From: a virus
Reading direction: 5' to 3' (one strand)
IMG/VR virus record: IMGVR_UViG_3300009702_000021
Span: 19,008-83,007 of that record
Length of the DNA: 64,000 nucleotides
The position numbers were made by a program, and so were the translations under genes. Of the stretch, positions 1 through 64,000 are shown piece after piece; position 1 is the first letter of the stretch, and each line of letters opens with the position of its first letter. Below the pieces are notes generated by a model. It did no database searches, had not been told where the DNA came from, and saw nothing but the letters and a program-made list of their open reading frames with translations.

Positions 1-424
1 GCTAGCAGTAAACGTGACTGCTGGTGCGGCGATGACACTCACGGCTGGTGGGCTCTTGTCGATGATCGGCTCCGGGGTCTCGATGAACAGCGGAGGCGGA
101 CCGACTACGGTCGTCAGCGGAGGACTGGTGACCAAGCAGTTCCTAGGCGCGGTACAGGAGACGATCACCGGGATACTGACACAGACCCTGAACGGTGCTG
201 CAACCATCAACGCCGCCGGACTCTACGCAGTGATCGGGGCCTCTATCCAGCTCGGGATCACGGCAGCGCTCAAGAGCCTAGTTACCCAAGACGTTTTCGC
301 CCAGTGGGGAAACCTCCATACTCACGGAGGAGGATCCGTTCCTGACCAGAAGGTCGTTCCCTCTGCAACGGGCCCAGACGTCGACATCAACCTCGTGACT
401 ACACAGAACGTGACTGCGAGCTAG
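1..424 (+). CDS. Baseplate central spike (gpV/gp5-like) C-terminal part, 5'-truncated by the window edge
   Basis: Gly/Thr/Ala-rich beta-strand repeats ending in an HTH(G) motif (NLHTHGG), like the HxH metal-binding tip of spike proteins; frame is open to position 2; lies upstream of gp25 and baseplate J. Confidence 0.55.
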   Translation, partial: LAVNVTAGAAMTLTAGGLLSMIGSGVSMNSGGGPTTVVSGGLVTKQFLGAVQETITGILTQTLNGAATINAAGLYAVIGASIQLGITAALKSLVTQDVFAQWGNLHTHGGGSVPDQKVVPSATGPDVDINLVTTQNVTAS

Positions 425-461
425 GTGAGGATCAGATACTATGCCCACCAAGGAGGCCTAA

Positions 462-662
462 GTGGCCTACAAGATCACCTTCACGGACGGCGTCATCAGG
501 CAGTTCCCGCTCGGGACCCAGCCGTGCTGCATCGCGCTCGACGAGTCTAAGAACAAGTGGGCCATGAAGAAGGTCCAGGACCTCCAGGCCGGTGACCACT
601 TGGCCTTCTACTATGAAGCCAAGGGGCCGACGCAGGAGGTCCAGGTGGTCGAGGCAGTCTAG
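462..662 (+). CDS. Small hypothetical protein resembling a fragment of a Hint/intein fold
   Basis: AAGGAGG RBS upstream; sequence pattern YKITFTDG...W..KKVQDLQAGDHL...EVQVVEAV. Confidence 0.55.
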   Translation: MAYKITFTDGVIRQFPLGTQPCCIALDESKNKWAMKKVQDLQAGDHLAFYYEAKGPTQEVQVVEAV

Positions 663-686
663 CCATACACGCAGGAGTAACTCACC

Positions 687-2219
687 ATGGCTCGCAATAC
701 TCTCGCCGTTGAATACATGACGCCTGCTACGCAGGTCCAGGTCTACCGACTCAACAACGGTTCATTCATCGCCCTCGGAAACCCGTTCACTCCGTCGAAC
801 GGAATGGTCACGAACGCCAGCCCTCCCGCCCACACGAATCTGGCGGTCGAGTTCGGTGGAGACTTCTATGTCAACGTCGCCGGAGACGTGAGGAAGCTGG
901 ACCCTTCCACGGACAACTGGGTCGCTGAGACCCTCCCGGCCGTGACGCTCGATGCGAATGTGGACTTCACTGGGTTCTTTATCGGGTGGAGCAGCGCGGG
1001 GATCCCTCGCCTCTGTTGGGCACTCAGGACGAACACGAATCTCGCCAGGACGATGTACCTCGAACTAGGCGGGGCTTGGACCCTCGGTGCTCCGGGTCCC
1101 ATTGTGACCCAAACTGCAGGTCAGGGCCCTTCTGGGCGTGGCATGTTCCGCAACACATTCCACACGAGCCTAGGGGGCAATGAGAGTCACAACTACGACG
1201 TAGCGACTGACTCCTGGGGAGTCCAATTCTTGGGTCAGAATTCGAGGTCCCAGTTCGTTCGTGCGCGTGGCCGGTTCTTCATGTTGCGCACTACCAGTGA
1301 GAATCCGCTCGGTGGGTTCTTGGATATCCACGAGTTCATTGGTGGCGTCTGGGTCTTGATCATCGACGGGTCGATCGTCGGTCAGCCCATGCTTCAGGAT
1401 AACGGGATCGGCTATCCACTGAGCAGTGGAGGCAACTCCGCGGACGGCTTTGCTGCATTCTACGATCAGGCTGCTGACAAGATCATCATCGTCGCCTACG
1501 AGGACCTGGGCACAGTACAGACCCGTGGCATGAAGGTCCTCTCGGTCGACCCTGACACGCGCACCGTCGTGGATCTCACGACGCCAGTGGCGCCTGCGGC
1601 ACTCCGCTACAACACGACAGCCCCGAGCGCTGTGATTGACGCTCGCATTCGGATCCAGGTTGACAATGAGACGAACCCGCTCGCTCAGACCGTCTCGGTC
1701 TGGATCGAGATCGCTGACGGCCAGTACGAAGGCTTTGCCTACGCCAACACGACCACGACCATGACATCCCTCGGAACTGGTGGAGGACGCGAGATCGCCC
1801 TCGCGCACGACGTGATTGGTGGCGGCGAGTTCTTCTATGAGGGCTCCACGACGGCAGATCCATATCGGTCGGTGTTCGAGGTCCAGGCACGCGTCCCGAT
1901 CCCTGGCGGGACGCGCATGTTCTTTACCGCGTGGGTATTCGACGAGACCGGTGGAGCACCTGCGACGACTGACCTGACGCTCGCCATTTACTACAACAAG
2001 TCAGCCCAGGGCCTGTTTGGCAAGCCTGGCGCGCTCGCGTCAATCAGCGCTGTCGCAAAGGTTAGTGGGCCGGGATCGGCCCCGGTCCTGAGCGCCGGGA
2101 AGGTGAACAACGTCACGCCAGACGGGACAACGGTGTACTCCGTGGACTGGAATGCGGTCGGTGCGGCTCAGGTCGCAGACGGCGAGTTCCACCAGCTCAT
2201 GCCGCGCGTCGAGGTCTAG
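687..2219 (+). CDS. Putative virion structural/tail protein
   Basis: 510 aa beta-rich ORF with AGGAG RBS, within the baseplate cluster. Confidence 0.55.
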   Translation: MARNTLAVEYMTPATQVQVYRLNNGSFIALGNPFTPSNGMVTNASPPAHTNLAVEFGGDFYVNVAGDVRKLDPSTDNWVAETLPAVTLDANVDFTGFFIGWSSAGIPRLCWALRTNTNLARTMYLELGGAWTLGAPGPIVTQTAGQGPSGRGMFRNTFHTSLGGNESHNYDVATDSWGVQFLGQNSRSQFVRARGRFFMLRTTSENPLGGFLDIHEFIGGVWVLIIDGSIVGQPMLQDNGIGYPLSSGGNSADGFAAFYDQAADKIIIVAYEDLGTVQTRGMKVLSVDPDTRTVVDLTTPVAPAALRYNTTAPSAVIDARIRIQVDNETNPLAQTVSVWIEIADGQYEGFAYANTTTTMTSLGTGGGREIALAHDVIGGGEFFYEGSTTADPYRSVFEVQARVPIPGGTRMFFTAWVFDETGGAPATTDLTLAIYYNKSAQGLFGKPGALASISAVAKVSGPGSAPVLSAGKVNNVTPDGTTVYSVDWNAVGAAQVADGEFHQLMPRVEV

Positions 2220-2255
2220 GACTTGCGGTACCGCAAATCTCCTGAGGAGTAACCC

Positions 2256-4136
2256 ATGCCCCTGCCATCTGGCGGCGCATCACATGAACCAGCACTCGAT
2301 GCAGTTTCGGTTCCGCCAGCGGCTGGGCCGGCACAGGAGGTTGCACTCGATGCAGTTTCGGTTCCGCCAGCGGCTGGGCCCTCGCGTTCACTGTCCCTAT
2401 CTACAAGTGCAGGTGAGTCATCCGGTGCATCACAGGAGATGTCCGGTGACTTCCTTCCCCGCTCGTGGATAGGACCGGTCCAGGAGAAGCAGGGTAGCTT
2501 CCTCCCGGTACTGGCACCTACCAAGTTTTCGGGTCCAGCGCGTTCAGCCAAGATGGTCGCATCGCTGTTTCTCCCGCCAGGCGCAGGGCCGGCCCAGGAG
2601 TCACAGCTTGAAGCTGTAACTGGCCTCGCGCCCTTCGTAAACGATGTCGTAGTAGAGCAGCGTGATAGGGCCAATACTTTCCTGACCGACGTCTCCTTCC
2701 TTGCGGGTCAGGTGACGGGAGACAAGCTCTCGTTGGCAGTGGAGTGGCAGATCGGCGGTACGTCTGGGACATGGAATCCTGCGACTCCACAGACATTTGA
2801 TCGCAAGCATGATCCAGAGGACCCGGGTGGGATCATCCGTCGCGTGGATCGCCGTGGACTCGAGGGATACTGGCGCTTTGAGCAGGACTTCCTAGACACA
2901 GCGGAGTTCGCTCGCCCACTGACCGAGATCGGCACTGTTCCGTTCACTACAGGAGGCGTACAGGGAGACGCAGTCCAGTTCGCCAACAACTCAGCAAACT
3001 ACCTACAGCGCAACGTCGATGACCCCACCATGGCGTTCGCAGCTGATGATGACTTCACGCTGCGTGTCTGGGTCCGCTGGACCAGCATCGCGGGTTCCCA
3101 GACCATCATTGAGAAGTTCACTCCACCCTCTGGGCCGGGCTGGAGCCTGACCAAGCTCGTCGACTCTCGGATCCAGTTCCACTACGGTGGCCCACCGGGG
3201 CTTCTGATTGAGACCTCTGGCTCGCTCGCAGTCGCAGATGCAACTTGGCACCAGATCGTCGTGCGCCGCCGCACCAAGGTCCTCGAGGTGTTCTACGACG
3301 GGGCCAAGGCTGCGCTGGTCGTAGACCCTCCCGAGCCGATCACCCCGCTCGCTCCATCCACGAACTTCCTCACCCTGGGTCGTCGGTCGAACGGTACCCA
3401 GCCCCTGGATGCTGACGTGGATGAGGTTGCGATCTGGACGCGATCCCTCAGCAATGCAGAGGTAGTTCAGGACTATGCGGAGGGAGCCGGGCGAGTCCTC
3501 CCGGGCACCGAGACAGTTCCTCTCGGTCTTCCATTCAACTTCGTCTGGGACACGATCCGTGACCTACCGGAAGGAGAATTTGAGGACGTCTTCGTCAGGG
3601 TCAGCGTCTCCAACAACCCAACTACGTCGGTGATCGTTGGTCCGCTATCCATAGCTACGGTTGCTCTGACTTCCGAGGACGCCCTAGCACGGAACCTCCA
3701 GCGGCGCGCACTCGCTGATCGGGTCGATCAAGACTTCCTCGGATGTGGGCTCCTGATCCCGTTCTGCCGTGGCTCAAGGGATTTTGAGAATGCTTGTGGG
3801 GTTGAATTGGTCCGCTCATCTGTACGACAGATCCTCGGGACTCGTGCCGCGGTTGGTCAGTTCCCAGGTGACCTCCCGTGGCGCCCAGATTTCGGCAATA
3901 AGATATGGATCCTGAGGCACCGGAACAATGACAGGATCCTGCGTGAGGAGGCGGTAGCGTTCGTCCAGGAGGCCCTCCGGTTCGAGCCGCGGGTAGAGGT
4001 CACGGAGGTCGTCGCCTCCGTTAACCCTGAGGACCCGAACCGGCTTGACGTCACGGTCCGATACCGGATCATCAAGACGAACACCCTGGACAACAGGGTA
4101 TTCCTACCCGAGTTCGAGGAAGTGGTAACGATCTGA
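2256..4136 (+). CDS. Baseplate wedge gp25/GPW-like protein fused to a LamG (concanavalin A-like) domain
   Basis: LamG motifs (GYWRFE, FTLRVWV, TWHQIVV, VDEVAIWTRSLS); C-terminal gp25 motif (SVRQILGT..GDLPWRPDFG...ALRFEPRVEV). Confidence 0.8.
   Translation: MPLPSGGASHEPALDAVSVPPAAGPAQEVALDAVSVPPAAGPSRSLSLSTSAGESSGASQEMSGDFLPRSWIGPVQEKQGSFLPVLAPTKFSGPARSAKMVASLFLPPGAGPAQESQLEAVTGLAPFVNDVVVEQRDRANTFLTDVSFLAGQVTGDKLSLAVEWQIGGTSGTWNPATPQTFDRKHDPEDPGGIIRRVDRRGLEGYWRFEQDFLDTAEFARPLTEIGTVPFTTGGVQGDAVQFANNSANYLQRNVDDPTMAFAADDDFTLRVWVRWTSIAGSQTIIEKFTPPSGPGWSLTKLVDSRIQFHYGGPPGLLIETSGSLAVADATWHQIVVRRRTKVLEVFYDGAKAALVVDPPEPITPLAPSTNFLTLGRRSNGTQPLDADVDEVAIWTRSLSNAEVVQDYAEGAGRVLPGTETVPLGLPFNFVWDTIRDLPEGEFEDVFVRVSVSNNPTTSVIVGPLSIATVALTSEDALARNLQRRALADRVDQDFLGCGLLIPFCRGSRDFENACGVELVRSSVRQILGTRAAVGQFPGDLPWRPDFGNKIWILRHRNNDRILREEAVAFVQEALRFEPRVEVTEVVASVNPEDPNRLDVTVRYRIIKTNTLDNRVFLPEFEEVVTI
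2292..2380 (+). repeat. 38-bp direct repeat (period 51) in the N-terminus of the gp25 fusion
   Basis: gcactcgatgcagtttcggttccgccagcggctgggcc at 2292-2329 and 2343-2380 (ALDAVSVPPAAGP twice). Confidence 0.9.
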
Positions 4137-4336
4137 TGTCCAGCCAAGCAACGCCGCGAACTTCTAACTTCCTCGCCTGGCTCACGACTGAGCCGGATCA
4201 CCACGAGGTCCGGTCGGCGCCGGGGACCTACTGCCGAGACCATTCTCTGGGTGAAGTGCTCTACTGTGGAAAGTGCAAGAAGGCGTGGAGCCCGTGCTGT
4301 AGCGAGTCGCGCCCGTGTCCGCAGGAGGAACGCTAG
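4136..4336 (+). CDS. Small Cys-rich hypothetical protein
   Basis: Start overlaps the upstream stop; CxxH and CxxC motifs; fills the gap exactly between gp25 and baseplate J. Confidence 0.45.
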   Translation: MSSQATPRTSNFLAWLTTEPDHHEVRSAPGTYCRDHSLGEVLYCGKCKKAWSPCCSESRPCPQEER

Positions 4337-5878
4337 ATGGTCTCAACGATCACCAGCCAGGCGAGTGACTTCACGAGCCGGGACTTCGACTCATGGGTGA
4401 TCCAGCTACGCTCTAACGTCAACGCGGCATTTCCTGGCTGGACCGACTTCAATACATCTAACTTCGGCAACATCCTCCTCGAGATGTTCGCCCACACGCT
4501 TGATGTCCTGAGCTTCTACCAGGACCAGCAATACCTCGAGACCCGGATCATGTTTGCCCAACTGCGCCGGTCCATGATCGCCCTGGGTAAGAACGTGGGA
4601 TTCGAGCTGCCCGGAGCCGTCGCGGCCACCGCGGACCTCGAGTTCACCTTCGCTGACGGACTAACTCGGGCGACCGACCTGATCATTCCCCAGGGGACGG
4701 TCGTCAGGACCAACGACCTGACGGATAACGTCGAGTTCGACCTCCTGGCCCCAGCCACGATCACGGCTGGTCTGATCCAGGTCAGCAGCCAGAGCGCCGA
4801 ACAAGCCCGGGCCCAGGTCCAGGCGATCACTGCAGACGGTACGGCGGACCAGCGTGCTCAGTTGAACGCTACTCCCTACCTTGACCGGTCTGCCTCTGTC
4901 TTGTTCGGAATCACCGCCTGGACCGAGGTCGACGACTTCCTCTCGAGCGGTCCCGCCGATACCGTGTTCCGCGTGGCCGTGGACGAGAACGACCGTGCGG
5001 CCCTGATATTCGGTGACGGCATCAACGGGGCAATCCCGTCTGGCGGAGGCACGGTTGACTACAAGACCGGGGGAGGGAGCCAGGGAAACGTGGATGCCAA
5101 CACGATCGATACCTTCCGCGACGGTAGCGTCTTCACGACGATCGGTGGAGAGTCGGTCCAGCTGCTCGTGCGGAACCCTAGCGCGGCATCTGGCGGTGTA
5201 GACCGCATGTCCGTCGAGGAGGCCAGGGTGGCGATCCCTGCGAGCCTCAGGACTGTCGGGAACCGGTCCGTGACCCGCGACGACTTCGAGGACAACGCGA
5301 AGAAGGTCCGCGGCGTGGCCCGCGCGATGATGCTGACCTCGGACGACGACGCGACGATCCCGGAGAACACGGGGCGTCTCTACATCGTCCCGGTCGGCGG
5401 TGGTCTCCCGAGCGCAGCACTCAAGACTGAGGTCGCCGACTTCATCAACACCAGCTTCCCTCCAACGATCACGTTCACGTTCAGCGTCGAGGATCCTGTC
5501 CTTCTGATCATCTCGTTCGACGCCGTGACCCACCTCAACCCGGGCGTGACTGAGGTTGAGGCCCGGACGGCAGTAGAGGCATCCCTCGATGCCTTCTTCT
5601 CACTGCTGAACGCTGACGGGTCAGAGAACAGCCAGATTGACTTCGGATTCAAGATCCGCACCGAGCGGATGCCGGCTGGGTCCCTCACTGGTGAGATCCC
5701 GTTCTCGGACCTGTTCAACGCTGTCCGTGATGCTGCGTTGCCTGACGGCCGGCTCGCCTTCCGCAAGGTGGAAGAGGACACGTTCGTGCCAGCCAACGAC
5801 GTCGTCTTGCTTGATACCGAATTCCCCGTAGTTGGGAGCATATCACTCACCAATGGACAGACGAGCGCGCCTTACTAA
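4337..5878 (+). CDS. Baseplate wedge protein (baseplate J / gp6-like)
   Basis: DFTSRDFDS, WTDFN.SNFG..LLE, FGDGING, GG.DR.S.EE, R.VTRDDFE motifs typical of baseplate J. Confidence 0.9.
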   Translation: MVSTITSQASDFTSRDFDSWVIQLRSNVNAAFPGWTDFNTSNFGNILLEMFAHTLDVLSFYQDQQYLETRIMFAQLRRSMIALGKNVGFELPGAVAATADLEFTFADGLTRATDLIIPQGTVVRTNDLTDNVEFDLLAPATITAGLIQVSSQSAEQARAQVQAITADGTADQRAQLNATPYLDRSASVLFGITAWTEVDDFLSSGPADTVFRVAVDENDRAALIFGDGINGAIPSGGGTVDYKTGGGSQGNVDANTIDTFRDGSVFTTIGGESVQLLVRNPSAASGGVDRMSVEEARVAIPASLRTVGNRSVTRDDFEDNAKKVRGVARAMMLTSDDDATIPENTGRLYIVPVGGGLPSAALKTEVADFINTSFPPTITFTFSVEDPVLLIISFDAVTHLNPGVTEVEARTAVEASLDAFFSLLNADGSENSQIDFGFKIRTERMPAGSLTGEIPFSDLFNAVRDAALPDGRLAFRKVEEDTFVPANDVVLLDTEFPVVGSISLTNGQTSAPY

Positions 5879-6069
5879 TGAGTGAAGCTGAGAAGATCGC
5901 CAGAGCATTCCATGAGGCCTACGAGCGGCTTGCTCCTGCATACAGCTACAAGACCCGAAAGGCCAGTGCCGTAGACTGGCTTGATGTACCGGAGAACAAC
6001 AGGGCCCTCATGGTGGCTACCGTTCAGGACCTCATCGACCGTGGTGATGTTGCGGTACCGCAAACATGA
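5878..6069 (+). CDS. Small phage protein, RyR-repeat-like
   Basis: IARAFHEAY...W.DVPE.NR pattern; start overlaps the upstream stop. Confidence 0.5.
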   Translation: MSEAEKIARAFHEAYERLAPAYSYKTRKASAVDWLDVPENNRALMVATVQDLIDRGDVAVPQT

Positions 6070-6178
6070 CCAGGATGGCGGACAAGATGATTCGGTTTTC
6101 GACGCAGAGACGGGGTCTGGCCCGATCTGTAGGAAGCAGTCCTCACCTTGAGTTTCTCTCGGTATTTGAGGGTCGGTC

Positions 6179-6907
6179 GTGAGCTTTCTCCTCGAGGGTC
6201 TCATCCCGGACTTCAACCTCAGGATCGACGATCCCGTCATCGTCGTCCCCGGAGAGACCGTCACTCGAGGCTGGCTCGACGTCTTCCTGAACGAGATTCT
6301 CCAGCCGTCGCTCGATGATGCCTGTTCCGAGGCGCGGCGCTGGATTGACCAACAGGACATCGACACCGCAGACTCACAGACCATCGACGCTATCCTCCGG
6401 GACCTCGGAAACCCGTTCGAGATCGCATTCAGCCTGCCACTGAACCGTCGACGCCTACTCGCCCGCGTCCTGTTTGACGTCTACAAGAGCAAGGGCACCA
6501 CGACGGGCATGGAACAAGTGATCTTCGCCCTTACCCAGATCGCGGCAACGGTGGTGGCCCCGGGGACAGTATCTGCGTTCATCCTCAATGAGGACGAGCT
6601 GGCAGATACGCCTACCGTGCCCCCTCCGGTGCCAGACGAGAGCCTGACCAGCTTCGGGTTCTTGGGCGTCTCACCGGGGTTCAACTTCTACAGCTTCCAG
6701 GTCGACGTTCCTCAGGTGCTTACCTCAGAGGAACGCGCTATCATCACGGAGATCGTGCTGCTGATGAAGCCGGCACATACACACTTCGTAGGATTCATCG
6801 AGCCGGCGGCCGGGACGTCGATTGATCACTGGGAGTTAGGGCTGAGTCACCTGACGGATCCGAGCGAGCCACTCCTCGGGGACGAAGCCGACATCCACGG
6901 GCCGTAG
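6179..6907 (+). CDS. Baseplate/tail protein I-like
   Basis: YKSKGT..G and KPAHT motifs of P2 gpI-like proteins; position after baseplate J. Confidence 0.8.
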   Translation: MSFLLEGLIPDFNLRIDDPVIVVPGETVTRGWLDVFLNEILQPSLDDACSEARRWIDQQDIDTADSQTIDAILRDLGNPFEIAFSLPLNRRRLLARVLFDVYKSKGTTTGMEQVIFALTQIAATVVAPGTVSAFILNEDELADTPTVPPPVPDESLTSFGFLGVSPGFNFYSFQVDVPQVLTSEERAIITEIVLLMKPAHTHFVGFIEPAAGTSIDHWELGLSHLTDPSEPLLGDEADIHGP

Positions 6908-6928
6908 GTCAGCAGCAGAGGTTAGACA

Positions 6929-8641
6929 ATGGATCGTAAGGACTTCTACTTCAGGCAGCGCCTCGCGCAGAGCGAGATGGACGATGCCTTCCAGGCAGCC
7001 GAGCTAGCAGATCAGCGGATCATGTCTGACGTGCTCGGTGCTGGATTCTTCATCGACGTGAGCAACACGGCGGTGGTGGTCGAGTCTAGCCCCCCGGCGC
7101 TCACCGTCAGCGCCAGTCAGCTCCTCGGTTACGACCAGCTGGGGCAGCGGCTCTCGAACCTGAGTAGCGCATTCCAGGGAGGCATTGAGATCGGGACTGC
7201 ACCGCCCTACACGGTGGACCTCTCGGTCGATGAGAACGGCGCGGCAACAACCGTAGCAGCTCCGGGTAATGAACGCATCCTGACGATCTTCGTCAAGTTC
7301 GCGCGGAGACTGCTCGACCCGAGAGTGGACGGTAACGCCACCACGGTGTTCTTCGTTCGGGATGAGTCGATCCAGTTCAACGTAGCTCAGAGCGCGGAGG
7401 CGGCAGCCGGTACGGCGGTCCCGACGCCGGCTAGGACCGACGAGCTGATCCTCGCAGACGTTACTCGGATCTTCGGTCAGACGACCTTCCTCAACGCCGA
7501 CATCGACCAGTCACGACGCCAGGACTTTGCATTCTCCATCCTGCACGGTCCAAGCCATGCGGAGAATGGTGCAGACCCTGTCCCGAACGCCGTGGCGGTC
7601 GCGGGCCAGGGTGGGCTCCTGTCGGGTGCGGACAAGATCAAGCTCGACGACATCACCTTTACCCCCGCTGGAATCGGGACACGCCTGGGAAACACCCACT
7701 ATCGCGACTTCCAGCCTACGAACATCAGCGCTCCGGCCGGGACCTCACTCGATGTCACTGGTTCCCTGGTCGGCAAGAACGCAACGGGCTCCCCGACCGT
7801 TGAGGGGGTTCTGGTCACGCCCCCGGACAACACGGTGATCATCAAGGACAGCGACCGGGACGACTTCCTCGATGCGAACGGTAACAAGGTCTATGCCCGG
7901 CTGACCGAAACAGCTGGCGTCTGGACGCTGTCGTTCGTCAGCTTCGTCGAGGGCGCTCCTGGAACCGAGACCGCGTTCGACATGACCCCGTTCGCCGGCC
8001 AGGCCGTCCTGTGGTACATCCAGGAGGCCTTCTTCATCCACAACACCCCGCCGGCAAACGCACAACGGTCGATCCCCTCCGACCAGGTCGCCGCCGAGGT
8101 CCCGACCGCGTCGACGACTGTCCAGGGCAAGGGCCTCAAAGCCAACAACCCAGGCACTCAGCCGGCCGTACCGCAGATCGGCACCATCGCTGAGATCCAG
8201 AACAACACGGTTGAGCTGGCTGGAGGTCCGTGGCACACGATCAACCTCCCGTCCGGTGGAGCGTCCAGCTCGAGCCCCGGCGTGGTTGACATCCCGGCCA
8301 GCGCTGGCCCTTCAGGTCCAACCGGGCCCACTGGGCCTACGGGACCAACTGGCCCCGCTGGTCCTGGGTTCTCTAGCGCGAGTAGCTACTCCCTGAGCCC
8401 GAACATTCCTAGCTTCCCATCCGGTGGCTCGACCATCGCGTTCCCTGCTGGGTTCCCGGTCCGGGGATTCACGGTCACCAACGCAAAGTTAAACCTCCCG
8501 ATTGGCGGTCAGGCTGATACATTCGTGATCACCAATGCAGTGATTTCCGGCTCTCAGGTCAACGTTACAGAGTCCCATACGGACTCTGGTGGCGGGAGCG
8601 CAGATATCATCGCCCAGATCGGCGTGGTCAGCTTCGGGTAG
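6929..8641 (+). CDS. Tail fibre-like protein with a short collagen-like repeat
   Basis: N-terminal MDRKDFYFRQRL...E.D anchor-type sequence; GPSGPTGPTGPTGPTGPAGP near 8306-8368. Confidence 0.7.
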   Translation: MDRKDFYFRQRLAQSEMDDAFQAAELADQRIMSDVLGAGFFIDVSNTAVVVESSPPALTVSASQLLGYDQLGQRLSNLSSAFQGGIEIGTAPPYTVDLSVDENGAATTVAAPGNERILTIFVKFARRLLDPRVDGNATTVFFVRDESIQFNVAQSAEAAAGTAVPTPARTDELILADVTRIFGQTTFLNADIDQSRRQDFAFSILHGPSHAENGADPVPNAVAVAGQGGLLSGADKIKLDDITFTPAGIGTRLGNTHYRDFQPTNISAPAGTSLDVTGSLVGKNATGSPTVEGVLVTPPDNTVIIKDSDRDDFLDANGNKVYARLTETAGVWTLSFVSFVEGAPGTETAFDMTPFAGQAVLWYIQEAFFIHNTPPANAQRSIPSDQVAAEVPTASTTVQGKGLKANNPGTQPAVPQIGTIAEIQNNTVELAGGPWHTINLPSGGASSSSPGVVDIPASAGPSGPTGPTGPTGPTGPAGPGFSSASSYSLSPNIPSFPSGGSTIAFPAGFPVRGFTVTNAKLNLPIGGQADTFVITNAVISGSQVNVTESHTDSGGGSADIIAQIGVVSFG

Positions 8642-8706
8642 GATCGCAGAGTGGGGCCTGAGTTTGCGGTACCGCAAACCGTTAGAGCACAGCAAAGGAG
8701 CACCTG

Positions 8707-9300
8707 ATGAGGCATTACCTTGGCTATACGGTGACTGGCGTGATCCGCTACATCGCATTCGGCCCACTACCGGTGGCGTGTGATCCGAACACTCCTGGGT
8801 CCGACGATACCGCTGACCACTTGATCGCCGAGGCTGCCCGGGACTGGCCGGACGTGATCGGCTGGCTCGAGTACAACTGCGCCTGTGCCGATGACCAGTT
8901 CGGGACCTGCCAGTGCCCCCAGGCCCGGACTCAGGACTCGAACGTCGACATCAGCGGCGCCCCGGTCATGGCGACGCTTCCCACGGCGTCCTGGAAGCTC
9001 GACGGGGTCGCTAAGGCGGTCAACACCCGGGAGGCACCGGAGGTCCTCACGCCGGGCGCCACGGTCGCCGGCAAGCTCGTGGTAGCCCTCCCAGACACAA
9101 CCGAGCTGAGCCTCGAGGCAATCCCGGGTATGGGCGCCATCCTCGCGGACGGCCTCCCGGCGACCCTGACGATCACATCAGGGGAATCCGACGCCGTCAA
9201 CCTCACGGTCCCGCCGGCAGGCATCACTGGTGGCGTCCGGGTTCACACGGAGGGAGTCCACACGATCGCCGGCATGTTCATTCGCGGGAGCCTCTCGTGA
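8707..9300 (+). CDS. Hypothetical protein, possibly tail-fibre associated
   Basis: AAAGGAG RBS; CxC..CxC cluster; directly follows the fibre gene. Confidence 0.5.
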   Translation: MRHYLGYTVTGVIRYIAFGPLPVACDPNTPGSDDTADHLIAEAARDWPDVIGWLEYNCACADDQFGTCQCPQARTQDSNVDISGAPVMATLPTASWKLDGVAKAVNTREAPEVLTPGATVAGKLVVALPDTTELSLEAIPGMGAILADGLPATLTITSGESDAVNLTVPPAGITGGVRVHTEGVHTIAGMFIRGSLS

Positions 9301-10085
9301 GCCTGGACCTGATCGAGCGCCACAAGAAGGACCGCGCGAAGATCCTCACAGTCCTCGAGAGCGCGCCAAGCTTCCCCACCCCACAGGACATCCACTCGGT
9401 CAGCGTACCGGTTCCTCACGTCCAGTGGTGTGGACAGCAGAAGGGTGAGTATGAGGGGGAGGCCCTCAGCGAGTACGGCGATCGGACGCCGGTAAAGATG
9501 CCCTTCGAGTGGCTGACCAAGGACATCATGGTGATGAGGAACACCCTCGATCACTATCCCGGCGGACCCGGGGAGGCAATCAGGGTCGCAGAGTCGGTTA
9601 ACAACTGGCGCCGGACTGACGTGATGACGGCGGACGATAAGCCGCGGATCATCTATGACGATGAGTCTCGGAACAACGATGCTCTGTCAATCTGGCGGGG
9701 TAATGATGAGGCCCTAGTACTCCTCGAGCGTGCCTTGATGCTCGTATCGAGCGCCGCCGTGTTTTGCTACCAGACCAACAACACGTTCCTCGATGTCCGG
9801 CATGACATGGGCTACCTACTCAACCGCTATCGTGAAGGTCAGTACTTCCGGGCCCACATCGACACGGTTCGGAACGACGCCTACCTCGCCCTGCGGCGAC
9901 TGAGCCTGGTGATCTTCCTCAACTCAGTCGAGGAAGGCGGAGAGCTGCTGTTCATCCGCGACAACATCAAGATCAAGCCAGAGCCAGGCCTCGCCGTCGC
10001 CTTCCCAGCCGGGATCACGCACCCACACGAGGCGTGCGAGGTCACGAAGGGCGTCAAGTACGCGATCGTGACGTGGTACGTCTGA
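9297..10085 (+). CDS. 2OG-Fe(II) oxygenase (prolyl 4-hydroxylase-like)
   Basis: HID...LSLVIFLN..EGGEL...HEA..V.KG.KY.IVTW motifs. Confidence 0.85.
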   Translation: MSLDLIERHKKDRAKILTVLESAPSFPTPQDIHSVSVPVPHVQWCGQQKGEYEGEALSEYGDRTPVKMPFEWLTKDIMVMRNTLDHYPGGPGEAIRVAESVNNWRRTDVMTADDKPRIIYDDESRNNDALSIWRGNDEALVLLERALMLVSSAAVFCYQTNNTFLDVRHDMGYLLNRYREGQYFRAHIDTVRNDAYLALRRLSLVIFLNSVEEGGELLFIRDNIKIKPEPGLAVAFPAGITHPHEACEVTKGVKYAIVTWYV

Positions 10086-10894
10086 TGCGAGTCGTCACCA
10101 TCGCTCTGATCCTGGGCGTCCTGGTCCAGGGCTGCTGCAACCCCGATGTCAAGATGAACCTCAGCTACGGACCTATGTCGGAGAACACGTTCGATGTCTA
10201 CTCACCAGGCGAGTTCTGTCCTGGTCACGGCAAGTCGAACCGGCCGGCGATTATCGCAATCCATGGCGGGGCCTGGCGTAGCGGAGACAAGAGCTGGGGT
10301 GAGCGGGTCGCGGACCGGTTCACTCCGAACGGCTACGTGGTGTTCAGCATCAACTACCGGCTCGCGCCGGGATCACGCTGGCCCGCCCAGATCAACGACT
10401 GCGTGGCAGCCCTGCGCTACTTTCGCGGTACCGCAAACCTCTGGGGCATCGACCCGGACCGAATCGCCGCATTCGGGGTATCCGCCGGAGGCCACCTAGC
10501 CGCCATGCTGGCGCTCCGTGGGCCAGACCGGGTGAATGTAGCAGTGACTGCTGATGGGGAGGGAGACCTGGCGGTATTCGGGAGAGCCCCAATCATGGCC
10601 GACGAGACGTCGATCCTGGAGGACGTACTGGGGCCCCAGCCATTCACCCAGGCGGACCTCGTGTCACTGAGCCCAGTCCGCTACGTGCGGCCCGACGTGG
10701 CCCTCATGGTCATCCACTCAACAGGTGACCAGAACGTCTACTACGACCAGGGAGTACGCCTCCACGACGCCCTCCTGGAAGCCGGAGCAACGACGGCGTT
10801 CGAGACCGTTAACGACGACTGCCACGGAAGGTGTTGGCGAGAGCCGAAGCCACTCCGGGCGATCAAGCGATTCCTAGCTGACAACCTGAATTAG
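10085..10894 (+). CDS. Alpha/beta hydrolase (HSL-type esterase), predicted lipoprotein
   Basis: HGGAW oxyanion motif, GVSAG nucleophile elbow, catalytic D and H; N-terminal hydrophobic stretch ending LVQGC. Confidence 0.85.
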   Translation: MRVVTIALILGVLVQGCCNPDVKMNLSYGPMSENTFDVYSPGEFCPGHGKSNRPAIIAIHGGAWRSGDKSWGERVADRFTPNGYVVFSINYRLAPGSRWPAQINDCVAALRYFRGTANLWGIDPDRIAAFGVSAGGHLAAMLALRGPDRVNVAVTADGEGDLAVFGRAPIMADETSILEDVLGPQPFTQADLVSLSPVRYVRPDVALMVIHSTGDQNVYYDQGVRLHDALLEAGATTAFETVNDDCHGRCWREPKPLRAIKRFLADNLN

Positions 10895-10908
10895 AGACTG
10901 GAGACCAC

Positions 10909-11190
10909 ATGCCGTATTTCCCGAAGGCCCGTAAGGCCGGATTCACCCTCGCCATCCTCACGGCACTGATCCTGCCTGGGTGCTGTACCTGTCAGGAGCG
11001 CTACGACCCGTTCCTGGGGCAGCTCGAGGAGAACCTCCGGGACGACATCAGGCCCAAGTATGAGGCTGCCCTGAAGGCCTCGAACCGGCCGGCTGACCTG
11101 ATGAAGAACGACCTCGGGCTCGTCGACAACATGATCTCGGCGATCAAGCGCATCCGCACGAGCAGCCCCCAGACTGGAGGTGATGAGTGA
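10909..11190 (+). CDS. Putative lipoprotein
   Basis: Basic N-terminus, hydrophobic helix and LPGC lipobox-like motif. Confidence 0.55.
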   Translation: MPYFPKARKAGFTLAILTALILPGCCTCQERYDPFLGQLEENLRDDIRPKYEAALKASNRPADLMKNDLGLVDNMISAIKRIRTSSPQTGGDE

Positions 11191-11651
11191 CTGGGAAGCT
11201 GGTCAGGGATATCGGGTCCGTTGCGGTACCCGAGATCGAGAGGCTCAGCAAGCAGATCGCAGATGACTTCCTCGGTGGACTCAGTGACGTCCTCAAGGAT
11301 GCTGCTGAGTCCCAGCAGGAAGAGGTCAAGGCGATCCTCCAGGAGGGCGCGAAGTTCAAGTGGAAGGCCCTCACGGCAGACGACGCTGCTCAGGCACGCC
11401 AGTACGCCGAGGCCGTTGAGACGTCCGTTCGGCGCGTCAAGACGATCTTGTTGGCTGAGGAGATCGTGGCCGAGGAGAAGCTGGCGGCGGTGATCAGTCG
11501 CCTCTGGGGCAAGGCCCTCGATGGTCTGGCTGTCATCGCTCAGGGGCTCCTGACCACGGTAGTCAAGGGCATCGTGCAGGGAGCCGTGTCGGGATTCACC
11601 GGAGGGGAGGGAGGAGACTCAAACATCAACGGCATCTTTCACTTCTCCTGA
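11187..11651 (+). CDS. Hypothetical helical protein
   Basis: GGAGG RBS; overlapping start/stop; host-like codon usage. Confidence 0.55.
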   Translation: MTGKLVRDIGSVAVPEIERLSKQIADDFLGGLSDVLKDAAESQQEEVKAILQEGAKFKWKALTADDAAQARQYAEAVETSVRRVKTILLAEEIVAEEKLAAVISRLWGKALDGLAVIAQGLLTTVVKGIVQGAVSGFTGGEGGDSNINGIFHFS

Positions 11652-11685
11652 GCTACCCAAGCCACCTGGAATCAAGGAGCAGATC

Positions 11686-12048
11686 ATGGCTGAATTCACC
11701 GAGAAGCAGGTCCTCGACGCCATCAAGCGGATCAGGGACGCGTTCACCGACGGCAAGATCGAGCTAAAGGACATCTATCTGCTCATCAAGGAGGCGACCG
11801 AGTTCGCAGAACTGGCGAACCTCCCGGGTGAGGAGAAGCGCGCTTTGGCGATGCGCGTCGTCAAGAAGGTCCTCGAGCAGACCGACATCCCGTGGCTGCC
11901 CGACAAGCTGACCCTCCCGATCGTCGGTGACGTCGGCGCAGATGCACTGATCATGCGCTTCCTGCCGAGCATCCTGGACCTCGTGGTCGATGCAAGTCGC
12001 GGTAAGTTGGCCCTGAACAAAGCTGACGCTGACTCGACCGAGGCCTAG
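11686..12048 (+). CDS. Hypothetical protein (possible lysis-associated)
   Basis: AAGGAG RBS; GEEKRALA motif; last gene before the terminator. Confidence 0.5.
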   Translation: MAEFTEKQVLDAIKRIRDAFTDGKIELKDIYLLIKEATEFAELANLPGEEKRALAMRVVKKVLEQTDIPWLPDKLTLPIVGDVGADALIMRFLPSILDLVVDASRGKLALNKADADSTEA

Positions 12049-12072
12049 CGCCCAAGGACAACCTTTGCTGAT

Positions 12073-12117
12073 GGCAGCGCGCGGTCCATCCAACCGGGGG
12101 GCCGCGCGCTGCCTTTT
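12073..12117 (+). terminator. Rho-independent terminator ending the structural operon
   Basis: ggcagcgcgcggtcc...gggccgcgcgctgcc stem followed by TTTT. Confidence 0.7.
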
Positions 12118-12199
12118 GGGGGTCGTAGTCATCTCAAGCGTACTATGTAGTGCTGTTCAGCTGAGAACTGATAACTAATACAGCTAGGGGGTACAGTAC

Positions 12200-12808
12200 A
12201 TGGCACTGACGTTGGAGCACGCTGACTTCGACTCGCCAGTTGAGGGCGGACGGGCTGGCCTACTGGCATGGTGGGTCAAGGACGAGGAGCGCAAGCAGCC
12301 ATTCCTCTGCATCCGCTGGGCCGACCTCCTGGTGATACGCCCTAGGGTCTCCTGGCCCCGTGACCTAGACAGGAAGGCTATCGATGGCTGGGGACGGGAC
12401 AGCCAACACCTCGCCTACGTGCCATCGATGGGGATGTGGACGATACAGACCATTGTTCCGGTTCCGGCGCTCGGAGACCTCATGAGTTTGCGGCGCCGCA
12501 AGTACCAGCGAGCCAAGCTAGGGCGCCGGGTCTTCAGGTGGTCGAAGCGACTCAGGTTCCGTGAGCTGGACCTCTGCAACCCTGGGCTGGGCTGTAGCCT
12601 CTGGATCCCCAAGAGGTCCCTGAGGCGTCTCGAGGCAGCCCTGGAGGGCGCGGTAGGGCCCCTGAAGGGAGACCTCGACGCCAGGATAGTCCAGCCGCCC
12701 TGGGACGAAGGCACGGACCTCCTGGTTGTCTGGAAGGGAGGAGATGTCAGGGCCTCGGCGTCAATTGTCCCGACCGGAGTCCTCGAGCGCAGCATGGCGG
12801 ACAGGTGA
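12200..12808 (+). CDS. Hypothetical protein
   Basis: First ORF after an AT-richer intergenic region; coupled to the SNF2 gene. Confidence 0.5.
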   Translation: MALTLEHADFDSPVEGGRAGLLAWWVKDEERKQPFLCIRWADLLVIRPRVSWPRDLDRKAIDGWGRDSQHLAYVPSMGMWTIQTIVPVPALGDLMSLRRRKYQRAKLGRRVFRWSKRLRFRELDLCNPGLGCSLWIPKRSLRRLEAALEGAVGPLKGDLDARIVQPPWDEGTDLLVVWKGGDVRASASIVPTGVLERSMADR

Positions 12809-15543
12809 TCAAGGTCACGGTCTCGCCTGCCGGCACGGTCATCTTGGAGCCTACTTCCCAGGCCGACAAGAAGACCGTAAAGGACCTGCTATACGTCGTT
12901 CGCCGGAAAGGTAAATGGGTCACGTTCTGGACCTACCTCGTAGACCTCCGTCGTGACGTACCGGCGGGACTGCTCCAGTGGCACCCAGCGGCAACAGCCA
13001 GGATCCGAGCCTTGCTCCGTCAGGTCCGGGATCTAATCCGGGGAGACGATGAGAGGATTGCCGGGCAATTCAAGCCAGACCGGAGGCCCTACGACTTCCA
13101 GATGCAGGCGATCCACGCTGGCCTGAAGGCCAAGCAGATACTTATCGCTGACGATACGGGCCTCGGGAAATTATCCCCAGTCGACACCCCCGTCCTGACT
13201 CCTCTGGGCTGGCGGGAGATCGGGTCAATCCGCAAGGGAGACAGGGTCATTGGATCGGACGGGAAGCCTACAGAGGTGACGGGAGTGTTCCCACAGGGGG
13301 TCAAGCCAAGTTACCGGGTAACGTTCTCTGACGGGTCCAGCGCAGAGGCCGGACCAGAGCACCTCTGGGCGGTTGATTACTGGAGGGGAGGTCGTACCAA
13401 GTCTCGCATCGTTATAACTACTGATGATCTACGACTGCGTCCAATCAAGGATGGACTCGACCTCTCCAAGACCAGGCTCATGGTCCCCATGCTCTCTGGT
13501 CCGGTCGAGTTCGATAAGGGCCATCCCTTGCCTATCCCTCCATATGCAATGGGTGCGTTGATCGCTAATGGGGGGCTGACTTGTGGATCGGCTGTGCTTA
13601 CCTACGGGACCAAAGACTGGGACGAGATTAGGAACCTGATCTATGAGGGATACGGCTACGAACCTATGGGGAAGATTCAGAGGTCAGCCAACACAACACG
13701 AGCCAGCCTCCTCGGGGCGATAGTCGCCGTTCGCGATCTCAAACTGGATGTGAGAAGTCAGGAAAAGTACATTCCGACCTGCTACGCCACTGCATCTCCG
13801 GTTGACAGACTGAAACTCCTGCGCGGGCTCATGGATGCAGACGGGTCGATCACCAAGAAAAGGAATCGAGTCACCTACCATACGATCTCTTACGACCTAG
13901 CCCACGACGTGGCTGGGCTCGTGCAAGGACTTGGTGGGATTGGCAGTGTTCGACGCTATGACCGGACCCATGAGGGTAAGCCGGTCGAGTATCAGGTCAG
14001 GGTCAAGATGCCACATGGCATCAACCCGTTCTCACTTAGGCGAAAAGCAGACCGATATAACCCAGGACCCAAGGCTGGCCCCTGCCGAACGATCAGGACG
14101 GTCGAGTACGTTCGTGAGGCTGAGTCGGTCTGCATTTCTGTAGCTGCCAGTGACTCGCTCTACGTGGTCAAGGACCATATCTTGACTCACAACACCATCG
14201 AGTGCCTAGGAATCATGCTGACGGCCTTTCGGGAACGGTCGATCAAGCGCGCAGTCCTGGTCGTCCCAGCCGGGCTCAAGCACCAGTGGGCCGAGGAGAT
14301 CGAAGAGTTCGCGCTCGAGGCACCGGACCCGGTGATGATCGCCGTCTCGGGAAAGAACCCACGGCGCCGGAAGCAGCTATACAAGAAGCCATGGCGGGTC
14401 CTGATCATCAACCCAGAGCTAGTAAGGATCGATGAGGACAGCCTCAGGGAAGTGGCGAATGGTGTAGGCTTCGTAGCCCTCGACGAGGCATCCTGTATCC
14501 GCAACGAGGACTCGCAGATCGCTAGGGTCATGAAGCGCCTCTGGGCCTCGGCGATCTACAAGGTGGCCCTGACGGCTACTCCTGTCGAGAACCGGCTCGC
14601 GGACCTCTGGTCGATCATCCGCTGGGTAAGCCCGAAGGCGTTCCTGAGCCGGACCTACTTCGACCGCCACTACATCGTCTGGAGGAAGCTGAGGTTCAAG
14701 GTCAAGAAGCGTACGGGACGCACGGTCACGATTACCAAGGAGGAGCCCTTGCGGTACCGCAACCTCCGGGAGGTAGAGTCAAAGATCAGGCACTGCTACA
14801 TCAGGCGCCGCGTCAGCGAAGTCGGGAAGGAGCTACCCGAGCTTGTTGTCCAGTGGGACCAGCTGCTACTCCCGAAGCGTCAGCGCGCGATCTACGACGC
14901 CGTCAAGGACAAGCTCGAGAAGAAGATCAAGGGCCTACGCGGTGTCGCCCTCCACGCGCCACTCCAGGCCCTAAGGCAGGCGTGTAACAGCACCGCCCTA
15001 GTCGAGAAGGATCGCGGGCAGAAACACGCCTCAGTCAAGATCGATCGGCTCAGGGAGCTGTTGGAGACCGAGTTCACTGGCGAACAGGTGATCGTGTTCA
15101 CCGACTACGAGCGGTTCGGCCGGATCCTCAAGCACGAGCTGAGGGCCTACCGACCCGTGACCTACACCGGGAAGATGAACCGTCGGGACCGCCAGCAGGC
15201 GATCGATGCATTCAGGCTCGGTGATCGTAGGATCCTGATCGGGACCAAGGCACTCGAGCGGGGTCATAACCTCCAGAATGCCGCGATCGTGGTGAACATC
15301 GACCTCCCGTTCAACCCGGCCTCGGTCAAGCAGCGCCTCGGCCGAGTACGCCGCCTCGGCTCCAAGCACCAGACGGTCCGGCTCTGGAACATGGTAGTCA
15401 ACGACACCGTCGAGGAGCGACTGATCATGCGCTCGCTCTACGCGAAGCGGAAGCTGTTCGAAGGGATCTTCGAGTCGGACGAGCTGACCGACGCCGACCC
15501 CCTGGAGAGGATGGTCGGAGGTAAGCTGTGGGACCTCTTGTAG
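12805..15543 (+). CDS. SNF2-family helicase/ATPase containing an intein
   Basis: DDTGLGK|T Walker A, LDEA Walker B, LTATPVEN, motif VI QRLGRVRR. Confidence 0.9.
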   Translation: MIKVTVSPAGTVILEPTSQADKKTVKDLLYVVRRKGKWVTFWTYLVDLRRDVPAGLLQWHPAATARIRALLRQVRDLIRGDDERIAGQFKPDRRPYDFQMQAIHAGLKAKQILIADDTGLGKLSPVDTPVLTPLGWREIGSIRKGDRVIGSDGKPTEVTGVFPQGVKPSYRVTFSDGSSAEAGPEHLWAVDYWRGGRTKSRIVITTDDLRLRPIKDGLDLSKTRLMVPMLSGPVEFDKGHPLPIPPYAMGALIANGGLTCGSAVLTYGTKDWDEIRNLIYEGYGYEPMGKIQRSANTTRASLLGAIVAVRDLKLDVRSQEKYIPTCYATASPVDRLKLLRGLMDADGSITKKRNRVTYHTISYDLAHDVAGLVQGLGGIGSVRRYDRTHEGKPVEYQVRVKMPHGINPFSLRRKADRYNPGPKAGPCRTIRTVEYVREAESVCISVAASDSLYVVKDHILTHNTIECLGIMLTAFRERSIKRAVLVVPAGLKHQWAEEIEEFALEAPDPVMIAVSGKNPRRRKQLYKKPWRVLIINPELVRIDEDSLREVANGVGFVALDEASCIRNEDSQIARVMKRLWASAIYKVALTATPVENRLADLWSIIRWVSPKAFLSRTYFDRHYIVWRKLRFKVKKRTGRTVTITKEEPLRYRNLREVESKIRHCYIRRRVSEVGKELPELVVQWDQLLLPKRQRAIYDAVKDKLEKKIKGLRGVALHAPLQALRQACNSTALVEKDRGQKHASVKIDRLRELLETEFTGEQVIVFTDYERFGRILKHELRAYRPVTYTGKMNRRDRQQAIDAFRLGDRRILIGTKALERGHNLQNAAIVVNIDLPFNPASVKQRLGRVRRLGSKHQTVRLWNMVVNDTVEERLIMRSLYAKRKLFEGIFESDELTDADPLERMVGGKLWDLL
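13171..14193 (+). mobile_element. Class 3-type intein with in-frame LAGLIDADG endonuclease, in the SNF2 Walker A
   Basis: Begins with Leu; EHLW, VCISV, THN followed by T; GALIANGG and LRGLMDADGS motifs. Confidence 0.9.
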
Positions 15544-15586
15544 GGTCGCTCTCGGCCCGTGCGTTGAATGAGATAGGAGGTCCCGC

Positions 15587-15877
15587 ATGGCCGAAGAACG
15601 AGTATTAGCACATGCACCGAAGCTGCTACAGGACATCGTGGACGGGCTCAAGGACCTCGAGCAGGAGGAGCAGCGGAAACAAGCCGCCTGCGTCCCGTTC
15701 CACCCGATCCAGTTCGCCCACATCGGCGTCACGTTCTATGAGGGCGGCGGTGACACCGGAGACGTCGTCTGGGACGGTAGCCTGGCGACGGCGCTGGACT
15801 TCATCTCCAACGACACCTACTGGGACGAGGAGCGCAACTGGGCCGGCGCCGACACGGCGAGCGTGAGCTATGGATAG
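15587..15877 (+). CDS. Hypothetical protein
   Basis: AGGAGG RBS upstream. Confidence 0.5.
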   Translation: MAEERVLAHAPKLLQDIVDGLKDLEQEEQRKQAACVPFHPIQFAHIGVTFYEGGGDTGDVVWDGSLATALDFISNDTYWDEERNWAGADTASVSYG

Positions 15878-15996
15878 GCACCTCTGCTCCGACTGCGGTC
15901 GCAGCTATGAGACCGACGAGGACATCCCGGATAAATCTACCTAGTTAACTCGCCACCAACTCCCGAAGCACCAGACGCCAAGACGGAGGTCTGTTC

Positions 15997-18900
15997 ATGG
16001 GAAAGAAACGCACTTGGTTCCCACACTTCCACGTCCATGACGAGCACTCGATCAAGGACGGCTGCTCGACCGTCGAGACCTACGCCGACCTGGTAGTTGA
16101 GTCAGGCGGAGACTGCCTAGCGATCACGAATCACGGGCAGGCAGCCGGGTTCGCGCGCCAGTACTTCGCCTGCCGTGACCGAAAGATCAAGCCCGTCTTC
16201 GGCATGGAGGCCTACGTCAACGAGTGGAGGACTCGCCCGATCAAGAGGCTCCAGGAGGAGCTGAAGAAGGCCGAGAAGGCTGCCAAGAAGTCGCCAGCCA
16301 GGCTCTCACAGATCAAGGCCAAGCAGGAGTCCCTCAAGCGGTTCATTGCTGAGCGGTTCCGGCCAAGCCCACATGCGATCATCCTCGCTAAGAACCGGGT
16401 CGGCTACCAGAACCTCGTTCGCATGAGCACGGACAGCTACCAGCACGGCTTCTACTATGTGCCGCGGACCGACACCAAGTTCCTCTCCGAGCACCGCGAG
16501 GGGCTGATCTACAGCACAGCCTGCATCGGTGGCTACATCCCCAGGATGGCCCGGGTAGACTTCGCCGCTGCGTGCGAGGAGGCTCGTCGGCTCAAGGCGA
16601 TCTTCGAGGACGGCGGAGGTGGCTTCTACGTCGAGCTGATGATCACCGAGTACGAAGCACAGCGTGAGACCAACGAGGTCATGATCCGGCTCGCCACCGA
16701 GATCGGCGCCAAGTGCATCCTGACCTGCGACGTCCACTACGCGAAGCCCGACGACGGGCAGGCGCAGAACGTCCTCCTGCTGATGCGGGACAAGAAGACG
16801 ATAGCCGACCGGGAGGCCGGCGAGGGAGTCTGGCAGTTCGAGGCTAAGGACCTCTGGTGGAGGACGGTCCAGGACGTGGTCCAGTGCTGGAGGGAGAACC
16901 ACTCGGACTACATGGACCGGAGCTGTTTCCAGGCTGCCCTCAAGAACACCCTTGCCCTGGCAGACGAGATCGAGGACGTCGAGTTCGATACGAGCCTCAA
17001 GCTACCTGGGGTCTTCAAGGAGCCAGATCACGACCTCAAGGAGCTGGTCAAGTCGGGCTTGCGGTACCGCAAGGAGCACGGGCAGCTAGCGCCGGGAGTC
17101 AAGCTCTCGGAGTACACCGATCGGATCAAGCGTGAACTATCGGTCATCAGCCCCAAGGGGTTCAGCGAGTACTTCCTGATCCTGCACGACGTCTGCCGGG
17201 CAGCCCGGGAGATGGGAGCCCGCATGGGCCCGGGCCGCGGTAGTGCCGGCGGATCCCTGACGGCCTACCTCTGTCGGATAACCGAGATTGATCCGCTCAG
17301 GTTCGGACTCCTGTTCGAGCGGTTCCTCGATGCCGGCCGCGATGACCCACCGGACATTGACCTCGATTTCTCCCCGGAACACCGAGACGGCATCAAGGCC
17401 TATGTCGAGAAGGCCTACCCGGCAACTGCAACGATCGGGTCCAACGCTACATTCAAGCCGCGCGCCACGCTCCAGGACGTCGGCCGGGTCTTCGGGATCG
17501 ACTACCGGGAGATGCAGCAGATAACCAAGCCCCTGGGTACCGAAGCTGATGACATGACGTGGGATGAAATCTTCGAGGCCTGGCCGGCCGTTGAGAGGTT
17601 TGCTGACGACCACCCGGAGGCGTGGAGCGTCGTCCGGGTCCTCCGGGGGCTCATCAGCCACCGCGGCAAGAATGCTGCCGGGATGCTCATCGCTCCGGCC
17701 TCAGCCCTCAACGACGTCCCGATGATCATGGAGACGGACAGCAAGGGCAACAAGATGACCGTGACAGCATTTGCGGACAGCCAGGGAGACGGAGTCGAGC
17801 ACAAGGGGCGGGAGCTGACTCGACTCGGCTACCTAAAGGCCGACCTGCTCGGTGTCCGAAACCTGAACATCGCGCCGCAAGCAGTCGAGATCGTAGCGCG
17901 GGATACTGGGCAGGAGATCGACCTAGAGTCACTCTCCCTCGACGACGAGGAGACGCTCCAGACTGCGGCAACGGGAGACGTCCCAGGGGCCTTCCAGCTC
18001 GACACCAACACGACGCGACCGATCCTCCGTCACGTCGGGGTAGATAGCTTCGCTGACCTAGTCATGATTACTGCCCTCTGCCGACCAGGTCCCCTCAAGA
18101 ATCAGATTCATCGTGAGTTCGCCAAACTCAAGCGCAGCGATGCATGGGAGGACGATGTACTGCCAGAACTAAGGGAGCTGCTCCGGGACAGCCGCGGACT
18201 CATGGTCCTCCAGGAGGACGTCATGTGGGTCGTGCAGGTAGTCAGCGGCATGTCGATGCAGGAGGCCAACATGCTCCGAAAGATCATGTCGAAGAAGCAA
18301 CCTGAGGCGATGAAGCAGTGGAAGGAGAGGTTCGTTGAGGGAGGCAAGGAGGTAGGGCTCGCCACGGAAGAGGAGCTGGTCGAGCTGTGGGACAAGATCA
18401 AGACCTTTGCCGGCTACGGGTTCAATAAATGTGTATGTTATAATCAGCCCATCACCGTGAGGCGGACTTGCGGTACCGCAAAGGAGACTGATCGTGGGCA
18501 AGAGTACACCAACGAAGTGCGCGTGTGGGGCGGTGTTCCCGAAGAAGAAGTTGTGGGTGGACCACAAGAGGACGTGCAGTCCACACAAGGAGATAGTCAA
18601 ACAGGCCCGGCTGTCCAACCTCGCCAAGGCCAATGCACCGGATGCGAGGGAGAGGGCGCGAAAGACTTTCCTGATGAGGGATTACGAGGTAACCGAGGCC
18701 CAGAGAGATGCTCGAAGGAAGAATGCCCGCAAGCACCTCACGCCGTGGGCGCAGAGCGAGGATGGCAGGAGGGTGTCTTCCGAGACAGCCAAGAAAACGT
18801 CAGCGAGGAAGGATGTCAAGCAGGCGAGGGCGAAGCGCATGAAAGAGTGGGTGCGAAACAATCCAGGAGTGATCGCTCGGACAGGTCAGCGTGCAGCGGC

Positions 18901-20637
18901 ACTGGCCATCGACGGAGCAGGGGAGCTGGAGTTAGCAGAACTTCTTCACAATCTGAATGTAGTCAGACAGGAAGTGGTAGAGGTCGTACCGGGAAAGTTC
19001 GGCCTGTTCGATCTATCTCTTCCGAGCCGAAGCGTATTGATCGAGGTGGACGGCTCAGAGCACTTCAATCAGGGTGGACGGGAGATGATCGCCGACTACG
19101 CCAAGGAGGACTGGGTCAGGAGCAAGGAAAACGAGCAGGGGTGGGGATTGATCAGGGTACAACTCACCAACGACCGCAGGCTAGTCAGGGAAGTGAAGAT
19201 CGGACTCTTGCGAGCTATCAAGAAAATCAAACCGAGGGAGGTTCTATTCGTCGGGGATTGCTACGACAAGAGGAGGAGGCCCAAGAAGAGGAAACGATCC
19301 CGATCGGCGAAGTAGCCGTCGGTGACCTCGTCCTCGCACAGGATGGAGACTGGGTCCGAGTCCTCGACGTCCATGACCACGGTCTCCAAGAGTGCGTGGA
19401 GGTAGTGCTTCCGACCGGCTCCGTGGTCTGCACCTGGGATCACCGTTTTCCTACCCCACAGGGAACCCTGACGCTGCACAAAATCATCAATACCAAAACT
19501 CGGATCCTCACAAAGCAGCGCCTCGACACCATCTCAATTGACACCTGGCAGCTTCCGACCTCTGTCACTCCAGTTGGAGTTCGTCACACCGTTGATCTCG
19601 AGGTTGACCACCCGACTCACTGCTACTTCCTCGCCAACGGAGTCTGCACCCACAACAGCCACGCTACCGCCTACATGATCACTGCCTACCGTCAGCTCTA
19701 CATGCTGACCCACCACACGGTCGAGTACTTCGCTGCCCTGCTGACTCACACGCCGCGGGGTAAGAAGACTGCCGGCGGCGGGGAGCTGGTGGTCGACTAC
19801 ATGCGAGCCGCGATGTCCCGGCGGATCACCCTGCTGGGTCCATGTGTTGTAGACGGAGCTATCGGTTTCGACGTCGATAAGTACGGTCGGATTCGCTACG
19901 GCCTCGGGCACGTCAAGGGAGTCGGAGGCGCAGCCCAACTGGTAATGGCTGCGAGTCCGTTCGAGTCCCTCGAGGATATGTTCGACCGGATCGAACGACG
20001 CCGGGTCAACTCGCGCGTGTTCAAGCAGCTGATCTTCAGCGGCGCCCTGGACAAGCTCGACTTCAACCGACACGCCGGCAAGGGTGACCCGATCCCGGAG
20101 TGGATCGGAGTCGAGCGCAGAAATGGGATCCTAGCCCGCTATGAGCAGCTGAGGAAGGCGAAGGAGACACCAGATGTATTCTCGACATCGGTCCTCCGGG
20201 AGAAGGAACGTGAGGTGCTAGGACTCCCGCTGTCCTGGTGGTCCTCCGACACGGTCCAGGAACTGCGCGACCAGGAGGGGCTGGAGACGATCGACTATCA
20301 CCTCCGCAGTGACCTCAGCAAGCTAGAGATCATCGCCGAGGTCAGCAGAGCTAGGACGCACCGGACCAAGAAGGGGACGACGATGGCGTTCCTGACGCTG
20401 GCGGACGAGACCGGGACCCTGCCGAACGTCACGATCTGGCCCGAGCAGTGGTCAACATACAGGCGGATGCTCTCCCAGGGTCGGATGGCGATCATCCGCC
20501 TCCGGCGCAAGGAGAATCACAACCGCGAGTTCGGTGAGTGGTCCTACTACCTCGAGGACAAGTGGAGCGAGCCCGTCGAGAGCGTGGCCCGCGCACTACG
20601 GCGTGATACCGAAGGCGTGGAATCGGATGACGAATAG
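15997..20637 (+). CDS. dnaE: DNA polymerase III alpha subunit containing an intein
   Basis: PHP domain (HFHVH..SIKDG), GRGSAGGSL, PDIDLDF, GFNK|SHATAY, C-terminal OB fold. Confidence 0.95.
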   Translation: MGKKRTWFPHFHVHDEHSIKDGCSTVETYADLVVESGGDCLAITNHGQAAGFARQYFACRDRKIKPVFGMEAYVNEWRTRPIKRLQEELKKAEKAAKKSPARLSQIKAKQESLKRFIAERFRPSPHAIILAKNRVGYQNLVRMSTDSYQHGFYYVPRTDTKFLSEHREGLIYSTACIGGYIPRMARVDFAAACEEARRLKAIFEDGGGGFYVELMITEYEAQRETNEVMIRLATEIGAKCILTCDVHYAKPDDGQAQNVLLLMRDKKTIADREAGEGVWQFEAKDLWWRTVQDVVQCWRENHSDYMDRSCFQAALKNTLALADEIEDVEFDTSLKLPGVFKEPDHDLKELVKSGLRYRKEHGQLAPGVKLSEYTDRIKRELSVISPKGFSEYFLILHDVCRAAREMGARMGPGRGSAGGSLTAYLCRITEIDPLRFGLLFERFLDAGRDDPPDIDLDFSPEHRDGIKAYVEKAYPATATIGSNATFKPRATLQDVGRVFGIDYREMQQITKPLGTEADDMTWDEIFEAWPAVERFADDHPEAWSVVRVLRGLISHRGKNAAGMLIAPASALNDVPMIMETDSKGNKMTVTAFADSQGDGVEHKGRELTRLGYLKADLLGVRNLNIAPQAVEIVARDTGQEIDLESLSLDDEETLQTAATGDVPGAFQLDTNTTRPILRHVGVDSFADLVMITALCRPGPLKNQIHREFAKLKRSDAWEDDVLPELRELLRDSRGLMVLQEDVMWVVQVVSGMSMQEANMLRKIMSKKQPEAMKQWKERFVEGGKEVGLATEEELVELWDKIKTFAGYGFNKCVCYNQPITVRRTCGTAKETDRGQEYTNEVRVWGGVPEEEVVGGPQEDVQSTQGDSQTGPAVQPRQGQCTGCEGEGAKDFPDEGLRGNRGPERCSKEECPQAPHAVGAERGWQEGVFRDSQENVSEEGCQAGEGEAHERVGAKQSRSDRSDRSACSGTGHRRSRGAGVSRTSSQSECSQTGSGRGRTGKVRPVRSISSEPKRIDRGGRLRALQSGWTGDDRRLRQGGLGQEQGKRAGVGIDQGTTHQRPQASQGSEDRTLASYQENQTEGGSIRRGLLRQEEEAQEEETIPIGEVAVGDLVLAQDGDWVRVLDVHDHGLQECVEVVLPTGSVVCTWDHRFPTPQGTLTLHKIINTKTRILTKQRLDTISIDTWQLPTSVTPVGVRHTVDLEVDHPTHCYFLANGVCTHNSHATAYMITAYRQLYMLTHHTVEYFAALLTHTPRGKKTAGGGELVVDYMRAAMSRRITLLGPCVVDGAIGFDVDKYGRIRYGLGHVKGVGGAAQLVMAASPFESLEDMFDRIERRRVNSRVFKQLIFSGALDKLDFNRHAGKGDPIPEWIGVERRNGILARYEQLRKAKETPDVFSTSVLREKEREVLGLPLSWWSSDTVQELRDQEGLETIDYHLRSDLSKLEIIAEVSRARTHRTKKGTTMAFLTLADETGTLPNVTIWPEQWSTYRRMLSQGRMAIIRLRRKENHNREFGEWSYYLEDKWSEPVESVARALRRDTEGVESDDE
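18436..18444 (+). promoter_or_regulatory. Extended -10 promoter (TGnTATAAT) inside the DnaE intein
   Basis: TGTTATAAT, consensus extended -10 in a GC-rich genome, about 50 nt before the nested ORF start. Confidence 0.6.
18494..19315 (+). CDS. Nested +1-frame Vsr/DUF559-like homing endonuclease with N-terminal zinc finger
   Basis: AAGGAG RBS at 18481; CxC..HxxxC; FDL...LIEVDGSEH...D..K..W...GW..IRV. Confidence 0.8.
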   Translation: MGKSTPTKCACGAVFPKKKLWVDHKRTCSPHKEIVKQARLSNLAKANAPDARERARKTFLMRDYEVTEAQRDARRKNARKHLTPWAQSEDGRRVSSETAKKTSARKDVKQARAKRMKEWVRNNPGVIARTGQRAAALAIDGAGELELAELLHNLNVVRQEVVEVVPGKFGLFDLSLPSRSVLIEVDGSEHFNQGGREMIADYAKEDWVRSKENEQGWGLIRVQLTNDRRLVREVKIGLLRAIKKIKPREVLFVGDCYDKRRRPKKRKRSRSAK

Positions 20638-20926
20638 TCGACGGGACCTGGTAGCGACAGCCATAAGCGGGCTCTTGCCCATGATAGCCATCGAGGTCGG
20701 TGACTTCCCTACGGACGAGGAGAGGAGGAGGTGCGTCGACACCATCGTCATGGCCGATTCTCTGGTTACCGGAGGTCCGCCACGGAAGGGATCGTTAGTC
20801 GAGGCAGCTAAGGCTATTTACTGGCTCAGCAGGGTGCCACCGGGCCCAGTCGTATTCGGGCAGCACTGGGTAGACGGAGGGGGTCACACAGCTGGACCGG
20901 ATTGCCCATTCGGGTGCAGCAGATGA
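20627..20926 (+). CDS. Hypothetical protein
   Basis: ATG overlaps the end of dnaE. Confidence 0.45.
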   Translation: MTNSRRDLVATAISGLLPMIAIEVGDFPTDEERRRCVDTIVMADSLVTGGPPRKGSLVEAAKAIYWLSRVPPGPVVFGQHWVDGGGHTAGPDCPFGCSR

Positions 20927-21543
20927 CGTGCAGGCTCTGTGGTGGGTCACGGCACGTCTTCTCTGAGGAGCGCGGAGGCTACGTCGCCTGTGAGTGCCTC
21001 CAGCGGAAGCAGCGCACTGACTCATATCGGCGAGCCGGGGTCCCTGGGCGCTACGACAACGAGACGTGGAGGACCTTTGTCGAGGCATACACCGTAGAGC
21101 GTGTGCGGAGCCTCCTGGCGGTCGCAAAGTCGCTGAAGGCCGGAGACACCGACCCCCAGTGGATACTCGCACACGGGCGCCCTACGAGAGCCAGGATGCT
21201 CGTTGCGTCCCTGGTCCTGAGGTCCGCGTGTGACGGAGGCCTTGAGGGCCGGTTGCTAGACCTCCCGAAGCTGATCGACGCTGAGTTTCAGCCCGGCCGC
21301 GGTGAGGACCTCTACCGGATGCCAGTACTGGTCATAGAAGTGGGAAGCGAACCCGGCAACAAGTGGAACACGGTGGTGATGGAGAAGCTGGTGCATAAGC
21401 GGTGGGAGGCGAGTCTGTTCACCATGCTCGTCGTCGAGGGAGAGCCGACGCGGGTCCTGAACAGCTACAAGAGCAGCCGGGTTACCCTCGCTGCTTCCGA
21501 GAGGTTCCTACGGGTCCGGGTCGGGCCGAAGGAGGAGGATTGA
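20923..21543 (+). CDS. DnaC/IstB-like helicase loader, degenerate
   Basis: CxxCGG...CxC Zn motif followed by AGVP.RY...F; sits upstream of dnaB; Walker A not canonical. Confidence 0.55.
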   Translation: MTCRLCGGSRHVFSEERGGYVACECLQRKQRTDSYRRAGVPGRYDNETWRTFVEAYTVERVRSLLAVAKSLKAGDTDPQWILAHGRPTRARMLVASLVLRSACDGGLEGRLLDLPKLIDAEFQPGRGEDLYRMPVLVIEVGSEPGNKWNTVVMEKLVHKRWEASLFTMLVVEGEPTRVLNSYKSSRVTLAASERFLRVRVGPKEED

Positions 21544-21869
21544 GCAAGCCGATGTTTCAGAAAAGGGATCTCGACCTCATCCGAGCCGCGACCTGGGGCT
21601 GCTGGGACGCGGTGAAGACCAAAGACCACCTCGGGGACGCGGCTAGGAAGCGAGGTCTCGTAGCCAGGACCGCGACCGGTGATGCCCACGAGACAGCCTT
21701 CAAGTGGGCCCGGCAGGAGCAGAGGGCCCACGATCTGCTTGCGGTACCGCAACCCATCAACGGGACCCTGCGGGATTACATCGCCTGCACCTGCTCCTAC
21801 GACGAGAGTGAGGAGATGACGCGCCATGCTCCGCTATGCTCGATCACCAAGGCGGGGATCAACTGGTGA
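21540..21869 (+). CDS. Hypothetical protein
   Basis: TTG start after GGAGGAGG; overlaps the dnaB start. Confidence 0.45.
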   Translation: MSKPMFQKRDLDLIRAATWGCWDAVKTKDHLGDAARKRGLVARTATGDAHETAFKWARQEQRAHDLLAVPQPINGTLRDYIACTCSYDESEEMTRHAPLCSITKAGINW

Positions 21870-24295
21870 GCGACTACGAACACATCATCACCGCCGGGAT
21901 CCTCCAGCGCCCGTCCCGCATTTCAGACGTCTCGTCGATCAAGCACGAGTACTTCTCAGACAAGGAGGCCCGAGCCCTCTTTGCGATGGTCCAGACCTAC
22001 CACGAGAAGTGCGGCCGGCGGAACGCGATGGACATCGCCCTCGCCCGGTCGCGTCTCGAGGACAGCAAGAGTAAGCTCGCGCCACACCTGCTCTACCTCG
22101 TCGACGAGTACACGGAGCTGGACCCGGTCACCGACTCCGAATTCAGGGACGCGATCGAGAAGCTGGTCACCTCGCGCCGGGAGGGGCTGCTGCGTGAGCA
22201 TGGCGCCGCTGCCCTGGAAGCCATGGTCGAGGGAGAGTACTCCGAGGCGACCGCCCGGATGCGCGAGGCCCTTCTGGCGGCCGACGACACGGACCTCGAG
22301 GACGACCGACCCGTCGACATCCGCAGCTCCGTCGAGATCGACCGGGAGCGCCGGAGGACCGAGCGGCCACCCGAGGACGGGACGCTGGGGTTCGACATCG
22401 GGTTCCCTCGGCTGATGCGCGCCACCCGGTTCCGCCGCAAGGAGCTGACGATCCTGGGAGGCTACGCCTCAGATGGCAAAGCACTGAGCCATGGGACCCC
22501 GGTCTTGACCCCGAGCGGTTGGAGGGATGTCGAGGACGTCCGGGTCGGGGAGCTGGTAACCGGCCGGGACGGGAGTCCCACCCGGGTCGTCGGCGTGTTC
22601 CCCCAAGGACGACGAGACCTGCTCAGGGTCACCTTTGCTGACGGGTGCTGGGTGGACGTGGACCAGGACCACCTCTGGGCGGTCCAGGATGTCAATGACG
22701 CCAGGAGACCTGGGTTGGTGACGAGGACCAAGACGACAAGAGAGTTGGTCCCGGACCTGCGCCTCAAGAATGGCTCCGCCAAGTGGCGGGTTCCGCTCTG
22801 CGGCTCGGTGGAATTCGAGCCCGGTCCGCCGCTCCTGATCGACCCCTACCTGCTCGGGGTCCTCTTGGGTGACGGGTGCCTGAGTCAGACTTCCGTCACC
22901 TTCTGCACCGGTGACGAGGACGTCCCGTGCGAGGTAGAGAAGGTGCTGCCTCGGGGCGTGGTCATGCGCAAAAACGGGACCGACGAAGCCTCAGGCAGGG
23001 CCGTGCGCTACAGCCTCGTGACAGAGGGGAGGAGACAGAACCCCGCCAGAGATGCCCTCGAGGCCCTCGAGGTGATGGGCAAGAGGGCCTGGGAGAAGAC
23101 GGTTCCCGAGGTCTATCTCTTCGCCAGCCCCGAGGATCGACTCTCTCTCCTGCAGGGGCTCGTCGATACCGACTCAGACGTGGCCTCGAGAGGGAAGCCC
23201 AGTTTCGTGTTCACCTCTTCGTCCGAGAACCTGACCCGCTCAGTGGCCTTCCTGGTGCGCTCACTTGGTGGTGTCGCCCGGGAGCGAAGCCGAATTCCCA
23301 CCTACTGCCACCTCGGCGAGAAGAAGCAAGGTAGGAGGTCCTACGAAGTGTGCGCGAACCTCCCGGTTCACCTGATCCCGACTAGGGCCCACCGCACCAA
23401 GTGGCCGACGAGGCTGAGCAGGAACCTCGTCAGGAAGATCACGGCCATTGAGCCCGTCGGGGAGGCGGAGGCGACCTGTCTAGCGGTTGAGGCCGAGGAC
23501 CACCTATTCATCGTCAAGGACTTCGTAGTCACACACAACACTCAGTTCAGCAAGTCACTGGCCTACAACGTCAACCGAGCGGGTGCGACCGTGATCTTCG
23601 TTGCGCTTGAGATGACCCGTGAAGAGATACGCACGATGTTCGTAGCCCAACATGCGGCATCCCTAGATCCCCGCGGGGTGCCGTGGGTCGACGCCCTGGA
23701 CGGGATCCTGAACGCCGGCCAACGGAAGCTGTGGCACCGGGCCCTCGACGACTGGCAGATCGACTCGCACGAGGACACGGACGAGATGACCAGCGAGTCC
23801 GGCTCTCTGATCATCTGGGCGCCGACCCGGCGGATCACACAGGCAGACTGGAAGGCCAGGTTGCGGGCGTCGAAGCAGGAACACGGGATCGACGTCGCCT
23901 TCAAGGACTACACCGAGCTGGTCAAGCCCTAGGAGATCAAGCGATTCAAAAACTACCGGCTCGACCTCAAGGAGATGATCGAGGAAGACAAGGCACTCGC
24001 GCGGGAGCTAGACATCTGGCTCGTTGACAATCACCAGATCAGCCGGAAGGGACGCGACGAGGCTGAGAAGAGGAACCCACCGCACTACCTGATGCGCGAC
24101 CTCGGTGAGTCCTCCGGCCTCGAGCGCGCGGCTGACTCTGTGCTCTGGATCTACAGCGACATGGACCTCCGGGATGACCGCGGGGCCATTGCCGGGGTAG
24201 CCAAGGCCCGGAAGGGCAAGCCGATCATCCACGGCGTCCGGCTCTACGCCGACTTCGAGAAGGCCGTGGTCGCGCCGCGGGCCGACTACGACTAG
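21866..24295 (+). CDS. dnaB: Replicative DnaB-like helicase with an intein and an in-frame TAG at 23930-23932
   Basis: GGYASDGK|T, VALEM, KDY; same frame continues after the TAG with HQISR and DLGESSGLERAAD motifs. Confidence 0.85.
22481..23539 (+). mobile_element. Class 3-type intein with LAGLIDADG endonuclease, in the DnaB Walker A
   Basis: Begins with Ala; DHLW, TCLAV, THN followed by T; LLGVLLGDG and LQGLVDTD motifs. Confidence 0.9.
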
Positions 24296-24948
24296 TGGGC
24301 GAGCTGGGACGGAGGATCGCGCGGATCAAGCTGGATCCATACCTCGACACGATCATCCGTGTCTTCCCGGAGATCGAGCACCCGGACCGGCTACCCGCCA
24401 AGCTGCGCTGCCTGTTGCCGGACCACGATGACAGCACTCCCTCGTTCTGGCTCTATGAGGATCACTGGCACTGCTACGGCTGCTCACGAGGTGGAGACGC
24501 AATCGACTTCGTCCAGTCCTACCACGACCTCGGAGTCCGTAAGGCGGTGGAGCTGGTCGAAACCGCGCTCGGGATCGGACTCGGTCAGTGCCAGGACCTC
24601 CAGGCCCTTGTCCTGCTCGCCCGCCGCAAGAAGGACGAGAAGGGGCGCCGGGAGTGGGAAGCGACCGTGAGGGAGATCGAGGACGCCTACACGGAGGTCA
24701 TCCGTCCCTACCTGCTCTGTCGGGATACCCTGATCCAGGACCTCGCTTTCCATGACTCCGACTACGTGTTCGATGAGCTGAGATTGGCCTCCTGGGAGCC
24801 CCCTGCGAGGACAAAACGACGAGCACGGGAGAAGGCACGGCGTCTCATGGCATGGGCGCTCGAGTGGGCACAGGGGACGGTCAGGTTAGTAGAGAGCGCG
24901 ACCGGCAAGGACCGCGTGACCGTCCTCCGGCAGCACCGTAGGTCGTAG
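24295..24948 (+). CDS. Primase-type CHC2 zinc-finger protein (no TOPRIM domain evident)
   Basis: C..PDHDDSTPSF...WHCYGC..GGDAIDF. Confidence 0.8.
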   Translation: MGELGRRIARIKLDPYLDTIIRVFPEIEHPDRLPAKLRCLLPDHDDSTPSFWLYEDHWHCYGCSRGGDAIDFVQSYHDLGVRKAVELVETALGIGLGQCQDLQALVLLARRKKDEKGRREWEATVREIEDAYTEVIRPYLLCRDTLIQDLAFHDSDYVFDELRLASWEPPARTKRRAREKARRLMAWALEWAQGTVRLVESATGKDRVTVLRQHRRS

Positions 24949-25032
24949 CCGACTAGCGGTACCGCAAAAAGTTTTGCGACGGAACGACGGACTACCACGT
25001 TCGTTAGGTCGGGCTCGAGCTAGCGACATCGA

Positions 25033-25079
25033 ATAAAACTAGAATTCGACTAGACAGCGGCTAGGTGACAGGATAGTCT
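25033..25079 (+). promoter_or_regulatory. Sigma70-like promoter, copy 1 of a conserved element
   Basis: ATAAAACTAGAAT..GACTAGACAGCGGCTAGG; TAGACA-N17-TAGTCT. Confidence 0.65.
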
Positions 25080-25133
25080 TGTGGGTGTAGAGGCAAGGAC
25101 GCCACTACCCAGAACAAACACGAGGCAGGAAAC

Positions 25134-26450
25134 ATGACCAAGTCGACTAAGAACAAGCCAACTGAGACCTCACGCGCTTGGATGCACCGCGCGCACCAGT
25201 CCGGCCAGTTCAACCTCAACTCGTTGATCGAGTTCACCTCCAGTGTCGTGGCCTACTGGGAGGCCACCAACCGCTCGGGCAAGACGATGCCGCTCCTCCA
25301 GCGCCTCCGCGGCTATGAGACCCCCAAGGGCGGCCTTCTCCCGCGGACCATGAAGCACCCGGTCACCAAATCCAAGTTCATCTTCCCCCTGTTCAGCTTC
25401 GAGGTTGGCGACGACGGCCTCTACCAGGCGACTCCCCTCCTCCCCAAGTGCCCGGAGTGCGCCGGAGAGATGAAGCGGGTGGCCGCGACCGAGAAGCGCC
25501 CCGAGGCCTTCGCCTGTTACGCCTGCAAGAACATCACGGAGGCGTTCGCGGACGTGACCGGTGACGGCACGCAGAAGAACGAGGCCCCAAAGGCCAAGGT
25601 CGAGGATGAGAAGCCCCGCAAGCTCCGAGACTACCAGCAGCTGATCACACGCGTGATCGCCATCGTTACCCTGGCCCGAAAGGTCGTTGAGCAGGCCAAC
25701 ATGACGCTGCCCATCGGCGTCCGCACTAGTGAGCACCTGGCGAAGCTCGCCGTTGTCCTCGGTGATGCCGACGAGGCATGGCGCCTGTGGGTTGACGGCA
25801 GGATCCCCTCGCAGTGGCGCGAGAAGTTCGACGCTGCTGGCCTGCCCCGCGGCAAGTTCCGCCCCCTGCCGACCAAGGACGAGAACGACCCCAGTTGGTA
25901 CGGCACGGTCGCGGCCGTCCTCGACGCCGGCCTCCCGGTGATGATCGTCGGCCCCGCCGGCTCGGGTAAGACCTACTTCGCCAAGCACTACGCGAAGCGC
26001 GTCCAGAAGGACATCGAGATCGTCGTCGGATCCGGCGACCTGGCCGGTAGCCAGCTCTGGGTCGACCAGATCAGCGCCGATAACGGCTCGACCACGGTCC
26101 ACCGCGGTCCGGCCAGCCGCGCCTGCACGGACGGCTCGGTCCTCCTCCTTGACGAGGTCGACGGGTTCGACCCCAACAGCCTCCTCCCGATGAACGCCGT
26201 CCTGAATGGCGACCGCCAGCTGAGCGTGCCGGTCCTCGGCGCCCTCGACATCAACCCTGAGGTGCGGATCATCGCCTGCGCCAACACCACGGGGTTGACC
26301 CGGGACCGGACCTACACCGCCCGCAACAAGCTGGACGGCGCGTTCCTGAACCGCTTCGCCGTGGTGGTCGAGGCTACCTACGAGGAGAAGGTCGACCGGA
26401 AGGTGGCCGAGAATGCAGTCCTGGCCGCCCTCGAGGCCCTTGAGGACTAG
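25134..26450 (+). CDS. MoxR/CobS-like AAA+ ATPase
   Basis: GPAGSGKT, LLLDEVD, IACANT, LDGAFLNRF. Confidence 0.85.
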   Translation: MTKSTKNKPTETSRAWMHRAHQSGQFNLNSLIEFTSSVVAYWEATNRSGKTMPLLQRLRGYETPKGGLLPRTMKHPVTKSKFIFPLFSFEVGDDGLYQATPLLPKCPECAGEMKRVAATEKRPEAFACYACKNITEAFADVTGDGTQKNEAPKAKVEDEKPRKLRDYQQLITRVIAIVTLARKVVEQANMTLPIGVRTSEHLAKLAVVLGDADEAWRLWVDGRIPSQWREKFDAAGLPRGKFRPLPTKDENDPSWYGTVAAVLDAGLPVMIVGPAGSGKTYFAKHYAKRVQKDIEIVVGSGDLAGSQLWVDQISADNGSTTVHRGPASRACTDGSVLLLDEVDGFDPNSLLPMNAVLNGDRQLSVPVLGALDINPEVRIIACANTTGLTRDRTYTARNKLDGAFLNRFAVVVEATYEEKVDRKVAENAVLAALEALED

Positions 26451-26510
26451 GGGCGCATGGTCCCGGGTGGGGAGGCAGAGAACCTCACCCGGGGCTGACC
26501 CGACTACCTA

Positions 26511-26570
26511 GCCCGCACGGGGACACGCTACCTGCCTCAGCGTGACCTGGGTTCGACTCCCGGGGCGGGC
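26511..26570 (+). ncRNA. tRNA-like structure lacking a D-arm
   Basis: GCCCGC/GCGGGC outer stem; CACGCT/AGCGTG hairpin; T-arm CCTGGG-TTCGACT-CCCGGG. Confidence 0.4.
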
Positions 26571-26606
26571 GTCCCGAGCAGATGCGAACAAAGGAACACG
26601 GAGCAC

Positions 26607-27119
26607 GTGATGAGCAAGCAGAAGACCCGCTACAAGATCCTGACCACCATCCACAAGGCAGGGACGATCGGTGGCATGACCGCAGCGCGGATCGCCCACC
26701 TCGCCAAGGTCCACCCGGCTACGGCCCGACGGCACCTCGCGGAGATGCGCCGGGACCCGACGTCGCTCTACGCCGAGTACCTCATCTCGGCCGGGAGCGA
26801 GCGCGGCTACCGTTACCTGGTCGACGGCTGGCCGCCCAAGCCGGCCCGCAAGCAGAAGGCCCCGCGTCGCCGTCGTAGCTCGCCCGTGCGGGTCGCCAAG
26901 CCCATCGATGTCCTCCAGGTCCAGGTGACCGCTCCCGAGCCCGTGACGGTCCGCGTACGTGTCCTGACGGCCCTCCGGGGTAGGGACCTGGGCCTCCACG
27001 AGCTGGGCCAGGCCCTCCGGGTCAAGCGCAACGTCCTCCAGCGCGAGCTGGACGCCCTGGCGGGCCAGGTGACCCGGACGCGTGAGAACAACCGCTGGAT
27101 CTACACCCGGGCTAGCTAG
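26607..27119 (+). CDS. Putative HTH DNA-binding protein (two winged-HTH-like segments)
   Basis: MTAARIAHLAKVHPATARRHL and LGLHELGQALRVKRNVLQREL. Confidence 0.6.
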   Translation: MMSKQKTRYKILTTIHKAGTIGGMTAARIAHLAKVHPATARRHLAEMRRDPTSLYAEYLISAGSERGYRYLVDGWPPKPARKQKAPRRRRSSPVRVAKPIDVLQVQVTAPEPVTVRVRVLTALRGRDLGLHELGQALRVKRNVLQRELDALAGQVTRTRENNRWIYTRAS

Positions 27120-27159
27120 GCCTTGCGGTACCGCAAACCCCCCAACCCCTGAGGAGACG

Positions 27160-27738
27160 ATGATGAGCATGACCGTGAAACAGATCAATGCACGAGTGGA
27201 CCAGTTCTGCGACAGCATCGAGACCCGGCTCCGAGAGCTTCGCCGGGACCACCCGCGGGCGCAGTTCCGCTATCGGATCAGTCCCCGTTGGGGATGCGGG
27301 TCTCCGGCCGAGTTTGGTTCGCTCCTCCTGAGCGCGGTCCTCGACGAGGTCCGCAACTACTGCTACGCCCTCGAGGGAGCCTACGGCCCGGAGCAGCAGC
27401 GGGAGGCGGAGTCCGACCGGGCTCGATCCGGGATCGCCGTGGTGTTCTGGGATGCCCGCTGCCACTGGGAGTGCCACGACCTCCTGACCGGGGAGTCGTT
27501 CCGCCAGCCCTACTCGGGCAGGAAGCGGTGCAAGCACACGCGCCACCCAGATGGCTGGATCAACAAGGCTGTCCACGACATCGGGAGCAGCTACGACCTC
27601 GAGCTGCCGCGCGAGGAGCGGGCCAAGCTGATGCAGGTCCTCGAGCGGCTCCGGGACGAGCTGACCGGCAAGGGGCCGGTCGAGCTGACTCGGATCGGCC
27701 AGCCGGCCTTCACCTACGATGACCAGGTTATCTGGTAA
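27160..27738 (+). CDS. Hypothetical protein
   Basis: GAGGAG RBS directly after a palindrome copy. Confidence 0.55.
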   Translation: MMSMTVKQINARVDQFCDSIETRLRELRRDHPRAQFRYRISPRWGCGSPAEFGSLLLSAVLDEVRNYCYALEGAYGPEQQREAESDRARSGIAVVFWDARCHWECHDLLTGESFRQPYSGRKRCKHTRHPDGWINKAVHDIGSSYDLELPREERAKLMQVLERLRDELTGKGPVELTRIGQPAFTYDDQVIW

Positions 27739-27748
27739 GGAGCGAGCG

Positions 27749-28135
27749 ATGACACAGACCATGACTCTCGTGATGGACACGCAGAACGTCGAGGTCGTCG
27801 GCGTGTTCCAGACGCCCCTGGCGGCCCTGTCTTACCTGCGCCGCCGAGACCAGGTCGACTACGAGGTCGTCGCGCGTGAGGATGGAGCCCCGCACGCGAT
27901 CCGCGGCAAGGGGGTCTTCTACGACCTCATTGCGGTGGAGGTCCACCCGGAGACCGACGAGACCCTCCGGTTGTACGCCATCCACCTCCTGAAGCAGTTG
28001 CACAACATCAGGGCGATGAACGCCGTGAACCTCAGGGGCCTCCCGCGGGACGAGCTGCGCTCCCTGACATTCGTCCTACAGGGGATCGTCTCCAACTTCG
28101 CGGACGCCCAGCGACGGGCCAACCGCCCCTGGTAG
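27749..28135 (+). CDS. Hypothetical protein
   Basis: AAGGAG RBS. Confidence 0.55.
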   Translation: MTQTMTLVMDTQNVEVVGVFQTPLAALSYLRRRDQVDYEVVAREDGAPHAIRGKGVFYDLIAVEVHPETDETLRLYAIHLLKQLHNIRAMNAVNLRGLPRDELRSLTFVLQGIVSNFADAQRRANRPW

Positions 28136-28160
28136 GGCCCGGCCACACCTCGGATTAAGG

Positions 28161-28207
28161 ATAAAACTAGAATGGGACTAGACAGCGGCTAGGGGTGCCG
28201 GTAGTTT
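28161..28207 (+). promoter_or_regulatory. Sigma70-like promoter, copy 2 of the conserved element
   Basis: ATAAAACTAGAAT..GACTAGACAGCGGCTAGG; TAGACA-N17-TAGTTT. Confidence 0.65.
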
Positions 28208-28228
28208 GTAGGAAGAACGGAGACGCAG

Positions 28229-29179
28229 ATGAGCACGACACTCCCCAATACCGTCCGCATCCAGTCGACCAAGGGCGACGTCGATGCTCCGGTGACATCG
28301 CTCGGTAGCACGGACGTCCACCAGCACAAGGGCGGCAACTACGCCCATGACATCAGCGAGGCCAACAAGGACTGCTGGCATGGCTGGTATCGCGAGGCTG
28401 TCAAGCCTCACCTCCTGAGCTGGTCGTTCCCCCGGGAGGTCCAGGCCATCAAGGATCGGGCTGAGCAGGTCCTCGAGGAGGGGATCCCGAGTCAGAAGCG
28501 GACGATGCTCCGCAACCAGGTCTATGGACAGCTCGACCAGCGGTGGATCAGCCAGATCGCCATCGGCCAGGACATCGAGCGTCCCTTCCAGCGCTGGTCG
28601 AAGGCCAAGCGCGACACGATCAGCGTCGCCATCTGCCTCGACACCACGGTCGCCTCTGGGCTCAGTAACGAGATGCTCAAGGCCAGGATGTGCCTCGCGG
28701 CCGGCCTCGGCGGCGCGCTCGAATTCCTGGACTATGACGTGGCGATCATCGGCGCCCACCTTCAGGTCAGCATGGAGCGCGCTGGATTCATGACCCGACC
28801 GCGTCAGGCCCCGGATAAGGCGGAGGTCCAGGCGATCACCTGTAAGGACTGGAACGAGCCGTTCACTGACTCCGGCCTGGCCCACATGGCCGATACTGGC
28901 CTCCACCGCCTGTCCTGCGCATGGGGGCTCAAGTCGGACGGCTATACCACGCAGCTGACCGACCGTGAGTGGCGGGAGTTGACTGACGCAGACCTCCTGG
29001 TGGTCGTCGGTCCACACAAGGGTAGCCGGAACGTCCTCAACTATGAGGGGTTGCCTAAGGGCGCGACCCTGCTCCCGACCGGTGACGACACCATTTACCT
29101 GCCCTGCGACAAGATCACAGACCTCGACCCGGCGGTCGACGTCCTCGAGCAGTTCTTCAACGCCCATTTCGGGAAGTAG
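28229..29179 (+). CDS. VWA-like (CobT-type) partner of the MoxR ATPase
   Basis: G.LD.RWI..., VAICLDTTVAS degenerate MIDAS, ALEFLDYDVAI. Confidence 0.55.
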   Translation: MSTTLPNTVRIQSTKGDVDAPVTSLGSTDVHQHKGGNYAHDISEANKDCWHGWYREAVKPHLLSWSFPREVQAIKDRAEQVLEEGIPSQKRTMLRNQVYGQLDQRWISQIAIGQDIERPFQRWSKAKRDTISVAICLDTTVASGLSNEMLKARMCLAAGLGGALEFLDYDVAIIGAHLQVSMERAGFMTRPRQAPDKAEVQAITCKDWNEPFTDSGLAHMADTGLHRLSCAWGLKSDGYTTQLTDREWRELTDADLLVVVGPHKGSRNVLNYEGLPKGATLLPTGDDTIYLPCDKITDLDPAVDVLEQFFNAHFGK

Positions 29180-29183
29180 GACG

Positions 29184-29378
29184 ATGGCAAATACGAACAG
29201 TAAGAACGATGAGCTGAACGATGAGCTGACCCGGGGACGCCCACAGCAGATCGGCTTCCAGACCGCTGGCAAGATCGAGCAGCGGCTCATGGTCCCCATG
29301 ATAGACGAGATGGGGTCGTGGGTCTCGTGGGCCCTCCCGACTGAGCGCGAGCGCGCTGCGCATGAGGGCCGGCGATGA
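29184..29378 (+). CDS. Hypothetical protein
   Basis: Short ORF directly after the VWA-like gene. Confidence 0.4.
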   Translation: MANTNSKNDELNDELTRGRPQQIGFQTAGKIEQRLMVPMIDEMGSWVSWALPTERERAAHEGRR

Positions 29379-29510
29379 TCGTCCTCGCCTGCGGCGACGG
29401 AGGCCTGTTCTGTGGGCCTCTCCTGATCCTCGGGGGCGGAGCCCTCGCGGTCTGGTGCGCGACCAGCCATGAGCCCAGGACGAAGCCTGAGGGCGATCCC
29501 CGGGAGGAGC

Positions 29511-30152
29511 ATGGTGAAGCCCACTGAGCCCCGCCTGACCCTCGACGTCGTCCCGGCCACCTGCCACTACAGCAACCTCCGCACGGAGCTGCCCCGGCAG
29601 TCCTGGAACCGGCTCAGGGCGAAGGCTTACTTCCGTGCCCGTTACCGCTGCGAGGTCTGTGGAGGCCGTGGTCCGGAACACCCCGTTGAGGCCCACGAAC
29701 AGTGGGCCTACGAGATACCGGACGACCACAGCCAGATGCCTACACAGCGGCTCACTGGCATCATCGCGCTCTGCCCGGACTGCCACGAGGTCAAGCACTA
29801 CGGGCTCGCCCAGGTCCGCGGCCGGGAGGCCGAGGCCCTCGCTTACCTCTGCCGGGTCAACGGCTACACGGACATCCAGGCCGAGGAGGCGATCTATCTC
29901 GAGGCGATGGTCTACCGCGCCAGGTCGACCCTGCTCTGGCGGTTGGACGTCTCACTGATCCTTGAGATGGGGGAGAGCGAGCTGTATGTCCAGGAGGTCA
30001 TGGACCGGCGGGACGCCAAGAACGCAGTCGTCGCCGCTGAGCATGTCCAGGACCTCGACGCGTTCATCCAGATCGCCCGTGAGATCCTTGCGGTACCGCC
30101 AACCCCGGAACCTGAACCTGAGGATTCGACGGACGGATTTAAGTGGGTCTGA
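29511..30152 (+). CDS. HNH-family endonuclease-like protein
   Basis: CEVCG...AHE.W...LCPDCHEVKH. Confidence 0.75.
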   Translation: MVKPTEPRLTLDVVPATCHYSNLRTELPRQSWNRLRAKAYFRARYRCEVCGGRGPEHPVEAHEQWAYEIPDDHSQMPTQRLTGIIALCPDCHEVKHYGLAQVRGREAEALAYLCRVNGYTDIQAEEAIYLEAMVYRARSTLLWRLDVSLILEMGESELYVQEVMDRRDAKNAVVAAEHVQDLDAFIQIAREILAVPPTPEPEPEDSTDGFKWV

Positions 30153-30313
30153 CGCTCCCGACTCGTGCGTATCTAGAGGCGGCAGGGGAGCCCCAGCACG
30201 AGGCCGGAACCCAAGCTTGGAGACCAAGACCTAGGAGACAGATTCAGGTCCGTGGTGGGCCGGAGAATGAATGACAGAGGGATGTGCTGGCCGACCCCAG
30301 CGTGGAGACACCC

Positions 30314-33300
30314 ATGAGCAAGAGCAGGTTGACCCCGGTCCTGAAGGGCCTCAACCCCATAGAGAAGTCGAGAGTTGAGACCTGGGTGCCCACGGACCGG
30401 GAGGGCCTGGTCGTTCGGGTCAGGGATCCCGGACCCGGTGAGGGGATCCCGGTCACCCTGATCGAGGACCTGACTGAGGTAGAGGTCCACGACGAGACAT
30501 CCGGTGCGTGGATCCGGGGCCGCGCCGCAGCACAGACTACCCCTGGCTGGCCCGTCACGCTGATCAAGGCCGTCGAGAGGATCCGCGCCGAGGCCGAGCG
30601 AGCCATGGTCTGCCCGGAGTGCGACAGCTACCTGATCCTCCGGGACCGGGACCTAGAGTGCGCGGAGTGCGGACTGTGCATGAACCCCGACTGCCCGAAC
30701 TGCGGAGGCCGGACGGCCTTGCGGTACCGCAAGCTCAAGGGCCAGCCAGCCGACATCCCTCCGGCATTCTGGGCGTGCCGGGATGATGCCTGCGCCTCTG
30801 CGCTCCTGTGGGGCCAGCGAGACCCTCAACCACAGCAGGTCCCGGATAAGCCGTGGACGGAGCACGGGGAGAGGGAGGAGCAGATCGCGGAGGCGCGTGA
30901 GGTCCTAGATCACCCGCTGGTCTCGGAAGCCAATGCGGTCAAGAAGCTGCGAGTGATCCTCGACGAGAACCCCGACCGGGTCCTGCCACTGGTCCTCGGG
31001 GAGACCACGCCCTCAGGCAAGAAGACGGTCCAAGCCAGGCTCGAGGAAAAGCTGGCTGAGGAGCGCCGGCAGGGCAAGCCACGACGCCGGGTCAAGAGGC
31101 GTGCCCAGAAGGCACGCCGGGTCCAGCCCGGGGAGAAGCGTGAGGGTATCAAGTACTACGGCCCCGAGGACTCATTGCCTGGTCCGTCCGGGACGTCCCT
31201 GGTCGAGGTCCCTGAGGACGATGAGACCTCCGTGGCGTCGTCTGTCTACCCACACCACCGGCTAGCTCATGCAGCGCTGAACCCGATCCAGTCGCGCGTC
31301 CTCGATGTCTATGACCGGAACTGCAACGTGGTGATCGCCGCCAGCACCAGTGCTGGTAAGACCCTCAGCGCTGAGATGGTCATGGGTGACGCCCTCGACC
31401 GCGGCGCCAAAGCGATCTTCCTCGCGCCGCTCCGGGCCGTCAGCCAGGAGAAGTACGACGACTGGTGCGATGAGGACCACCCGTGGTCAGAACTAGGGGT
31501 CGAAATCTGCACGGGTGACTACACGATGAGCCAGGCGAAGCGGAAGGCCCTGCGCCGCGCCGACGTGATCGTGATGACATCTGAGATGCTCGACTCCAAG
31601 ACGCGTCGGATGGGGAGCGACGAGAACGGCTGGCTGATGGAGACACTCTGCGTGGTCGGCTCCTCCGGGATTGCACTTGCGGACGGGACTACGAAGACAA
31701 TCAAGGAGATCGTGGAGGAGCGTCTCGAGATTGAGGTCTTAGCTTTCAATCACTCGATTGGGAAAGTCGTCAAGCGCAGGGTGACGGGATGGCACAAGAA
31801 CCGGTTAGGAGACAGGAATCTCGTTGAGATCACTTGCGGTACCGCAAGTCTGACCTGCACCGAAGATCATGAGATATACCAGCGAGGCGTGGGGTATACT
31901 GCTGCCAGGAAGCTCACATCTTCGAGCACGCTGGAGGTGCTGGATGCCGGTCAAGAAGGGACACAGATTCGGCGCGAAGCGCACGGTCGAGCTGACGGAC
32001 ATAGAGCGATCGGTTGTCATAGGGACACTGCTCGGAGACAGCTCACTATCGTGGGGAACAGGGAACCGGGTAAGTGCCAGAATGCGTGTGAGGAACAGCC
32101 TCGCACAGCGGGAGTTCGTGTTGTGGAAGTACGAGATGCTTCGGCGTCTTGTGCGGACTCCTCCGAAGGAGGCGCCGAATCGTGGATACAAGCGCGACGG
32201 AATGGCATTCGGATTTTCCACGAGGTCCTTCGGAGAGGACCTACTCAAGATCAAACAATTGATCGAACCCGGGAAGACGGTGACGCGCGATCTGCTGGAC
32301 TTGTTGACGGAGCCAGAGGGACTGGCCGCGTGGTACATGGACGACGGATCGAGGTCGAGGGGGGCGAGTCTCGTACTACATACACAGTCAATGACTGCCG
32401 ACGAGGTGCGGTTGACGTCGCGTTGGCTCAGGGAGGAGTGGAATATCGAGACCAGGCCGATGTCGGTCAAGAACAGAGCCTACGAGGTGCTACGTATTCC
32501 GGCGGAATCAGGCGAGCGGTTTATGGATATCGTGAGACCATTCGTGACCGGGATAACATGCATGGAGCACAAGGTATTGCACAGGAGAGAGTCGCTGTTC
32601 TGCACGATGTGCGGCACAGGGTTCGAGGCAACGAGGCGTCAGATCCAGCGCGAGACGAGACTTGTCACCTGCCGGTCCGAGGACTGCATGAGGGCCCTAG
32701 CCCGTATGATTCAGAGACTGAACGACGCGAGGATCGGTTCGTCTACGACCTAACCGTCGAGGGTGAGCACAACTACTTCGCCGAGGGAGTCCTGGTCCAC
32801 AACTGCGTGGTCGTTGACGAGGCTCACCTGCTAACGATGAAGGACCGCGGCGACGCCTTGGAGTGCGGACTCGAGCGATTCACTCGGTTCAACCCCCACG
32901 CTAGGATCGTCCTCCTCAGCGCGACCATGCCGAACGTCCATGAGCTAGGGTCCTGGCTGACCCGCCTGAACGGGAAGCCGACCCGCCTTGTCCAGAGCGC
33001 GTGGCGTCCCACCAAGCTGACCGTTCACCCCGTGCCGTACGACCACCAGACGTCGGGTTACAGCTACCACAAGAACGAGGACTCCAAGCGGGCTAAGGCG
33101 ATCGAGCTGCTCCAGAAGTACAGCGAGGACAAGTGGATCGTCTTCGTCCACACGAAGAAGATGGGCCACGCCCTGCTGGCCCAGCTACGGGACCGGCACG
33201 AGCCAGCCGAATTCCATAGCGCTGACCTCACCCGAGACAACAGGCTCCGGCTCGAGGACCGGTTCAGGCACGGAGACCTCAGGGTCGTCGTAGCCACTTC

Positions 33301-34384
33301 GACCCTGGCCTACGGCATCAACATGCCGGCGCGACGGGTCATGGTCGTCGGAATCCACCGCGGCCTGGAGAAGGTCGCACCGCTAGACGTACTCCAGATG
33401 TTCGGGCGGGCCGGGCGAGTGGGCCTCGACCCTGAAGGCGATGCCTACCTACTGGTCCCGGAGACCCGTGATCCACGCGAGTTCGACCGGACCGTCGAGG
33501 CCTACTCGAAGCCAGGTCTGATCGAGAGCCAGCTGAACGAACTGCACACGCTGGCCTTCCACTTGACGGCGGAGGTAGCCGAGGGGTCAGTGAGGACGAC
33601 CGCGGATGCAGTTGCCTGGCACGCCCGTTCGCTCGCGGCACAGCAGGGCCGGGGTCTTGACCAGGAAGGGAAGGTGCTCAGCGCCTCCCGGGTAATGCAT
33701 GACCTCTGCCAGTGCGGCGTCCTCAAGGAGGAGGACGGGAGCTATGAGGCGACACAGCTCGGTCACGTCGCGAGCCGACTCTACTACAGTCCGTTCGACG
33801 TAGCTGACTGGGCGTCCAACTTCCGCTGGGCCGCGGAGCGGGATAAGCACCACAACGATGACGTGGTCGCGTGGGCGCTCGGGAACGTCCGGTCGGCCTA
33901 TTCCAAGAGCTACTTGCCGAAGGAACACGCTGGTGACATGGGAGACCTCGAGTGGCGCCTAGGACAGGTCGGAGTGGACCGGGCCTCCAACCTCCCGCCC
34001 GCTTGCCTGGCTTTCCGTGGGATGATCGAGGGGACCAAGTACAGGGCGATGTCGTCCTATCAGCGCCAGCTAGAGTACGACGCCGACAGGATCATGCAGG
34101 CGATCACCATGATCGACGCTCGGGTGCTCAAGTCGCTCGGGAAGACCTACTGTGACGGCCTGGGTATGCGACTTCGCTACGGGTGCTCCTGGGAGGAGGC
34201 CGACCTGTGTCACATCCCCGGGGTAGGCTCCCGCCGCGCACGGCAACTGGCTGCCGCGGGAGTCAGTGGGGTAATGGACGTCCTGGAGAATCGCAAGAAG
34301 GTGGTCGACGCACTCGGGAGCAAGATCGCGCAGAGCGTGATCCGCGGGGCTAAGGAGGTTGCCAGGAAGCGTGGAGCGCGTTGA
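30314..34384 (+). CDS. Ski2/Hel308-like DEAD/H helicase with N-terminal Zn ribbons and an intein
   Basis: STSAGKT, APLRA, DEAH, LSAT, ATSTLAYGINMPA, QMFGRAGR, C-terminal HhH (IPGVG). Confidence 0.9.
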   Translation: MSKSRLTPVLKGLNPIEKSRVETWVPTDREGLVVRVRDPGPGEGIPVTLIEDLTEVEVHDETSGAWIRGRAAAQTTPGWPVTLIKAVERIRAEAERAMVCPECDSYLILRDRDLECAECGLCMNPDCPNCGGRTALRYRKLKGQPADIPPAFWACRDDACASALLWGQRDPQPQQVPDKPWTEHGEREEQIAEAREVLDHPLVSEANAVKKLRVILDENPDRVLPLVLGETTPSGKKTVQARLEEKLAEERRQGKPRRRVKRRAQKARRVQPGEKREGIKYYGPEDSLPGPSGTSLVEVPEDDETSVASSVYPHHRLAHAALNPIQSRVLDVYDRNCNVVIAASTSAGKTLSAEMVMGDALDRGAKAIFLAPLRAVSQEKYDDWCDEDHPWSELGVEICTGDYTMSQAKRKALRRADVIVMTSEMLDSKTRRMGSDENGWLMETLCVVGSSGIALADGTTKTIKEIVEERLEIEVLAFNHSIGKVVKRRVTGWHKNRLGDRNLVEITCGTASLTCTEDHEIYQRGVGYTAARKLTSSSTLEVLDAGQEGTQIRREAHGRADGHRAIGCHRDTARRQLTIVGNREPGKCQNACEEQPRTAGVRVVEVRDASASCADSSEGGAESWIQARRNGIRIFHEVLRRGPTQDQTIDRTREDGDARSAGLVDGARGTGRVVHGRRIEVEGGESRTTYTVNDCRRGAVDVALAQGGVEYRDQADVGQEQSLRGATYSGGIRRAVYGYRETIRDRDNMHGAQGIAQERVAVLHDVRHRVRGNEASDPARDETCHLPVRGLHEGPSPYDSETERREDRFVYDLTVEGEHNYFAEGVLVHNCVVVDEAHLLTMKDRGDALECGLERFTRFNPHARIVLLSATMPNVHELGSWLTRLNGKPTRLVQSAWRPTKLTVHPVPYDHQTSGYSYHKNEDSKRAKAIELLQKYSEDKWIVFVHTKKMGHALLAQLRDRHEPAEFHSADLTRDNRLRLEDRFRHGDLRVVVATSTLAYGINMPARRVMVVGIHRGLEKVAPLDVLQMFGRAGRVGLDPEGDAYLLVPETRDPREFDRTVEAYSKPGLIESQLNELHTLAFHLTAEVAEGSVRTTADAVAWHARSLAAQQGRGLDQEGKVLSASRVMHDLCQCGVLKEEDGSYEATQLGHVASRLYYSPFDVADWASNFRWAAERDKHHNDDVVAWALGNVRSAYSKSYLPKEHAGDMGDLEWRLGQVGVDRASNLPPACLAFRGMIEGTKYRAMSSYQRQLEYDADRIMQAITMIDARVLKSLGKTYCDGLGMRLRYGCSWEEADLCHIPGVGSRRARQLAAAGVSGVMDVLENRKKVVDALGSKIAQSVIRGAKEVARKRGAR
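31649..32803 (+). mobile_element. Intein in the Ski2-like helicase (Cys1...His-Asn, +1 Cys) with a nested out-of-frame endonuclease gene
   Basis: CVVGSSGI.LADG, CTEDH, VYDLTVEGEHNYFAEGVLVHN; inserted just before Walker B. Confidence 0.9.
31944..32753 (+). CDS. Nested +1-frame LAGLIDADG homing endonuclease
   Basis: GGAGG RBS at 31933; VIGTLLGDSS and LAAWYMDDGS motifs; C-terminal CxxC..CxxxxC. Confidence 0.85.
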   Translation: MPVKKGHRFGAKRTVELTDIERSVVIGTLLGDSSLSWGTGNRVSARMRVRNSLAQREFVLWKYEMLRRLVRTPPKEAPNRGYKRDGMAFGFSTRSFGEDLLKIKQLIEPGKTVTRDLLDLLTEPEGLAAWYMDDGSRSRGASLVLHTQSMTADEVRLTSRWLREEWNIETRPMSVKNRAYEVLRIPAESGERFMDIVRPFVTGITCMEHKVLHRRESLFCTMCGTGFEATRRQIQRETRLVTCRSEDCMRALARMIQRLNDARIGSSTT

Positions 34385-34395
34385 GGATTTTAGGG

Positions 34396-34424
34396 TAGAC
34401 AGCCGGCTATATACCGGCTATACT
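34396..34424 (+). promoter_or_regulatory. Sigma70-like promoter
   Basis: TAGACA-N17-TATACT; shares the TAGACAGC start with the promoters at 25051 and 28179. Confidence 0.6.
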
Positions 34425-34452
34425 CTGACTAGATTAGAGTTAGAGGTGAGCT

Positions 34453-34710
34453 ATGGCAAAGAAGCGAATCAAGCGACCGAACAACCCCGCTGGGGATGCG
34501 GTACCGCAAACTCCGACCATCATAGTCAATGACCCTACGTCCTCGGTTGACTTTAGCCGTGACGCTAAGGGGCAGCCCCGTTGGACCATCAAGGTCTATG
34601 GGGATGCTGACCAGATGGACGAGGTCCTCGATGAGGTCCTCCGGCTCGACCGGGAGCTACTCCGCCGCACCACCATCGGGGAACAGAGAGAGGACCCCGA
34701 CGATGAGTAA
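34453..34710 (+). CDS. Hypothetical protein
   Basis: GAGGTG RBS; first gene after the promoter. Confidence 0.55.
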   Translation: MAKKRIKRPNNPAGDAVPQTPTIIVNDPTSSVDFSRDAKGQPRWTIKVYGDADQMDEVLDEVLRLDRELLRRTTIGEQREDPDDE

Positions 34711-35155
34711 GAACAGGATCAGACGGCGCAAGAAGGCTCGGAGAAAGCGCCCACAGGATCGCTCGAGTGGTAGTCCCGAGGGGTTGACCATGGATGAGAT
34801 GCTGAACCGGATCAACGAGGCCAAGGACCCGACGTGGATGACGACTGATGAGGTCAGGCACGTCTTCAACGACTGCCACGTCGTCACGGTCTACAAGATG
34901 AACGCCCGGAAGGAGTTGACTCCCTACAGGAGGAGGTCAACGGGACCGTCCAATTACTACAGGCGCGATCAGGTCGAGAGCGCCGTTAGGCGCCGGTTCC
35001 AGCTGGTCCAGGCAAGCAGCGACAGCACAGGGAGTGATGATGGGGCAGTCTACGAGACGGGCGTCCTTCGGGGAGCCAGGGGTCGTCCTCGCAAGAGCCA
35101 GAACGACGACACGAAGCCGCGCCGGAAGGCCAAGCGACGGAACAAGCCCAGGTGA
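34703..35155 (+). CDS. MerR/excisionase-like HTH DNA-binding protein
   Basis: WMTTDEV...TVYKM...YYRRDQV; AT-hook-like RGRPRK. Confidence 0.55.
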   Translation: MSKNRIRRRKKARRKRPQDRSSGSPEGLTMDEMLNRINEAKDPTWMTTDEVRHVFNDCHVVTVYKMNARKELTPYRRRSTGPSNYYRRDQVESAVRRRFQLVQASSDSTGSDDGAVYETGVLRGARGRPRKSQNDDTKPRRKAKRRNKPR

Positions 35156-35735
35156 CCTGCTCACGGTCGAGACTACGGTTAGGAATCTGGCCTATCAGAT
35201 GCGCCGAAACATCCCACTGCTCCGTGACCTCGACAACGAGGACCTGGTCCAGGAGTGCTACGTGAAGGCCCTCACGAGCCTAGACCACTATGACCCTAGG
35301 CTCTCATCGCTCAAGACGTGGACCGTAGGGATCGCTAGGAATCACCTGGTGAGCGTGGCCCGCAGGATTGGATCACGGCCCCAGGTAAACCGGGAGGACA
35401 TTGAGATAGTCTCCGGCGTGCCTGGCTCAGCGGATCCGTCCTATGAGCCAGATATTGGTCGCAGGGTCGTGCTACGTTCCCAGACCAAGGAGATGCTCGG
35501 GTGGCTCTCGCAGTGTCCCGACGGGATCGACCAGGGGTGGGCGGTCCTGAACCTCCTACTCAAGACGAACGCTAACTGGAGCTACACCGCCAACGCCCTC
35601 TGCATCCACACCGGGCAGGCATGGACCACTGAACGCGTGCGCAATGTGGTGCGCGCGATCAAGAAGACTCCTCGCGGACAAGCGCTGTGCGACTCCCTGG
35701 GAATCCGTATCGACAACGACAACGAAGGAGACTGA
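35034..35735 (+). CDS. RNA polymerase sigma factor (ECF-like); start uncertain
   Basis: Region-2 motif EDLVQE.YVKA...YDP...LKTW..GIARN. Confidence 0.7.
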   Translation: MMMGQSTRRASFGEPGVVLARARTTTRSRAGRPSDGTSPGDLLTVETTVRNLAYQMRRNIPLLRDLDNEDLVQECYVKALTSLDHYDPRLSSLKTWTVGIARNHLVSVARRIGSRPQVNREDIEIVSGVPGSADPSYEPDIGRRVVLRSQTKEMLGWLSQCPDGIDQGWAVLNLLLKTNANWSYTANALCIHTGQAWTTERVRNVVRAIKKTPRGQALCDSLGIRIDNDNEGD

Positions 35736-35736
35736 A

Positions 35737-37110
35737 ATGGCTCGGGTTGCTACCAAGAAGACCAACAAGAAGGCTGACCCTCTCGATGACCTCGAGCGCG
35801 AGATCGCGGAAGACCTCGAGAGCGAGTTCGACCCGGAGGACCTCGATGGGGACGAAGCGCCGGCCAACGAGGCCAGTAAGCCGGCGAAGGCCCTGTTGGG
35901 GCAGATCGTCAGCTTCACCAACGATGAGGGGGCGACGATCACCGGTAAGGTGATCGAGGCCGGCCTCACCGACGAGGACACCAACGAGTTTGACCCGGAC
36001 GGCGTGACCGTCGAGGACGAGGAGGCGTTCTGGGACACGACGCACGACCAGTGTACTGTTCACGGCGGCAAGAAGGACTCCGGTAAGAAGGCACCGGCAA
36101 AGACTTCCGGCCGTAAGCCTAAGGCCGCCAAGTCGTCGGCCAAGACGGAGGACAAGGACGGGACTGGGGCGCGTGAGCGCCGCATGATCGAGGTCGGCAA
36201 GGTCAAGGTGTCGCGCGACAAGCCACGCGACGTCGACAAGGAGTCGCCGCGCTACAAGCGGATCCTGGCGGACATCAAGAAGCGCGGTCAGCGCCATCCG
36301 ATCGACGTCGAGTCGTTCAGCAAGCCCACGCTGATCGACGGGCTCCGTCGGCTCTCCATCGCTGAGGACCTGGGCTGGACCCACATCGAGTGCCAGGAGG
36401 ACGAGAAGGTCGAGGACGCGGACGACCGGCTGTTCCACGGCCTGATGGACAACGAGGCCAGGGAGGAGATGAGCTGGGTCGACATCGGCCGCACGACGGC
36501 CAAGCTCGTCAACGGGGGTAAGTACTCCCAGCGGAAGATCGCCCGGAGCCTCGGGCTCAGCGAGTCGCAACTGTCCAAGATGGTCAGCGCCGTCTCCAAG
36601 AAGGGGCTGCCGAAGAAGCTGCTTTCCATCGCGGAGAACGGGTCGGTTGACCCCGGTGACGAGAAGCACTCCAACTACTCGATGTCGGTCTTCCTGGAGT
36701 TGCCGACGGCGTCGAAGAAGGTCCAGGACCAGGTCTACGAGCTGATGTCTGATGGCAAGCCCTGTTCGCTCCAGGACCTCCGCAACCTCAAGAAGGCCGA
36801 CAAGAAGGAGCGCCAGGCGGCTGGCGAGGACGTCGGTGAGGATCGCCCGAGCAGCAGCAGCGGTGCGTCCTCCTCGACCTACCAGGCGGTCAAGGTGGGC
36901 GACTGGATCGAGTTCAAGGTCGTCCAGGACGAGGTCGTGGTCAAGGTCACCCTCGACTGGCCGAAGAAGACGTTCCGGGGCTTCGACCCGGTCCAGGAGA
37001 TCAAGGAGGCCCTCGAGGTCGCCTACGGGGACGAGAACAAGGCCGACAGCATCGACTCCGACAAGGCGCTCGGGACGGCCCTCTCGCGGGCCAAGAAGGA
37101 GCTGGCCTAG
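35737..37110 (+). CDS. parB: ParB-family protein (ParB/Srx N-domain plus HTH) with a long acidic N-terminal extension
   Basis: IKKRGQRHPI.V...LIDGLRR (GxxR-type box), DNEARE, HTH SQRKIARSLGLSESQLSK; AAGGAG RBS. Confidence 0.75.
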   Translation: MARVATKKTNKKADPLDDLEREIAEDLESEFDPEDLDGDEAPANEASKPAKALLGQIVSFTNDEGATITGKVIEAGLTDEDTNEFDPDGVTVEDEEAFWDTTHDQCTVHGGKKDSGKKAPAKTSGRKPKAAKSSAKTEDKDGTGARERRMIEVGKVKVSRDKPRDVDKESPRYKRILADIKKRGQRHPIDVESFSKPTLIDGLRRLSIAEDLGWTHIECQEDEKVEDADDRLFHGLMDNEAREEMSWVDIGRTTAKLVNGGKYSQRKIARSLGLSESQLSKMVSAVSKKGLPKKLLSIAENGSVDPGDEKHSNYSMSVFLELPTASKKVQDQVYELMSDGKPCSLQDLRNLKKADKKERQAAGEDVGEDRPSSSSGASSSTYQAVKVGDWIEFKVVQDEVVVKVTLDWPKKTFRGFDPVQEIKEALEVAYGDENKADSIDSDKALGTALSRAKKELA

Positions 37111-37130
37111 CAGGGTCCAGGGGCCGAGAC

Positions 37131-37661
37131 GTGGCGGCGAAGCGCGCACGTAGGGTGGAGAGGAAGCCGGACGACGTCCGGCGGTCCACTCCGGTCGACC
37201 CGGACAGGGTCGCTGGCCTGCACCGCAGGCTCGCGGTCCTCCGGGTCCGGCACGAGGATCCAGATGAGATGGACGCCTCGTCCCTCCGCACGCAGTTCGT
37301 AGCGATCCGCCGGTCGCGAAACGTGATCCAGCGGATAGTCTCACGCCTCAGCCCACGGCTCGGACAGCTACGTGCCGACGCCTCTCGGATCGAGGCCGTC
37401 ATAGCGGCGGAAGCAGCAGAGTTGTCCCTGCCCACCAACGCTGCGCTCGACGGGTGCCGGAACGAGTCCCAGAGGAAGGCCCTGCTGCGGTCTTACCTCC
37501 AGGAGTGGTACGAGGCGAGGGAGGACGTGCGTGCGGACCTCCTGCTCATCGAGGAAGTGATGACGCACGCGAAATGGGTCCGCGAGGAGATGAAGTACGC
37601 GTTCGAGGAAACGAGTCGGAGCCTCGCGGCTATCGAGATGGACTACAAATACGAGCGGTGA
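37131..37661 (+). CDS. Coiled-coil protein, possibly a UvsY-like recombination mediator
   Basis: Helical ORF between parB and the SSB-like gene. Confidence 0.4.
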   Translation: MAAKRARRVERKPDDVRRSTPVDPDRVAGLHRRLAVLRVRHEDPDEMDASSLRTQFVAIRRSRNVIQRIVSRLSPRLGQLRADASRIEAVIAAEAAELSLPTNAALDGCRNESQRKALLRSYLQEWYEAREDVRADLLLIEEVMTHAKWVREEMKYAFEETSRSLAAIEMDYKYER

Positions 37662-37695
37662 CCTTGCGGTACCGCTAACAGCAAAGGAGCCAGAG

Positions 37696-38505
37696 ATGCC
37701 ACGCACAGTCGGATGGGAAGACAAGTCGATCACTGGAGGCCGGGGAGGGCCAGACAAGGAGCGCAGGTTCCGGGGCGTAAAGGGGACGACGTTCGTCGTC
37801 AGGGTCGTCACGGACTGTGAGGAGTACCGGAAGCACTTCGTCGATGACGTGTTGGAGCCGAGCAAGAGTGGCGAGGCCAGGGGGTTCAACATGAACTGCT
37901 CGAAGACCTGGAACGACGAGCTGGAGGACTACGACGGAGAGTGCATCGGCTGCGAACGGGAGTACGAGACCTCGACCAGCTACATCGCCGGCATCCTGGT
38001 GCTCGGGTTCTACAAGGGCCGGTCGACGCGCGTGCAGCGGCAGGACCCCGAGAACGCGGTCCACTACTGGGACTTCGGTCCGGACAAGTACCGCCAGATC
38101 AGCGACATCGTTCTGGACCTCCAGCGGAGCAAGAAGCCGAAGAAGTTGGCCCAGGTGGAGCTGACGGTGAAGTGCGAGGACGAGCACTACCAGAAGTTGA
38201 ACATCGCGATCGGAACTGGAGACCCGATCATGGACAAGGAGAACGCCCGCGACTACCTCGACTGCTGGAAGGAGGAGGGCCCCGCGCTGATCAAGGCCGC
38301 CTCGGAGGCTCCCAGCATCGCGGAGCAGAAGCGTCGGCTCAAGCCCAAGCGGAAGCGCGATGATGACCGTGGTGATGGCAGTGAGGACGAGAAGCGGACG
38401 AACAAGAGGACTCCCAAGCGCCGGAGCAAGAAGCCAGACCCGGAGCCGGACGATGACCAGGACGGAGGTGACGAGGACCTCGACTCCCTGCTGGATGACA
38501 TCTAG
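37696..38505 (+). CDS. Putative single-stranded DNA-binding protein (gp32-like)
   Basis: H..C..CxxC Zn ligands; acidic tail ending DLDSLLDDI. Confidence 0.6.
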   Translation: MPRTVGWEDKSITGGRGGPDKERRFRGVKGTTFVVRVVTDCEEYRKHFVDDVLEPSKSGEARGFNMNCSKTWNDELEDYDGECIGCEREYETSTSYIAGILVLGFYKGRSTRVQRQDPENAVHYWDFGPDKYRQISDIVLDLQRSKKPKKLAQVELTVKCEDEHYQKLNIAIGTGDPIMDKENARDYLDCWKEEGPALIKAASEAPSIAEQKRRLKPKRKRDDDRGDGSEDEKRTNKRTPKRRSKKPDPEPDDDQDGGDEDLDSLLDDI

Positions 38506-38508
38506 GGA

Positions 38509-38544
38509 TCTTGGTGGGGCCTGCTCAGTCAGGCCCCACCAAGA
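38509..38544 (+). terminator. Strong hairpin after the SSB-like gene
   Basis: tcttggtggggcctg-N6-caggccccaccaaga 15-bp stem; no U-tract. Confidence 0.5.
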
Positions 38545-38581
38545 CCTGACCTTGCGGTACCGCAAAGTGAAGGAGGTTGAA

Positions 38582-39022
38582 GTGTTCAAGACGACGCTAA
38601 AGCTGGCCGGGGTCACGTTCCCTAACCCGGACGGGACTGCGCGTCAGGACATCCTAGGGGTGCTCTATGACGAGTACTGGACTGAGGACCTGGAGCAGGA
38701 GATCAAGCTGGAGCTACGGCCGGAGCCGGACAACAAGTACGACAGCAACGCCGTCGCTGTGTTCTGCACTGCCCCTGAGGATGCCGTGGGCCAGATCGGC
38801 TACGTCCCGGCGGAGCAGGCCGCGATGGTCGGTACTGCTATCACGGAGGGACGCCTGAGGTCAGCCGAGTTCGATGAGATGGGCTGTGCCCGTGGTAACC
38901 GAATCTGGGCACGTCTCCACATTGAGATGAGGTCAGAGCATGACTCCCCAGAGGACCCGTTCGGGGACGACGCCGAGTTCCTGACGGACGAGGACGGGAC
39001 GACCTACAGGGTTATCGGATAA
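38582..39022 (+). CDS. HIRAN domain protein
   Basis: LAGVTF...L.PEPDNKYDSNAVAV...IGYVP. Confidence 0.8.
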   Translation: MFKTTLKLAGVTFPNPDGTARQDILGVLYDEYWTEDLEQEIKLELRPEPDNKYDSNAVAVFCTAPEDAVGQIGYVPAEQAAMVGTAITEGRLRSAEFDEMGCARGNRIWARLHIEMRSEHDSPEDPFGDDAEFLTDEDGTTYRVIG

Positions 39023-39160
39023 GGACTCATGTAGATCGACTGGGACACGGTGAAGCAACTCCACATGAGGCTCGACAACGCGCGGGACGATTATAGGCTC
39101 AAGGAGGAGCGCGGATAGAGGCCCATGATGAGGAGACGAAGGCTAGGAACAACAAGACAA

Positions 39161-39232
39161 AGCGGTGTAGCTCAGTGGTAGAGCGGCGGTCTTATGAGCC
39201 GTTAGCCGGGGGTTCGATCCCCTCCATCGCCA
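39161..39232 (+). tRNA. tRNA-Ile with TAT anticodon
   Basis: D-arm GCTC/GAGC; anticodon loop CT-TAT-GA; T-arm GGGGG-TTCGATC-CCCTC; A1-C72 mismatch. Confidence 0.7.
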
Positions 39233-39234
39233 AT

Positions 39235-39318
39235 GGTCCTGGTAGCTCAGTTGGTAGAGCGTATCCAGTGAAATATCTGGGTAAGGTGTCACGGGTTCGA
39301 TCCCCGTCCAGGGCCACC
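39235..39318 (+). tRNA. Atypical tRNA with an extended anticodon arm (identity unclear, His or Phe)
   Basis: Canonical acceptor, D and T arms; 7-bp stem TATCCAG/CTGGGTA with 8-nt loop; possible G-1:C73 pair. Confidence 0.55.
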
Positions 39319-39442
39319 TCATACAAACGTCCTGTGGGTCCCGTAGCGGGTTCCGTGGCGGGTCGCAGGATAGATTCGGGACCCGGTCTCCCCGCCGGGT
39401 CCCGAATCGCTTACACAGTCAGAGACGCATCCTGGAGGCTAC

Positions 39443-40099
39443 GTGGCAGGACGAGTCAGGAAGCGTAAGCAGCAGAAACTATATGTCGGAGTCGACCCGG
39501 GAAAAGAGGGGTTTATCTGCGCCGTTGACCACCGCTGTCACATCAGAGTCATGTGGTCGATTCCCTACGCCGGGAAGCAGATCGATGAGGTCCTGTTGGC
39601 GAAGATGATCATCGCGCTGGTCAAGTCCGGGGCCCAGGTGTTCTTCTTGGAGCACCAGCAGCCGCACGCGAAGGAAGGCGCGGTCGGGGCCCACAGCGGT
39701 GGGACTGCCTACGGCGCCCTGAGGATGGCCTGTGCCATGGCCGGGATCCTGGGCAAGGTGCCCTACGAGATCCTCCGGCCGGAGGACTGGAAGCGCAGGG
39801 CGAAGATCCCGGTGCCATCCGTCCCGAAGGCTAAGCTGCCGCCGGAGCCGGAGAAGACTAAGAAGGCCGACCACCGACGCTGGAAGAAGGAGGTTGAGAA
39901 GATCAAGGCCAAGCGGAGCCGGGAGGTTAAGAAAAGGCGGAAGGCCCACAGTATCGCGATGGCCGAGCGCCTCCAGCCGCACTATGACTTCTACAAGACC
40001 GCGAGGTCGAAGGGACCACACGACGGCAAGTGCGAATCGTTCTTGCTGGCGAGAGAGGCCTGGAAGCAGGCCCGAGGGATTAGAGACGATGCCACCTAA
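39443..40099 (+). CDS. ruvC: RuvC-like Holliday junction resolvase
   Basis: VGVDPGK.G, FLE, P..WK, HDG..ES.LLA. Confidence 0.75.
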   Translation: MAGRVRKRKQQKLYVGVDPGKEGFICAVDHRCHIRVMWSIPYAGKQIDEVLLAKMIIALVKSGAQVFFLEHQQPHAKEGAVGAHSGGTAYGALRMACAMAGILGKVPYEILRPEDWKRRAKIPVPSVPKAKLPPEPEKTKKADHRRWKKEVEKIKAKRSREVKKRRKAHSIAMAERLQPHYDFYKTARSKGPHDGKCESFLLAREAWKQARGIRDDAT

Positions 40100-42332
40100 G
40101 ACAAAGAAGAAGGCCAAGCGGAAGGCCAAGCCGACCGCGAAGAAGCAGCAGCGCGCCGCGGTCAAGAAGGCCGCCAAGCAGGACTCCGGCGGGACCCTCG
40201 CAGAGCGCCGCGCGAAGATCCGGGAGCGCTATGACCGACAAGTAGTGGTCTACGCCGATGACCCGCCAGCAGAGTTTGCACCGATTGACTTCGTCATGCT
40301 TGCCCGGCTGCTCGGTGGAGGGATCAAGCAGGGTGCAGTGGTCGAGATCGCGGGCTGGGAGGACTCAGGGAAGATGCAGCACGTTGACGAGCCTGTCTTG
40401 ACTCCGACTGGCTGGAAGAGGATCGGCGACCTCGTGATCGGCGACCTCGTGATCGGAGCGGACGGGAAGCCCACCCCCGTTGATGGCGTGTTCCCACAGG
40501 GGGTCCTCGAGTCCTACGAAGTGACGTTCTCAGACGGAGCGAAGACTGAGTGTGGAGACGAGCACCTGTGGCTCACCAGGACCATGCTGGACCGTGAGAG
40601 GGGCACTCCTGGCTCGGTGAAGACCCTCTCGGACATTCGTAGGACCATCAGGCGCGGCCGGAATCCCAACCACTCGATCCCCCTGGTGTCCCCGGTCGAG
40701 TTTGCGGTACCTCAAGACCTCCCGATTGACCCGTATACCCTGGGCCTCCTGATCGGGGACGGGAGCATCATCGGGTCCAGTGTCGTCCTCCATAACCCAG
40801 AGAGGGATGTCGTCGATCGGTTTGAGTCAGGTCTCCCCTACGGTGACCTGACCAGCCCCTACGAGTCTCCAGGTAAGTGCCTGGCTACGAGAGTCAGGAG
40901 CCCAGTGATGTCTGCCTCGTCAGCTACGGCAGAGGCCCTGCGGGACCTGGGGCTAGCTGGGTGTCGCTCCTACGAGAAGTTCATTCCCGAACCCTATCGG
41001 TTCGCCTCGATTGAGGACCGTCGCAACCTGCTCCTTGGGCTCATGGACACGGACGGGACGGTCGACAAGCCGGGTCAGCCGTCGGTGTCCTACTCGACAT
41101 CATCGGAGCGTCTCGCGGACGACGTCGCCTTCCTGGTGCGTTCACTGGGTGGTATCGCCCGGACGACGAGCAGGATTCCGCGCTACAAGTACAGGGGCCT
41201 GCTCAAGAATGGCCGGAGGACCTATCGGATTTCGATTCAATTCCCCTGTGGGTGGTGCCCGGTGTCGAGCGAGAAGCACGTCTCTCGCTGGAGCCCACCG
41301 AGGCTGATCAAGCACCGGAGCATCGTCGGGGTCCGTGCTGTCGGGGCTAAGGAGAGTGTCTGCATCAGCGTTGCTGCACCTGACGGGCTCTACGTGACTC
41401 GCGACTTTATCGTCACCCACAACACGTCTCTAGTGGTTGCTATCGCGGGGATGATCCAGCGCGCTGCACCGGAGGGTAAGAAGCACGTTGTCATGGTCAA
41501 CTTCGAGATCGTCGAGGACCGCGTCTGGTGGGCCACGCTCGGGCTCCAGACCGATGACGACCACTTCACCATGATCGCCAACGTCCCTCTCGAGGAGGGG
41601 ATCGGGGCCCTCGCTGACCTGATCCGGTCCGGGGAGGTCTGCTGTGCCATCGTGGACTCGGTCTACGCCGCGTCATCACGGGCGAATGACGAGCTTCTCA
41701 ACAACTGGGCGGACCCGAAGGGCAAGCAGGGTGGCGGAGGAGGGATCGGTGTCGAGGCCCGCCAGTGGGGCGTAGCCTGGACTGCCATGAAGGGCCTGTT
41801 CACCGAGTTCGGCGTGATCTGCCTGGCGGTCAATCAGGTCAGGATCAAGATCGAGATGGGAGGTGGGGGTAAGAAGTCGTATGGGCCTCCGCCGACCACG
41901 ACGCCGCGGGGCAGCGCGCTCAAGTTCTACGCCTGGATTCGGCTCGAGCTGACCGGACGGCTCCTGGTCGACGACAAGAACAAGAAGCGCACCGACGTCG
42001 ACGGCCGGCAGATCAGGATCCGGGTCATCAAGAACAAGACCTCGGGCGACCAGCGCGGGCTCTGCCACTACGACCTCATCCGCGGTCAGGGATTCGACCT
42101 CACGAACGAGCTGATTGAGCTTGCCAAGGAGGCAGGTGCGATCCGTCAGAAGGGCGGCTGGTACTACATCGGGAAGGCCACCAAGGTCCAGGGCGCGGCG
42201 AAGCTGCGCGCGTGGGTCGAGGCCGAGCCCCGGCGCCGGGATGTCCTCCGGCAGGTCGTCAAGAGGTATCTGAGTAAGGTCGATGACGACGAGCTGTTTG
42301 AGGAGGTCAACCTCGATGCCGATGACGAGTAG
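40089..42332 (+). CDS. recA: RecA-like recombinase containing an intein
   Basis: VEIAGWEDSGK|T, IVDSV, NQVR.KI, TPRGSALKFYA, KNK, GGWY. Confidence 0.9.
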   Translation: MPPKTKKKAKRKAKPTAKKQQRAAVKKAAKQDSGGTLAERRAKIRERYDRQVVVYADDPPAEFAPIDFVMLARLLGGGIKQGAVVEIAGWEDSGKMQHVDEPVLTPTGWKRIGDLVIGDLVIGADGKPTPVDGVFPQGVLESYEVTFSDGAKTECGDEHLWLTRTMLDRERGTPGSVKTLSDIRRTIRRGRNPNHSIPLVSPVEFAVPQDLPIDPYTLGLLIGDGSIIGSSVVLHNPERDVVDRFESGLPYGDLTSPYESPGKCLATRVRSPVMSASSATAEALRDLGLAGCRSYEKFIPEPYRFASIEDRRNLLLGLMDTDGTVDKPGQPSVSYSTSSERLADDVAFLVRSLGGIARTTSRIPRYKYRGLLKNGRRTYRISIQFPCGWCPVSSEKHVSRWSPPRLIKHRSIVGVRAVGAKESVCISVAAPDGLYVTRDFIVTHNTSLVVAIAGMIQRAAPEGKKHVVMVNFEIVEDRVWWATLGLQTDDDHFTMIANVPLEEGIGALADLIRSGEVCCAIVDSVYAASSRANDELLNNWADPKGKQGGGGGIGVEARQWGVAWTAMKGLFTEFGVICLAVNQVRIKIEMGGGGKKSYGPPPTTTPRGSALKFYAWIRLELTGRLLVDDKNKKRTDVDGRQIRIRVIKNKTSGDQRGLCHYDLIRGQGFDLTNELIELAKEAGAIRQKGGWYYIGKATKVQGAAKLRAWVEAEPRRRDVLRQVVKRYLSKVDDDELFEEVNLDADDE
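40374..41423 (+). mobile_element. Class 3-type intein with LAGLIDADG endonuclease, in the RecA Walker A
   Basis: Begins with Met; EHLW, VCISV, THN followed by T; LGLLIGDG and LGLMDTDG motifs. Confidence 0.9.
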
Positions 42333-42381
42333 GGCGCCGTCCTAGGCATTGAGGTTATAGGAACGGCAGTGGTAACCTCTA

Positions 42382-42672
42382 GTGGTGATTAGTCCGCACA
42401 TCAGATTCGACGTCAGGATCAGCGCTCGCCTGTGGCGAAAGTGGCTGAAGGCCAACCCGCAATTTATCCAGGTCGGGAGGGCCCATGACCCGGACCAGAC
42501 TGAGGCGGCTGCGATCCTCGAATCGTTGTTGGCAACGATCCTGACGAGTGACCTACTGAAGGTACATCGCACTCCTCTAACCGATACGAGCACGGCCCTC
42601 ATGCTGGCGGTCGGTCACGTCGAGGTAACCGAGGAAGGCCTAGTCAAGGATCAGGATCCTGAGGAGAGCTAG
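42382..42672 (+). CDS. Hypothetical protein
   Basis: ORF track only. Confidence 0.35.
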   Translation: MVISPHIRFDVRISARLWRKWLKANPQFIQVGRAHDPDQTEAAAILESLLATILTSDLLKVHRTPLTDTSTALMLAVGHVEVTEEGLVKDQDPEES

Positions 42673-42709
42673 GTCGGGCTTGCGGTACCGCAAGCCCGAC
42701 CTAGCTCTC
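42664..42709. repeat. Perfect 46-bp palindrome centred on the 14-bp motif
   Basis: gagagctaggtcgggcttgcggt|accgcaagcccgacctagctctc. Confidence 0.9.
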
Positions 42710-42871
42710 AGGCGTGAAGTCATCACGATGGTCAGGATTCAGCAGTGACCCTCCGCTCGGAGACCCACCGACATGGATGTTCTGGCTGGGAGTCACCATC
42801 GTCGTCGCCTACCTACTCATGGAGGCGCTGACCTAGCTGACCTGGCGGTATAGTCCCAGCAGGAGGAAGCA

Positions 42872-43341
42872 GTGACCGAACCGGCGTTTAGGTACCCGCT
42901 GAAGGACAACACCTACCGGGTCATCGACGGAGACACAGTGTCCGTGCTGATAGACCGAGGGTGGGGAGACTGGCGGAAGGTCTCAGTCAGGATCCTCGGT
43001 GTTGATGCCCCGGAGTCCAGGACCCGCAAGAACCTGCTCGAGCGCGAGGCCGGCGGGATGGTCACGACGTCGTCAAGGCCTGGCTCACAGAGAAGGTCGC
43101 GGCCTCCACGGCATCTCAGCTGTTCGCCTCGTCCGAGGAACGGCCCAAGTACTTCGGTCGGGTGATCGGTCGGCTCTGGGTCGATGACCTCACGCTCGAC
43201 GGCAGCGAGCTGTCTAGGTTCCTGATCGATGGCGCATTCGTCCGGCCATACAGCGGAGGAAGGCGGGGGGAGTGGTCGGCGGATACCCTGAGGTCGATCA
43301 TCGAGAGTGCCAGGGATTATCTAGGTGAGTCAGATGGCTAA
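42872..43341 (+). pseudogene. Thermonuclease (SNase-like), frameshifted near 43066
   Basis: VIDGDT..VRILGVDAPE in the first frame; KYFGRVIG...L..G...PY.GG continues in the -1 frame to TAA at 43339-43341. Confidence 0.7.
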
Positions 43342-43405
43342 AAACCCCCACCACCACTAGCTCTCGCTCCCATCTCCTGCGTTTAATAGAGAGCAGGAGA
43401 CGAAG

Positions 43406-43738
43406 ATGAGAATGACTACCGTCATCCTCTGGGTTAACAACGCAGAGCAGCCGTACGATCACGGAGGCGTCGTCGAATACATCGATGGATACCTCGAGGC
43501 GACCTACGGTGAGGGGATGTTGACCCGCGTGGACCACCGCGGAGGAGGAGATGCTCGCGGCGAAGGCTACGTCTACCTGTTTACCGCCAGGGACCTCGAC
43601 GTTACGGAGTTCGTTGACGTGGTCCACAACGCGCCATGGAAGCACCAGGGCACGAGCACCCTGATGATCCACTGTCCCGGCTGGGACGCGCCTCACGTCT
43701 ACGCCACCGGAGACCCGATCCCGCTGAGGCAGGCATGA
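43406..43738 (+). CDS. Hypothetical protein
   Basis: AGGAG RBS. Confidence 0.55.
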   Translation: MRMTTVILWVNNAEQPYDHGGVVEYIDGYLEATYGEGMLTRVDHRGGGDARGEGYVYLFTARDLDVTEFVDVVHNAPWKHQGTSTLMIHCPGWDAPHVYATGDPIPLRQA

Positions 43739-43799
43739 GCTACCTGAGGCTAGACGCCGCGGGCTACGACCTGAACATAGCCATGATCATGGTGTCCTG

Positions 43800-44846
43800 A
43801 TGTCTCACCTCCGAAAGGTCGGGATCAGGGCCTACCGGAGCATCACCAAGGCGAACCTCAGGCTCGGGGAGGTCACGGTGATCATCGGGCATTCAGATTG
43901 CGGAAAGTCGAATGTGGTCCGTGCGCTCCGGGACTGGGCGTTCAACGTCGCCGGGACCAGCTTCATCACCCTAGGACAGCAGCAGGCCAGGATCGCCGTT
44001 GCAGTCGGAGAATCCTGCCGGGTCATGTTCGAGAAGTCGGTCAATAACAAGAAGGGCGCGAGCCGCTACGCAGTACAGGACGCCAGGACCGGCGAGAGCC
44101 ACTCGTTTGAGAAGGTAGGACTCAACGTGCCCCCGGAGGTCCAGGACGTCACCGGGATCGGTGAGATGGACATCGACAAGGACACCCGGATCAGGATCCA
44201 GTTCGCGGAACAGGATGACCCTTGGTTCCTGCTGAGCAAGTCCTGGAGCCCCGGACGGGTAGCGAAGGTGGTAGGCAAGATCAGCGGTGTTGACGCCCTG
44301 ATCCTTGGACAGCGAGACGTCATGCTGGAGCGGAACAGCCAGCGCAAGGTCCTCAAGGACGCGACCGCCGTTGAGGAGTCGGCCCAGCAGGCGCTGGAGG
44401 GCCTCTCCTGGGCCCGAGAGGCCAGGGAGCGGTTAGACTCCGCCCTGGTAGTCGAACGACGCCTGACGGGCCGGAAACGAAGCCTGGCGACATCCCAGCG
44501 CCACGTCGTCCACCTGAGGGGGCTCCGACTGCGCCAGGCAGCGGTCCAGGGGGTCTACGGGGCCCTGAAGCAGGTTTGCCTCGAGGTCGACGAGTCCGGT
44601 TACCTGGCCGACCTGGGCCGGCTCCGGGAGGCCACGGCGCGGCACCGGGAGGTCGAGCGGACCACGGAGCGCCTGGAGCGCGTCCGGGCCGAGCACGTTG
44701 CGGCGAAGGAGCAGCTTACCTACGCGGCGAAAGAGCTGAAGAAGGCAGCGCGGGCTGGAGGGACGGAGTGCCCGCTGTGCGGTCAGGGCTCCCACCCGGG
44801 GTGCCTCGAGGGGCTCGCCCGCGAAGCCGAGGAGGCAGCACGGTGA
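43800..44846 (+). CDS. sbcC: SbcC/Rad50-like ATPase, N-terminal half
   Basis: GHSDCGKS Walker A, Q-loop, coiled coil, CPLCG zinc hook at the C-terminus. Confidence 0.8.
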   Translation: MSHLRKVGIRAYRSITKANLRLGEVTVIIGHSDCGKSNVVRALRDWAFNVAGTSFITLGQQQARIAVAVGESCRVMFEKSVNNKKGASRYAVQDARTGESHSFEKVGLNVPPEVQDVTGIGEMDIDKDTRIRIQFAEQDDPWFLLSKSWSPGRVAKVVGKISGVDALILGQRDVMLERNSQRKVLKDATAVEESAQQALEGLSWAREARERLDSALVVERRLTGRKRSLATSQRHVVHLRGLRLRQAAVQGVYGALKQVCLEVDESGYLADLGRLREATARHREVERTTERLERVRAEHVAAKEQLTYAAKELKKAARAGGTECPLCGQGSHPGCLEGLAREAEEAAR

Positions 44847-47189
44847 ACGACGCTCGACTGGCTGAGGTGATGAAGAATCTCACGGGGCGCGCAGAGCTAC
44901 CAGGTGACCTGGTGCGGGTCGAGGACGGGGTGACACGGGACGAGCTTCGCCGGGCCCTAACGGACCTCGCGAATCTTCGCCGGGCCGACCGGAACCTCAG
45001 GATCATGGGCAAGGCAGTCAGGATCACAGTAGTCAGCGACCTCTGCACGGCCCTCCGGGAGAGCATCGCCCTGCAAGCACACTACGCCGCGCTGCTGAAC
45101 ATGCACGACGGCGGCGAGCGAGTGATCTTCCACACCGTCGATGAGTGGGAGACCCGGCTGAGGGAGATCGGCAAGCTATGAGCAACTGGCCCGGGGACAG
45201 CATTGACTGGCGTGGTATCCGGCCCGGAGACTTGGTCACCATGGTTCCGGCTTCGTCCTCTCCGACCGCCCAGCGAGGCTATGTCGTCACCAAGCCTGAC
45301 GGCCGGCTGGCTCTCGCATACTGGGACTCCAAGAGTGCCGTGATGGCCCAGCACATGCTCGACCTCTGGGCAGCGGCCGGCCAATGCACCCGGACGAAGA
45401 GGGAGGCCAGGAAGCTGGCCTCAGGACGGCAGCCGTGAGTGACGACATCGACGACCTGATGGACGAGATCAAGTCCCTGCCCCCCATCGAGCGCGCGTGC
45501 TGCCACAAGGCTAATCCGTGCTGGGACTGCCCACTTGCGGTACCGCAAACCGAGGCGTGAGGAGACGACATGAGCAGCAACATCGTGAGGCTCTGTGGGC
45601 GACGTGGGCTCATGGCCTGGTGTCATAGCTGTGTGGACTGGGAGCCGTTCACCACAGGACCCAGCGGGTGTAGTCACTGTAGGGTCTGCCGGAAGCCTAT
45701 GCCCGAGGTATACAGCTACGCGGATAGCGCTCCTCCGACTAGGACGTGGAAGCAACAGGCGGAGGTCCAGCCCGAGGCACCGGAGCGAGAGCCGACGTGG
45801 TGGCTCTACACCGAGTATGACGAGGCCGGAGTGGTCCGGTCAGCAGCGACGCCGGAGGATACCCTTAGGGACGCCCTAGCGGCCGGATGGTGCCCGACCG
45901 GAGAGGTCTTCGCCTACCGGCTGGTCGACATGGAGATCCTCGGATGCTACCGAGACGGGGAGCTGTTCCTGGATGGAGCAGTCGGTCCAGAGACGCCAAG
46001 TAAGGAGTGGTGTTGCACGGTCTGTGGGTCCCTGATCCCAGATGACATGGTCTCGGTAGCGAACGCAGACGGTAGTGGACGTCGTCACGTTATCGGGTCA
46101 CCGAACTGCCACCCCGGGAGCCCCCAGTGACCCTGACCGAACTCGAGGACCGCCTGACCGAGATCCGCAGGATCGCCTCGGCGTCAGGCCAGAAGCCGGG
46201 TAGTTACCTGGTCGAGATCCTTTCCAGCGACCCGGAGGGACTCATCAGCATCGCTTTGAAGAGCGTGAAGGTTGACCACAGGAGGAACACCATCACCCTA
46301 CGGACGTGGAGCTAACATGGTGCATGCCTCTTACGGTCTCGGTGGTGCTGGTCTTCGCAGAGTCGCCCGAGGTCGCCCGGAAGTGGATCGCCGCTCACCA
46401 GCGACCAGGGGTGATCTTCGCCTACGCCTACCGCTGGTCGTCGATCGTCGGCCGGAACCGCGAGAGCACATTCTGGGCCCGCGTCGGGGAGTGGTGGCGA
46501 ATCGAGTCCAACGAGGAAGCGATCTGGTGGGCCAAGGACAACGGTTACCAGGAGTGGTCCTGTGAGCTACTGGATCGTGACCTATGAGTACGACTCGTTA
46601 AACCCGCACGCCTCGAAGCGCTACGAGACCGAGGTCTGTGAGGGTGACCTAGGGGTGTGGTGGGCCGACAAGCTCGAGTGGTATCGGCGCTATGCCGATG
46701 AGGGCCGCGAGTCCGAGAGGATCGCCGAGGAAGATGGCCGCAAGGTTCCGCTCGCTGATCGACGCTACTCGGTCAAGCTCTCCATCATCAACGCGACACC
46801 GATCCTCAGGAGGGGCTACGAGCGCCTCAAGGAACTTACTGGATGAAGTGGAAGCTGATGCACCTGGTGACGTCGCATGACCTCGAGATGAACCGCCGCT
46901 GGTGGAGCGCCGACGGGGAGTGGGTACGCGCCTGGAGTGAGGGTCGGATCTACGACTCAAGGATGTCCGCCCGGATGGGGCGCAAGGTCGCGGTCAAGCG
47001 CAGCGGGCTCCAGGACACCAAGCGGGTCCGGCTCGTCCCGGTCTGTGACGACGGGGGCCGGTGCCACCACGACTGTATGCCCGAGGACTACGCCGAGGGG
47101 CAGGGGTGCTTCCGGCGCCAGCACGCCTCGCCACTCTCCGCGACGGGGCACGAGACCTGGGAAGCGTTCGACAACGCAGCGGAGACCGA

Positions 47190-48224
47190 ATGACACGCCT
47201 GGTGTTCATGAATGACCCCCACTACAGCAGGCACGCCCCGGAGTGCCGGGCGGAGTCCTACGCGCACGAGATCCTCGACAAGCTCCACCAGTGCGCCCGG
47301 ATCGCCGCCAGGCTGAAGGCGGAGGTGATCGGCTGTTCAGGTGATTGGTTCCACCGCAAGGGCAAGGTCACCTTCAGCGAGGCTAACGACATCCTGACCC
47401 TCCTGCATCAGTGGCGCGCCGGGTCCAGGAATCGGGACCCACTCGACGTGATCGGGATCCTGGGCAATCACGACATCGCCGGACACTCCCTGGATAGCCT
47501 GACCGGGAGGGCGGTCGGAGCGCTGGTCCACAGTGCGCTCCTGCACCTTCTGGACCATTCGCCATGGGTCAGCCGGAACAACAAGGTCGTCGTCACGGGC
47601 TCAAGCTACCGGCACGGCGAAGACGCCAACGACGAAGCGCGGCTCGAGACATACAGCGTCGGGAAGGAGTCCGAGTTCGATCATGAGGGTCGGTTCTGGA
47701 TCCACGTAGCCCACGGGACGCTGGTCAAGCGCGAATTCTTCGGGGACTACACCCGCATGGGGGACCTGGTCAAGTTACTTGATCAGTACGGTATCTGCCC
47801 GGACGCGATCGTCTGCGGTCACCTCCACTACTCCGAGGGGATCGTCAAGTTCGCCCGCCCCAGCGACGGGAAGCCGGTCAAGATATGCCGCGTCGGGTCC
47901 CTGGGCCGGGTAAGCATCGACGACCTCGAGAGGACACCTCAGGCCCTCGTCCTCGTGGTCCAGGACGGGCGCTGCGTGGCGAAGGCCGTCCCGATTGGGG
48001 AGGAGCCGAATCGTCGCTCTGCTGAACCGGCAACCTCGGGTAACGATGAGGACGCTGGGGCCTACGAGGCCAGGATCAAGGACTTCGTCAGGATACTCCG
48101 GGAGGAGGCCGACGACTGGTCTATGGCAGACCACCAAGACCTACTTCACAGATTAGCTGAGGAGATGGGTCACAACGAAGACGTCGTCGCAGCGGCTATG
48201 AGAGCCGTTGAGCGCCGGCAGTGA
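47190..48224 (+). CDS. sbcD: SbcD/Mre11-like metallophosphoesterase nuclease
   Basis: DPH, GDWFH, GNHD, GHLH motifs. Confidence 0.85.
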   Translation: MTRLVFMNDPHYSRHAPECRAESYAHEILDKLHQCARIAARLKAEVIGCSGDWFHRKGKVTFSEANDILTLLHQWRAGSRNRDPLDVIGILGNHDIAGHSLDSLTGRAVGALVHSALLHLLDHSPWVSRNNKVVVTGSSYRHGEDANDEARLETYSVGKESEFDHEGRFWIHVAHGTLVKREFFGDYTRMGDLVKLLDQYGICPDAIVCGHLHYSEGIVKFARPSDGKPVKICRVGSLGRVSIDDLERTPQALVLVVQDGRCVAKAVPIGEEPNRRSAEPATSGNDEDAGAYEARIKDFVRILREEADDWSMADHQDLLHRLAEEMGHNEDVVAAAMRAVERRQ

Positions 48225-48237
48225 TTAGGAGATTGAG

Positions 48238-48519
48238 ATGACGAGGAATGAAATCGCTGATGCGATCTATGAGCATTCGGACGACTTGGCGAGCAAGGCC
48301 AGCGCGAAGCGCGTGGTCGCCGCGGTGTTCCAGGAGATGTTCCACGAGCTGGGCCGCAAGGGCGAGGTCAGCATCGGTGGATTCGGAAAGTTCACTACCA
48401 AGTACCGTAAGGAGAGGGAGGGACGCAACCCGATCAACGGTGAACAGATCACGATCAAGGCGAGGTACGTCCCACACTTCAAGCCGGCCTCGGTGCTGAA
48501 GGATGCCGTTAACAGCTAG
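48238..48519 (+). CDS. hup: HU-family DNA-binding protein
   Basis: V.IGGFGKF...R.GRNP.NGE.I.I.A..VP.FKP. Confidence 0.95.
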   Translation: MTRNEIADAIYEHSDDLASKASAKRVVAAVFQEMFHELGRKGEVSIGGFGKFTTKYRKEREGRNPINGEQITIKARYVPHFKPASVLKDAVNS

Positions 48520-48526
48520 GGACGAA

Positions 48527-48587
48527 CAAGCCGGGGAGGCCGGTACCTCCCCGGCTTGCGATACCGCAAAGCTTGCGATACCGCAAA
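48527..48587 (+). promoter_or_regulatory. Hairpin overlapping a tandem pair of variant palindromes
   Basis: caagccggggagg/cctccccggcttg stem, then (gcttgcgataccgcaaa)x2 running into an AGGAGG RBS. Confidence 0.7.
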
Positions 48588-48596
48588 GGAGGTCAG

Positions 48597-48854
48597 GTGG
48601 CTGAGGACGTAGGCAAGCTGAGGAAGCGGATCGAGAAGGCGAAGGCCGACCTCGCACGTACTGAGGGAGAACAGGGGGCCCTGCTGAAGCAGATCGAGGC
48701 AGAGAAGGAGGCGCTGCGGGAGACGCTTGACTGCGAGCCAGGTGAGGAGAAGGAAGCGATCACGGCCCTCCGGAAGAAGATCAAGGCTGATGAGGTTGAC
48801 CTCGAGGAGTTGCTCGATGAGGCCGAGAAGCTAGCCCAGGGGGATCCTGAGTGA
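48597..48854 (+). CDS. Small coiled-coil protein
   Basis: GTG start after AGGAGG; heptad pattern; coupled to the SbcC C-half. Confidence 0.55.
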   Translation: MAEDVGKLRKRIEKAKADLARTEGEQGALLKQIEAEKEALRETLDCEPGEEKEAITALRKKIKADEVDLEELLDEAEKLAQGDPE

Positions 48855-49681
48855 CGGGCAGGCTCCAGAAGCTATCACGCCTGGTATCTCAGGCTGAGGG
48901 TGAGGTCAAGGTTACCGAGCGTAGCCTAGTGTCTGCCCGGCAGCGGAAGGCAACGGCGACCCAGAAGATCGAGACCCTTGAGGTCGCGAGTGAGCTGCTG
49001 ACCGCCGCTACCGAGGCCCGCCGGGAGGAGCTGCGCGACCGCGTCGAGGTCCTGGTGACTAGGGGACTGCGGGCGGTGTTCAACAGGCCTGACTATGAGT
49101 TCGCCTTCCGGGTCAACCTCCAGCGCGGCTACATGGGGATCGTCCCCGTGCTCCGGTCTGATTTCATGGGGAAGCGCCTCGAAGACGAGATCAGGGATAG
49201 CCGCGGCGGAGGAGTCCAGGACGTGGTCAGCTTCATCCTCCGGGTCGTAGTGCTCAGCCTCGCCCGCCCGGCTCTGGCGAAGGTCCTCGTGCTCGACGAG
49301 GCGTTCAGAAACGTCGCCGACGCCCACCTCCGTGGTGTCGCTACGCTACTGATGGAGCTAAATCGGAGCGCTGGCGTCCAGTTCATCCTGGTGACCCACA
49401 AGGCCTCCCTGCTAGATGCCGCTGACGTGATCTACAGGGCCTGGCTCGAGGACGGTGAGACCAAGTTCACGCTCGAGCACGACCTAATCGACGAGGACTA
49501 TCACCAGGCTCCGTCTCGCGAGAGGCTGAGGGAGGAGGAACACAGGTCGGCATTCCAGGACACGGACCTCACTCGCCCCGTCAGCGGTGAGCCAGCAGAA
49601 GCATCAGGCCAGGCTGGGATCGAGCAGCGCCGCCACGTCACGCGAAAGAAGGTCCAGAGGAAGAAACGAAAGCGTGGCTGA
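48851..49681 (+). CDS. sbcC: SbcC/Rad50-like ATPase, C-terminal half
   Basis: Coiled coil, SRGGG signature, VLVLDEAF Walker B, ILVTH H-loop. Confidence 0.8.
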   Translation: MTGRLQKLSRLVSQAEGEVKVTERSLVSARQRKATATQKIETLEVASELLTAATEARREELRDRVEVLVTRGLRAVFNRPDYEFAFRVNLQRGYMGIVPVLRSDFMGKRLEDEIRDSRGGGVQDVVSFILRVVVLSLARPALAKVLVLDEAFRNVADAHLRGVATLLMELNRSAGVQFILVTHKASLLDAADVIYRAWLEDGETKFTLEHDLIDEDYHQAPSRERLREEEHRSAFQDTDLTRPVSGEPAEASGQAGIEQRRHVTRKKVQRKKRKRG

Positions 49682-50138
49682 CCCAAAATCACTGCTCTAC
49701 GAGTTGGTCGATGAACACGGCGAGTTCGTGCGAAAGACCAAGCATGGTGGCGGGCTCTACATCATCAACGGTCAACGCGTCGTTATCCCCGGGACAGCTG
49801 GAGACTACCGCGCATGGAACAACAGCCTCGCCGACGTCAAGCGAGCTATCCAGGAATCCGATACTGGCCAGGTGCTAGGCACCAATGAGTTGGAGGACGA
49901 AGTGAGTGGATTCTCGAAAGAACAGATGCAGGCGATGGGGATCCACGTCGGGGAGAAGCGGGTCATCGAGGTCCGACAGGTGGCTACGCTGACCCTCAAG
50001 GCTCTCTCTGGCCTACTCGGACTCTCAGGCGGACAAGATGATGGGGATGCCATGCTGGCTCTCCGGGACGTCAACGGAAACGAAGTTGAGGGACCGATCC
50101 AGTTGATCAGAACTATGAAGGAGGAGGAGGAAGAGTGA
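49674..50138 (+). CDS. Hypothetical protein with a HicA-like N-terminus
   Basis: RKTKHG...VVIPGT.GD.RA..N...DVKR. Confidence 0.4.
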   Translation: MADPKSLLYELVDEHGEFVRKTKHGGGLYIINGQRVVIPGTAGDYRAWNNSLADVKRAIQESDTGQVLGTNELEDEVSGFSKEQMQAMGIHVGEKRVIEVRQVATLTLKALSGLLGLSGGQDDGDAMLALRDVNGNEVEGPIQLIRTMKEEEEE

Positions 50139-50452
50139 TTGTGTCAGCAGAGCAGGCCACGGCAGAGAAGGGCTATCCCCACCCGGGGAATCAGATCACG
50201 TTGCCGGACGGCGGAGGGGTGATCACCCTCCAGTACGGCCACCCCGGAGAGGTCGGCCGAAACGGCTGCTTCCCGACGGACGTGATCCAGGGGCTGATCG
50301 ACAACATCAGCGTCTACCAGGACCGCGGCCACCCGATGGCTACGAGAGAGACCGCCCTGGCGATCACCAGGCTCCAGGAGGCCAAGCACTGGATCGAACA
50401 CCGCAAGAACGAACGTAGGGATCGTGGCGTTCACCAGACGGATAAGCCGTGA
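50135..50452 (+). CDS. Tad1-like anti-defence nucleotide-sponge candidate
   Basis: Q.G.....NG....DV...LID....YQ......RE.A.AIT.L.EA..W...R...R..RGV. Confidence 0.6.
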   Translation: MIVSAEQATAEKGYPHPGNQITLPDGGGVITLQYGHPGEVGRNGCFPTDVIQGLIDNISVYQDRGHPMATRETALAITRLQEAKHWIEHRKNERRDRGVHQTDKP

Positions 50453-50679
50453 AGATCCTACTGAGCGAGGCCAAGCCGGGGCACTGGGAGATCGAGGTAG
50501 CGCCGACCCGGGATGATGAGGAGACGCCGTCGATCGCTCAGATCGTGCAGGTACTCAACACCGTCCAAGGGGAGCTGATCAGCCAGCTCGTGAGGAAGAA
50601 GAAGGAGAAGGCTGGGTCGCTGATCCAGATGCCTACCCTGGGACAGATTGACTCAGCCCAGCGCGGTAAGACCGAGTGA
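50449..50679 (+). CDS. Hypothetical protein
   Basis: Start overlaps the upstream stop. Confidence 0.45.
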   Translation: MKILLSEAKPGHWEIEVAPTRDDEETPSIAQIVQVLNTVQGELISQLVRKKKEKAGSLIQMPTLGQIDSAQRGKTE

Positions 50680-50709
50680 GGAAGGCGCTGGTGACAAGGT
50701 GAGTGACAC

Positions 50710-51150
50710 ATGAGCGGACTTCATGCAGACCCTCCGGACTGCCGCGCCTGTGGACTCTGCTGCATCGCCTCGTCGGAGCAGGATGCATGGGCTGACGTGG
50801 AGCCCGAGGACATTCGCCGGCTCAATCAGCGCTGGGTCTCCAAGAACGTATTGTTCAGCCGGCCCATTGACTTCTTGTCTGCGTTGATCGACGGAGGGGA
50901 GCCGGTGTTCGGCGCGATCCGCACTCAGGCTCGCAAGGTCAAGCGCGGGCCACTGAAGGGCTACTCGATCTGTGGGTGCGTGGCGTTGCGCGGGTCACCG
51001 CTCGGGCAGGTTAGCTGCACGATCTACACCCGACGTCCCAGCGTCTGCAAGGACGCGCTGAGCCCCGGTGACCGGGAGTGTCTCAGCCTGCGCGAGCTGA
51101 CCCGGGCCAAGATAGAGGCCGAGGCCGATCTGAAGGTCCTGGAGAGATGA
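50710..51150 (+). CDS. YkgJ/UPF0153-like Fe-S or Zn cluster protein
   Basis: CRACGLCC...C..L...CTIY..RP.VC. Confidence 0.75.
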   Translation: MSGLHADPPDCRACGLCCIASSEQDAWADVEPEDIRRLNQRWVSKNVLFSRPIDFLSALIDGGEPVFGAIRTQARKVKRGPLKGYSICGCVALRGSPLGQVSCTIYTRRPSVCKDALSPGDRECLSLRELTRAKIEAEADLKVLER

Positions 51151-51827
51151 GATTCATCACGGATCAGGATTTCAGGGAGTACCTCGTCGACGGCATGGCC
51201 CGGACCTACCGGGACTGCCAGGCCTGTCCCCTGTCCCGTCACAGGACCAACGTCGTGCTCGGTGACGGTCCGCTCGAGCCGCTCCTGGCGATCATCGGGG
51301 AGGCACCACGGGACGGGGCCGATGACTACGGCGTACCGTTCCATGAGTCTGATGAGCCGAGCCGACTACTCCGCCGGGCCCTGGAGAAGGTCGAGATCGA
51401 CGTTGAGCGGGACGCCTGGATGACCTACGTGGTGTCCTGCCAGCCACGCGATGACCGGAAGGCGCGGCCTGAAGAACGACGCGCCTGTACGGAGCGCCTA
51501 CACGCTGAGATGCGGATCGTGAAGCCCTACGTGATCCTCTGCCTAGGCAAGGCAGCGCTGCACCACGTCTGCCTCAACATCCACCGGTCTGACTCTCTCG
51601 GAAAGCACCGCGGCCTGGTCAAGAAGCAGCACTGGCCCTACGCGTCGTTCGGAGGTTGCGGTACCGCAAACCTCAAATCCGTCTTCGCCACCTACGACCC
51701 GGCCTACCTGATCAGGATGCAGGGCAGCGCAGATCAGCGAAGGATATCTCACCGGTTCGGACAGGACCTTCGCAACGTGAAGCGCGTCTTGGACAAGGTC
51801 GCCAAGAAGGTCAGAAAGACAGGATGA
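51147..51827 (+). CDS. Uracil-DNA glycosylase, family 4-like
   Basis: CxxCxL...V.G.G...IIGEAP...C.P...C...CLGK.A...TY.PAYL. Confidence 0.8.
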   Translation: MRFITDQDFREYLVDGMARTYRDCQACPLSRHRTNVVLGDGPLEPLLAIIGEAPRDGADDYGVPFHESDEPSRLLRRALEKVEIDVERDAWMTYVVSCQPRDDRKARPEERRACTERLHAEMRIVKPYVILCLGKAALHHVCLNIHRSDSLGKHRGLVKKQHWPYASFGGCGTANLKSVFATYDPAYLIRMQGSADQRRISHRFGQDLRNVKRVLDKVAKKVRKTG

Positions 51828-52213
51828 GCCAGCACACAACGCAACATGAACTTGATGTCGAGGGGTCGAAGTTCGCCGTCCTCCGCCGGAAGACAGTTTA
51901 CGAGGACGGTCAGTTCATCATCGACTACAGCATGGACAACGGCACCTCGTGGGTGAGCACGATGGCCGACGCCTACAACGTAGCCAAGAGAACAGGGAGC
52001 CTGACGGAGATCAGCAGGCCGATCACCGAGGGAGGTGAGTTCGAGGCCTTCCTGCTTGCCCTGGTCGAACAGCTCGGTGAGCTGAAGCCTGGTGAGCGCC
52101 TGATCCTCGCCCGCACAGATACACAGGTCGTGACCCTAAAGGAAAGTGCCGTGTTGGCTGTCCGGGCCTCGGCTATCGCAGATGTTGATTTGAAGATGAC
52201 GGAGGGCATGTGA
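51824..52213 (+). CDS. Hypothetical protein
   Basis: ATGA overlap with the UDG stop. Confidence 0.5.
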   Translation: MSQHTTQHELDVEGSKFAVLRRKTVYEDGQFIIDYSMDNGTSWVSTMADAYNVAKRTGSLTEISRPITEGGEFEAFLLALVEQLGELKPGERLILARTDTQVVTLKESAVLAVRASAIADVDLKMTEGM

Positions 52214-52536
52214 GCCAGGAGAGGTTGGTCGAGGTCTACTGCCAGACCGAGGACCGGGTAGCCGGGACGTTTCGCACAGTAGGCAAGTTGAACGCTGCCT
52301 CGATGAGGAACGTCGAGACCCGGGACGCAGCCAGGTGGCCGGTCCAGATCCAGGACGGTGTTCAGCTGCTCTGCCTGGGGTGTAGCTCACCGTTGTACTT
52401 CCGTGACGGTGAGGGTGGCATGATCGCCGCCGTGCCCGGCATGGCTGAGGTCTGTGAGGACACGGCTGAGGTCAAGGCCAGAGAGGCCCGCGCTGACGAG
52501 GCGTTGAGGGCCGAAGCGAAGAAGAAGGAAGGTTAA
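52210..52536 (+). CDS. Hypothetical protein with Zn-ribbon-like cysteines
   Basis: Coupled ORF; CLGC motif. Confidence 0.45.
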   Translation: MSQERLVEVYCQTEDRVAGTFRTVGKLNAASMRNVETRDAARWPVQIQDGVQLLCLGCSSPLYFRDGEGGMIAAVPGMAEVCEDTAEVKAREARADEALRAEAKKKEG

Positions 52537-53238
52537 ATGGCCCACAAGAAGGGCTGGGGAGACGAGAAGGTGGGACGGAAGCCCAAGGTCGATGACGAGA
52601 TTGAGCTGGACCTCGACGACGCGGATGACGACGAGATGTCGGCGCTGCTGGACGAGATCGAGATGGACCTCGGCAACAGTGAGGAGGACGGTGACGATAC
52701 GCCTCAGAAGCCGAAGAAGGCGGCCAAGGCCACCAAGAAGTCGAAGCGCCGGTCCAAGAAACCAGCGCCCGAAGATGAGGACAGCGGAGGCACGAAGGTC
52801 GCCAAGAAGAAGGCCAAGAAGGCGACTAAGAAGCGCGCAGTAAAGAAGGCCGCTAAGAAGGCGACATCAGAGGCCGACATTGAGGACCTCCTGGACGAAC
52901 TGCCTGACGGCGACGAGCCCAAGAAACCAGGGGCTAAGAGGGGTGATGTCGCCGCCGTAAGTGAGTGCCCTGTCTGCCGGTCCATCGATGACTGTGCCTG
53001 CAATGAGGACGACCGCGCGTTCACCCGCCGGACCCGGTTCGAGTCGGACGTCGAGACCGTCTCGCGCTGCCCGCGCTGCGGCCTCCCACTGTCAGTGCTC
53101 TACGTCCCTCGGGCCGGGACGTCAGCGCCCTATGACCTGAGCCACGCGGCAGCTATCTATGCGTGCGTCGTTCACGGTGGAGCCGGGATCGCCACCGTAG
53201 CCGCTATCCAGTCTTCCGGCATCGAGCAGGAGGACTAG
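52537..53238 (+). CDS. Hypothetical protein with acidic, histone H1-like Lys/Ala-rich and Zn-finger segments
   Basis: KKAAKKA repeats; CPVC and CPRC motifs. Confidence 0.55.
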   Translation: MAHKKGWGDEKVGRKPKVDDEIELDLDDADDDEMSALLDEIEMDLGNSEEDGDDTPQKPKKAAKATKKSKRRSKKPAPEDEDSGGTKVAKKKAKKATKKRAVKKAAKKATSEADIEDLLDELPDGDEPKKPGAKRGDVAAVSECPVCRSIDDCACNEDDRAFTRRTRFESDVETVSRCPRCGLPLSVLYVPRAGTSAPYDLSHAAAIYACVVHGGAGIATVAAIQSSGIEQED

Positions 53239-53879
53239 ACGTGCTTGGGCGGCCGTGCCCCCATCCGGTGGACCCGATCCCCGGCAGGCGGGCACTGGCC
53301 GCCCATGCTCTAGGACTATCACTAGTCACCGACAATGTCACAGCAAAGGAGAGCAGATGCCACAAGCCGAGCAGCAGGTAACCGTTACGGTCATCGTCCT
53401 GGTCGAGGGACAGGAAGCCATGAGGGGGCAGGCGACGATCCCGCCCTACAAGCGTGCGTCTATCGAGGACCATATCGTGCAGGGCACGGTCCGCAGCGCC
53501 GCCTTGAGGGCGCTGTCGACGACACCGCTGTTGAACACCCACCAGGTCTGGGACAGGCTCCACTCAGTCTGGCAGGTCGGCGAGGAGCGCCGGCAGATCG
53601 CTGAGCTGGAGGCCTCCGGCGCGGACATCGAGGACTAGCCATGATCGACGTCAAGACCGAGACCAAGCCAGAGACTAGCCACGGATCCGGGTCACCGATC
53701 GTGTCCCCGCGCCATATCGTGGAGAACGTGGGATTCGGTCGGGACCCTGACGACCCACAGGCTCCGTTCAGGGCGGCAGACACGACGCTCTGCGGGGAGC
53801 CCTGGGACCGGTTGAACGTCAAGCACAATGGTGCGATCTGCCAGAAGTGCGTGGACGAACAACGACGGAGAGCAAGCCG

Positions 53880-54569
53880 ATGAGCGATGACTACAAGCAA
53901 CAGGTCGAGCTGATCAAGAAGCAGTGCAAGGTGGCGGGTCGGAAGCGCAAGAGCAAGCCGAACGTCCTGGTCTTCCGATCCTCCGGGACCGGCAGGGTCG
54001 GAGACCTGGTGACATTCGGTCCGCCCTGCGCACACGACCTGCGCTGGTCCTGTCTGCTCCTCGGGGAGGCACCGAATCGTTGGCAGGGGGAGGATCCGAT
54101 CCAGCGCGGCCGGCACACGCTCTATCGCGAGGACCTGGCCGAGCTATGCGGGCTCACGATGCCAGCGTTCTACCGCTGTTTCGTCCGAGCGAATCTCCTG
54201 AGCCGCTGGCCCGGTCGCTCCGGCCGGGGCTCAGCCTTCCCGCCCGCAGAGGCTCGTAGACGAGCCGAGAGCGTCGCACAGCACCTCGGGTCCTTCCGCA
54301 GCGTGGTCCTGGTCGGGAGACGAGTGGCGCGAGCCTTTGGGCGCTACAAGCAGGACTGGTACGCCTGGTACGACGACGGACCCCGGGTAGCGGTCGTCCC
54401 GCACCCGAGCCGGGTCAACCGCTACTGGAACGACCCGGCCAACGTCCGCGCCGCCGAGGCGTTCTTCCGACTCCTGGCCGAGGGTATCCTCGAGCCGCTC
54501 CGGGCTGAGAGTTTGCGGCGCCGCAATTTGATCGCCGCGGGGCGTGACCCCGACAAGGAGACGCGGTGA
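53880..54569 (+). CDS. Second UDG-superfamily protein
   Basis: LLGEAP...NLL...VVLVGRRVA...VPHPS..NR.WN. Confidence 0.65.
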   Translation: MSDDYKQQVELIKKQCKVAGRKRKSKPNVLVFRSSGTGRVGDLVTFGPPCAHDLRWSCLLLGEAPNRWQGEDPIQRGRHTLYREDLAELCGLTMPAFYRCFVRANLLSRWPGRSGRGSAFPPAEARRRAESVAQHLGSFRSVVLVGRRVARAFGRYKQDWYAWYDDGPRVAVVPHPSRVNRYWNDPANVRAAEAFFRLLAEGILEPLRAESLRRRNLIAAGRDPDKETR

Positions 54570-55084
54570 AGGCCGTTCTCATGGTCGCAGCCAAGGACCT
54601 GCGTGCCGGCGACTGGATCTGGCAAGCCGCACTCTCGCACCAGTCGATGAGTGGATACCGCCGGGTCACGTCGCTGCGGGTCATCGGCGACAACATCCAC
54701 GTAGACCTAGCGACCGGGTGGAGTACTGCCTACCACCCCAGAGAGAGCGTGGCCATTGAACGAGACATAAGGGGAGACACCGTGAAGGTTGAGCACCGTG
54801 AGACCAAGTGGGGGCGGATGTTCCGCCTCGGTGAGGCCGAGGTCATGCACTTCGACAAGCCCGGAAAGTTCCACGCCCACCAGGACCAGACTGAGATCGT
54901 GTATTGCGTCGCCGGGATGGGAGACGTGGTCGAGCAAGACGGGCCCGACGATGAGGTCAGAAAGCCCTGCACCCCAGGGTGCGTGATCGAGGTCGGGTAT
55001 GCCGTTCCTCACCGGATGGAGCCTGACCCGCTCGGGCCTGGGCTGACGTGCCTAATCACCTATCAACCGAAGGAGACGACATGA
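54566..55084 (+). CDS. Cupin-domain protein
   Basis: H.H...E..Y...G.G...PH motif in the C-terminal half. Confidence 0.55.
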   Translation: MKAVLMVAAKDLRAGDWIWQAALSHQSMSGYRRVTSLRVIGDNIHVDLATGWSTAYHPRESVAIERDIRGDTVKVEHRETKWGRMFRLGEAEVMHFDKPGKFHAHQDQTEIVYCVAGMGDVVEQDGPDDEVRKPCTPGCVIEVGYAVPHRMEPDPLGPGLTCLITYQPKETT

Positions 55085-55740
55085 GGCTACTGTGTTGATG
55101 AGGCTACTGTGTTGGATGATCGCCCTCTTCACGGGTGGATTCCGGGGCCACCGCTGGCGGATGGTGCGGATCAATCCGGCTAAGCACGTCTCCATCATGC
55201 ACCTCCACACCATGGCCGGCCTCGACGCTGACTGCGTCCGCTGCGGAGCAGAATGGCGGGACGCCCAGCCGGCCGTTTCCCCGTGGTCCAGGGTCGAGGA
55301 CGTCGAGGGCGTGTTCTACGTCTATCCCTGGGACAGGCCGACGCACGAAACAGTCAACAAGGAGACGACGTGAGCAAGGACAACGAGATCAAGGTCAGCG
55401 GGGTCACGAAGCTGCCGGACGGGAGCGGGTTCGCCACTGCGAGCACTCCTCTCTCGAAGGACCACTGGCTGTATGCCGAACCCTCGAGCGGCTATGAAGC
55501 TCCACCGATGCCACTGCGGATGGGGAAGGGCTCACCCAAGCGGCGCGAGATGACTGAGATGCTCAGGGCCGCCGGTCGATACGCGATCCGGGCCGCGACG
55601 ATGAACGGACAGGACGAGGACTTCGACCCAGACGCGATGATCCAGAACCTCGTCGTCGGGATGTTCGGCTACCACACCGACGACGGACTCTCAGGCGACG
55701 ACTGGGCCAACCCCGACCCGATCCCGCAGCGCGCCGACGC

Positions 55741-56601
55741 ATGAGGTCCCGCCGCGGAGGGCGCACGCTCGATTTGGTCCAGGCCGACATCCTGTCCTAC
55801 CGACCGGAGCCGGAGTCGGTCGACGTGATCATGACCTCGCCGCCCTACAAGGACGAGGACGGCTGGACGCGCGAGCTGATGTACGCCCTGGGGAAGGTGG
55901 CCCGGGAGGCCCTCCGGCCCGGAGGCCGCCTATTCGTCAACCTGGGGCAGCTGCGCGGCAACTATGACCGCCCGATGAGGTCCTGGGGTGCGATCAGGAC
56001 CTCGGGGCTCAAGCCCGGCCAGACGATCGCATGGGTCAAGAGCGCCGTCGTGCCGTCCTGGCGAGAGGCCGTCCTGGAGGCCCTCCGGGACCCGGACTGC
56101 ACGCCAGAGATGGTGAGGAAGATCCTCGAGGCGCCGGGACGGCCGACGCAGCGCGGGCACTACACGCCGATCACGCTCAAGAGCCCGACGCTCAACTACG
56201 GCTGGGAGTTCGTGTTCACGTTCTGGAAGCCACCGGAACGCGCGATGGACCGGCTCTCGATCGGCGTCCCTCACACCGACCCGAGCAACCGGGACCGCGG
56301 GACGCGGGGTAAGCACGGAGGGCTGCACTGCGCCGGAGACGTCTGGGTAATTCCCTATCGGACTACTGGCGCGAAGACCAAGAAGACGACCGCTGGGCTC
56401 CAGGGCGCCTACTCGTTCCCGGACGAGTTAGCCCGCCGGGCGATCAAGCTATGTGGCCTCGAGCCGGGCAGTACGGTGATGGACCCGTTCTGCGGAGGAG
56501 GCACGGTGCTCCGGGTAGCCCGAGAGCTAGGACACGACGCGGTAGGGATCGACCTGAACCGCGAGGCGCTGAAGGTCGCCTGGAAGACGTGGGCCGGTTA
56601 G
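55741..56601 (+). CDS. DNA methyltransferase (N4-C/N6-A, beta class)
   Basis: TSPPY catalytic motif and DPFCGGGT SAM-binding motif. Confidence 0.9.
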   Translation: MRSRRGGRTLDLVQADILSYRPEPESVDVIMTSPPYKDEDGWTRELMYALGKVAREALRPGGRLFVNLGQLRGNYDRPMRSWGAIRTSGLKPGQTIAWVKSAVVPSWREAVLEALRDPDCTPEMVRKILEAPGRPTQRGHYTPITLKSPTLNYGWEFVFTFWKPPERAMDRLSIGVPHTDPSNRDRGTRGKHGGLHCAGDVWVIPYRTTGAKTKKTTAGLQGAYSFPDELARRAIKLCGLEPGSTVMDPFCGGGTVLRVARELGHDAVGIDLNREALKVAWKTWAG

Positions 56602-56882
56602 CCGATCAGGTCTGGTGCGTAGGCCTCGAGGTGCTGGCGGTGGACGCCGGTCCGGCCGTCGACGGCATTTTCGACCGTGACCCCGAGGTCGGTCAGCCAG
56701 CGCCGGTCGGTGAGCGGGAGGTCCTCCCAGATTGGTGCCAGGTCCCCGCGGTAGAAGGAGCGGACGATAGCCCCAGCGCGGTAGTCGTCGACCTGGACGA
56801 CACGCTCGTGATCCTCGATCGAACTACCGGGACCGGGAGTGAAGGCGAACAGGGTCAGGGGGACGGTGGTCGTTGTGGTCAT
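56598..56882 (-). CDS. Hypothetical protein, the only plausible minus-strand gene
   Basis: Convergent with the methyltransferase; GC3-rich codons on the minus strand; AT-richer upstream region. Confidence 0.5.
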   Translation of the reverse strand: MTTTTTVPLTLFAFTPGPGSSIEDHERVVQVDDYRAGAIVRSFYRGDLAPIWEDLPLTDRRWLTDLGVTVENAVDGRTGVHRQHLEAYAPDLIG

Positions 56883-56969
56883 GTTAGGAACCTACTAGAT
56901 ACTGCGCTCTCAGTTCAACCGTTTAATGGATTAGGCGGAAGATGCCTAGGATACGAGAGTCTCGGTCAG

Positions 56970-57515
56970 ATGCAGAAGAAGCGAGTGAAGAAGCGGGTGA
57001 AGTCGAAGAAGGTACGGAAGGCCCTCGGAGCCGGGTTGTCAGCAATTGCTGGTCTGGATGATGACCCGGATCCGCCTGAGACCCAGAAGGCCACGCCGAA
57101 GCGTCATGAGACTCAGAAGGCTACACCGAAGCGTCGCGTAAAGCGCCGGTCGAAGGCTCCTCCCAAGCCGTTCTTCGCTACCTGCGGAGTTTGCGGTACC
57201 GCAAACGTCGAGATCGCCTACACCGAGGCTGACGTCAACTGGGAGATCGCAGGACACCAGGACCACTACGAACGGCAGGTTGGCTCCTGCTGCTCCGGCT
57301 ACGTGATCGGTCGTGACCTACTCACTGCCGCCGTCCTCCGGGAGGTCTCGAGCCGCCTCAGGGGAGTCGACAGGACACATCACAAGCTTGAGAAGCTGCG
57401 CGAGGCTGTAGGTCCCGAGCTGGGTTTAACCCCCGGGGACCCCGGGGAGGCCCAGCTGATCCGATGGGCCGAGAAGGTCGGCGTTGAGTCGGAGTGGCTG
57501 GAAGCCTATACATGA
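56970..57515 (+). CDS. Hypothetical basic protein with a Zn ribbon
   Basis: Lys-rich N-terminus, duplicated ETQKATPKR, CGVC motif. Confidence 0.5.
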   Translation: MQKKRVKKRVKSKKVRKALGAGLSAIAGLDDDPDPPETQKATPKRHETQKATPKRRVKRRSKAPPKPFFATCGVCGTANVEIAYTEADVNWEIAGHQDHYERQVGSCCSGYVIGRDLLTAAVLREVSSRLRGVDRTHHKLEKLREAVGPELGLTPGDPGEAQLIRWAEKVGVESEWLEAYT

Positions 57516-57975
57516 GGAACGACGGTATCAGGAGATGTAGGCACGGGTTCCCTGTCACGACTATCCAGGACCGGGGCTGGATAGTCCCACAGGCTCCGTC
57601 GGAGTGTTCCGTCTGCATCCAGGAAGGGTGGTCTGGACCAGCATACCGACCCGGGAAGCCAGGTGAGGCGCCTAACCCGAAGATACCGCCTCCCGTGGTC
57701 ATGGACACCTGCCGGGTGACTAAGGGCTGCATCATCGTCATAGAGCAGGGCAAGCCCCATAGCGCTCCGTGCCTGGTCGATGATGACCCGGGCACGGAGC
57801 CCGATCACGGGTTCTATTCCCTATGCTTCACGGCGACTGGAAAGATGCACGCTATCGGGTCCTACAGCCCGAACTGGTCGGTAGCACTATGTGGGCAGAA
57901 GGGAACCCACTGGGGGATCTCGAAGGAACCCGGACACATCAACTGTAAGACCTGTAAGAAGCTGAGTGGACTCCA

Positions 57976-58722
57976 ATGACTAACGAAGCACCGTGGGAGG
58001 TCCTGACCCGGCGCACTGACGTCCCAAAGCTGACGTGGCTGATGAGGTCCCTGTCCAGGCTAGCAGTCCCACACAGGCTGAACGGGAGCAGCTTCCATGC
58101 ACCGATACTCGAGACGCGGGATGCCGAGCGTGCGAACCGTGTATTGACCCCGGTCGACAACCTCCCAGACGATGACGCGGCGTTCACCTCCGAGTCCAGC
58201 GCGTGGTGGATGCAGCACCTCCACGACGAGGAGATCGGGACCACCATCGGAGCTATCGGTGTCACCGCCCACGCAATCCGAGAGGTGATCGCCCAGGAGG
58301 TCTCCTGCCGTCTAGAGGGGGCACCGGTGGACGACTGCCCGTTTGCCTGTGGCGCGGTCCCGGAGTGCCCGGCCCAGCTCTGGACGGCCTGCCATCCGAT
58401 GGTCCGGCTTGAGACGTTCTGCCTATCCCTGGCTGAGGTCCTGCCGGTCCGGGACGACATTGCACGGCACGTCCAGGAGATGGTAGACGCACTGACGAAG
58501 GAGCACGGCCAGGAGGCACTGCTGCCTTCGATGCACGTCCTGGCGACGTGGTTCACCAACGACATGCTCGAGCTAGCCGCGGGACGGCGCTGTGACTACG
58601 AGGCCATTGCTGGCCTGGTCTCCGCTGAGCTAGTCCCGACCCAGGACGGTCTGGCCCCACTGAGGTCAGAGGTCAACTTTGACGAGGCTGTCCGGCATGG
58701 GTTCGAGCCGGACCAGAACTGA
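57976..58722 (+). CDS. Hypothetical protein
   Basis: 248 aa ORF with coupled start. Confidence 0.5.
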   Translation: MTNEAPWEVLTRRTDVPKLTWLMRSLSRLAVPHRLNGSSFHAPILETRDAERANRVLTPVDNLPDDDAAFTSESSAWWMQHLHDEEIGTTIGAIGVTAHAIREVIAQEVSCRLEGAPVDDCPFACGAVPECPAQLWTACHPMVRLETFCLSLAEVLPVRDDIARHVQEMVDALTKEHGQEALLPSMHVLATWFTNDMLELAAGRRCDYEAIAGLVSAELVPTQDGLAPLRSEVNFDEAVRHGFEPDQN

Positions 58723-60319
58723 TGGTGCGTGGTGACCTGGGGCTGGTCGAATGAATGAGGGGGTGCAGGATGTCTGCCAAGCGAGTACTACGGAAACGGG
58801 TAAGGATTCTCGAGCAGGAAGTGAAGTCGTTGAAGATCCTCGCGGTATCACAGGGGGCAGTGAACCTAGTCCTGTGCCAACTACTGGTCCAGCGCGGCGC
58901 GATCCGGCCCGAGGACGCCTCGCTCGTCTCCGCAGCCTACCGGGATCCAGGACCAGACCTCACGCCGGAACAGATCATGGAGTGGGCACGGACCCAGTTC
59001 TCCAGTGCCACGCGGCCCGGATGCGACGCCGAAAGGGAGGAGTGAGGGCCGTCACCCATGAGTGCCGGCAGGACGGGTGTCTGAAGCGCACCCGTGAGGG
59101 GAAGCCGTACTGCCCGGACCACGTCTACCTGAATCCGTACGTAGCCTCGTTGTTGGCTGACATGGAACGGATCGAGGTAGAGAAGCAGGCCCGGAAGGCA
59201 GTAGCAACTGGGCACGTTGCCCACGAGATCATGGTCGTCCTCTGGTCCAACAACGGGGTTGCGAGCGTCGAGTTGATAGCGCGGACAGCGGGGCTCGAGC
59301 GTGGCCTGGTAGTCAGGACGCTCCGGGCGATGGTGTCCGAGAAGCGAGTCATCCTCAAGCGGACTAACCGCGGGAGGACGATGGCGAAGTCGAAGGAACA
59401 GGACCCGATGAGGAGGCGACGTGGCTGAGACGAGGAGGCATTGATGGCTTGGATCGGTAGGACAGGTGACGTGCTGTATGCACTCGAGCTGGCTGGCGCT
59501 GAGAAGGACGAACAGGGACGCTTCCTGACCTCGGTCCAGGAGCCCGTTGGACCCGGTGACCCTCCGGCGTTCACCTACTCGGCGTTCATGGGCCGGGGAA
59601 GACGAGACAACGACATCTTGATCGGAGACAGCTTGCGGTACCGCAAGTCCGGTCACTGGCACCACGTCGTTGACCTGCTCAGCGGGACCGGGATGTCTGG
59701 AGTAAATGTTCTCTGATGGACTATCGGTGCGAGGCACTCACCAGGCTGGTGATCGATGCCGCAACTGGGTTCGAGTTCCACGGGGTGGACCGGGACGACT
59801 GCGGGTTCTGGGTCAGGGTCAGCCGAGATACCGACGAGTCCGAGGAGTGTCGCTGGGTGATCCACCGATTCCATGAGAGGCCCTGGTATCGGATCGCCGG
59901 TAGGGAATTCCCGTTCCAGAAACCGGCCGTGCTGTGTGAGCACAGCAGCCCCGAGATCAAGGGCCTGTTCTGGGCCCCGTGGCATCCTGAGGCGGCTCTG
60001 CCAGGTGATGACTCCTGGCTCCCGATCGGATACGAGAACCTCTACGAGGCCGTAGCCCACGCACTGCGGATCTGCCAAGGAGACGTGTTGGTGCCGGATC
60101 CCCCAGACTCGGAGGAGAACGAGTAGTGGTTGACGGCGAGGGCTGCTACCGATATTCCTGTACCGCTGAACGCGACCACGTCTGTCAGGTCTGCTCATGG
60201 TGGATCTGCATCAACGTGCACCACGTCGTCACCGATCACCGCCGATGTACCGTCCGGTGGACAGACGCCGTCCTGGGCCGAGGACCGGCCTGGCTCGTAG
60301 AAGCGGCTAGGGCCTCCCG

Positions 60320-61147
60320 ATGACCGACGCGACGACCTACGAGTGCCCACGCTGTGGCGCCGGACGGGCGAAGAACACGCCCTGCCTGTGTGGCCGAAAA
60401 GTGCTGCCGGTCAACAGCTTCTGCTGTTGTTCGTGTCCCTTCGCCGTCCCGGACGTCCGCGAGCTACGTTGTCAGCTCTGTGGCGGCTACCTGAAGATGG
60501 TCAACCTCCTCCGGGGCCCAGTCCAGACTACGCAGGTCAAGACCGCAACGGCCCGGCAATATTCGGGACACGTCAGGCTGAGGCGTAGCCGGGCAGTATC
60601 CCGGGACCACGACCGCGCCTGGGTATTCACCGACGGGGCTACCCGGGGCAGCTACGCTGCAGTCGTCCTCAGTCCAGGCCAGGAGCCCCTGCACCTCTCG
60701 CGGTTCGTGGGCCCGATGAACCTCCCACAGCGGAACGTGACGGCCGAGATGATGGGCGTCGCGCTCGGCTTGAACGCGGTCCCGGAGGGGTCGCGGGTTA
60801 TGGTAGTCAGCGACTACATGGGGACTGGATGCTGGCTCGCCGGCCAGTGGAAGATCAAGAACCCGGACGCCCTGCTGCGCCTCCGGCTGATCGCCCGCCT
60901 GATCCGTACGCGTGGCCTCGAGGTCTCGTTCATCCACCACAAGGGTCACCAGGTCGACGATACCGACTTCACTCGCTGGAACAACGCAGCTGACAAGCTC
61001 TGTGAGGAGGCTGCCGAGGAACGCTGCTGGTGTTCGTCCTGTGGGTCCCTCGAGGTTGAAGAGTGGGGTGAGTCCGGCCGGTACTGGATTCACTGCTACG
61101 CCTGCGGGCAGGACGGCCCAGACATGGAGGACACCGATGGCACGTAG
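60320..61147 (+). CDS. Ribonuclease H-like protein with flanking Zn fingers
   Basis: FTDGA, N..AE, SD, KGH, N..AD catalytic pattern. Confidence 0.8.
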   Translation: MTDATTYECPRCGAGRAKNTPCLCGRKVLPVNSFCCCSCPFAVPDVRELRCQLCGGYLKMVNLLRGPVQTTQVKTATARQYSGHVRLRRSRAVSRDHDRAWVFTDGATRGSYAAVVLSPGQEPLHLSRFVGPMNLPQRNVTAEMMGVALGLNAVPEGSRVMVVSDYMGTGCWLAGQWKIKNPDALLRLRLIARLIRTRGLEVSFIHHKGHQVDDTDFTRWNNAADKLCEEAAEERCWCSSCGSLEVEEWGESGRYWIHCYACGQDGPDMEDTDGT

Positions 61148-61694
61148 AATCACCGATACACCGATGCCCAGGAGGAGGACCCGGAAGACGATCTGCCTCG
61201 ACTTCGACGGCGTCGTCCACCTCTACCGGTCGGGCTGGCAGGGGTCAGTGACCGCGATCACCGACCCACCGACCCTGGGAGTCCGGGATGCGGTCGACAA
61301 GCTGCTCGGGAAGGGGTTTGACGTGAAGGTCTACTCGACCCGCTGTGCGGAGCCCCAGGGCTACCTGGCTGTCCAGAACTGGCTCAGGCGACACGAGATC
61401 CGTGCCGACGTAGCGCGCTCGAAGCCCCCCGCGGTGCTCTATGTCGATGACCGGGGGTACCGGTTCGACGGCGACTGGGACGCCCTGTTGGCGTTCGTAG
61501 ACCGACCTGAGAACCTCGATCCGTGGCAGGTAAGGGACCTAACACCAGAGGTCCCGACACTGAACGTCCTCCAGCGTCCTGGACTGATCGACCGCCTGAC
61601 CCGGGCCGGACTCCTGGACGACGAGACCGACCCGGAGCTGATCTCGATGCTCCAGCACATCGACCGCGAACTTGATGAGACTAGGAGGCAGTGA
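61137..61694 (+). CDS. HAD-family phosphatase
   Basis: LDFDGVV, STR, KP, YVDDR. Confidence 0.8.
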   Translation: MARRITDTPMPRRRTRKTICLDFDGVVHLYRSGWQGSVTAITDPPTLGVRDAVDKLLGKGFDVKVYSTRCAEPQGYLAVQNWLRRHEIRADVARSKPPAVLYVDDRGYRFDGDWDALLAFVDRPENLDPWQVRDLTPEVPTLNVLQRPGLIDRLTRAGLLDDETDPELISMLQHIDRELDETRRQ

Positions 61695-61913
61695 CGTGCC
61701 GGAGGGTGGGGAGGGAGCAGGACCGAGCCACTCGCTACCTCCCCACCCCGAGGCGCCCCAGAGACAGATGAGTGATCCGAACGAGGGAATATGGTCGGCG
61801 ATCCTACTATCAATCACCCTCCTGTTCTTGATAGCTACCGTGGGAGGAGCAGCCCTGGCCTGGGGGGTCTACGTCTACGACCTCACCAATCACCTGCTCC
61901 GGTAGGAAATCGG

Positions 61914-62927
61914 ATGACCGCCGGAAACTGCCGTCACTGTGGGACCGCGCTCGAACAGGCGAAGTACAGGAAACCGAGGACGTTCTGCGACCTACACTGC
62001 TTCATCCTGTTCGCGAAGGCTAACCCAGAGACCAAGCTCTGTAGTTGGTGCGGGAACGAGTTTGAGGATCCGCGGCGGCTGAGTCAGAATCGGTTCTGTT
62101 CTTCCCATTGTGCCCGGGATGACTACGCGTTCAGAGCTGACCCGGACCGGTCCTGTCGCTGGTGCCCACGCGAGCCGGGTGAGAACCGGATGCTGTCCCG
62201 GACGCAGTGCAGGACGTGCCACGCGAAGCGCGAACACTACGGGACGTGCCGTCACGGACACTGCGGCAGGATCCTACGCCCCCGGGGATTCGGCCGGCAG
62301 GGTCCAGGTCTGTACTGCCCCCGTCATGAAGGCCCGGACCTCTGGCACAGGATCACCGATTCGGTCCGGGTCCTGCTGGTGGACCGTCAGTCCGGGCTAC
62401 TCAGGATCTGTTATCGACTCAATTCTGGGAAGACTTCAACCCCCGAGTGGGACGGTCGGATCGGGCGGGCAGCCCAAGATCGCAGCGTGATCATGCTAGT
62501 AGACCGGGATGCATTCGTATCGCGCGAGACCCGCTGGGCCCTGGCGATAAAGGGGATATCGGACCCACGTCACCGACTAGACCGATATCCGTGGTCGATC
62601 TTCACCGTTGACGAGGTAGGGGGCAGAAATGGCGATCAGATACGCCGTTCCATCCGGGACGCGATGACTGCCTGTATCGCCGCCGGGTCGCCAGTATCAG
62701 CGGTGGGGTTTGGGGACCAGTTCAAGGATGCGACTACCATGACTACGAATCGTCGCTGGGAGCGGTTCAAGCACAGGATCGCCGATCTAGGTATCGAACA
62801 CCGACGTCTAGAGACACAGCAGGATAATAGCGTGCCAATTGCATTCGACGAGACCCAGTGGGAGTCGTGGATTGCATTCACCGACCAGCGAGTTCTCCAG
62901 CGCCAGGATAAATCACTATGGATATAG
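61914..62927 (+). CDS. Multi-Zn-finger hypothetical protein
   Basis: Repeated CxxC..FC..C motifs. Confidence 0.5.
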   Translation: MTAGNCRHCGTALEQAKYRKPRTFCDLHCFILFAKANPETKLCSWCGNEFEDPRRLSQNRFCSSHCARDDYAFRADPDRSCRWCPREPGENRMLSRTQCRTCHAKREHYGTCRHGHCGRILRPRGFGRQGPGLYCPRHEGPDLWHRITDSVRVLLVDRQSGLLRICYRLNSGKTSTPEWDGRIGRAAQDRSVIMLVDRDAFVSRETRWALAIKGISDPRHRLDRYPWSIFTVDEVGGRNGDQIRRSIRDAMTACIAAGSPVSAVGFGDQFKDATTMTTNRRWERFKHRIADLGIEHRRLETQQDNSVPIAFDETQWESWIAFTDQRVLQRQDKSLWI

Positions 62928-62992
62928 GACCGGAGTTCGTCCCCAGACACCGACGCAAGCTTGCGGTACCGCAAGCCGAGGAGACACCGATT

Positions 62993-63472
62993 ATGAAGAA
63001 GCAGCAGCTACGCCCGAGCTACTACAGGGTGACCGTCCCGGCCCGGAAGGTCGGCACGGAGGCCGGGGCACCGGATGAGTGGCTGGGCCCGGTCGAGGTC
63101 GAGTGCTTCGACTTGATCGACGCCCTCGGCCTTGGGTTCTACTCCGGGAACGTCCTGAAGTACCTGTTCCGCCTGGGACGGAAGACTAAGTCGATGCTGG
63201 ACGATGCGCGAAAGATCGCGACGTATGGGCAGCAGACGCTCGAGCGCGAGGTCCAGGACACCGATCAGGACACCGGTCAGCAGACGCTCGAGCCCGAGGT
63301 CCAGGACACCTTGCCCGTGGAACTGCAATGCGGAAAGCCATCCCAGTCAGGGCTGAATGTCGGCGGATGCGTCCGCTGGAATGGCCACAGCGGGGCGTGC
63401 AACTACGATCAGAACACCGATCCAGACCGGGACGCGTACACCTATGAGCGACGCCTCGATCCGCGCCACTAG
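62993..63472 (+). CDS. DUF3310-like protein
   Basis: PSYY...VEC.D.I...GF..GNVLKY..R.G.K...D..K; internal duplication GQQTLE.EVQDT. Confidence 0.7.
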   Translation: MKKQQLRPSYYRVTVPARKVGTEAGAPDEWLGPVEVECFDLIDALGLGFYSGNVLKYLFRLGRKTKSMLDDARKIATYGQQTLEREVQDTDQDTGQQTLEPEVQDTLPVELQCGKPSQSGLNVGGCVRWNGHSGACNYDQNTDPDRDAYTYERRLDPRH

Positions 63473-64000
63473 CCGTCTGTTGGCGGCGGACTGCACCGAC
63501 CCACACACCCGGGCCGCGGTGCTCGCGGGGATGGTTCGCGCCGGGCGCCTGGATCGCCGACGTGTCGCGCTCGCCAGTTACCTCGGCGACGAGGCCGCGC
63601 TGATGGTAGAGCCGGCGGCCCGGCTGGAGGTGCCGGACTATGCGACGGACTGGAGTCCTGCACAGCAGGTGTTACGGTTGGGTGGGCTACCCCAGGTCGA
63701 GCTCGTCCGCCTCGCGGCAGACTGCACCGAGCACGCGATTTTGTCAGTAAATTGCGGCCACGCGCAAGACGATATCGATGCAGCTATCGAGGCTGCCCGC
63801 GCGTGGGCGAGTTGCCCGTGCGAGGAACACCGGGCGGAGGCTGAGGCTGCTTCGTGGTCGGCTCGAGCGGTGTCTGCGGCGGCGTCTGCGGCGGCGTCTG
63901 CGGCGGTGTCTGCGGCTGAGGAAGCGGCGGCGTGGGCGGCGTGGGCGGCGTGGGCGGCTGCGGAGGCGGCGGCGTGGGCGGCGGCGTGGGCGGCAGAGTC
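63444..64000 (+). CDS. Ala-rich AAW-repeat protein (Imm5-like), 3'-truncated by the window edge
   Basis: LAADC.EH...AIEAARAW followed by AAWAA repeats; not in the ORF track because it runs off the edge. Confidence 0.6.
   Translation, partial: MSDASIRATSRLLAADCTDPHTRAAVLAGMVRAGRLDRRRVALASYLGDEAALMVEPAARLEVPDYATDWSPAQQVLRLGGLPQVELVRLAADCTEHAILSVNCGHAQDDIDAAIEAARAWASCPCEEHRAEAEAASWSARAVSAAASAAASAAVSAAEEAAAWAAWAAWAAAEAAAWAAAWAAE

Follow-up and report, generated by a model that had tools for sequence, protein, structure and literature searches.

A dispersed 14-base palindrome in an uncultured myovirus and a candidate ParB-like protein that may read it

Sites in the window and their background

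The window, a stretch of 64,000 nt, comes from an uncultured high-GC myovirus. It contains 25 matches to the 14-base palindrome TTGCGGTACCGCAA, the first at 2223 and the last at 62961-62974. Seventeen of these are exact and eight carry one mismatch, the same numbers as were given by an earlier sequence-only reading of this DNA; the symmetric two-mismatch variant TTGCGGCGCCGCAA, which that reading had counted once, actually occurs twice (at 12488 and 54513). The sites, given without strand, are:

2223-2236: exact site, past the stop of ORF 687-2219 and ahead of the start at 2256 (baseplate gp25/LamG protein)
6050-6063: exact site, intergenic, with baseplate J gene 4337-5878 before and 6179 after
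8664-8677: exact site, 22 nt past the stop at 8641 and 29 nt ahead of the start at 8707
10423-10436: one-mismatch site within ORF 10034-10894
12488-12501: symmetric variant TTGCGGCGCCGCAA within ORF 12200-12808
14749-14762: exact site within the SNF2 helicase gene, codons L-R-Y-R
17059-17072: exact site within the DnaE (pol III alpha) gene
18468-18481: exact site in the intein region of DnaE, 12 nt ahead of the GTG of nested ORF 18494-19315
21739-21752: exact site, intergenic, upstream of the DnaB-intein gene (start 21836)
24954-24967: one-mismatch site, 5 nt past the stop at 24948 (DnaG zinc-ribbon protein)
27123-27136: exact site, 3 nt past the stop of the tandem-wHTH gene 26610-27119 and 23 nt ahead of 27160
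30088-30101: one-mismatch site close to the end of ORF 29511-30152
30719-30732: exact site within the DEAD-box helicase gene 30284-34384
31834-31847: exact site within the intein (residues 463-840) of the DEAD-box helicase gene
34496-34509: one-mismatch site, intergenic, 34384 to 34598
37664-37677: one-mismatch site, 2 nt past the stop at 37661 and 18 nt ahead of 37696
38552-38565: exact site, 16 nt upstream of the HIRAN-domain gene (38582)
40702-40715: one-mismatch site within the RecA intein
42664-42709: perfect palindrome of 46 bp centred on an exact site (42680-42693), 7 nt past the stop at 42672
45535-45548: exact site, 21 nt upstream of the start at 45570
48556-48586: two one-mismatch sites, both TTGCGATACCGCAA and 17 bp apart, past the HU gene 48238-48519 and ahead of the start at 48597
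51656-51669: exact site within UDG-family ORF 51078-51827
54513-54526: symmetric variant TTGCGGCGCCGCAA within ORF 53847-54569
57191-57204: exact site within ORF 56451-57515
59633-59646: exact site within small ORF 59444-59716
62961-62974: exact site, 18 nt upstream of the start at 62993

The sites are present across the tail/baseplate, replication and accessory regions, as had been claimed from the sequence. In 100 dinucleotide-preserving shuffles of the window, matches with at most one mismatch numbered 0.01 on average and 1 at the largest, which agrees with the earlier estimate that far less than one copy is expected by chance. The full 83,007-bp record holds 21 exact copies, and a 129-kb scaffold, formed by merging two contigs via a 123-nt overlap, holds 36 exact and 17 one-mismatch sites (53 in total). 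On this scaffold an order-3 Markov model expects 0.0 copies of the 14-mer, against 36 observed, and 0.37 copies of its 10-mer core GCGGTACCGC, against 52 observed.

On the scaffold the sites are spaced more evenly than at random (CV 0.49 vs 0.96), with only 1 of 20,000 simulations reaching so low a value; the largest gap is 7.5 kb (max-gap test, P 0.05). Even spacing is, however, not universal, as gaps of 18.6 kb and 9.4 kb occur in the sister-lineage contig G812 and in G005, respectively. The genome-wide lattice proposed earlier extends over the scaffold, but its regularity fails in the sister lineage. With genes called by a crude GC3-based heuristic, the sites are enriched approximately 7-fold in intergenic DNA, many of them 9-30 nt upstream of a start codon and beside a Shine-Dalgarno sequence, and 25 of the 53 are intragenic, covering all three frames. 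In addition, four copies of the site form an array with a 60-bp period outside the window. All 14 positions are kept over the 53 sites, accompanied by a weak symmetric flank (GRGY...RCY), and information content is at background beyond approximately 3 nt on either side; the flank profile contains no promoter hexamers. A dispersed repeat of the REP/MITE type was rejected because the conserved unit is only some 14 bp long and nearly half of the sites are intragenic.

Conservation in relatives and a switch of motif in the sister lineage

In relatives with approximately 68-72% nucleotide identity the sites are intact at orthologous places while their flanks have diverged. The site at 2223 has an identical copy at the orthologous place in the relative G003, again between diverged flanks, and the one-mismatch sites at 34496 and 37664 correspond to exact copies at the orthologous places in L219 (flanks approximately 50% identical) and L218, respectively. 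The RecA intein and its site at 40702 are both absent from L218, and the variant TTGCGGCGCCGCAA is found again in L218 and in G004/L036.

The sister-lineage contigs G811 and G812 together contain no copy of TTGCGGTACCGCAA and 11 exact copies of TTGGGATATCCCAA, which differs from it at positions 4/11 and 6/9, with the identical change in both half-sites. The codons at the SNF2 site are TTG CGG TAC CGC in the window and TTG CGA TAT CGC in G812, both encoding L-R-Y-R, and the synonymous changes switch exactly the two motif positions at which coding permits a change, towards the motif of each lineage (joint codon probability approximately 0.03). For the DnaE site at 17059 no site was found at the orthologous codons of G812. 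A motif that differs between sister phage lineages is easier to explain by a co-evolving, phage-encoded reader than by a host protein.

Candidate readers and alternative explanations

The genes that come into consideration are:

35737-37110, + strand: candidate reader 1, 457 aa, ParB/KorB/Noc-type N-domain and HTH
26610-27119, + strand: candidate reader 3, 169 aa, two winged-HTH-like halves (Pfam HTH_20, E 2.9e-5)
G001 and L089 10269-11255, - strand, outside the window: winged-HTH protein of 312/328 aa, HTH matches ArsR/DeoR-like
55741-56601: N6/N4 methyltransferase, candidate enzyme if the sites are modification targets

At its N-terminus the protein encoded at 35737-37110 is extended by an acidic stretch with a small beta domain, and its C-terminal domain is a separate one. 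Its best PDB sequence match is Noc (phmmer, E 4.6e-4), in an alignment in which the GxRR, DNxxR and xPR boxes and the HTH line up (kPR/qPR, DGLRRLSIA/AGERRWRAV and DNEAREE/ENLQREE). A Foldseek search with its AF2 model (pLDDT 79) returned KorB (8qa9, E 6.8e-9) at the top, Noc second, and ParB-CTP structures; the top matches (E 6.8e-9 to 1e-7, probability 1.00) span approximately 220 aligned columns with TM(target) up to 0.66, and the structural alignment includes the DNA-binding domain (ParB-parS 6s6h, KorB-operator DBD 1r71). There is also a PHROG ParB-like match (E 2.2e-14), while Pfam ParB_N gave no match to the protein at E <= 0.01 and the six-frame family search of the record (G000) gave none for PF02195. 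The modelled N-terminal region thus has the fold of a ParB-type nucleotide-binding domain, and the protein has a central HTH DNA-binding domain. Box II reads GLRRLSIA where the canonical form is GERRxRA, so that Glu and the third Arg are not kept, and its first Arg is H, T or E in some family members; in an alignment of 23 members G202, R205 and N239 are invariant and R242 is nearly so.

Relatives of this protein, with 64% and 49% identity, are encoded on two metagenome contigs, both of which have the exact 14-mer, and they share the recognition-helix core SQxS[KR]MV. The co-occurrence of protein and motif is not discriminating, since any gene of this lineage co-occurs with the motif. The sister-lineage contigs end approximately 1.4 kb short of the orthologue of the gene, and no cluster of sites adjoins it in the window. 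The ParA of a ParABS partition system (PF13614, AAA_31) was found in none of G000, G001, G002, G003 and G005, the phage genome being incomplete; the same search matched 14 of 14 control genomes. We interpret TTGCGGTACCGCAA, with moderate confidence, as a putative double-stranded DNA recognition site for a two-fold symmetric phage protein, most likely this 457-aa protein. The analogy to KorB, drawn earlier, and to Noc has acquired a concrete candidate that is encoded in the window itself. The earlier proposal that a symmetric dimer reads the palindrome as duplex DNA all along the genome is the reading with the best support, which comes from the conserved 14 bp and their weak symmetric flank, the lack of hairpin covariation, the orthologous sites, the symmetric switch and the synonymous codons.

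Two other HTH proteins are positionally closer to sites than the ParB-like protein, and it is possible, if clearly less probable, that the sites bind protein but are read by one of these. If the reader were the 312/328-aa winged-HTH protein, the four-copy array, which lies in the coding 3' part of its gene, would form a cluster resembling an origin or a pac site within the gene of the binding protein itself; lambda has its ori within gene O, and pac sites are located in small-terminase genes. The array units translate as LAVPQT, and 9 of 24 homologues contain AVPQ (eight of them within an otherwise unconserved C-terminal tail), compared to 0 of 152 other fetched proteins. An AT-richer patch follows immediately past the array, and in G811 a site of that lineage's own motif lies approximately 130 nt past the stop of the homologue. 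However, AVPQ is missing in the other 15 homologues, Foldseek gave no significant match (best E 0.2), a PHROG or terminase-small-subunit signal is absent, and an origin or pac role fails to explain some 50 dispersed single copies. Alternatively, the tandem-wHTH protein of 26610-27119 might read the palindrome as a pseudo-dimer. A site follows the stop of its gene in both lineages, after 3 nt in the window and after 117 nt, with the own-lineage motif, in G812. Between the protein and its positional homologue in the TTGGGATATCCCAA lineage identity is just 25%, compared to 50-75% for neighbouring genes, as might be expected of a reader that altered its specificity together with the motif; this low identity may equally mean weak constraint, however, and only a single site is adjacent. 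Neither protein belongs to a family known to use sites dispersed over a whole genome, whereas KorB (12 sites on RK2) and likewise Noc provide such a precedent.

It is unlikely that the palindrome works as a nucleic-acid structure, either as a small RNA hairpin with a stem of 5 bp and a GUAC loop (a processing site, a translational operator or an element of a terminator), or as a DNA cruciform. The palindromic form of the sites, the symmetric changes in the sister lineage, which also keep pairing, and the intergenic enrichment with many sites just before start codons would all fit such a structure, as would the long perfect palindrome around one site in each lineage. In the window this palindrome (42664-42709) extends 16 nt on each side of the site (dG -46.4 kcal/mol, z -10.4), and in G811 one site is central to a palindrome of 38 bp. 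The isolated hairpin is weak, however, and four of five ordinary site contexts fold no better than shuffles (z > -2.1). Flank positions are complementary in 23 of 53 sites against 19.9 in shuffles (P 0.2), i.e., covariation is absent, 30 of the 53 lack any palindromic extension, and the would-be loop is conserved along with all 14 positions. Intragenic sites lie in three frames and one-mismatch variants are uncompensated. An intrinsic terminator was rejected, given the stem of only 5 bp, the lack of extensions in most sites and the absence of a T-run in the flank profile (the next base is A or G in 48 of the 53 sites and T in one).

Very unlikely is the view that an enzyme which modifies or nicks DNA in a sequence-specific manner has the 14-mer as its target. 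The phage does encode the methyltransferase listed above, many HNH/LAGLIDADG nucleases and a base-hypermodification cluster (two TAGT glycosyltransferases, a radical SAM enzyme, an epimerase and two ParB_N-only proteins), and the motif core contains GGTACC, with 52 of the 69 GGTACC of the scaffold falling in the motif. According to PMC13229309, phage T-dioxygenases act post-replication with sequence preference, and one subclass requires a ParB-like activator without a DNA-binding domain. Two proteins of G001 (P0001 and P0002), with weak ParB_N matches and no HTH seen, flank the two TAGT genes between TerL and portal and match the layout of the 5mYOX-associated ParB activators as described there, in which a ParB N-domain is combined with a C-terminal domain that lacks a DNA-binding domain and the gene adjoins glycosyltransferase and terminase genes. 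The match does not extend to the candidate reader at 35737-37110. The dioxygenase preferences reported in that paper are trinucleotides (NTC, NTG) and not 14-mers, though, and such enzymes rarely need 14 specified bases, nor are their targets normally over-represented a thousand-fold. Tet_JBP and C5-methyltransferase were not detected in the 129 kb, the Tet_JBP search giving none in controls either.

Least probable of all, and with nothing specific in its favour, is that a host regulator is titrated or recruited by many copies of its operator in the phage genome, as the motif changes between sister phage lineages and none of the cellular genomes searched has more than one copy among the matches listed. 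These matches comprise at least 120 loci, with one copy at each of those listed; in two phyla 4 of 401 and 5 of 401 genomes have a single copy, no more than have the reversed control pattern. Enrichment of the 14-mer is absent from the bacterial genomes searched, which may not include the host, and the equal abundance in host chromosomes that would have spoken against a phage-specific site was not seen among them.

Comparison with known systems and a possible role

KorB belongs to the ParB family and combines an N-domain with an HTH; it binds a short palindrome dispersed over its replicon, with 12 OB sites on the IncP-1 plasmid RK2, and is a CTP-dependent sliding clamp that silences at long range. 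The phage system resembles it in its dispersed short palindrome and in the top structural match of the candidate. It differs in the number of sites (some 50 per 129 kb vs 12 on RK2), in belonging to a large myovirus with its own replisome in which IncC/ParA was not found and a KorA-like partner was not identified, in the unrelated sequence of the OB core (TTTAGCGGCTAAA) and in the non-canonical box II. The plasmid RK2 itself is about 60 kb in size. Noc recognises a 14-bp palindrome at scattered places of Bacillus chromosomes, and by anchoring DNA to the membrane via an N-terminal amphipathic helix it blocks division. Like the phage candidate, for which it is the best PDB sequence match and the second by fold, it belongs to the ParB family and has no ParA partner; the phage protein, however, has the acidic extension and the small beta domain, and site density is far higher here.

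In sopC of the F plasmid, tandem repeats with a palindrome are read by a ParB-family protein, and phage N15 has a handful of single centromere copies dispersed over its genome; both systems work with ParA (SopA) to partition a low-copy plasmid prophage. Both forms are found here, as the 60-bp-period array and the dispersed copies, but ParA was not found, nor any sign of lysogeny. The stoperators of Cluster A mycobacteriophages, to which a repressor binds to silence transcription, likewise comprise dozens of copies of one 13-14-bp site, dispersed and mostly intergenic. An integrase or a repressor-type lysogeny module was not found in the genome. Stoperators are asymmetric and transcription-oriented according to PMC4351075, which also refers to stoperator silencing, whereas the sites here are perfect palindromes with symmetric flank preferences; a stoperator of this type was therefore rejected. 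In the same paper, the Cluster O mycobacteriophages (Corndog etc.) are described as carrying more than 30 invariant 17-bp dyad repeats dispersed along the genome, for which its authors predict binding by a dimeric protein; many repeats are intergenic, approximately one third are coding, and they are not tied to promoters or start codons (PMC4351075). These phages are not obviously temperate and encode proteins with ParB-like domains (PMC4351075). Their repeats (TGTTCGG-N3-CCGAACA) have a 3-bp spacer and are denser at one genome end, in siphoviruses of approximately 70 kb, and on this description the likeness is one of pattern only, not of mechanism.

If the 457-aa protein is indeed the reader, its dimers would nucleate at approximately 50 dispersed sites, one per 2.4 kb, and also at the array outside the window. 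They may then, as ParB, KorB and Noc suggest, close as nucleotide-dependent clamps and slide, and evenly spaced sites would let the protein cover the whole phage chromosome. Since ParA was not found, the output is more likely to be KorB- or Noc-like than partition of the plasmid type, and it may consist of genome-wide silencing or timing, of organisation, or of marking of the phage DNA.

Copy number, genome context and distribution of the palindrome

The sequence-only reading described a genome-wide lattice of the 14-bp palindrome TTGCGGTACCGCAA, and its counts were borne out by our analysis: 17 exact and 8 one-mismatch copies (sites) occur in the 64-kb window, where 0.01 are expected from dinucleotide-preserving shuffles. 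The symmetric variant TTGCGGCGCCGCAA it had noted is indeed present, but in two copies (at 12488 and 54513) and not one. The whole 83,007-bp IMG/VR record (G000; 45% complete according to CheckV), of which the window forms bases 19008-83007, holds 21 exact copies. The first 123 nt of a second IMG/VR contig, G001 (46,062 bp; 15 exact and 6 one-mismatch sites), are the reverse complement of the start of G000 at 100% identity, and this common end indicates that the two are adjacent pieces of one genome. The scaffold J (128,946 bp), in which they were joined by script, contains 36 exact and 17 one-mismatch sites, and the regions near its outer ends are direct repeats that are 70% identical. Under an order-3 Markov model 0.0 copies of the 14-mer are expected in J vs. 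36 observed, and 0.37 of the 10-mer core vs. 52 observed. The next commonest 12-mer occurs 6 times and no other k-mer comes near the abundance of the palindrome. Some other 12-mers, e.g., GGAGACACCGAT and TATGATGGAGGC, are moderately repeated (5-6 copies each at several places in J, one of them next to window 62961) and could represent promoter elements or start contexts with ribosome-binding sequences.

The genome has a GC content of ~62% and nearly all genes of the window lie on the + strand. Its principal features are as follows.

Features of the phage genome (window coordinates unless G001 is named)
Window, structural genes: baseplate gp25/W and J proteins
G001, structural genes: HK97-type capsid protein, portal, T4-type large terminase
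Replication genes: DnaE, DnaB, DnaG zinc ribbon, SNF2 and DEAD helicases, RecA; several intein-interrupted
Other DNA-related genes: sigma-70-type factor, HU, Mre11/SbcC-like proteins, UDG-family proteins, N6/N4 methyltransferase
12805-15543, 15997-20637, 21836-23932, 30284-34384, 39732-42332: intein-bearing genes (SNF2, DnaE, DnaB, DEAD helicase, RecA)
G001, intein-bearing genes: portal and the next gene (Mu-F-like protein)
39161-39318: tRNA-Ile, anticodon TAT, reading AUA (ARAGORN)
43800-44846, 47061-48224, 48238-48519, 48851-49681: SbcC/Rad50-like ATPase pieces, Mre11-like phosphoesterase, HU homologue
55741-56601: N6/N4 DNA methyltransferase gene

The inteins, which carry LAGLIDADG/Hint signatures, are unusually many, and a palindrome site is present within three of those in the window. 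After the HU gene come two sites in tandem, an arrangement that the window has nowhere else. Of the GGTACC hexamers in J, 52 out of 69 fall within the palindrome. Directly after the tRNA-Ile gene, within 39161-39318, ARAGORN also predicts a tRNA-like gene with a four-base anticodon (aaat). Neither a tyrosine integrase nor a serine recombinase was found in the available DNA. Searches of GenBank phages returned 0 matches to 12 kb of the sequence (megablast) or to ORF 687-2219 (tblastn); the nearest phages there are distant (tblastn identities of at most 30% for DnaE and at most 40% for the capsid protein), and a cultured relative is absent from the collection searched. The public sequencing runs listed with the sequence number one for DNA, a subsurface metagenome from which it may derive, and none for RNA.

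In IMG/VR, multiple copies of the 14-mer occur only in contigs of this lineage, while ~70 other contigs have one each. Outside the lineage the matches of a variant with a CG centre are single and chance-like. A hybrid motif, TTGCGATATCGCAA, likewise has mostly single matches, with 2-3 copies in a few contigs. Equal abundance in the host chromosome, which the earlier reading had named as evidence against a phage-specific system, was not observed in the genomes searched. In cellular genomes the exact 14-mer is single-copy at each of at least 120 loci among the matches listed, and five whole genomes of 3-10 Mb have one copy each. Two phyla, those to which a Nocardia and a Lysobacter genome belong, were sampled, and 4 out of 401 and 5 out of 401 genomes contained it; a reversed control pattern matched at least as many genomes as the 14-mer in both. 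The literature searched contains no mention of the 14-mer, and no description of this system turned up there under phage ParB proteins with dispersed palindromes.

Anatomy, placement and spacing of the sites

When the 53 sites were aligned, each oriented by the local gene strand, information was confined to the 14-mer and a weak symmetric flank: upstream, G is favored at -4, a purine at -3, G at -2 and a pyrimidine at -1, and downstream, +1 favors a purine, +2 favors C and +3 a pyrimidine. No promoter-like hexamers or T-run were present around the 53 sites. Mismatches are mostly located at the outer two positions of either arm, and the central TACC is invariant in exact and one-mismatch sites. 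Flank positions lack the covariation of a stem: Watson-Crick pairs at -1/+1 occur in 23 out of 53 sites vs. 19.9 when shuffled and a palindromic extension is absent in 30 out of 53. The bare RNA hairpin would comprise a 5-bp stem and a GUAC loop, and ordinary site contexts fold little better than shuffles. Site 42680 forms the center of a 46-bp perfect palindrome (window 42664-42709), and a 38-bp perfect palindrome (~23676-23713) in G811, a contig of a sister lineage, is centered on a motif of that lineage. These long palindromes, each around its own lineage's motif, suggest a special site, which might be a bidirectional terminator, a cruciform or an origin.

With genes called by a crude GC3-based heuristic (86.5% coding), 28 of the 53 sites are not wholly within genes, corresponding to 1.61 per kb vs. 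0.22 per kb in genes (P 1e-11). Coding sites occur in all three frames, and their density does not differ significantly between long and short genes (0.33 vs. 0.19 per kb; P 0.15). The sites are spaced more evenly than random: the coefficient of variation (CV) of the gaps in G000 is 0.49 vs. 0.96 in simulations, only 1 out of 20,000 of which was as low. The CV is 0.62 for J and 0.70 for G001 alone (P 0.07), and no gap in J exceeds 7.5 kb (max-gap test, P 0.05). G001 contains an array of four sites with a 60-bp period. A 328-aa ORF that encodes an ArsR/DeoR-like HTH holds this array in its 3' part, and the + and - strand gene blocks converge there. Just past the array (J ~15,950-16,150) lies an AT-richer patch in a region of otherwise 63-67% GC, possibly a terminator zone or an origin-like unwinding element.

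Conservation of sites and a motif switch in a sister lineage

Comparison with relatives carrying the same motif indicated conservation of individual sites. The sites at G000 21230 (window 2223) and G000 18227 have identical counterparts at the orthologous places in G003, a contig with 68-72% nucleotide identity; the one-mismatch site at window 37664 is exact at the orthologous place in metagenome contig L218, and window 34496 has an exact orthologous counterpart in contig L219. In all these pairs conservation is much lower in the flanks than in the site itself. Turnover is also evident: L218 is without the RecA intein and its site and has another site within an insertion, and a site of G003 lies where G000 carries an additional small gene.

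G811 (31,204 bp), found via the wHTH protein family and syntenic with J ~15-44 kb, has 0 copies even of the 10-mer core. Its motif is instead TTGGGATATCCCAA, which extends to GTTTGGGATATCCCAAAC and is present in 6 exact and 2 one-mismatch copies. G812 (47,159 bp; same sample; syntenic with J ~49.9-99.3 kb) carries TTGGGATATCCCAA in 5 exact, 1 one-mismatch and 1 two-mismatch copies; from base composition 3-4e-5 are expected. The sites of G812 are unevenly spaced, one gap spanning 18.6 kb, and their density is lower. The two motifs have TTG...TA...CAA in common and differ at positions 4 and 6 and their mirror positions 11 and 9, and intermediate half-sites, e.g., TTGCGAT, are minor variants in both lineages. 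Sites occupy two orthologous places, G812 11936 (J 52802) and G812 32537 (window 14749, in SNF2). At the latter, the codons are CCC TTG CGG TAC CGC AAC in J vs. CCT TTG CGA TAT CGC AAA in G812, and the peptide L-R-Y-R is encoded in both; the synonymous differences are exactly at the two motif positions left free by the protein sequence. The joint frequency of CGA and TAT codons in G812 is ~0.03. These lineage-matched synonymous codons are direct evidence that lineage-specific selection acts on the DNA sequence itself.

Candidate readers and possible functions

The sequence patterns make it probable, in our view, that the palindrome is recognized as double-stranded DNA by a symmetric protein of the phage. 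Three proteins were considered as its reader.

Candidate readers
Window 35737-37110: candidate 1, ParB-like protein, 457 aa (PDB, PHROGs, AlphaFold2 model)
G001, gene ending in the 4-copy array: candidate 2, wHTH protein, 312/328 aa (array overlap)
Window 26610-27119: candidate 3, tandem-wHTH protein (site after the stop in both lineages)

The ParB-like protein has only a weak match (DUF7343) in Pfam. Noc is its first match in the PDB (phmmer, E 4.6e-4), in an alignment that covers xPR, GxRR, DNxxRE and the HTH, and PHROGs classifies it as ParB-like (E 2.2e-14). Its AlphaFold2 model (mean pLDDT 79; family alignment of 23 sequences) matches structures of KorB (8qa9, E 6.8e-9, TM-target 0.66), Noc and ParB-CTP over ~220 columns. 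A full HMMER scan of 1.84 billion representatives yielded ~22 full-length relatives and a word-index protein search 3, and an IMG/VR locus search gave no further ones. Both relative-encoding contigs examined carry the exact 14-mer; their relatives are 64% and 49% identical to the protein and have the recognition-helix core SQxS[KR]MV in common. The array-bearing wHTH protein had no significant fold match and only weak HTH matches in the PDB. AVPQ, the in-frame reading of GCGGTACCGCAA in the array, is found in 9 out of 24 homologues of this protein vs. 0 out of 152 other proteins, and in 8 of the 9 it is located in an otherwise unconserved C-terminal tail. An identical wHTH protein is also encoded on a 126,176-bp contig of another assembly. 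Homologues of the tandem-wHTH protein in the two lineages are only 25% identical. The sister contigs stop ~1.4 kb short of the ParB-like gene (G812) and within the wHTH gene. To the full statement, that the palindrome is such a protein site and is read most likely by the ParB/KorB/Noc-fold protein 35737-37110, we assign about even chances.

The closest mechanistic models for the present system are KorB-OB and Noc-NBS. By analogy with KorB, Noc and ParB, each palindrome would be a nucleation point for dimers, which would form closed, nucleotide-dependent clamps and then slide, so that sites about every 2.4 kb would give near-continuous coverage of the genome, with the 4-copy array as a possible high-capacity loading hub. 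The proposal of the sequence-only reading that a dimeric protein binds along the whole genome is partly supported; binding and output, like everything past the sequence patterns and the fold, we infer. ParA was not found in the available phage DNA, and this, together with the lack of any sign of lysogeny, makes partition a less likely output. Genome-wide silencing or timing, organization, or marking of the phage DNA is more likely.

G001 also contains a likely DNA base-hypermodification cluster between TerL and the portal gene (minus strand, outside the window; loci L088 ~14390-19944 and L089 49-1974). Two of its genes are for ParB_N-only proteins, which have a GGHQRL box and no HTH, and two for TET-associated (TAGT) glycosyltransferases; further genes encode a radical SAM/SPASM protein and an NAD-dependent sugar epimerase/dehydratase. 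The cluster resembles the 5mYOX/ParB hypermodification neighborhoods of PMC13229309, which are linked to phage T-dioxygenases, enzymes for which trinucleotide sequence preferences are reported. Profile searches of the phage found no C5-methyltransferase or Tet_JBP dioxygenase, the Tet_JBP profile matching nothing in the controls either. A joint reading, which we regard as rather improbable, is that a ParA-less orphan ParB-family clamp coats the whole chromosome of this large and apparently lytic phage as a "self" mark, with reader and motif switching together. The clamp would be loaded about every 2.4 kb, and the coat could license or guide ParB-dependent base hypermodification through the two ParB_N-only proteins and the TAGT glycosyltransferases or, alternatively, shield the phage DNA against nucleases. 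The switch in specificity between TTGCGGTACCGCAA and TTGGGATATCCCAA would let each phage recognize its own DNA only. If true, this logic could also account for the 17-bp repeats of Cluster O mycobacteriophages.

That 17-bp dyad repeat is the closest phage pattern; its authors predict binding of a dimeric protein. Stoperators are set apart because they are asymmetric and oriented. Dispersed palindromic repeats have already been described in phages (e.g., Cluster O), with their reader and purpose unexplained. The present case is a large uncultured myovirus whose dispersed palindromic sites, probably for a protein, have a candidate reader from the ParB family; the sites are evenly spaced, and a switch of motif is documented from one lineage to the other. 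From the ParB/KorB/Noc clamp family the locus supplies a candidate reader that is named and foldable, and it presents a natural specificity switch, directly testable by swapping sites and proteins, and the spacing pattern suggests sliding-clamp coverage of the whole genome. If confirmed, the site/reader pairs would be orthogonal DNA-labelling tools, and ParB-type CTP switches would reach beyond segregation and plasmid silencing to the organization or marking of lytic phage chromosomes.

Follow-up and report, generated by a model that had tools for sequence, protein, structure and literature searches.

A 14-bp palindrome, TTGCGGTACCGCAA, recurs throughout the window (the whole 64,000-nucleotide stretch of viral DNA analyzed here), and its copies are probably operator-like sites for a putative phage-encoded, sequence-specific, dimeric DNA-binding protein. 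We observed an excess of the palindrome, nonrandom placement relative to genes, independence from reading frame, conservation at the DNA level, turnover, and a switch of motif between lineages, and we infer both the binding of double-stranded DNA by a protein at these sites and the effect of that binding. The copies in the window and the relevant protein genes are collected in Table 1, where B and C are relatives of the phage.

The window contains 22 copies of the 10-bp core of the palindrome, GCGGTACCGC, compared with a mean of 0.06 in 100 dinucleotide shuffles of the window, none of which reached 22. The exact 14-mer is present in 17 of the 22 core copies. The joined 128,946-bp phage sequence, of which the window is a part and which sets a lower bound on phage size (at least ~129 kb), contains 52 copies. 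The conserved motif extends over ~16 bp with both halves equal, and no directional flank, -35/-10 boxes, or T-tract is seen around the aligned copies. Deviations at the outer positions are one-sided and uncompensated, as expected for half-site degeneracy. The spacer between the arms is 2 bp in 38 copies and 0 to 1 or 3 to 7 bp in none. Copies with full arms have either a TA (n = 73) or a CG (n = 6) center. Mixed centers number 0 among them, versus ~11 predicted for independent half-sites, an observation that counts against the operator reading.

Table 1. Palindrome copies and associated protein genes, in window coordinates
Position	Strand	Feature	Context	Relatives
2223..2236		Exact 14-mer	Intergenic, 4 nt after stop of gene 687-2219	Same position in L041, flanks alignable
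6050..6063		Exact 14-mer	63-aa ORF 5878-6069, AVPQ; 116 nt upstream of gene 6179	Segment missing in L051; no ORF homologue in C
8664..8677		Exact 14-mer	Intergenic, 30 nt upstream of start 8707	No counterpart in L051
10423..10436		TCGCGGTACCGCAA, imperfect	Esterase gene 10085-10894, FRGTAN	
12488..12501		Center variant TTGCGGCGCCGCAA	Gene 12200-12808, LRRRK	Not found in C
14749..14762		Exact 14-mer	SNF2 helicase gene 12805-15543, PLRYRN, residues 649-653	C: TTGCGATATCGCAA at matching codons
17059..17072		Exact 14-mer	DnaE gene 15997-20637, GLRYRK, residues 355-359	Absent in C
18468..18481		Exact 14-mer	DnaE residue 824, CGTA, between finger and HHH domains (presumed intein); 12 nt upstream of nested ORF 18494-19315	
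21739..21752		Exact 14-mer	105-aa ORF 21552-21869, AVPQ	ORF missing in C, flanking orthologues 9 nt apart
24954..24967		TAGCGGTACCGCAA	Intergenic, 6 nt after primase-like gene 24295-24948	
26610..27119	+	Tandem winged-helix protein, 169 aa	Candidate reader, alternative to the ParB/KorB/Noc-like protein	
27123..27136		Exact 14-mer	Intergenic, 4 nt after winged-helix gene, 27 nt before start 27163	C: own motif 117 nt past its weak homologue of winged-helix gene
30088..30101		TTGCGGTACCGCCA, imperfect	Near 3' end of HNH endonuclease gene 29514-30152, AVPP	
30719..30732		Exact 14-mer	Helicase gene 30314-34384, LRYRK, residues 136-140	B: AIRQAQ, site absent
31834..31847		Exact 14-mer	Helicase intein, CGTA; 21 nt upstream of nested LAGLIDADG gene 31869-32753	B: 16-mer identical
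34496..34509		ATGCGGTACCGCAA	85-aa ORF 34453-34710, AVPQ	B: ORF kept, with TTGCGGCGCCGCAA (AAPQ)
35040..35735	+	Sigma-70 region-2 protein	Pfam Sigma70_r2, E = 2e-10; PHROG 1740	
35737..37110	+	ParB/KorB/Noc-like protein, 457 aa	Lead candidate reader	
37664..37677		TTGCGGTACCGCTA	Intergenic, 19 nt upstream of start 37696	B: site at same place (L223:1401)
38552..38565		Exact 14-mer	Intergenic, after hairpin, 17 nt upstream of start 38582	Missing from B
40702..40715		One-mismatch copy GCGGTACCTC / TTGCGGTACCTCAA	RecA gene 40089-42332, AVPQ	
42664..42709		46-bp perfect palindrome	Intergenic; exact 14-mer 42680-42693 at center	B: CG-center variant, intergenic, upstream of orthologue of gene 42872-43165
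45535..45548		Exact 14-mer	58-aa ORF 45384-45560; 22 nt upstream of start 45570	B: site instead within next gene
48556..48586		Two tandem one-mismatch copies TTGCGATACCGCAA	17 nt apart, intergenic, upstream of start 48597	B: one exact site (L221, reoriented coordinate 5473)
51656..51669		Exact 14-mer	UDG gene 51147-51827, CGTANL loop insertion	
54513..54526		Center variant TTGCGGCGCCGCAA	Near 3' end of gene 53880-54569, LRRRN	Not found in B
55774..56601	+	N6/N4 DNA methyltransferase	Pfam N6_N4_Mtase, E = 7e-22	
57191..57204		Exact 14-mer	308-aa gene 56589-57515, CGTA	B: VCLERD, site absent
59633..59646		Exact 14-mer	90-aa ORF 59444-59716, LRYRK; 70 nt upstream of start 59716	B: no ORF; intergenic site 18 nt upstream of gene-59716 orthologue
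62961..62974		Exact 14-mer	Intergenic, 19 nt upstream of start 62993	

Placement was assessed against gene calls from our own codon-usage caller, not a standard gene finder. By these calls, 24 of the 52 copies are not fully within a gene (8.2% expected; P = 4e-13), a ~5.6-fold enrichment outside called genes, and 13 of the 52 lie 0 to 40 nt upstream of a start codon (5.4% expected; P = 3e-6); start-proximal placement is likewise found in B and C. Coding copies are a minority habitat, with turnover. Within the window, 8 of the 22 copies are intergenic and 14 fall in called ORFs, distributed over frame 0 (n = 4), frame 1 (n = 5), and frame 2 (n = 5). Pfam confirms host genes for frames 0 and 2 and supports the host frames of SNF2, DnaE, the helicase, and UDG. 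For frame 1, the window offers the HNH endonuclease gene (a PHROG match, with an imperfect 14-mer) and the 85-aa ORF that a relative retains; beyond the window there are long called, putative ORFs of 829, 469, and 1,130 aa.

The initial annotation had described the palindrome as embedded in coding sequence in all three frames. Each of the 12 copies it cited lies where it was placed, and the called frames give the peptides named: LRYR(K/N) at 14749, 17059, 30719, and 59633; CGTA at 18468, 31834, 51656, and 57191; and AVPQ at 6050, 21739, 34496, and 40702. At 40702 the peptide stands and the palindrome does not, as a synonymous CCG>CCT change breaks it and leaves AVPQ unchanged; the host RecA gene carries a LAGLIDADG intein, and B's orthologue, at only 420 aa, is without it. 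Coding embedding holds overall but is doubtful for the small ORFs at 6050, 21739, and 59633, which have no Pfam match; their segments are missing at the syntenic place in relatives and may therefore be noncoding. The copies at 18468 and 31834 are intragenic in the DnaE and helicase frames but sit in inteins (presumed for DnaE), a short distance ahead of nested ORFs that are read in a different frame; the first of these has a weak nuclease match (E = 0.005) and the second is a LAGLIDADG_2 endonuclease (Pfam, E = 3e-27). Overlooked in that account were the imperfect copies at 10423 (RGTA) and 30088 and the center variants at 12488 and 54513.

Rare codons, motif-encoded peptides, insertions, suppressed variation, and lineage specificity together support the earlier proposal that selection holds the nucleic acid word and not the encoded peptide; frame independence by itself fits DNA-level or RNA-level selection alike. 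The codons at the sites are rare in the phage (TTG, 6% of Leu; GTA, 10% of Val; CAA, 11% of Gln; GCA, 14% of Ala). The motif spells 5 of the 5 LRYR, 4 of the 5 CGTA, and 13 of the 16 AVPQ tetrapeptides in the proteome, each of which is expected only 0.3 to 0.5 times from amino acid composition. The idea that such peptides are lineage-specific loop insertions is borne out by homologue alignment for UDG, where the solved family-4 enzymes 1L9G and 1UI0 lack the six inserted residues CGTANL, and for SNF2, where the alignment to 1Z63 puts PLRYRN in a gap or variable linker. It fails for DnaE and the esterase, whose sites are not insertions and occupy positions where family residues were already compatible. 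The DnaE family pattern there is G-hydrophobic-R/K-x-R/K, with exact LRYRK only in two relatives of 85% and 74% identity, and the esterase site aligns without gaps to helix residues VRSNAA/LKANAA of solved esterases.

Suppressed variation is seen between the UDG orthologues of the phage and B (45% amino acid, 56% nucleotide, and 45% third-position identity): the 14-mer, no more and no less, is the longest stretch over which the two genes agree. For eight exact-core coding sites an orthologue could be aligned. The relative has the identical site in two cases (31834 and 51656) and a variant palindrome in two (14749 and 34496); in the other four (-1227, 17059, 30719, and 57191) it lacks the site and encodes a different peptide. 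Because half of these testable sites are not conserved, some coding sites may be neutral or weakly selected. Intergenic sites are positionally kept in relatives of ~70% nucleotide identity. The more distant relative C, from a different sample, carries the word TTGGGATATCCCAA in place of TTGCGGTACCGCAA, with seven sites of this type in one 47-kb record (0 for a reversed-pattern control) and four more on a second contig. In its SNF2 gene, LRYRK is kept through two symmetric synonymous changes that preserve a palindrome. In the operator reading, related phages have re-tuned the system to another word of the same design, TTG-nnn-TA-nnn-CAA.

The sites are usually found in a short intergenic gap, directly ahead of the ribosome-binding site and typically 10 to 30 nt 5' of the start codon. 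As operators, they would let the bound protein control transcription genome-wide, acting as a repressor or roadblock or else working with the phage sigma factor. Some regulatory positions would fall within coding sequence, at the 3' ends of upstream genes or in inteins with nested endonuclease genes, and other coding copies would be extra sites fitted to tolerant loops or already compatible residue positions. In all in-gene copies, selection would keep the exact DNA word at the price of rare codons. Near the sites there is no enrichment of sigma-70-like promoters or intrinsic terminators; the best match to a sigma-70-like promoter within 24000-43999 lies ~70 nt upstream of the 34496 site. This lack of enrichment and the nonconservation of half of the testable coding sites count against the operator reading.

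We tentatively nominate the ParB/KorB/Noc-like protein, an unproven candidate, as the reader, with the remaining probability split between two other helix-turn-helix proteins. It matches PHROG 3264 (E = 2e-14) and, over residues 144-284, Noc (PDB 7nfu; E = 5e-4), and its atlas structure gives TM scores of 0.52 to 0.62 to ParB_N+HTH_ParB/KorB clusters; Pfam ParB_N is not reached at E <= 0.01. The protein is 55 to 63% identical in B, its box II reads GLRRL (GLHRL in B) versus GERRxR, and no orthologue was recovered from phages carrying the other motif. Its gene starts 2 nt after the end of the sigma-70 region-2 gene. The winged-helix protein matches HTH_20 (E = 3e-5, below the curated cutoff) and has a weak homologue in C (pairwise E = 8e-4).

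The sites could instead act in RNA, which we consider unlikely: the transcript, UUGCGGUACCGCAA, would fold into a small hairpin immediately 5' of the ribosome-binding site and serve each cistron as a processing site, 5' stabilizer, or binding site for a translational regulator. Every window gene is on one strand, so every window copy is transcribed, and the start-proximal copies, in B and C as well, end directly before the Shine-Dalgarno sequence. A site 10 to 30 nt before a start leaves little space for a downstream promoter and suits an RNA-level element too. Both lineage words have hairpin potential (-4 to -10 kcal/mol for 14- to 18-mers), and some copies are extended to palindromes of 26, 30, and 46 bp. 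However, the stem is just 4 to 6 bp, all stem and loop letters are fixed with no covariation, the outer deviations are uncompensated, many copies lie mid-gene and distant from starts, and no Rfam family matches. Also at odds with an RNA element, and in favor of operators, is an array of four copies (60/60/69-nt spacing). It occupies the tail of a helix-turn-helix gene, sigma-region-4-like or HTH_23-like, at a point where two opposed gene blocks converge.

It is improbable that the palindrome propagates itself or is driven by mutation, spread without phage function by gene conversion or template switching, which would also perfect imperfect palindromes. Such a process would account for the symmetric changes, including the two mirror positions in C's SNF2 site and the centers that are TA or CG and never mixed, as well as for the resemblance of the UDG and SNF2 sites to ~18-nt insertions, the presence of several copies within lineage-specific inserts of ~300 bp, and the quick turnover of coding sites. 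Yet copies share nothing past ~16 bp and hence no mobile-element body, their placement is strongly nonrandom, and sites stay in place across ~30 to 45% divergence, where neutral DNA has diverged. The move of an entire lineage to a single new word points to a shared reader.

The array, which has two copies in B, raises the very improbable case of an origin or pac site to which the dispersed copies are secondary; ~50 dispersed copies are unexpected for either, an 8-kb inverted block separates the array gene from the putative large terminase gene, and the start-proximal placement of the remaining copies would go unexplained. Most unlikely is a restriction or epigenetic target, in which GGTACC or GGCGCC (GGYRCC) would be read by the phage's own methyltransferase or by host restriction-modification. 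Both centers are presumably classical type II palindromes, but conservation spans 14 to 16 bp, well beyond a hexamer, B keeps the word with no methyltransferase orthologue at the syntenic place, and C's word is centered on GATATC. Phages usually avoid restriction sites, in contrast to the accumulation seen here. We give as little credence to a host-derived signal, either a host-protein binding site or an iterated host-chromosome palindrome mirrored by the phage, although the source is a subsurface metagenome and a bacterial scan gave at least 120 stretches with the word: the 80 listed of these carry a single copy each in unrelated taxa, so the word is not host-wide among them, and the different word of the same design in C fits a reader carried by the phage more readily.

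The closest published analogue of the phage 14-mer is a 17-bp palindrome, without assigned function, in Cluster O mycobacteriophages. For the candidate reader, ParB-fold/Sigma70 fusions are on record, as described in PMC12704722, and KorB is described in PMC11790492 as a ParB-family clamp that is loaded at a palindromic operator and silences promoters up to 1.5 kb away.

The 64-kb window contains 22 copies of GCGGTACCGC, the 10-bp core of a 14-bp word, TTGCGGTACCGCAA, and 17 of these copies are the exact 14-mer. The core has a mean expectation of 0.06 per window, and none of 100 dinucleotide-preserving shuffles reached 22. The word is perfectly palindromic with symmetric flanks, and conservation is limited to about 16 bp. 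Its format is TTGCGG-TA/CG-CCGCAA, with a centre that is always 2 bp: copies with full arms (the TTGCGG...CCGCAA family) have TA in 73 cases, CG in 6 cases, and no other centre. TA and CG are both self-complementary, and mixed centres were never seen, against about 11 predicted for independently varying halves. Template-switch correction of quasi-palindromes would be one possible cause of their absence. The CG-centre variant has the sequence TTGCGGCGCCGCAA. One word copy lies at the centre of a longer perfect palindrome of 46 bp, and copies on the neighbouring contig reach 30 and 26 bp.

The parent record of the window comprises 83,007 bp (62% G+C), and its 110 genes, called with our own codon-usage caller, lie on one strand except for two marginal short ORFs. 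The first 123 nt of another contig, IMGVR_UViG_3300009702_000035 (G001; 46,062 bp, 23 sites), match the beginning of the window's contig exactly in reverse complement, and a relative's contig, L027, spans the joint. The two records thus adjoin in a single phage genome of 128,946 bp or more, in which the core occurs 52 times; the overlap and the spanning contig rule out that G001 is an unrelated phage with the same word. CheckV, rating the pieces separately, assigns 45% completeness to the window record and 41% to G001. The baseplate-J protein matches Streptomyces and Bacillus myoviruses at only 25-29% identity, which places the phage at a distance from all cultured phages. INPHARED contained no close phage: the DnaE gene had no match at the DNA level, and identity was at most 30% for the DnaE protein and at most 29% for the baseplate protein. 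Family searches on about 70 of the roughly 110 genes called on the window's own contig detected no integrase and no immunity repressor. The sole sequencing run containing the stretch is labelled "subsurface metagenome."

All relatives are metagenomic fragments. Six structural-region contigs (L041, L051, L067, L077, L027, and L052) have about 70% nucleotide identity, and two of them, L041 and L051, cover window positions 1-8355. Lineage B, which shares the word, comprises several contigs from samples Ga0206129, Ga0206126, and Ga0206123 that we assume to be one lineage; it has about 55-65% protein identity and is syntenic to 30314-61147. Lineage C, with a DnaE that is 64% identical and a different word, is syntenic to 2439-34384. 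Coverage of the window by same-word relatives is limited to positions up to 8.4 kb and to those from 30 kb onward. The DnaE clade holds 27 metagenomic relatives at 52-85% identity, and the next matches fall to 35%. Protein-based locus searches in IMG/VR returned no relative via SNF2, UDG, the ParB-like protein, the DnaE core, or the ParB alignment, and a word-based protein search with UDG returned the query itself as the sole match. Inteins or intein-sized inserts are present in four replication or repair genes of the window (see the table). In all 27 clade relatives, C among them, the DnaE orthologue has an intein-less length, as has the RecA orthologue of B; B retains the helicase intein, and that of the window houses a LAGLIDADG gene in another frame.

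Copies of the word, genes, and other features (window coordinates unless another contig is named; negative values lie upstream in the same record; copies are given by the start of the 14-mer or, for some, of the core 2 nt later)
Position	Feature	Peptide	Relatives and remarks
-7461	Intergenic copy		Exact counterpart
-6911	Intergenic copy		Exact counterpart
-1227	Coding copy		Gone, peptide different
-778	Intergenic copy		Exact counterpart
Contig 18969-18990 (19 to 40 nt before window start)	TTAGAGAAACCGAAACCGAAAG, perhaps a leader or promoter conserved ahead of a structural gene		Downstream of copy -6911; near-identical across three relatives of ~70% identity (L077 and L067 among them)
2225	Intergenic copy		Exact counterpart
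6050	Copy in 63-aa ORF	AVPQ	ORF absent at syntenic place
8664	Intergenic copy		No counterpart
10423	Imperfect copy, esterase	FRGTAN
12488	CG-centre copy		Not common to relatives
12805-15543	SNF2, intein or insert
14749	Copy in SNF2	LRYRN	Variant palindrome in C
15997-20637	DnaE, intein or insert
17059	Copy in DnaE	LRYRK	Gone, peptide different
18468	Copy in DnaE intein	CGTA	12 nt 5' of nested ORF
21739	Copy in 105-aa ORF	AVPQ	ORF absent at syntenic place
26610-27119	Tandem winged-helix protein		25%-identical counterpart in C
30088	Imperfect copy, HNH endonuclease
30314-34384	Helicase, intein or insert
30719	Copy in helicase	LRYR(K/N)	Gone, peptide different
31834	Copy in helicase intein	CGTA	Identical; 21 nt 5' of nested ORF
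34496	Coding copy	AVPQ	Variant palindrome in B
35040-37110	Sigma-70 region-2 gene and ParB-like gene
35737-37110	ParB/KorB/Noc-like protein, 457 aa
37666	Intergenic copy		Exact counterpart
38552	Intergenic copy		No counterpart
39161-39318	Two adjacent tRNA genes		One tRNA-Ile(UAU); the other 84 nt, ARAGORN four-letter anticodon (aaat), Rfam tRNA score 41 bits
40089-42332	RecA, intein or insert
40702	Coding copy, one mismatch	AVPQ
42664-42709	46-bp perfect palindrome
42680	Copy		CG-centre copy in B
45535	Copy in 58-aa ORF		Displaced
48238-48519	HU-like protein
48556-48586	Mutated tandem pair		Single exact site in B
50135-50452	Acb2/Tad1 hairpin domain (anti-defence sponge proteins), weak match below cut-off, E=0.005
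51656	Copy in UDG	CGTA	Identical
54513	CG-centre copy		Not common to relatives
57191	Coding copy	CGTA	Gone, peptide different
59633	Copy in 90-aa ORF	LRYR(K/N)	ORF absent at syntenic place
G001 30269-31207 (minus strand)	HTH gene with four-palindrome array	AVPQ	B orthologue L220 2836-3636
L225:5010, L223:7125, L219:6079	CG-centre loci in B

The initial annotation had listed 12 coding copies, read as LRYR(K/N), CGTA, or AVPQ, and had inferred that selection acts on the nucleic acid and not on the peptide. All 12 copies are present with these peptides in the frames of their containing ORFs, and Pfam agrees with the frames of the SNF2 helicase, DnaE, the large DEAD-box helicase, and uracil-DNA glycosylase (UDG). 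Some entries need amending. Copy 40702 does encode AVPQ but departs from the palindrome by one mismatch, the synonymous change CCG>CCT. Copies 6050, 21739, and 59633 are genuine, but their short ORFs, which have no family match, are doubtful. Those at 18468 and 31834 sit in inteins shortly 5' of nested ORFs in another frame, and the nested ORF downstream of 31834 encodes a LAGLIDADG_2 endonuclease (E=3e-27). The imperfect coding copies in the esterase and HNH endonuclease genes and both centre variants in the window had been overlooked.

Frames, codons, distant homologues, and close relatives all support selection on the nucleic acid. The 14 window copies in called ORFs use all three reading frames (split 4/5/5), and the word imposes codons that are rare in the phage: TTG (6% of Leu), GTA (10% of Val), CAA (11% of Gln), GCA (14% of Ala), and GGT (19% of Gly). 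Across the whole proteome, the motif spells all 5 occurrences of LRYR, 4 of the 5 of CGTA, and 13 of the 16 of AVPQ, with 0.3-0.5 occurrences of each tetrapeptide expected from amino-acid composition. Comparison with homologues, proposed as a check for inserted peptides, gave a divided answer. Against the solved family-4 enzymes 1L9G and 1UI0, the UDG hexapeptide CGTANL is a loop insertion, and PLRYRN of SNF2, when set against 1Z63, is in a gap or variable linker that precedes the conserved LRR block. No insertion is present in the other two proteins: FRGTAN of the esterase aligns to helix residues VRSNAA / LKANAA, and GLRYRK of DnaE matches the family-wide pattern G-hydrophobic-R/K-x-R/K, with exact LRYRK only in the two closest relatives (85% and 74% identity). 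Suppressed variation, the second proposed check, is evident in UDG, where the orthologues of this phage and B have 45% protein, 56% DNA, and 45% third-position identity and share TTGCGGTACCGCAA as the longest identical run of the gene alignment. The helicase-intein copy is retained in B as an identical 16-mer.

The placement of the copies is far from random. In the joined genome, 24 of the 52 copies are not fully within a called gene, against 8.2% at random placement (p=4e-13), and 13 end 0-40 nt 5' of a start codon (5.4% expected, p=3e-6), with the remaining 39 elsewhere; within the window, 8 of the 22 are intergenic. The word likewise stands 2-21 nt before start codons in B and C, directly 5' of the ribosome-binding site. 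Spacing between sites averages about 2.4 kb and has a coefficient of variation of 0.65, versus 0.98 at random, an evenness reached in about 0.1% of 5000 random placements. The site flanks lack directional elements, -35/-10 boxes, and a T-tract, and their 3' side is A-rich. Scans of 24000-43999 produced 3 sigma-70-like promoter matches versus 2.3 in shuffles and 13 terminator-like structures versus 9.4 in shuffles; neither class is enriched, and none of the 13 coincides with a site. An RNA hairpin ahead of each cistron would account for the start-proximal copies and so fits in part, but it is at odds with the fixed letters, the mid-gene copies, and a four-copy array within one gene; Rfam returned the two tRNAs only.

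Turnover differs between habitats. Among the eight exact-core coding copies with an aligned orthologue, two are identical in a relative, two persist as variant palindromes, and four are gone with a different peptide in their place. Intergenic copies are kept in place more often than coding ones. A selfish or mutation-driven palindrome would explain why changes are symmetric and why coding copies look like insertions, but neither the placement nor the long-term conservation agrees with it. Since conservation ends at about 16 bp, we reject a mobile-element body surrounding the word. Coding sequence is a minority and partly transient habitat of the copies. With this qualification, and with several of the cited ORFs doubtful or their copies lying before nested genes, the original observation is real and its inference of selection on the nucleic acid is supported.

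The word itself changes in lineage C. The searched 47-kb record of C contains no copy of TTGCGGTACCGCAA; its word is TTGGGATATCCCAA, for which a pattern with two either-letter positions finds 7 sites in this record and a reversed-pattern control finds 0. A second contig from the same sample carries 3 exact copies and 1 variant. Both words share the design TTG-nnn-TA-nnn-CAA. The same SNF2 codons read TTG CGG TAC CGC AAC (LRYRN) in this phage and TTG CGA TAT CGC AAA (LRYRK) in C, where two mirror-image synonymous substitutions keep the palindrome perfect and give rise to the GATATC centre of C. For this peptide under C's codon usage, the chance of a perfect palindrome is 0.006 and that of the observed codon set is 0.0004.

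The symmetry, the fixed letters even in the would-be loop, the uncompensated one-sided deviations, the lineage-specific word, and the lack of a multi-copy stretch among the bacterial ones listed together point to a phage-encoded reader that would bind DNA as a dimer. A host-wide iterated palindrome, as in the HIP1-like kind, is not supported, as the 80 bacterial stretches listed among at least 120 found have one copy per stretch. A methyltransferase target is rejected, since B, which carries the word, has no such gene at the syntenic position. The identity of the predicted phage-encoded reader and the effect of its binding, which might be to repress, block, or activate transcription, are inferred.

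The lead candidate, on grounds of sequence and a structure model, is the ParB/KorB/Noc-like protein. It matches the phage ParB-like family PHROG 3264 (E=2e-14), and its best solved match is PDB Noc 7nfu (E=5e-4 over the N-domain and helix-turn-helix [HTH]), with residues 244-284, the central HTH, aligning to the Noc HTH. Its Atlas structure model has TM scores of 0.52-0.62 to ParB_N+HTH_ParB/KorB clusters, and the ten matches listed are all ParB_N clusters. Three points weaken the case for it. Pfam ParB_N (PF02195) was not reached at E<=0.01, and CTP-binding box II (GERRxR) is not intact, reading DGLRRLS here and GGLHRLT in B. IMG/VR protein locus searches recovered no orthologue from phages with the other word, and the contigs of C stop short of any ParB-like gene. 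Two "ParB-like" matches on G001 proved to be GGHQRL nuclease-domain proteins and are not orthologues. The candidate gene begins 2 nt after the sigma-70 region-2 gene ends, and the pair looks like a split version of ParB-fold/Sigma70 fusions that a recent survey describes (PMC12704722).

Two other genes are alternative candidates for the reader. The tandem winged-helix gene has a palindrome directly 3', and its counterpart in C is also followed by C's word. On G001, four arrayed palindromes, spaced by 60/60/69 nt and each read in the AVPQ frame, encode the Pro/Gly/Asp-rich tail of the HTH gene; the array is at the convergence point of two opposed gene blocks. The B orthologue of this gene, about 85% identical over residues 20-180 as estimated from the printed alignment, has two copies in the AVPQ frame, and copy number thus varies among relatives; the orthologue in C runs off the contig end before the HTH. 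With the ParB-like protein as reader, the palindromes might form a genome-wide lattice of ParB-type loading sites, the loaded protein acting together with the neighbouring phage sigma factor. The address would have been re-coded from TTGCGGTACCGCAA to TTGGGATATCCCAA between lineages, reader and sites co-evolving even within genes by mirror-image synonymous changes. We regard this full reading as speculative and rather unlikely. One site per ~2.4 kb would be close to the sliding range of ParB-type clamps, so that one protein could switch or insulate transcription across the genome of at least 129 kb.

The literature has contained dispersed palindromes specific to phages since 2015, in Cluster O, with no function assigned, and two related lineages with different words and the same design provide a natural experiment that Cluster O lacks. 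Because the same SNF2 codons carry each lineage's version and there are two words to compare, a direct route to the reader exists, namely, a protein with a recognition helix that varies as the word does. The coding copies are a clean case of DNA-level selection that overrides codon preference and shapes protein loops, most clearly in the UDG insertion. They also carry a warning for annotation, in that recurrent short peptides in phage proteins, such as LRYRK, CGTA, and AVPQ, can be by-products of nucleic-acid signals. If the lattice reading were true, co-occurring phages would hold mutually orthogonal regulatory codes.

Several known systems share parts of this design. The Noc site of Bacillus is a 14-bp palindrome with roughly 70 dispersed copies, and its dispersal over a whole replicon resembles what we describe, as does the assignment of our candidate reader to the ParB family by sequence and model; Noc itself, of the ParB family, has no ParA; it is a chromosomal regulator of cell division and bears a membrane-targeting helix. 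Plasmid RK2 has 12 KorB sites, versus 52 sites here. KorB, an HTH protein of the ParB family, loads at these short multi-copy palindromic OB operators and regulates near and far promoters, silencing up to 1.5 kb away (PMC11790492). It has been shown to be a CTPase clamp and has KorA as its partner (PMC11790492), whereas box II is degenerate in our candidate. The likeness lies in a short palindrome in many copies on one replicon, here a mean of ~2.4 kb apart, with binding by the candidate predicted.

Among mycobacteriophages, the Cluster A stoperators are read by a repressor, gp71 in L5, and the Cluster K start-associated sequences are asymmetric. Stoperators are short sites in many copies across the phage genome, mostly in short intergenic gaps, where one phage protein reads them and blocks transcription (discussion of PMC4351075). 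Our word resembles them in number and in its use of short intergenic gaps; stoperators, however, are asymmetric, oriented with transcription, and found in temperate phages, whereas ours are perfect palindromes. Start-associated sequences are a repeated short word immediately 5' of the translation starts of a gene subset (discussion of PMC4351075). The word before starts is the likeness there, but about half of our copies are inside called genes and many are far from starts.

The closest parallel is the 17-bp palindrome TGTTCGGNNNCCGAACA of Cluster O (Cresawn et al. 2015, PMC4351075). It is invariant, with 34 copies in Corndog, of which 14 are intergenic, 10 are near gene 5' ends, and 10-11 are clearly within genes; it is absent from the host, two other mycobacterial genomes, and other mycobacteriophages, with two copies in one further Mycobacterium genome (PMC4351075). 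Positions are mostly common to relatives and are lost by single changes, some synonymous, and the authors propose a dimeric regulator, note an encoded protein with a parB-like domain, and leave the function unknown (PMC4351075). Among the later papers listed in our literature search are genome announcements that repeat the observation, and none of those listed is a functional study. Both systems thus have an invariant inverted repeat with tens of copies per phage, intergenic and coding, in places shared among relatives. The design differs, TGTTCGG-N3-CCGAACA having 7-bp arms and a 3-bp A/T spacer, versus perfect palindromy over 14 bp around a 2-bp centre here. Its authors describe the Cluster O repeat as not closely linked to translation starts, in contrast to 13 of 52 copies here, and the passages on this repeat, in an unrelated siphovirus, report no switch of word between lineages (PMC4351075). 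The palindrome described here is therefore of a kind already known yet unexplained, to which our analysis adds a switch of word between lineages and coding sites that follow the switch.

Follow-up and report, generated by a model that had tools for sequence, protein, structure and literature searches.

Inteins with out-of-frame nucleases and related systems

Out-of-frame intein nucleases were published in two preprints of 2025-2026 (bioRxiv 10.1101/2025.01.02.630785; bioRxiv 10.64898/2026.09.14.751524). In the first of these, by Gosselin et al., the inteins are contiguous, and a domain-less middle part of the host frame is overlapped by a complete nuclease gene. The authors propose that a mini-intein was invaded by a free-standing nuclease gene (bioRxiv 10.1101/2025.01.02.630785). 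The locus described here, an intein in the DnaE gene of a phage, shares this architecture, and DNA polymerase III alpha is also among the hosts in that preprint. The original prediction for the locus had pointed to out-of-frame intein endonucleases in actinobacteriophages as a precedent, and the same preprint bears this out. There are also differences. In the same-strand case of Gosselin et al. the gene is endonuclease VII-like and lies in "frame 3", and their VSR-like and LAGLIDADG cases are antisense, whereas the present locus carries a same-strand, +1 Vsr-like gene, placed after about residue 12 of the intein and preceded by a clear Shine-Dalgarno (SD) sequence. The strings "ribosom" and "promoter" are absent from the preprint text, and its supplementary tables might list closer cases.

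Another example is a cyanobacterial dnaX intein (Phillips, DeSimone and Gogarten, bioRxiv 10.64898/2026.09.14.751524). As in the present locus, a nuclease ORF overlaps the intein on the same strand within a replisome gene. SD motifs are reported upstream, purifying selection acts on the nuclease frame, and the authors suggest that a mini-intein was invaded secondarily. Unlike the present case, the host gene is dnaX, the nuclease is a LAGLIDADG protein encoded in a +2 ORF, and the host is cellular; the available text of the preprint describes no unusual insertion point.

Nucleases of a similar kind are found in fractured genes (Dassa et al. 2009, PMC2677866). Here the intein is split, and a free-standing Vsr-like or GIY-YIG nuclease gene lies between the halves. 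DnaE is among the hosts and control elements stand just 5' of the nuclease start, both of which recall the present locus with its candidate signals. The Vsr-like nucleases of fractured genes combine a Vsr-like core with one more invariant glutamate and a DNA-binding part at the N-terminus, as does the family described below, a likeness drawn from descriptions and context rather than from sequence comparison. In both systems the nuclease gene runs on at its 3' end into the coding sequence where the intein resumes, by 6-69 bp in the fractured genes and by about 6 codons here. In contrast to the fractured genes, the host frame of the present locus is stop-free and unfractured.

The position of the insert resembles that of the engineered S1 split inteins, which are interrupted near the intein N-terminus, between beta2 and beta3, leaving an N-fragment of 10-12 aa (Lin et al. 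2013, PMC3620165). Four of the 14 tested S1 splits spliced and 10 did not, so the beta2-beta3 loop is not generally tolerant. Natural S1-type inteins, AceL-TerL and GOS-TerL, have N-fragments of 25-37 aa and occur in terminase genes (PMC11766414). S1-type split inteins consist of two polypeptides and splice in trans, whereas the present intein is predicted to be one polypeptide with a 277-aa loop. Finally, the ShiLan domain of a phage methylase (Arsenault et al. 2025, PMC11855218) resembles the locus in that a GTG-start nuclease is overprinted on a stop-free insertion in the host frame. Unlike the locus, it involves no intein, belongs to the HNH family and has no detectable ribosome-binding site (RBS); leaderless initiation is proposed (PMC11855218).

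The DnaE gene and its intein

In the window, which is the whole 64-kb stretch of DNA that was analysed, a single ORF at 15997-20637 (1546 aa) is DnaE by its Pfam domains (PHP, DNA_pol3_alpha, finger and HHH_6). The parts of the locus are as follows.

15997-18429, + strand: N-extein of DnaE (Pol III alpha), ending ...AGYGFNK; Pfam PHP, DNA_pol3_alpha and finger, and alignment.
18430-19656, + strand: intein of 409 aa, Cys1...Thr-His-Asn, then Ser+1; from translation, exact insertion, and a C part similar to solved mini-inteins.
18430-18465, + strand: N-terminal splicing segment, about residues 1-12, CVCYNQPITVRR; from alignment with 7 related inteins.
18436-18444, + strand: putative extended -10-like box, TGTTATAAT, in intein codons 3-5; sole TGNTATAAT in the window.
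18466-19296, + strand: host-frame spacer of 277 aa, hydrophilic, spanning the upstream signals and the nuclease gene; no Pfam or PHROG match.
18468-18481, no strand: perfect palindrome of 14 bp, TTGCGGTACCGCAA, one copy of a genome-wide motif; from the motif count in the window.
18481-18486, + strand: Shine-Dalgarno sequence AAGGAG, 7 nt 5' of GTG; read directly.
18494-19315, + strand: predicted homing-endonuclease gene, 273 aa, GTG start; coding-like GC3, 26 relatives and family profile matches.
19297-19656, + strand: remaining splicing domain, with IPIGEVAVGD, block B and blocks F/G; phmmer against the PDB.
19591-19656, + strand: blocks F/G, VDLEVDHPTHCYFLANGVCTHN, within the C part of the splicing domain.
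19657-20637, + strand: C-extein of DnaE, beginning SHATAY; HHH_6 and OB domains, and alignment.

The last residue of the N-extein (K) aligns with residue 815 of Taq Pol III alpha and 758 of E. coli alpha, and the first residue of the C-extein (S) with residues 816 and 759. The intein is an exact insertion between consecutive residues, K758/S759 of E. coli alpha, within the conserved motif GYGFNK/SH. It begins with TGT (Cys) at 18430 and ends with CAC AAC (His-Asn) at 19651-19656, followed by AGC (Ser). The hallmarks of a class 1 intein are present: Cys1, the block B motif T-W-D-H (19432-19443), THN and Ser+1. The original prediction of a 409-aa intein at 18430-19656 was borne out, each sequence feature that it named being at the coordinates it gave.

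In a phmmer search of the PDB, the C-terminal 120 residues match the Spl DnaX mini-intein 7cfv (3.8e-9), the DnaB inteins 6rix (7.8e-6) and the gp41-1 intein 6qaz (4.1e-5), and the T-W-D-H motif aligns with the block B region of 7cfv. No Pfam intein family is matched by the whole protein. The solved inteins align with this C part only from their residues 17-20 onward. Residues 1-12 (CVCYNQPITVRR) are taken to supply strands beta1-beta2, the segment being too short to prove homology.

A split intein has a stop after its N-terminal part, with the C-intein and C-extein in an ORF of their own. Here the host frame has no stop, and the intein resumes without a start codon. Since the host frame lacks a stop, the gene is not fractured, and splicing has to be in cis.

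The nested nuclease gene

The +1 ORF opens with GTG at 18494 and closes with TAG at 19313-19315. The predicted 273-aa protein consists of a C2HC-type zinc finger, a SETAKKTSAR-type motif and a Vsr-like/DUF559 nuclease core. It matches PHROG 559 at 2.9e-5 and phrog_9084, annotated "homing endonuclease", at 1e-3. Against Pfam, nothing reaches the curated cut-off, and the best match, PvuRts1I-like_N at 0.0053, is below its own.

The description of the protein as a zinc finger plus a Vsr/DUF559-like nuclease holds at the level of the family, through the invariant residues and the matches among its 27 members. These are the window nuclease and its 26 relatives at E<=1e-3. Residues E144, D173, E184, D186, G187, H190, F191 and R221 are invariant in all 27 sequences and D205 is nearly so; the window nuclease retains all 13 columns that are invariant across the family. 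The Vsr-type core motifs (Asp...Glu-x-Asp-Gly-x-x-His-Phe...Asp) are present. Matches to Pfam are found for DUF559 in 10 of the 27 members (best 4e-6), for the ROS/MucR zinc finger in five and for Vsr in one. The family profile reaches the DUF559 structure 3hrl in the PDB at no better than E 0.18. Kinship to I-Bth0305I (EDxHD family) was considered and rejected: no such chain appeared in the PDB search with the family profile at E<=10.

The best identity of the window nuclease to another sequence is 27%. In a quick tree it sits on a branch of 2.77 outside the other 49 DnaE-intein nucleases; so long a branch is unsurely placed, and the tree speaks to outlier status only, which is itself a weak conclusion. 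Because no Pfam cut-off is passed and the branch is very long, activity is less secure for this nuclease than for its relatives. Searches for a close relative of the window intein came back empty: near-identical DNA and tblastn with the nuclease (phage collection), a word-indexed protein search, and scans of viral contigs in which the single-protein query was the nuclease, the C part of the intein joined to the extein, or the best homologue (P0003).

Two reading frames over one stretch of DNA

The original prediction described an intein frame that stays open, and free of domains, across the +1 nuclease ORF. This is what was found: the frame has no stops there and no Pfam or PHROG match. The residues ILVFMW make up 11.6% of the spacer, compared with 28.5% of the exteins. 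GC at the first, second and third codon positions is 0.56/0.44/0.71 for the +1 frame in the insert and 0.63/0.40/0.82 for the exteins.

A stop in the intein frame arises wherever a T-ending +1 codon is followed by a codon starting with AA, AG or GA. The +1 ORF has 274 codons, of which 100 start in this way and 29 end in T. None of the 29 stands before one of the 100, so frame 0 has no stops where 8.4-10.6 would be expected. The intein frame was open in 0 of 20000 synonymous permutations, in 0 of 20000 shuffles of codon order, and in 1 of 20000 resamplings from the genome's codon usage. The third frame over the insert is interrupted by 15 stops. As a comparison, the frame with the same offset was read in 10 long window genes, where it has 0.035 stops per codon and a longest open run of 153 codons. 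These results support a +1 gene that is real, nested and separately startable, together with selection that keeps the intein frame open.

The genetic code suggests why the phase should be +1. In this phase a host-frame stop requires T at the third position of a nuclease codon. A change from NNT to NNC is always synonymous, so every host-frame stop can be removed while the nuclease protein stays unchanged. The +1 phase would thus be the cheap one, a reading that fits the 0 of 29 T-ending codons found before AA, AG or GA.

A second intein in the window also has a +1 gene, of the LAGLIDADG type, and its host frame is open, compared with 0 of 10000 permutations.

Nested and split relatives

There are 30 other loci in which a contiguous DnaE intein occupies this site and carries a member of the nuclease family in its +1 frame; they form 27 clusters at 95% nucleotide identity. 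They come from phage contigs, metagenomes and gammaproteobacterial MAGs, and represent 7 of 38 viral, 12 of 23 metagenome and all 11 genome loci. In no contiguous locus is the nuclease read in frame 0 or in frame +2. Nested and split forms taken together, the family lies inside DnaE inteins at 20 of the 38 viral loci and at all 23 metagenome and 11 genome loci. Left out of these counts of intein context are 18 viral loci without DnaE (L019, L021-L035, L037 and L039), which match the C-terminal part of the nuclease only, have a conserved gene row and form a separate clade.

Thirteen of the 20 viral DnaE-intein loci are split, or "fractured", with a free-standing nuclease gene. In these 13, neither of the other two frames across the nuclease gene is open, so an open second frame is associated with contiguous loci. 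The seven viral contiguous loci have no host-frame stops where 11.7-20.7 would be expected, and each was open in 0 of 5000 permutations.

Rates of change in both frames (dN/dS) had been suggested as a check, and they were judged in relatives, where changes concentrate at nuclease third positions. Between L060 and L061, the differences fall on the three nuclease codon positions as 88/63/149, piling up at the third. The ratio of synonymous to nonsynonymous differences is 88:113 when the nuclease frame is read and 16:186 for the host frame. In two loci (L040 and L066) the nuclease frame is broken and the host frame still open. An SD-like motif and an ATG stand just 5' of the zinc finger in most of the seven relatives examined.

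An unusual insertion point

The insert in the window follows about residue 12 of the intein and precedes the N-lobe and block B. In every relative in which both parts were detected, the nuclease has the N-lobe matches upstream of it and blocks F/G downstream. The usual nuclease site between blocks B and F is occupied in those relatives and not in the window. A position right after the first intein strand had been claimed, and the claim stands; it is atypical by comparison with the relatives. Judged from the sequence, the site appears to be the beta2-beta3 loop used for the engineered S1 split inteins. The novelty of the locus is its insertion point, the out-of-frame layout of an intein nuclease being already known.

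Upstream signals

The spacing AAGGAG-7 nt-GTG supports independent translation of the nuclease, and internal initiation on the dnaE mRNA is the simplest reading of the locus. No RNA run is listed as containing this stretch, which counts neither for nor against expression. The case for a separate promoter is less clear. The box TGTTATAAT is the only TGNTATAAT in 64 kb, where 0.07 would be expected. A sigma-70 scan of 15500-21500 returned no promoter and no -35 partner for TGTTATAAT. TATAAT occurs twice in the genome against 1.67 expected; as it is not enriched, consensus sigma-70 promoters seem not to be the genome's rule. Early intein codons are AT-rich in general (GC3 0.52). Transcription may start inside the intein at TGTTATAAT, with the odds somewhat against it.

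The palindrome TTGCGGTACCGCAA has 30 matches in the window at up to 3 mismatches, compared with 1.6 expected, and 25 copies at up to 1 mismatch. With 25 copies it is not specific to the nuclease gene. An SD sequence and a start follow within 50 nt downstream of 10 of the 25 copies, compared with 10.3% of random positions (p ~1e-4). The other 15 copies lack them, and many lie inside genes. The same order of palindrome, SD and start is found at the bona fide gene starts 37664, 38552 and 48573. Copies also stand at the 5' edge of the nuclease-coding part in three of the five window inteins (18468, 31834 and 40702). It is unlikely that the copy at 18468 controls the nuclease gene.

Two candidate modes of action were rejected. 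For an RNA hairpin, the fold of 18450-18520 has a z of -0.12 against shuffles, and the MFE structure does not contain the palindrome's own hairpin. For a ParB-like protein reading the palindrome, the candidate at 35644-37110 gave only DUF7343 in Pfam, below the cut-off, and no ParB. Of the promoter-operator-RBS layout in the original prediction, the RBS is retained and the promoter-operator part is not, there being no -35 and a palindrome that is genome-wide with 25 copies. Gating by a palindrome-binding protein is not supported in the form in which it was put forward, the candidate reader having no ParB match.

Alternative explanations

The nuclease gene could be a self-contained promoter-operator-RBS cassette, started at the internal extended -10, gated by the palindrome protein and decoupled from dnaE. 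The unique TGTTATAAT lies 50 nt 5' of the start, its codons are AT-rich in a genome with a GC3 of 0.82, and both the enrichment of the palindrome 5' of SD and start and the layout shared with three real gene starts point the same way. Upstream hairpins and 10 late-promoter elements are described at fractured-gene nucleases (Dassa et al. 2009, PMC2677866). Such a cassette is nevertheless improbable in view of the scan without a -35 or a sigma-70-type promoter, the ordinary frequency of TATAAT, the 15 palindrome copies away from gene starts, the unremarkable RNA fold and the candidate reader without a ParB match. Alternatively, the palindrome may have nothing to do with the nuclease gene, and may belong to a genome-wide, roughly regular set of binding sites, placed here in the least-constrained DNA of the spacer. 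This has close to even odds. The 25 copies lie about 2.6 kb apart in all modules, many of them intragenic and in differing frames, and the copies at the edge of the nuclease part in three of five inteins fit as well. However, another copy at 17059 is just 1.4 kb upstream, so spacing alone demands none at 18468, and the one-base overlap of palindrome and SD resembles real starts.

Other explanations concern the nuclease frame itself. If the nuclease were a dead relic, selection would act on the polymerase frame only, and the +1 ORF would be open by inertia. The protein is indeed very divergent (branch 2.77, below Pfam cut-offs), and the examples of L040 and L066 demonstrate that decay of the nuclease frame need not close the host frame. 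But 273 open codons with a coding-like GC3 of 0.71, the retention of 13 of 13 family-invariant columns, and a strong SD with an intact start make a relic quite improbable. Ribosomal frameshifting into +1 would fuse the nuclease to DnaE-N and the start of the intein, with no internal initiation. There are known cases of frameshifting promoted by an SD-like sequence inside a gene. Yet the junction offers no slow or stop codon in frame 0, the start codon lies at ideal SD spacing, and most of the seven relatives examined have an SD-like motif and ATG before the zinc finger; frameshifting is very improbable. Least credible is an assembly or sequencing artefact, in which two compensating indels mask an ordinary in-frame nuclease domain. 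This is the default suspicion for a lone metagenomic contig, and no evidence in its support was found. On this explanation 8-10 stops should be present in frame 0, which has none; an indel artefact would not yield a stop-free second frame. The +1 phase is identical in 30 independent loci. Compensating indels had been named beforehand as a possible refutation and are disfavoured. A Logan contig of depth 15 matches the window exactly from 17900 to 20200, without a difference or a gap; it probably comes from the same reads, and so tests the assembler and not the reads.

Proposed explanation

The preferred reading, with a probability of about 0.8, is that the locus is a dual-coding mobile unit made of a mini-intein and a homing-endonuclease gene that lies out of frame. 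A class-1 mini-intein would occupy the conserved GYGFNK/SH motif of the phage DnaE. In its loop after about 12 residues would lie a nuclease gene of free-standing type, from a family known from "fractured" split-intein genes. The signals AAGGAG-7 nt-GTG are seen, and from them the nuclease would be translated separately in the +1 frame. Ribosomes making DnaE would pass through in frame 0 and produce the 277-aa hydrophilic spacer, whose sequence appears from the statistics to be constrained only against stops. The spacer would loop out, the N-terminal 12 and C-terminal 120 residues would form the HINT fold, and cis-splicing would restore the polymerase. Meanwhile, the free nuclease would cut the intein-less dnaE of co-infecting relatives at or near FNK/SH, and repair would copy the intein together with the nuclease gene, resulting in homing.

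A more doubtful suggestion is that the nuclease cassette is "frame-tolerant", and that in the window it arrived independently in the beta2-beta3 (S1) loop rather than at the canonical site. Since the cassette is stop-free in its own -1 frame, it could land in phase in any permissive intein loop.

Significance

A single highly conserved nuclease site is the stated norm for inteins. If the frame-tolerant suggestion is true, the window would hold the first natural contiguous intein interrupted at the S1 loop. It would also be the form from which atypically split inteins like AceL-TerL directly derive, as one nonsense change in the spacer would leave an N-fragment of 12-21 aa. If the internal -10 and the palindrome work too, the cassette would bring its own timing control.

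For the family as a whole, contiguous +1-nested and split forms coexist in one DnaE intein allele family, and the genetic code offers a simple reason why the phase is always +1. This picture helps to account for the merging or breaking of genes by free-standing nucleases and inteins. Annotation pipelines will miss such a nuclease gene or label the intein as "decaying". The insertion point in the window may mark a specific path by which atypically split inteins, prized for the labelling of proteins, evolve in nature.

A DnaE Intein with Two Open Reading Frames

The parent record of the window is an 83-kb IMG/VR virus from a subsurface metagenome, with a completeness estimate of 45%. The window has a G+C content of about 62%, and almost all of its genes lie on the same strand. 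Two overlapping reading frames are central here:

15997-20637: DnaE (Pol III alpha subunit) ORF, 1546 aa, with Pfam PHP, DNA_pol3_alpha, finger, HHH_6, and OB domains
18494-19315: nested nuclease ORF, +1 frame, GTG start, 273 aa

When the 100 residues upstream of 18430 are aligned to solved Pol III alpha structures, they end at Taq 815/E. coli 758 (...YGFNK). The 100 residues downstream of 19656 start at Taq 816/E. coli 759 (SH...). Since these residues are consecutive, 18430-19656 is an exact insertion of 409 aa. It begins with Cys and ends with Thr-His-Asn, and the next extein residue is Ser. Its C-terminal 120 residues resemble solved mini-inteins (Spl DnaX 7cfv, 3.8e-9; DnaB 6rix, 7.8e-6; gp41-1 6qaz, 4.1e-5), in alignments that begin no earlier than residues 17-20 of the solved inteins. 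Judged by its sequence, the insertion is an intein.

Within the insert, the +1 frame has GC1/2/3 values of 0.56/0.44/0.71, compared with 0.63/0.40/0.82 in the exteins, which is the coding signature of the genome. The intein frame shows the identical pattern displaced by one position, and it contains no stop codon across the nuclease ORF. Among the 274 codons of that ORF, 100 start with AA, AG, or GA and 29 end in T, but a T-ending codon never precedes an AA/AG/GA codon (0/29). The stops expected in the host frame number 8.4 under synonymous permutation, 10.3 under genome codon usage, and 10.6 when codon order is shuffled; the frame stays open in 0/20000, 1/20000, and 0/20000 trials, respectively. 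The third frame has 15 stops. Across ten long genes of the window, the frame with the same offset as the host frame contains 0.035 stops per codon, and its longest open run is 153 codons. A host frame free of stops beyond chance, together with a coding-like +1 frame, means that both frames are held open by selection.

An alternative is an assembly artefact, in which compensating indels hide a nuclease that is really in frame. A Logan contig (depth 15) speaks against it: built from the only public run with this sequence, which is probably the source sample, it matches the window over 17900-20200 without a difference or a gap. Moreover, an indel artefact could not be the cause of a host frame without stops. 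Thus, the original prediction of an intein with a nested +1 ORF is confirmed by the exact insertion in DnaE, the +1 coding signature, and the stop-free host frame.

Identity of the Nested Protein

The +1 protein had been described as a Zn finger plus a Vsr/DUF559-like endonuclease. This description holds at the level of the family, where Pfam matches include DUF559 in 10 of 27 members (best 4e-6), the ROS/MucR zinc finger in 5/27, and Vsr in 1/27. The 273-aa protein of the window, taken alone, reaches the cut-off of no Pfam family and has weak PHROG matches (“HNH endonuclease”, 2.9e-5; “homing endonuclease”, 1e-3). In an exhaustive HMMER search, 26 relatives score E<=1e-3; the top one, with 34% identity, reaches 1.4e-17. 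Aligned together, the 27 sequences share invariant columns at A99, T102, R112, E144, D173, E184, D186, G187, H190, F191, R221, G254, and Y257. The alignment also shows a SETAKKTSAR-type motif and, where the N-terminus is present, a C..C...H...C finger. When the family profile is compared with solved structures, 3hrl, a DUF559 protein, ranks first, but its E of 0.18 is not significant.

Contiguous and Split Relatives

Loci of relatives were collected with family alignments from viral contigs, metagenome contigs, and species-representative genomes. In 20 of 38 viral loci, the nuclease follows a DnaE N-extein and is flanked by parts of an intein. Seven of these are contiguous (L003, L004, L005, L007, L014, L015, and L017; G+C 0.34-0.53): their DnaE frame is continuous for 1318-1942 codons, and the nuclease is nested within it in +1. 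The other 13 have a DnaE frame that ends some 100 codons after entering the intein; a nuclease gene of its own comes next, and translation of the C-intein and C-extein starts anew downstream of it. This is the “fractured gene” arrangement.

The remaining 18 viral loci were left out of the intein counts because they resemble only the C-terminal part of the nuclease and lie in an unrelated gene row. These contigs (L019, L021-L035, L037, L039) carry a standalone gene of about 265 aa within a conserved row of about 230, 260, 155, 265 (this gene), 245, and 110 aa, with no DnaE nearby.

All 23 metagenome loci, two of which are on the same contigs as viral loci, are in DnaE-intein context, and the host frame is open across the nuclease in 12. 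All 11 genome loci (L063-L073) have a contiguous dnaE of 1532-1629 codons with the nuclease in +1. They come from gammaproteobacterial MAGs labelled Beggiatoa, Thiomargarita, Thiothrix, Methylococcaceae, Methyloprofundus, Ca. Thiosymbion, Competibacteraceae, and others. Since the dnaE of these MAGs carries the intein allele with its +1 Vsr-like nuclease, the layout extends beyond phages, unless the MAG contigs are phage DNA that was binned along.

The contiguous loci add up to 30 and form 27 clusters at 95% nucleotide identity. The nuclease is in +1 in 30/30, and never in frame or in +2. The seven contiguous viral loci have no host-frame stops, versus 11.7-20.7 expected, and 0/5000 permutations are open in each; in the 13 split loci, which serve as a control, neither alternative frame of the nuclease gene is open.

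The original prediction had proposed comparing substitutions in the two frames. In related pairs, changes are most frequent at the third position of nuclease codons (88/63/149 by position in L060/L061; 8/5/15 in L046/L048), and the synonymous to nonsynonymous ratio is 88:113 in the nuclease frame versus 16:186 in the host frame. The nuclease is therefore the constrained protein, while the host-frame peptide needs only to lack stops. Two loci, L040 (148-936) and L066 (4001-4798), have a broken nuclease frame and an open host frame. They look like decaying nucleases within inteins that are still needed, as the homing cycle predicts: the nuclease decays, and the polymerase must survive.

Insertion near the Intein Start

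In relatives, the intein start (T/S-x-x-x-D-T...) precedes an N-lobe that contains HDHG and block B (TLDHKF); the nuclease overlap comes next, and blocks F and G (YDLEV..HNF....TSN, followed by SH) are last. By tblastn, every relative with both parts detected has the N-lobe upstream and F/G downstream of the nuclease. In the window, the order is CVCYNQPITVRR, nuclease overlap, IPIGEVAVGD...HDHG...CTWDHRF, a short linker, and VDLEVDHPTHCYFLANGVCTHN followed by SH. Only about 24 residues occupy the usual endonuclease site of the window's intein.

The nuclease gene enters after about residue 12, at a point that appears to correspond to the loop between beta2 and beta3. This is the cut site of engineered “S1” split inteins, which have N-fragments of 10-12 aa and trans-splice in 4 of 14 constructs, a DnaX intein among them (Lin et al. 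2013, PMC3620165). Natural atypically split inteins with short N-fragments include AceL-TerL (25 aa) and GOS-TerL (37 aa), according to a review (PMC11766414).

In a quick tree, the window nuclease is a long-branch outlier (2.77 changes/column; best identity 27%) that falls apart from the 49 other DnaE-intein nucleases (SH-aLRT 94), and the nucleases of split loci form one clade. The outlier position fits a distant member of the family that landed independently and long ago, though it is not proof of this. The termini of the related inteins (L003-L017, L044-L073) also differ: their first residue is Thr or Ser and they end in Ser-Asn (TSN or CSN), as opposed to Cys and His-Asn in the window.

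Other Inteins in the Window

Pfam identifies five inteins in the 64-kb window, the one in DnaE and four others:

12805-15543: SNF2 helicase with LAGLIDADG_3, intein-bearing
21836-23932: 698-aa protein with Hint and LAGLIDADG_3, intein-bearing
30284-34384: Ski2-like helicase, intein at 31649-32803 (Intein_splicing, 7e-11)
31944 (ATG) to about 32753 (stop): +1 LAGLIDADG_2 protein (3.2e-27) in the Ski2-like intein, preceded by GGAGGT-5 nt-ATG
39732-42332: RecA-like protein with LAGLIDADG_3/Hom_end, intein-bearing

The Ski2-like intein is a second dual-coding intein: its host frame has 0 stops versus 6.8 expected, and 0/10000 permutations are open. In this intein, the nuclease occupies the usual position, downstream of block B.

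Promoter, Operator, and Start Signals

The nuclease had been proposed to have its own promoter, palindromic operator, and ribosome binding site. The nested nuclease with its own AAGGAG-7 nt-GTG stands; gating by a promoter and operator is unproven. The candidate promoter element TGTTATAAT is the sole TGNTATAAT in the window (0.07 expected; present in 7/100 shuffles) and is composed of AT-rich codons. A scan found no -35 partner for it, however, and TATAAT is not enriched in this genome. An internal promoter within the intein is less likely than not.

The 14-bp palindrome TTGCGGTACCGCAA is a genome-wide motif, with 30 matches at <=3 mismatches versus 1.6 expected. The 25 copies at <=1 mismatch are spread over 2223-62974 at a spacing of about 2.6 kb, within genes as well as between them. 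Ten of the 25 have an SD and a start codon that opens an ORF of 50 aa or more within 50 nt downstream, versus 10.3% of random positions (binomial p ~1e-4), so the nuclease start resembles the ordinary gene starts of this phage. The other 15 are elsewhere, many inside genes. At 42680, a larger inverted repeat has a copy in its loop; at 48556/48573, the palindrome occurs twice in tandem.

In three of the five inteins, a copy lies at the 5' edge of the part that encodes the nuclease:

18468: DnaE intein, 12 nt upstream of the nuclease GTG
31834: Ski2-like intein, about 97 nt upstream of the LAGLIDADG start
40702: RecA-like intein, about 12 codons upstream of the first LAGLIDADG motif of the in-frame domain

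These copies could be associated with nuclease modules, or the site could have been placed in unconstrained DNA. The RNA fold around the palindrome is unremarkable. The protein at 35644-37110, a candidate ParB-like reader, matches no ParB family (Pfam, E<=0.01); its sole match, DUF7343, is below the cut-off. With 15 of 25 palindromes away from starts and no binder found, palindrome gating of the nuclease is unlikely. Overall, the cassette interpretation is partly supported, in that a nested nuclease with translation signals of its own holds.

Known and New Features

Gorbalenya, cited by both preprints named here, reportedly described antisense LAGLIDADG genes overlapping contiguous inteins in 1998. 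For actinobacteriophage inteins, Gosselin et al. (2025, bioRxiv 10.1101/2025.01.02.630785) describe LAGLIDADG and VSR-like genes in antisense as well as endonuclease VII-like genes on the same strand. For cyanobacterial dnaX inteins, Phillips et al. (2026, bioRxiv 10.64898/2026.09.14.751524) describe a LAGLIDADG gene in the +2 frame, accompanied by SD motifs. Dassa et al. (2009, PMC2677866) found Vsr-like nucleases located between the halves of split DnaE inteins. Nuclease genes overlapping contiguous inteins are thus an already published kind of layout. A literature search, with subscription journals and supplements outside its scope, found no contiguous DnaE intein with a Vsr-like nuclease on the same strand in +1, and no nuclease gene placed in the S1 loop. 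What the window adds is the insertion point, together with start signals that are unusually explicit.

Proposed Mode of Action

The 277-aa host-frame spacer read across the nuclease gene has 11.6% ILVFMW, versus 28.5% in the exteins, and 47% G/S/T/Q/N/P. Hydrophobic codons are few because, in the +1 phase, the first base of a nuclease codon is the second base of a spacer codon, and T is rare there (12%). In this phase, a host stop needs T at the third position of a nuclease codon, where T to C is always silent. Silent removal of host stops probably explains why the window and all 30 contiguous relatives use +1.

An SD-like motif and ATG directly precede the Zn finger in most of seven relatives checked. 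In the window, the nuclease ORF with its stop extends about 6 codons into the resumed intein sequence, resembling the 6-69 bp overlaps of fractured genes (Dassa et al. 2009, PMC2677866, section 14).

In the proposed mechanism, the spacer would loop out of the HINT fold, and the intein would splice in cis. Free nuclease would be made from AAGGAG-7 nt-GTG, and would cut empty dnaE alleles.
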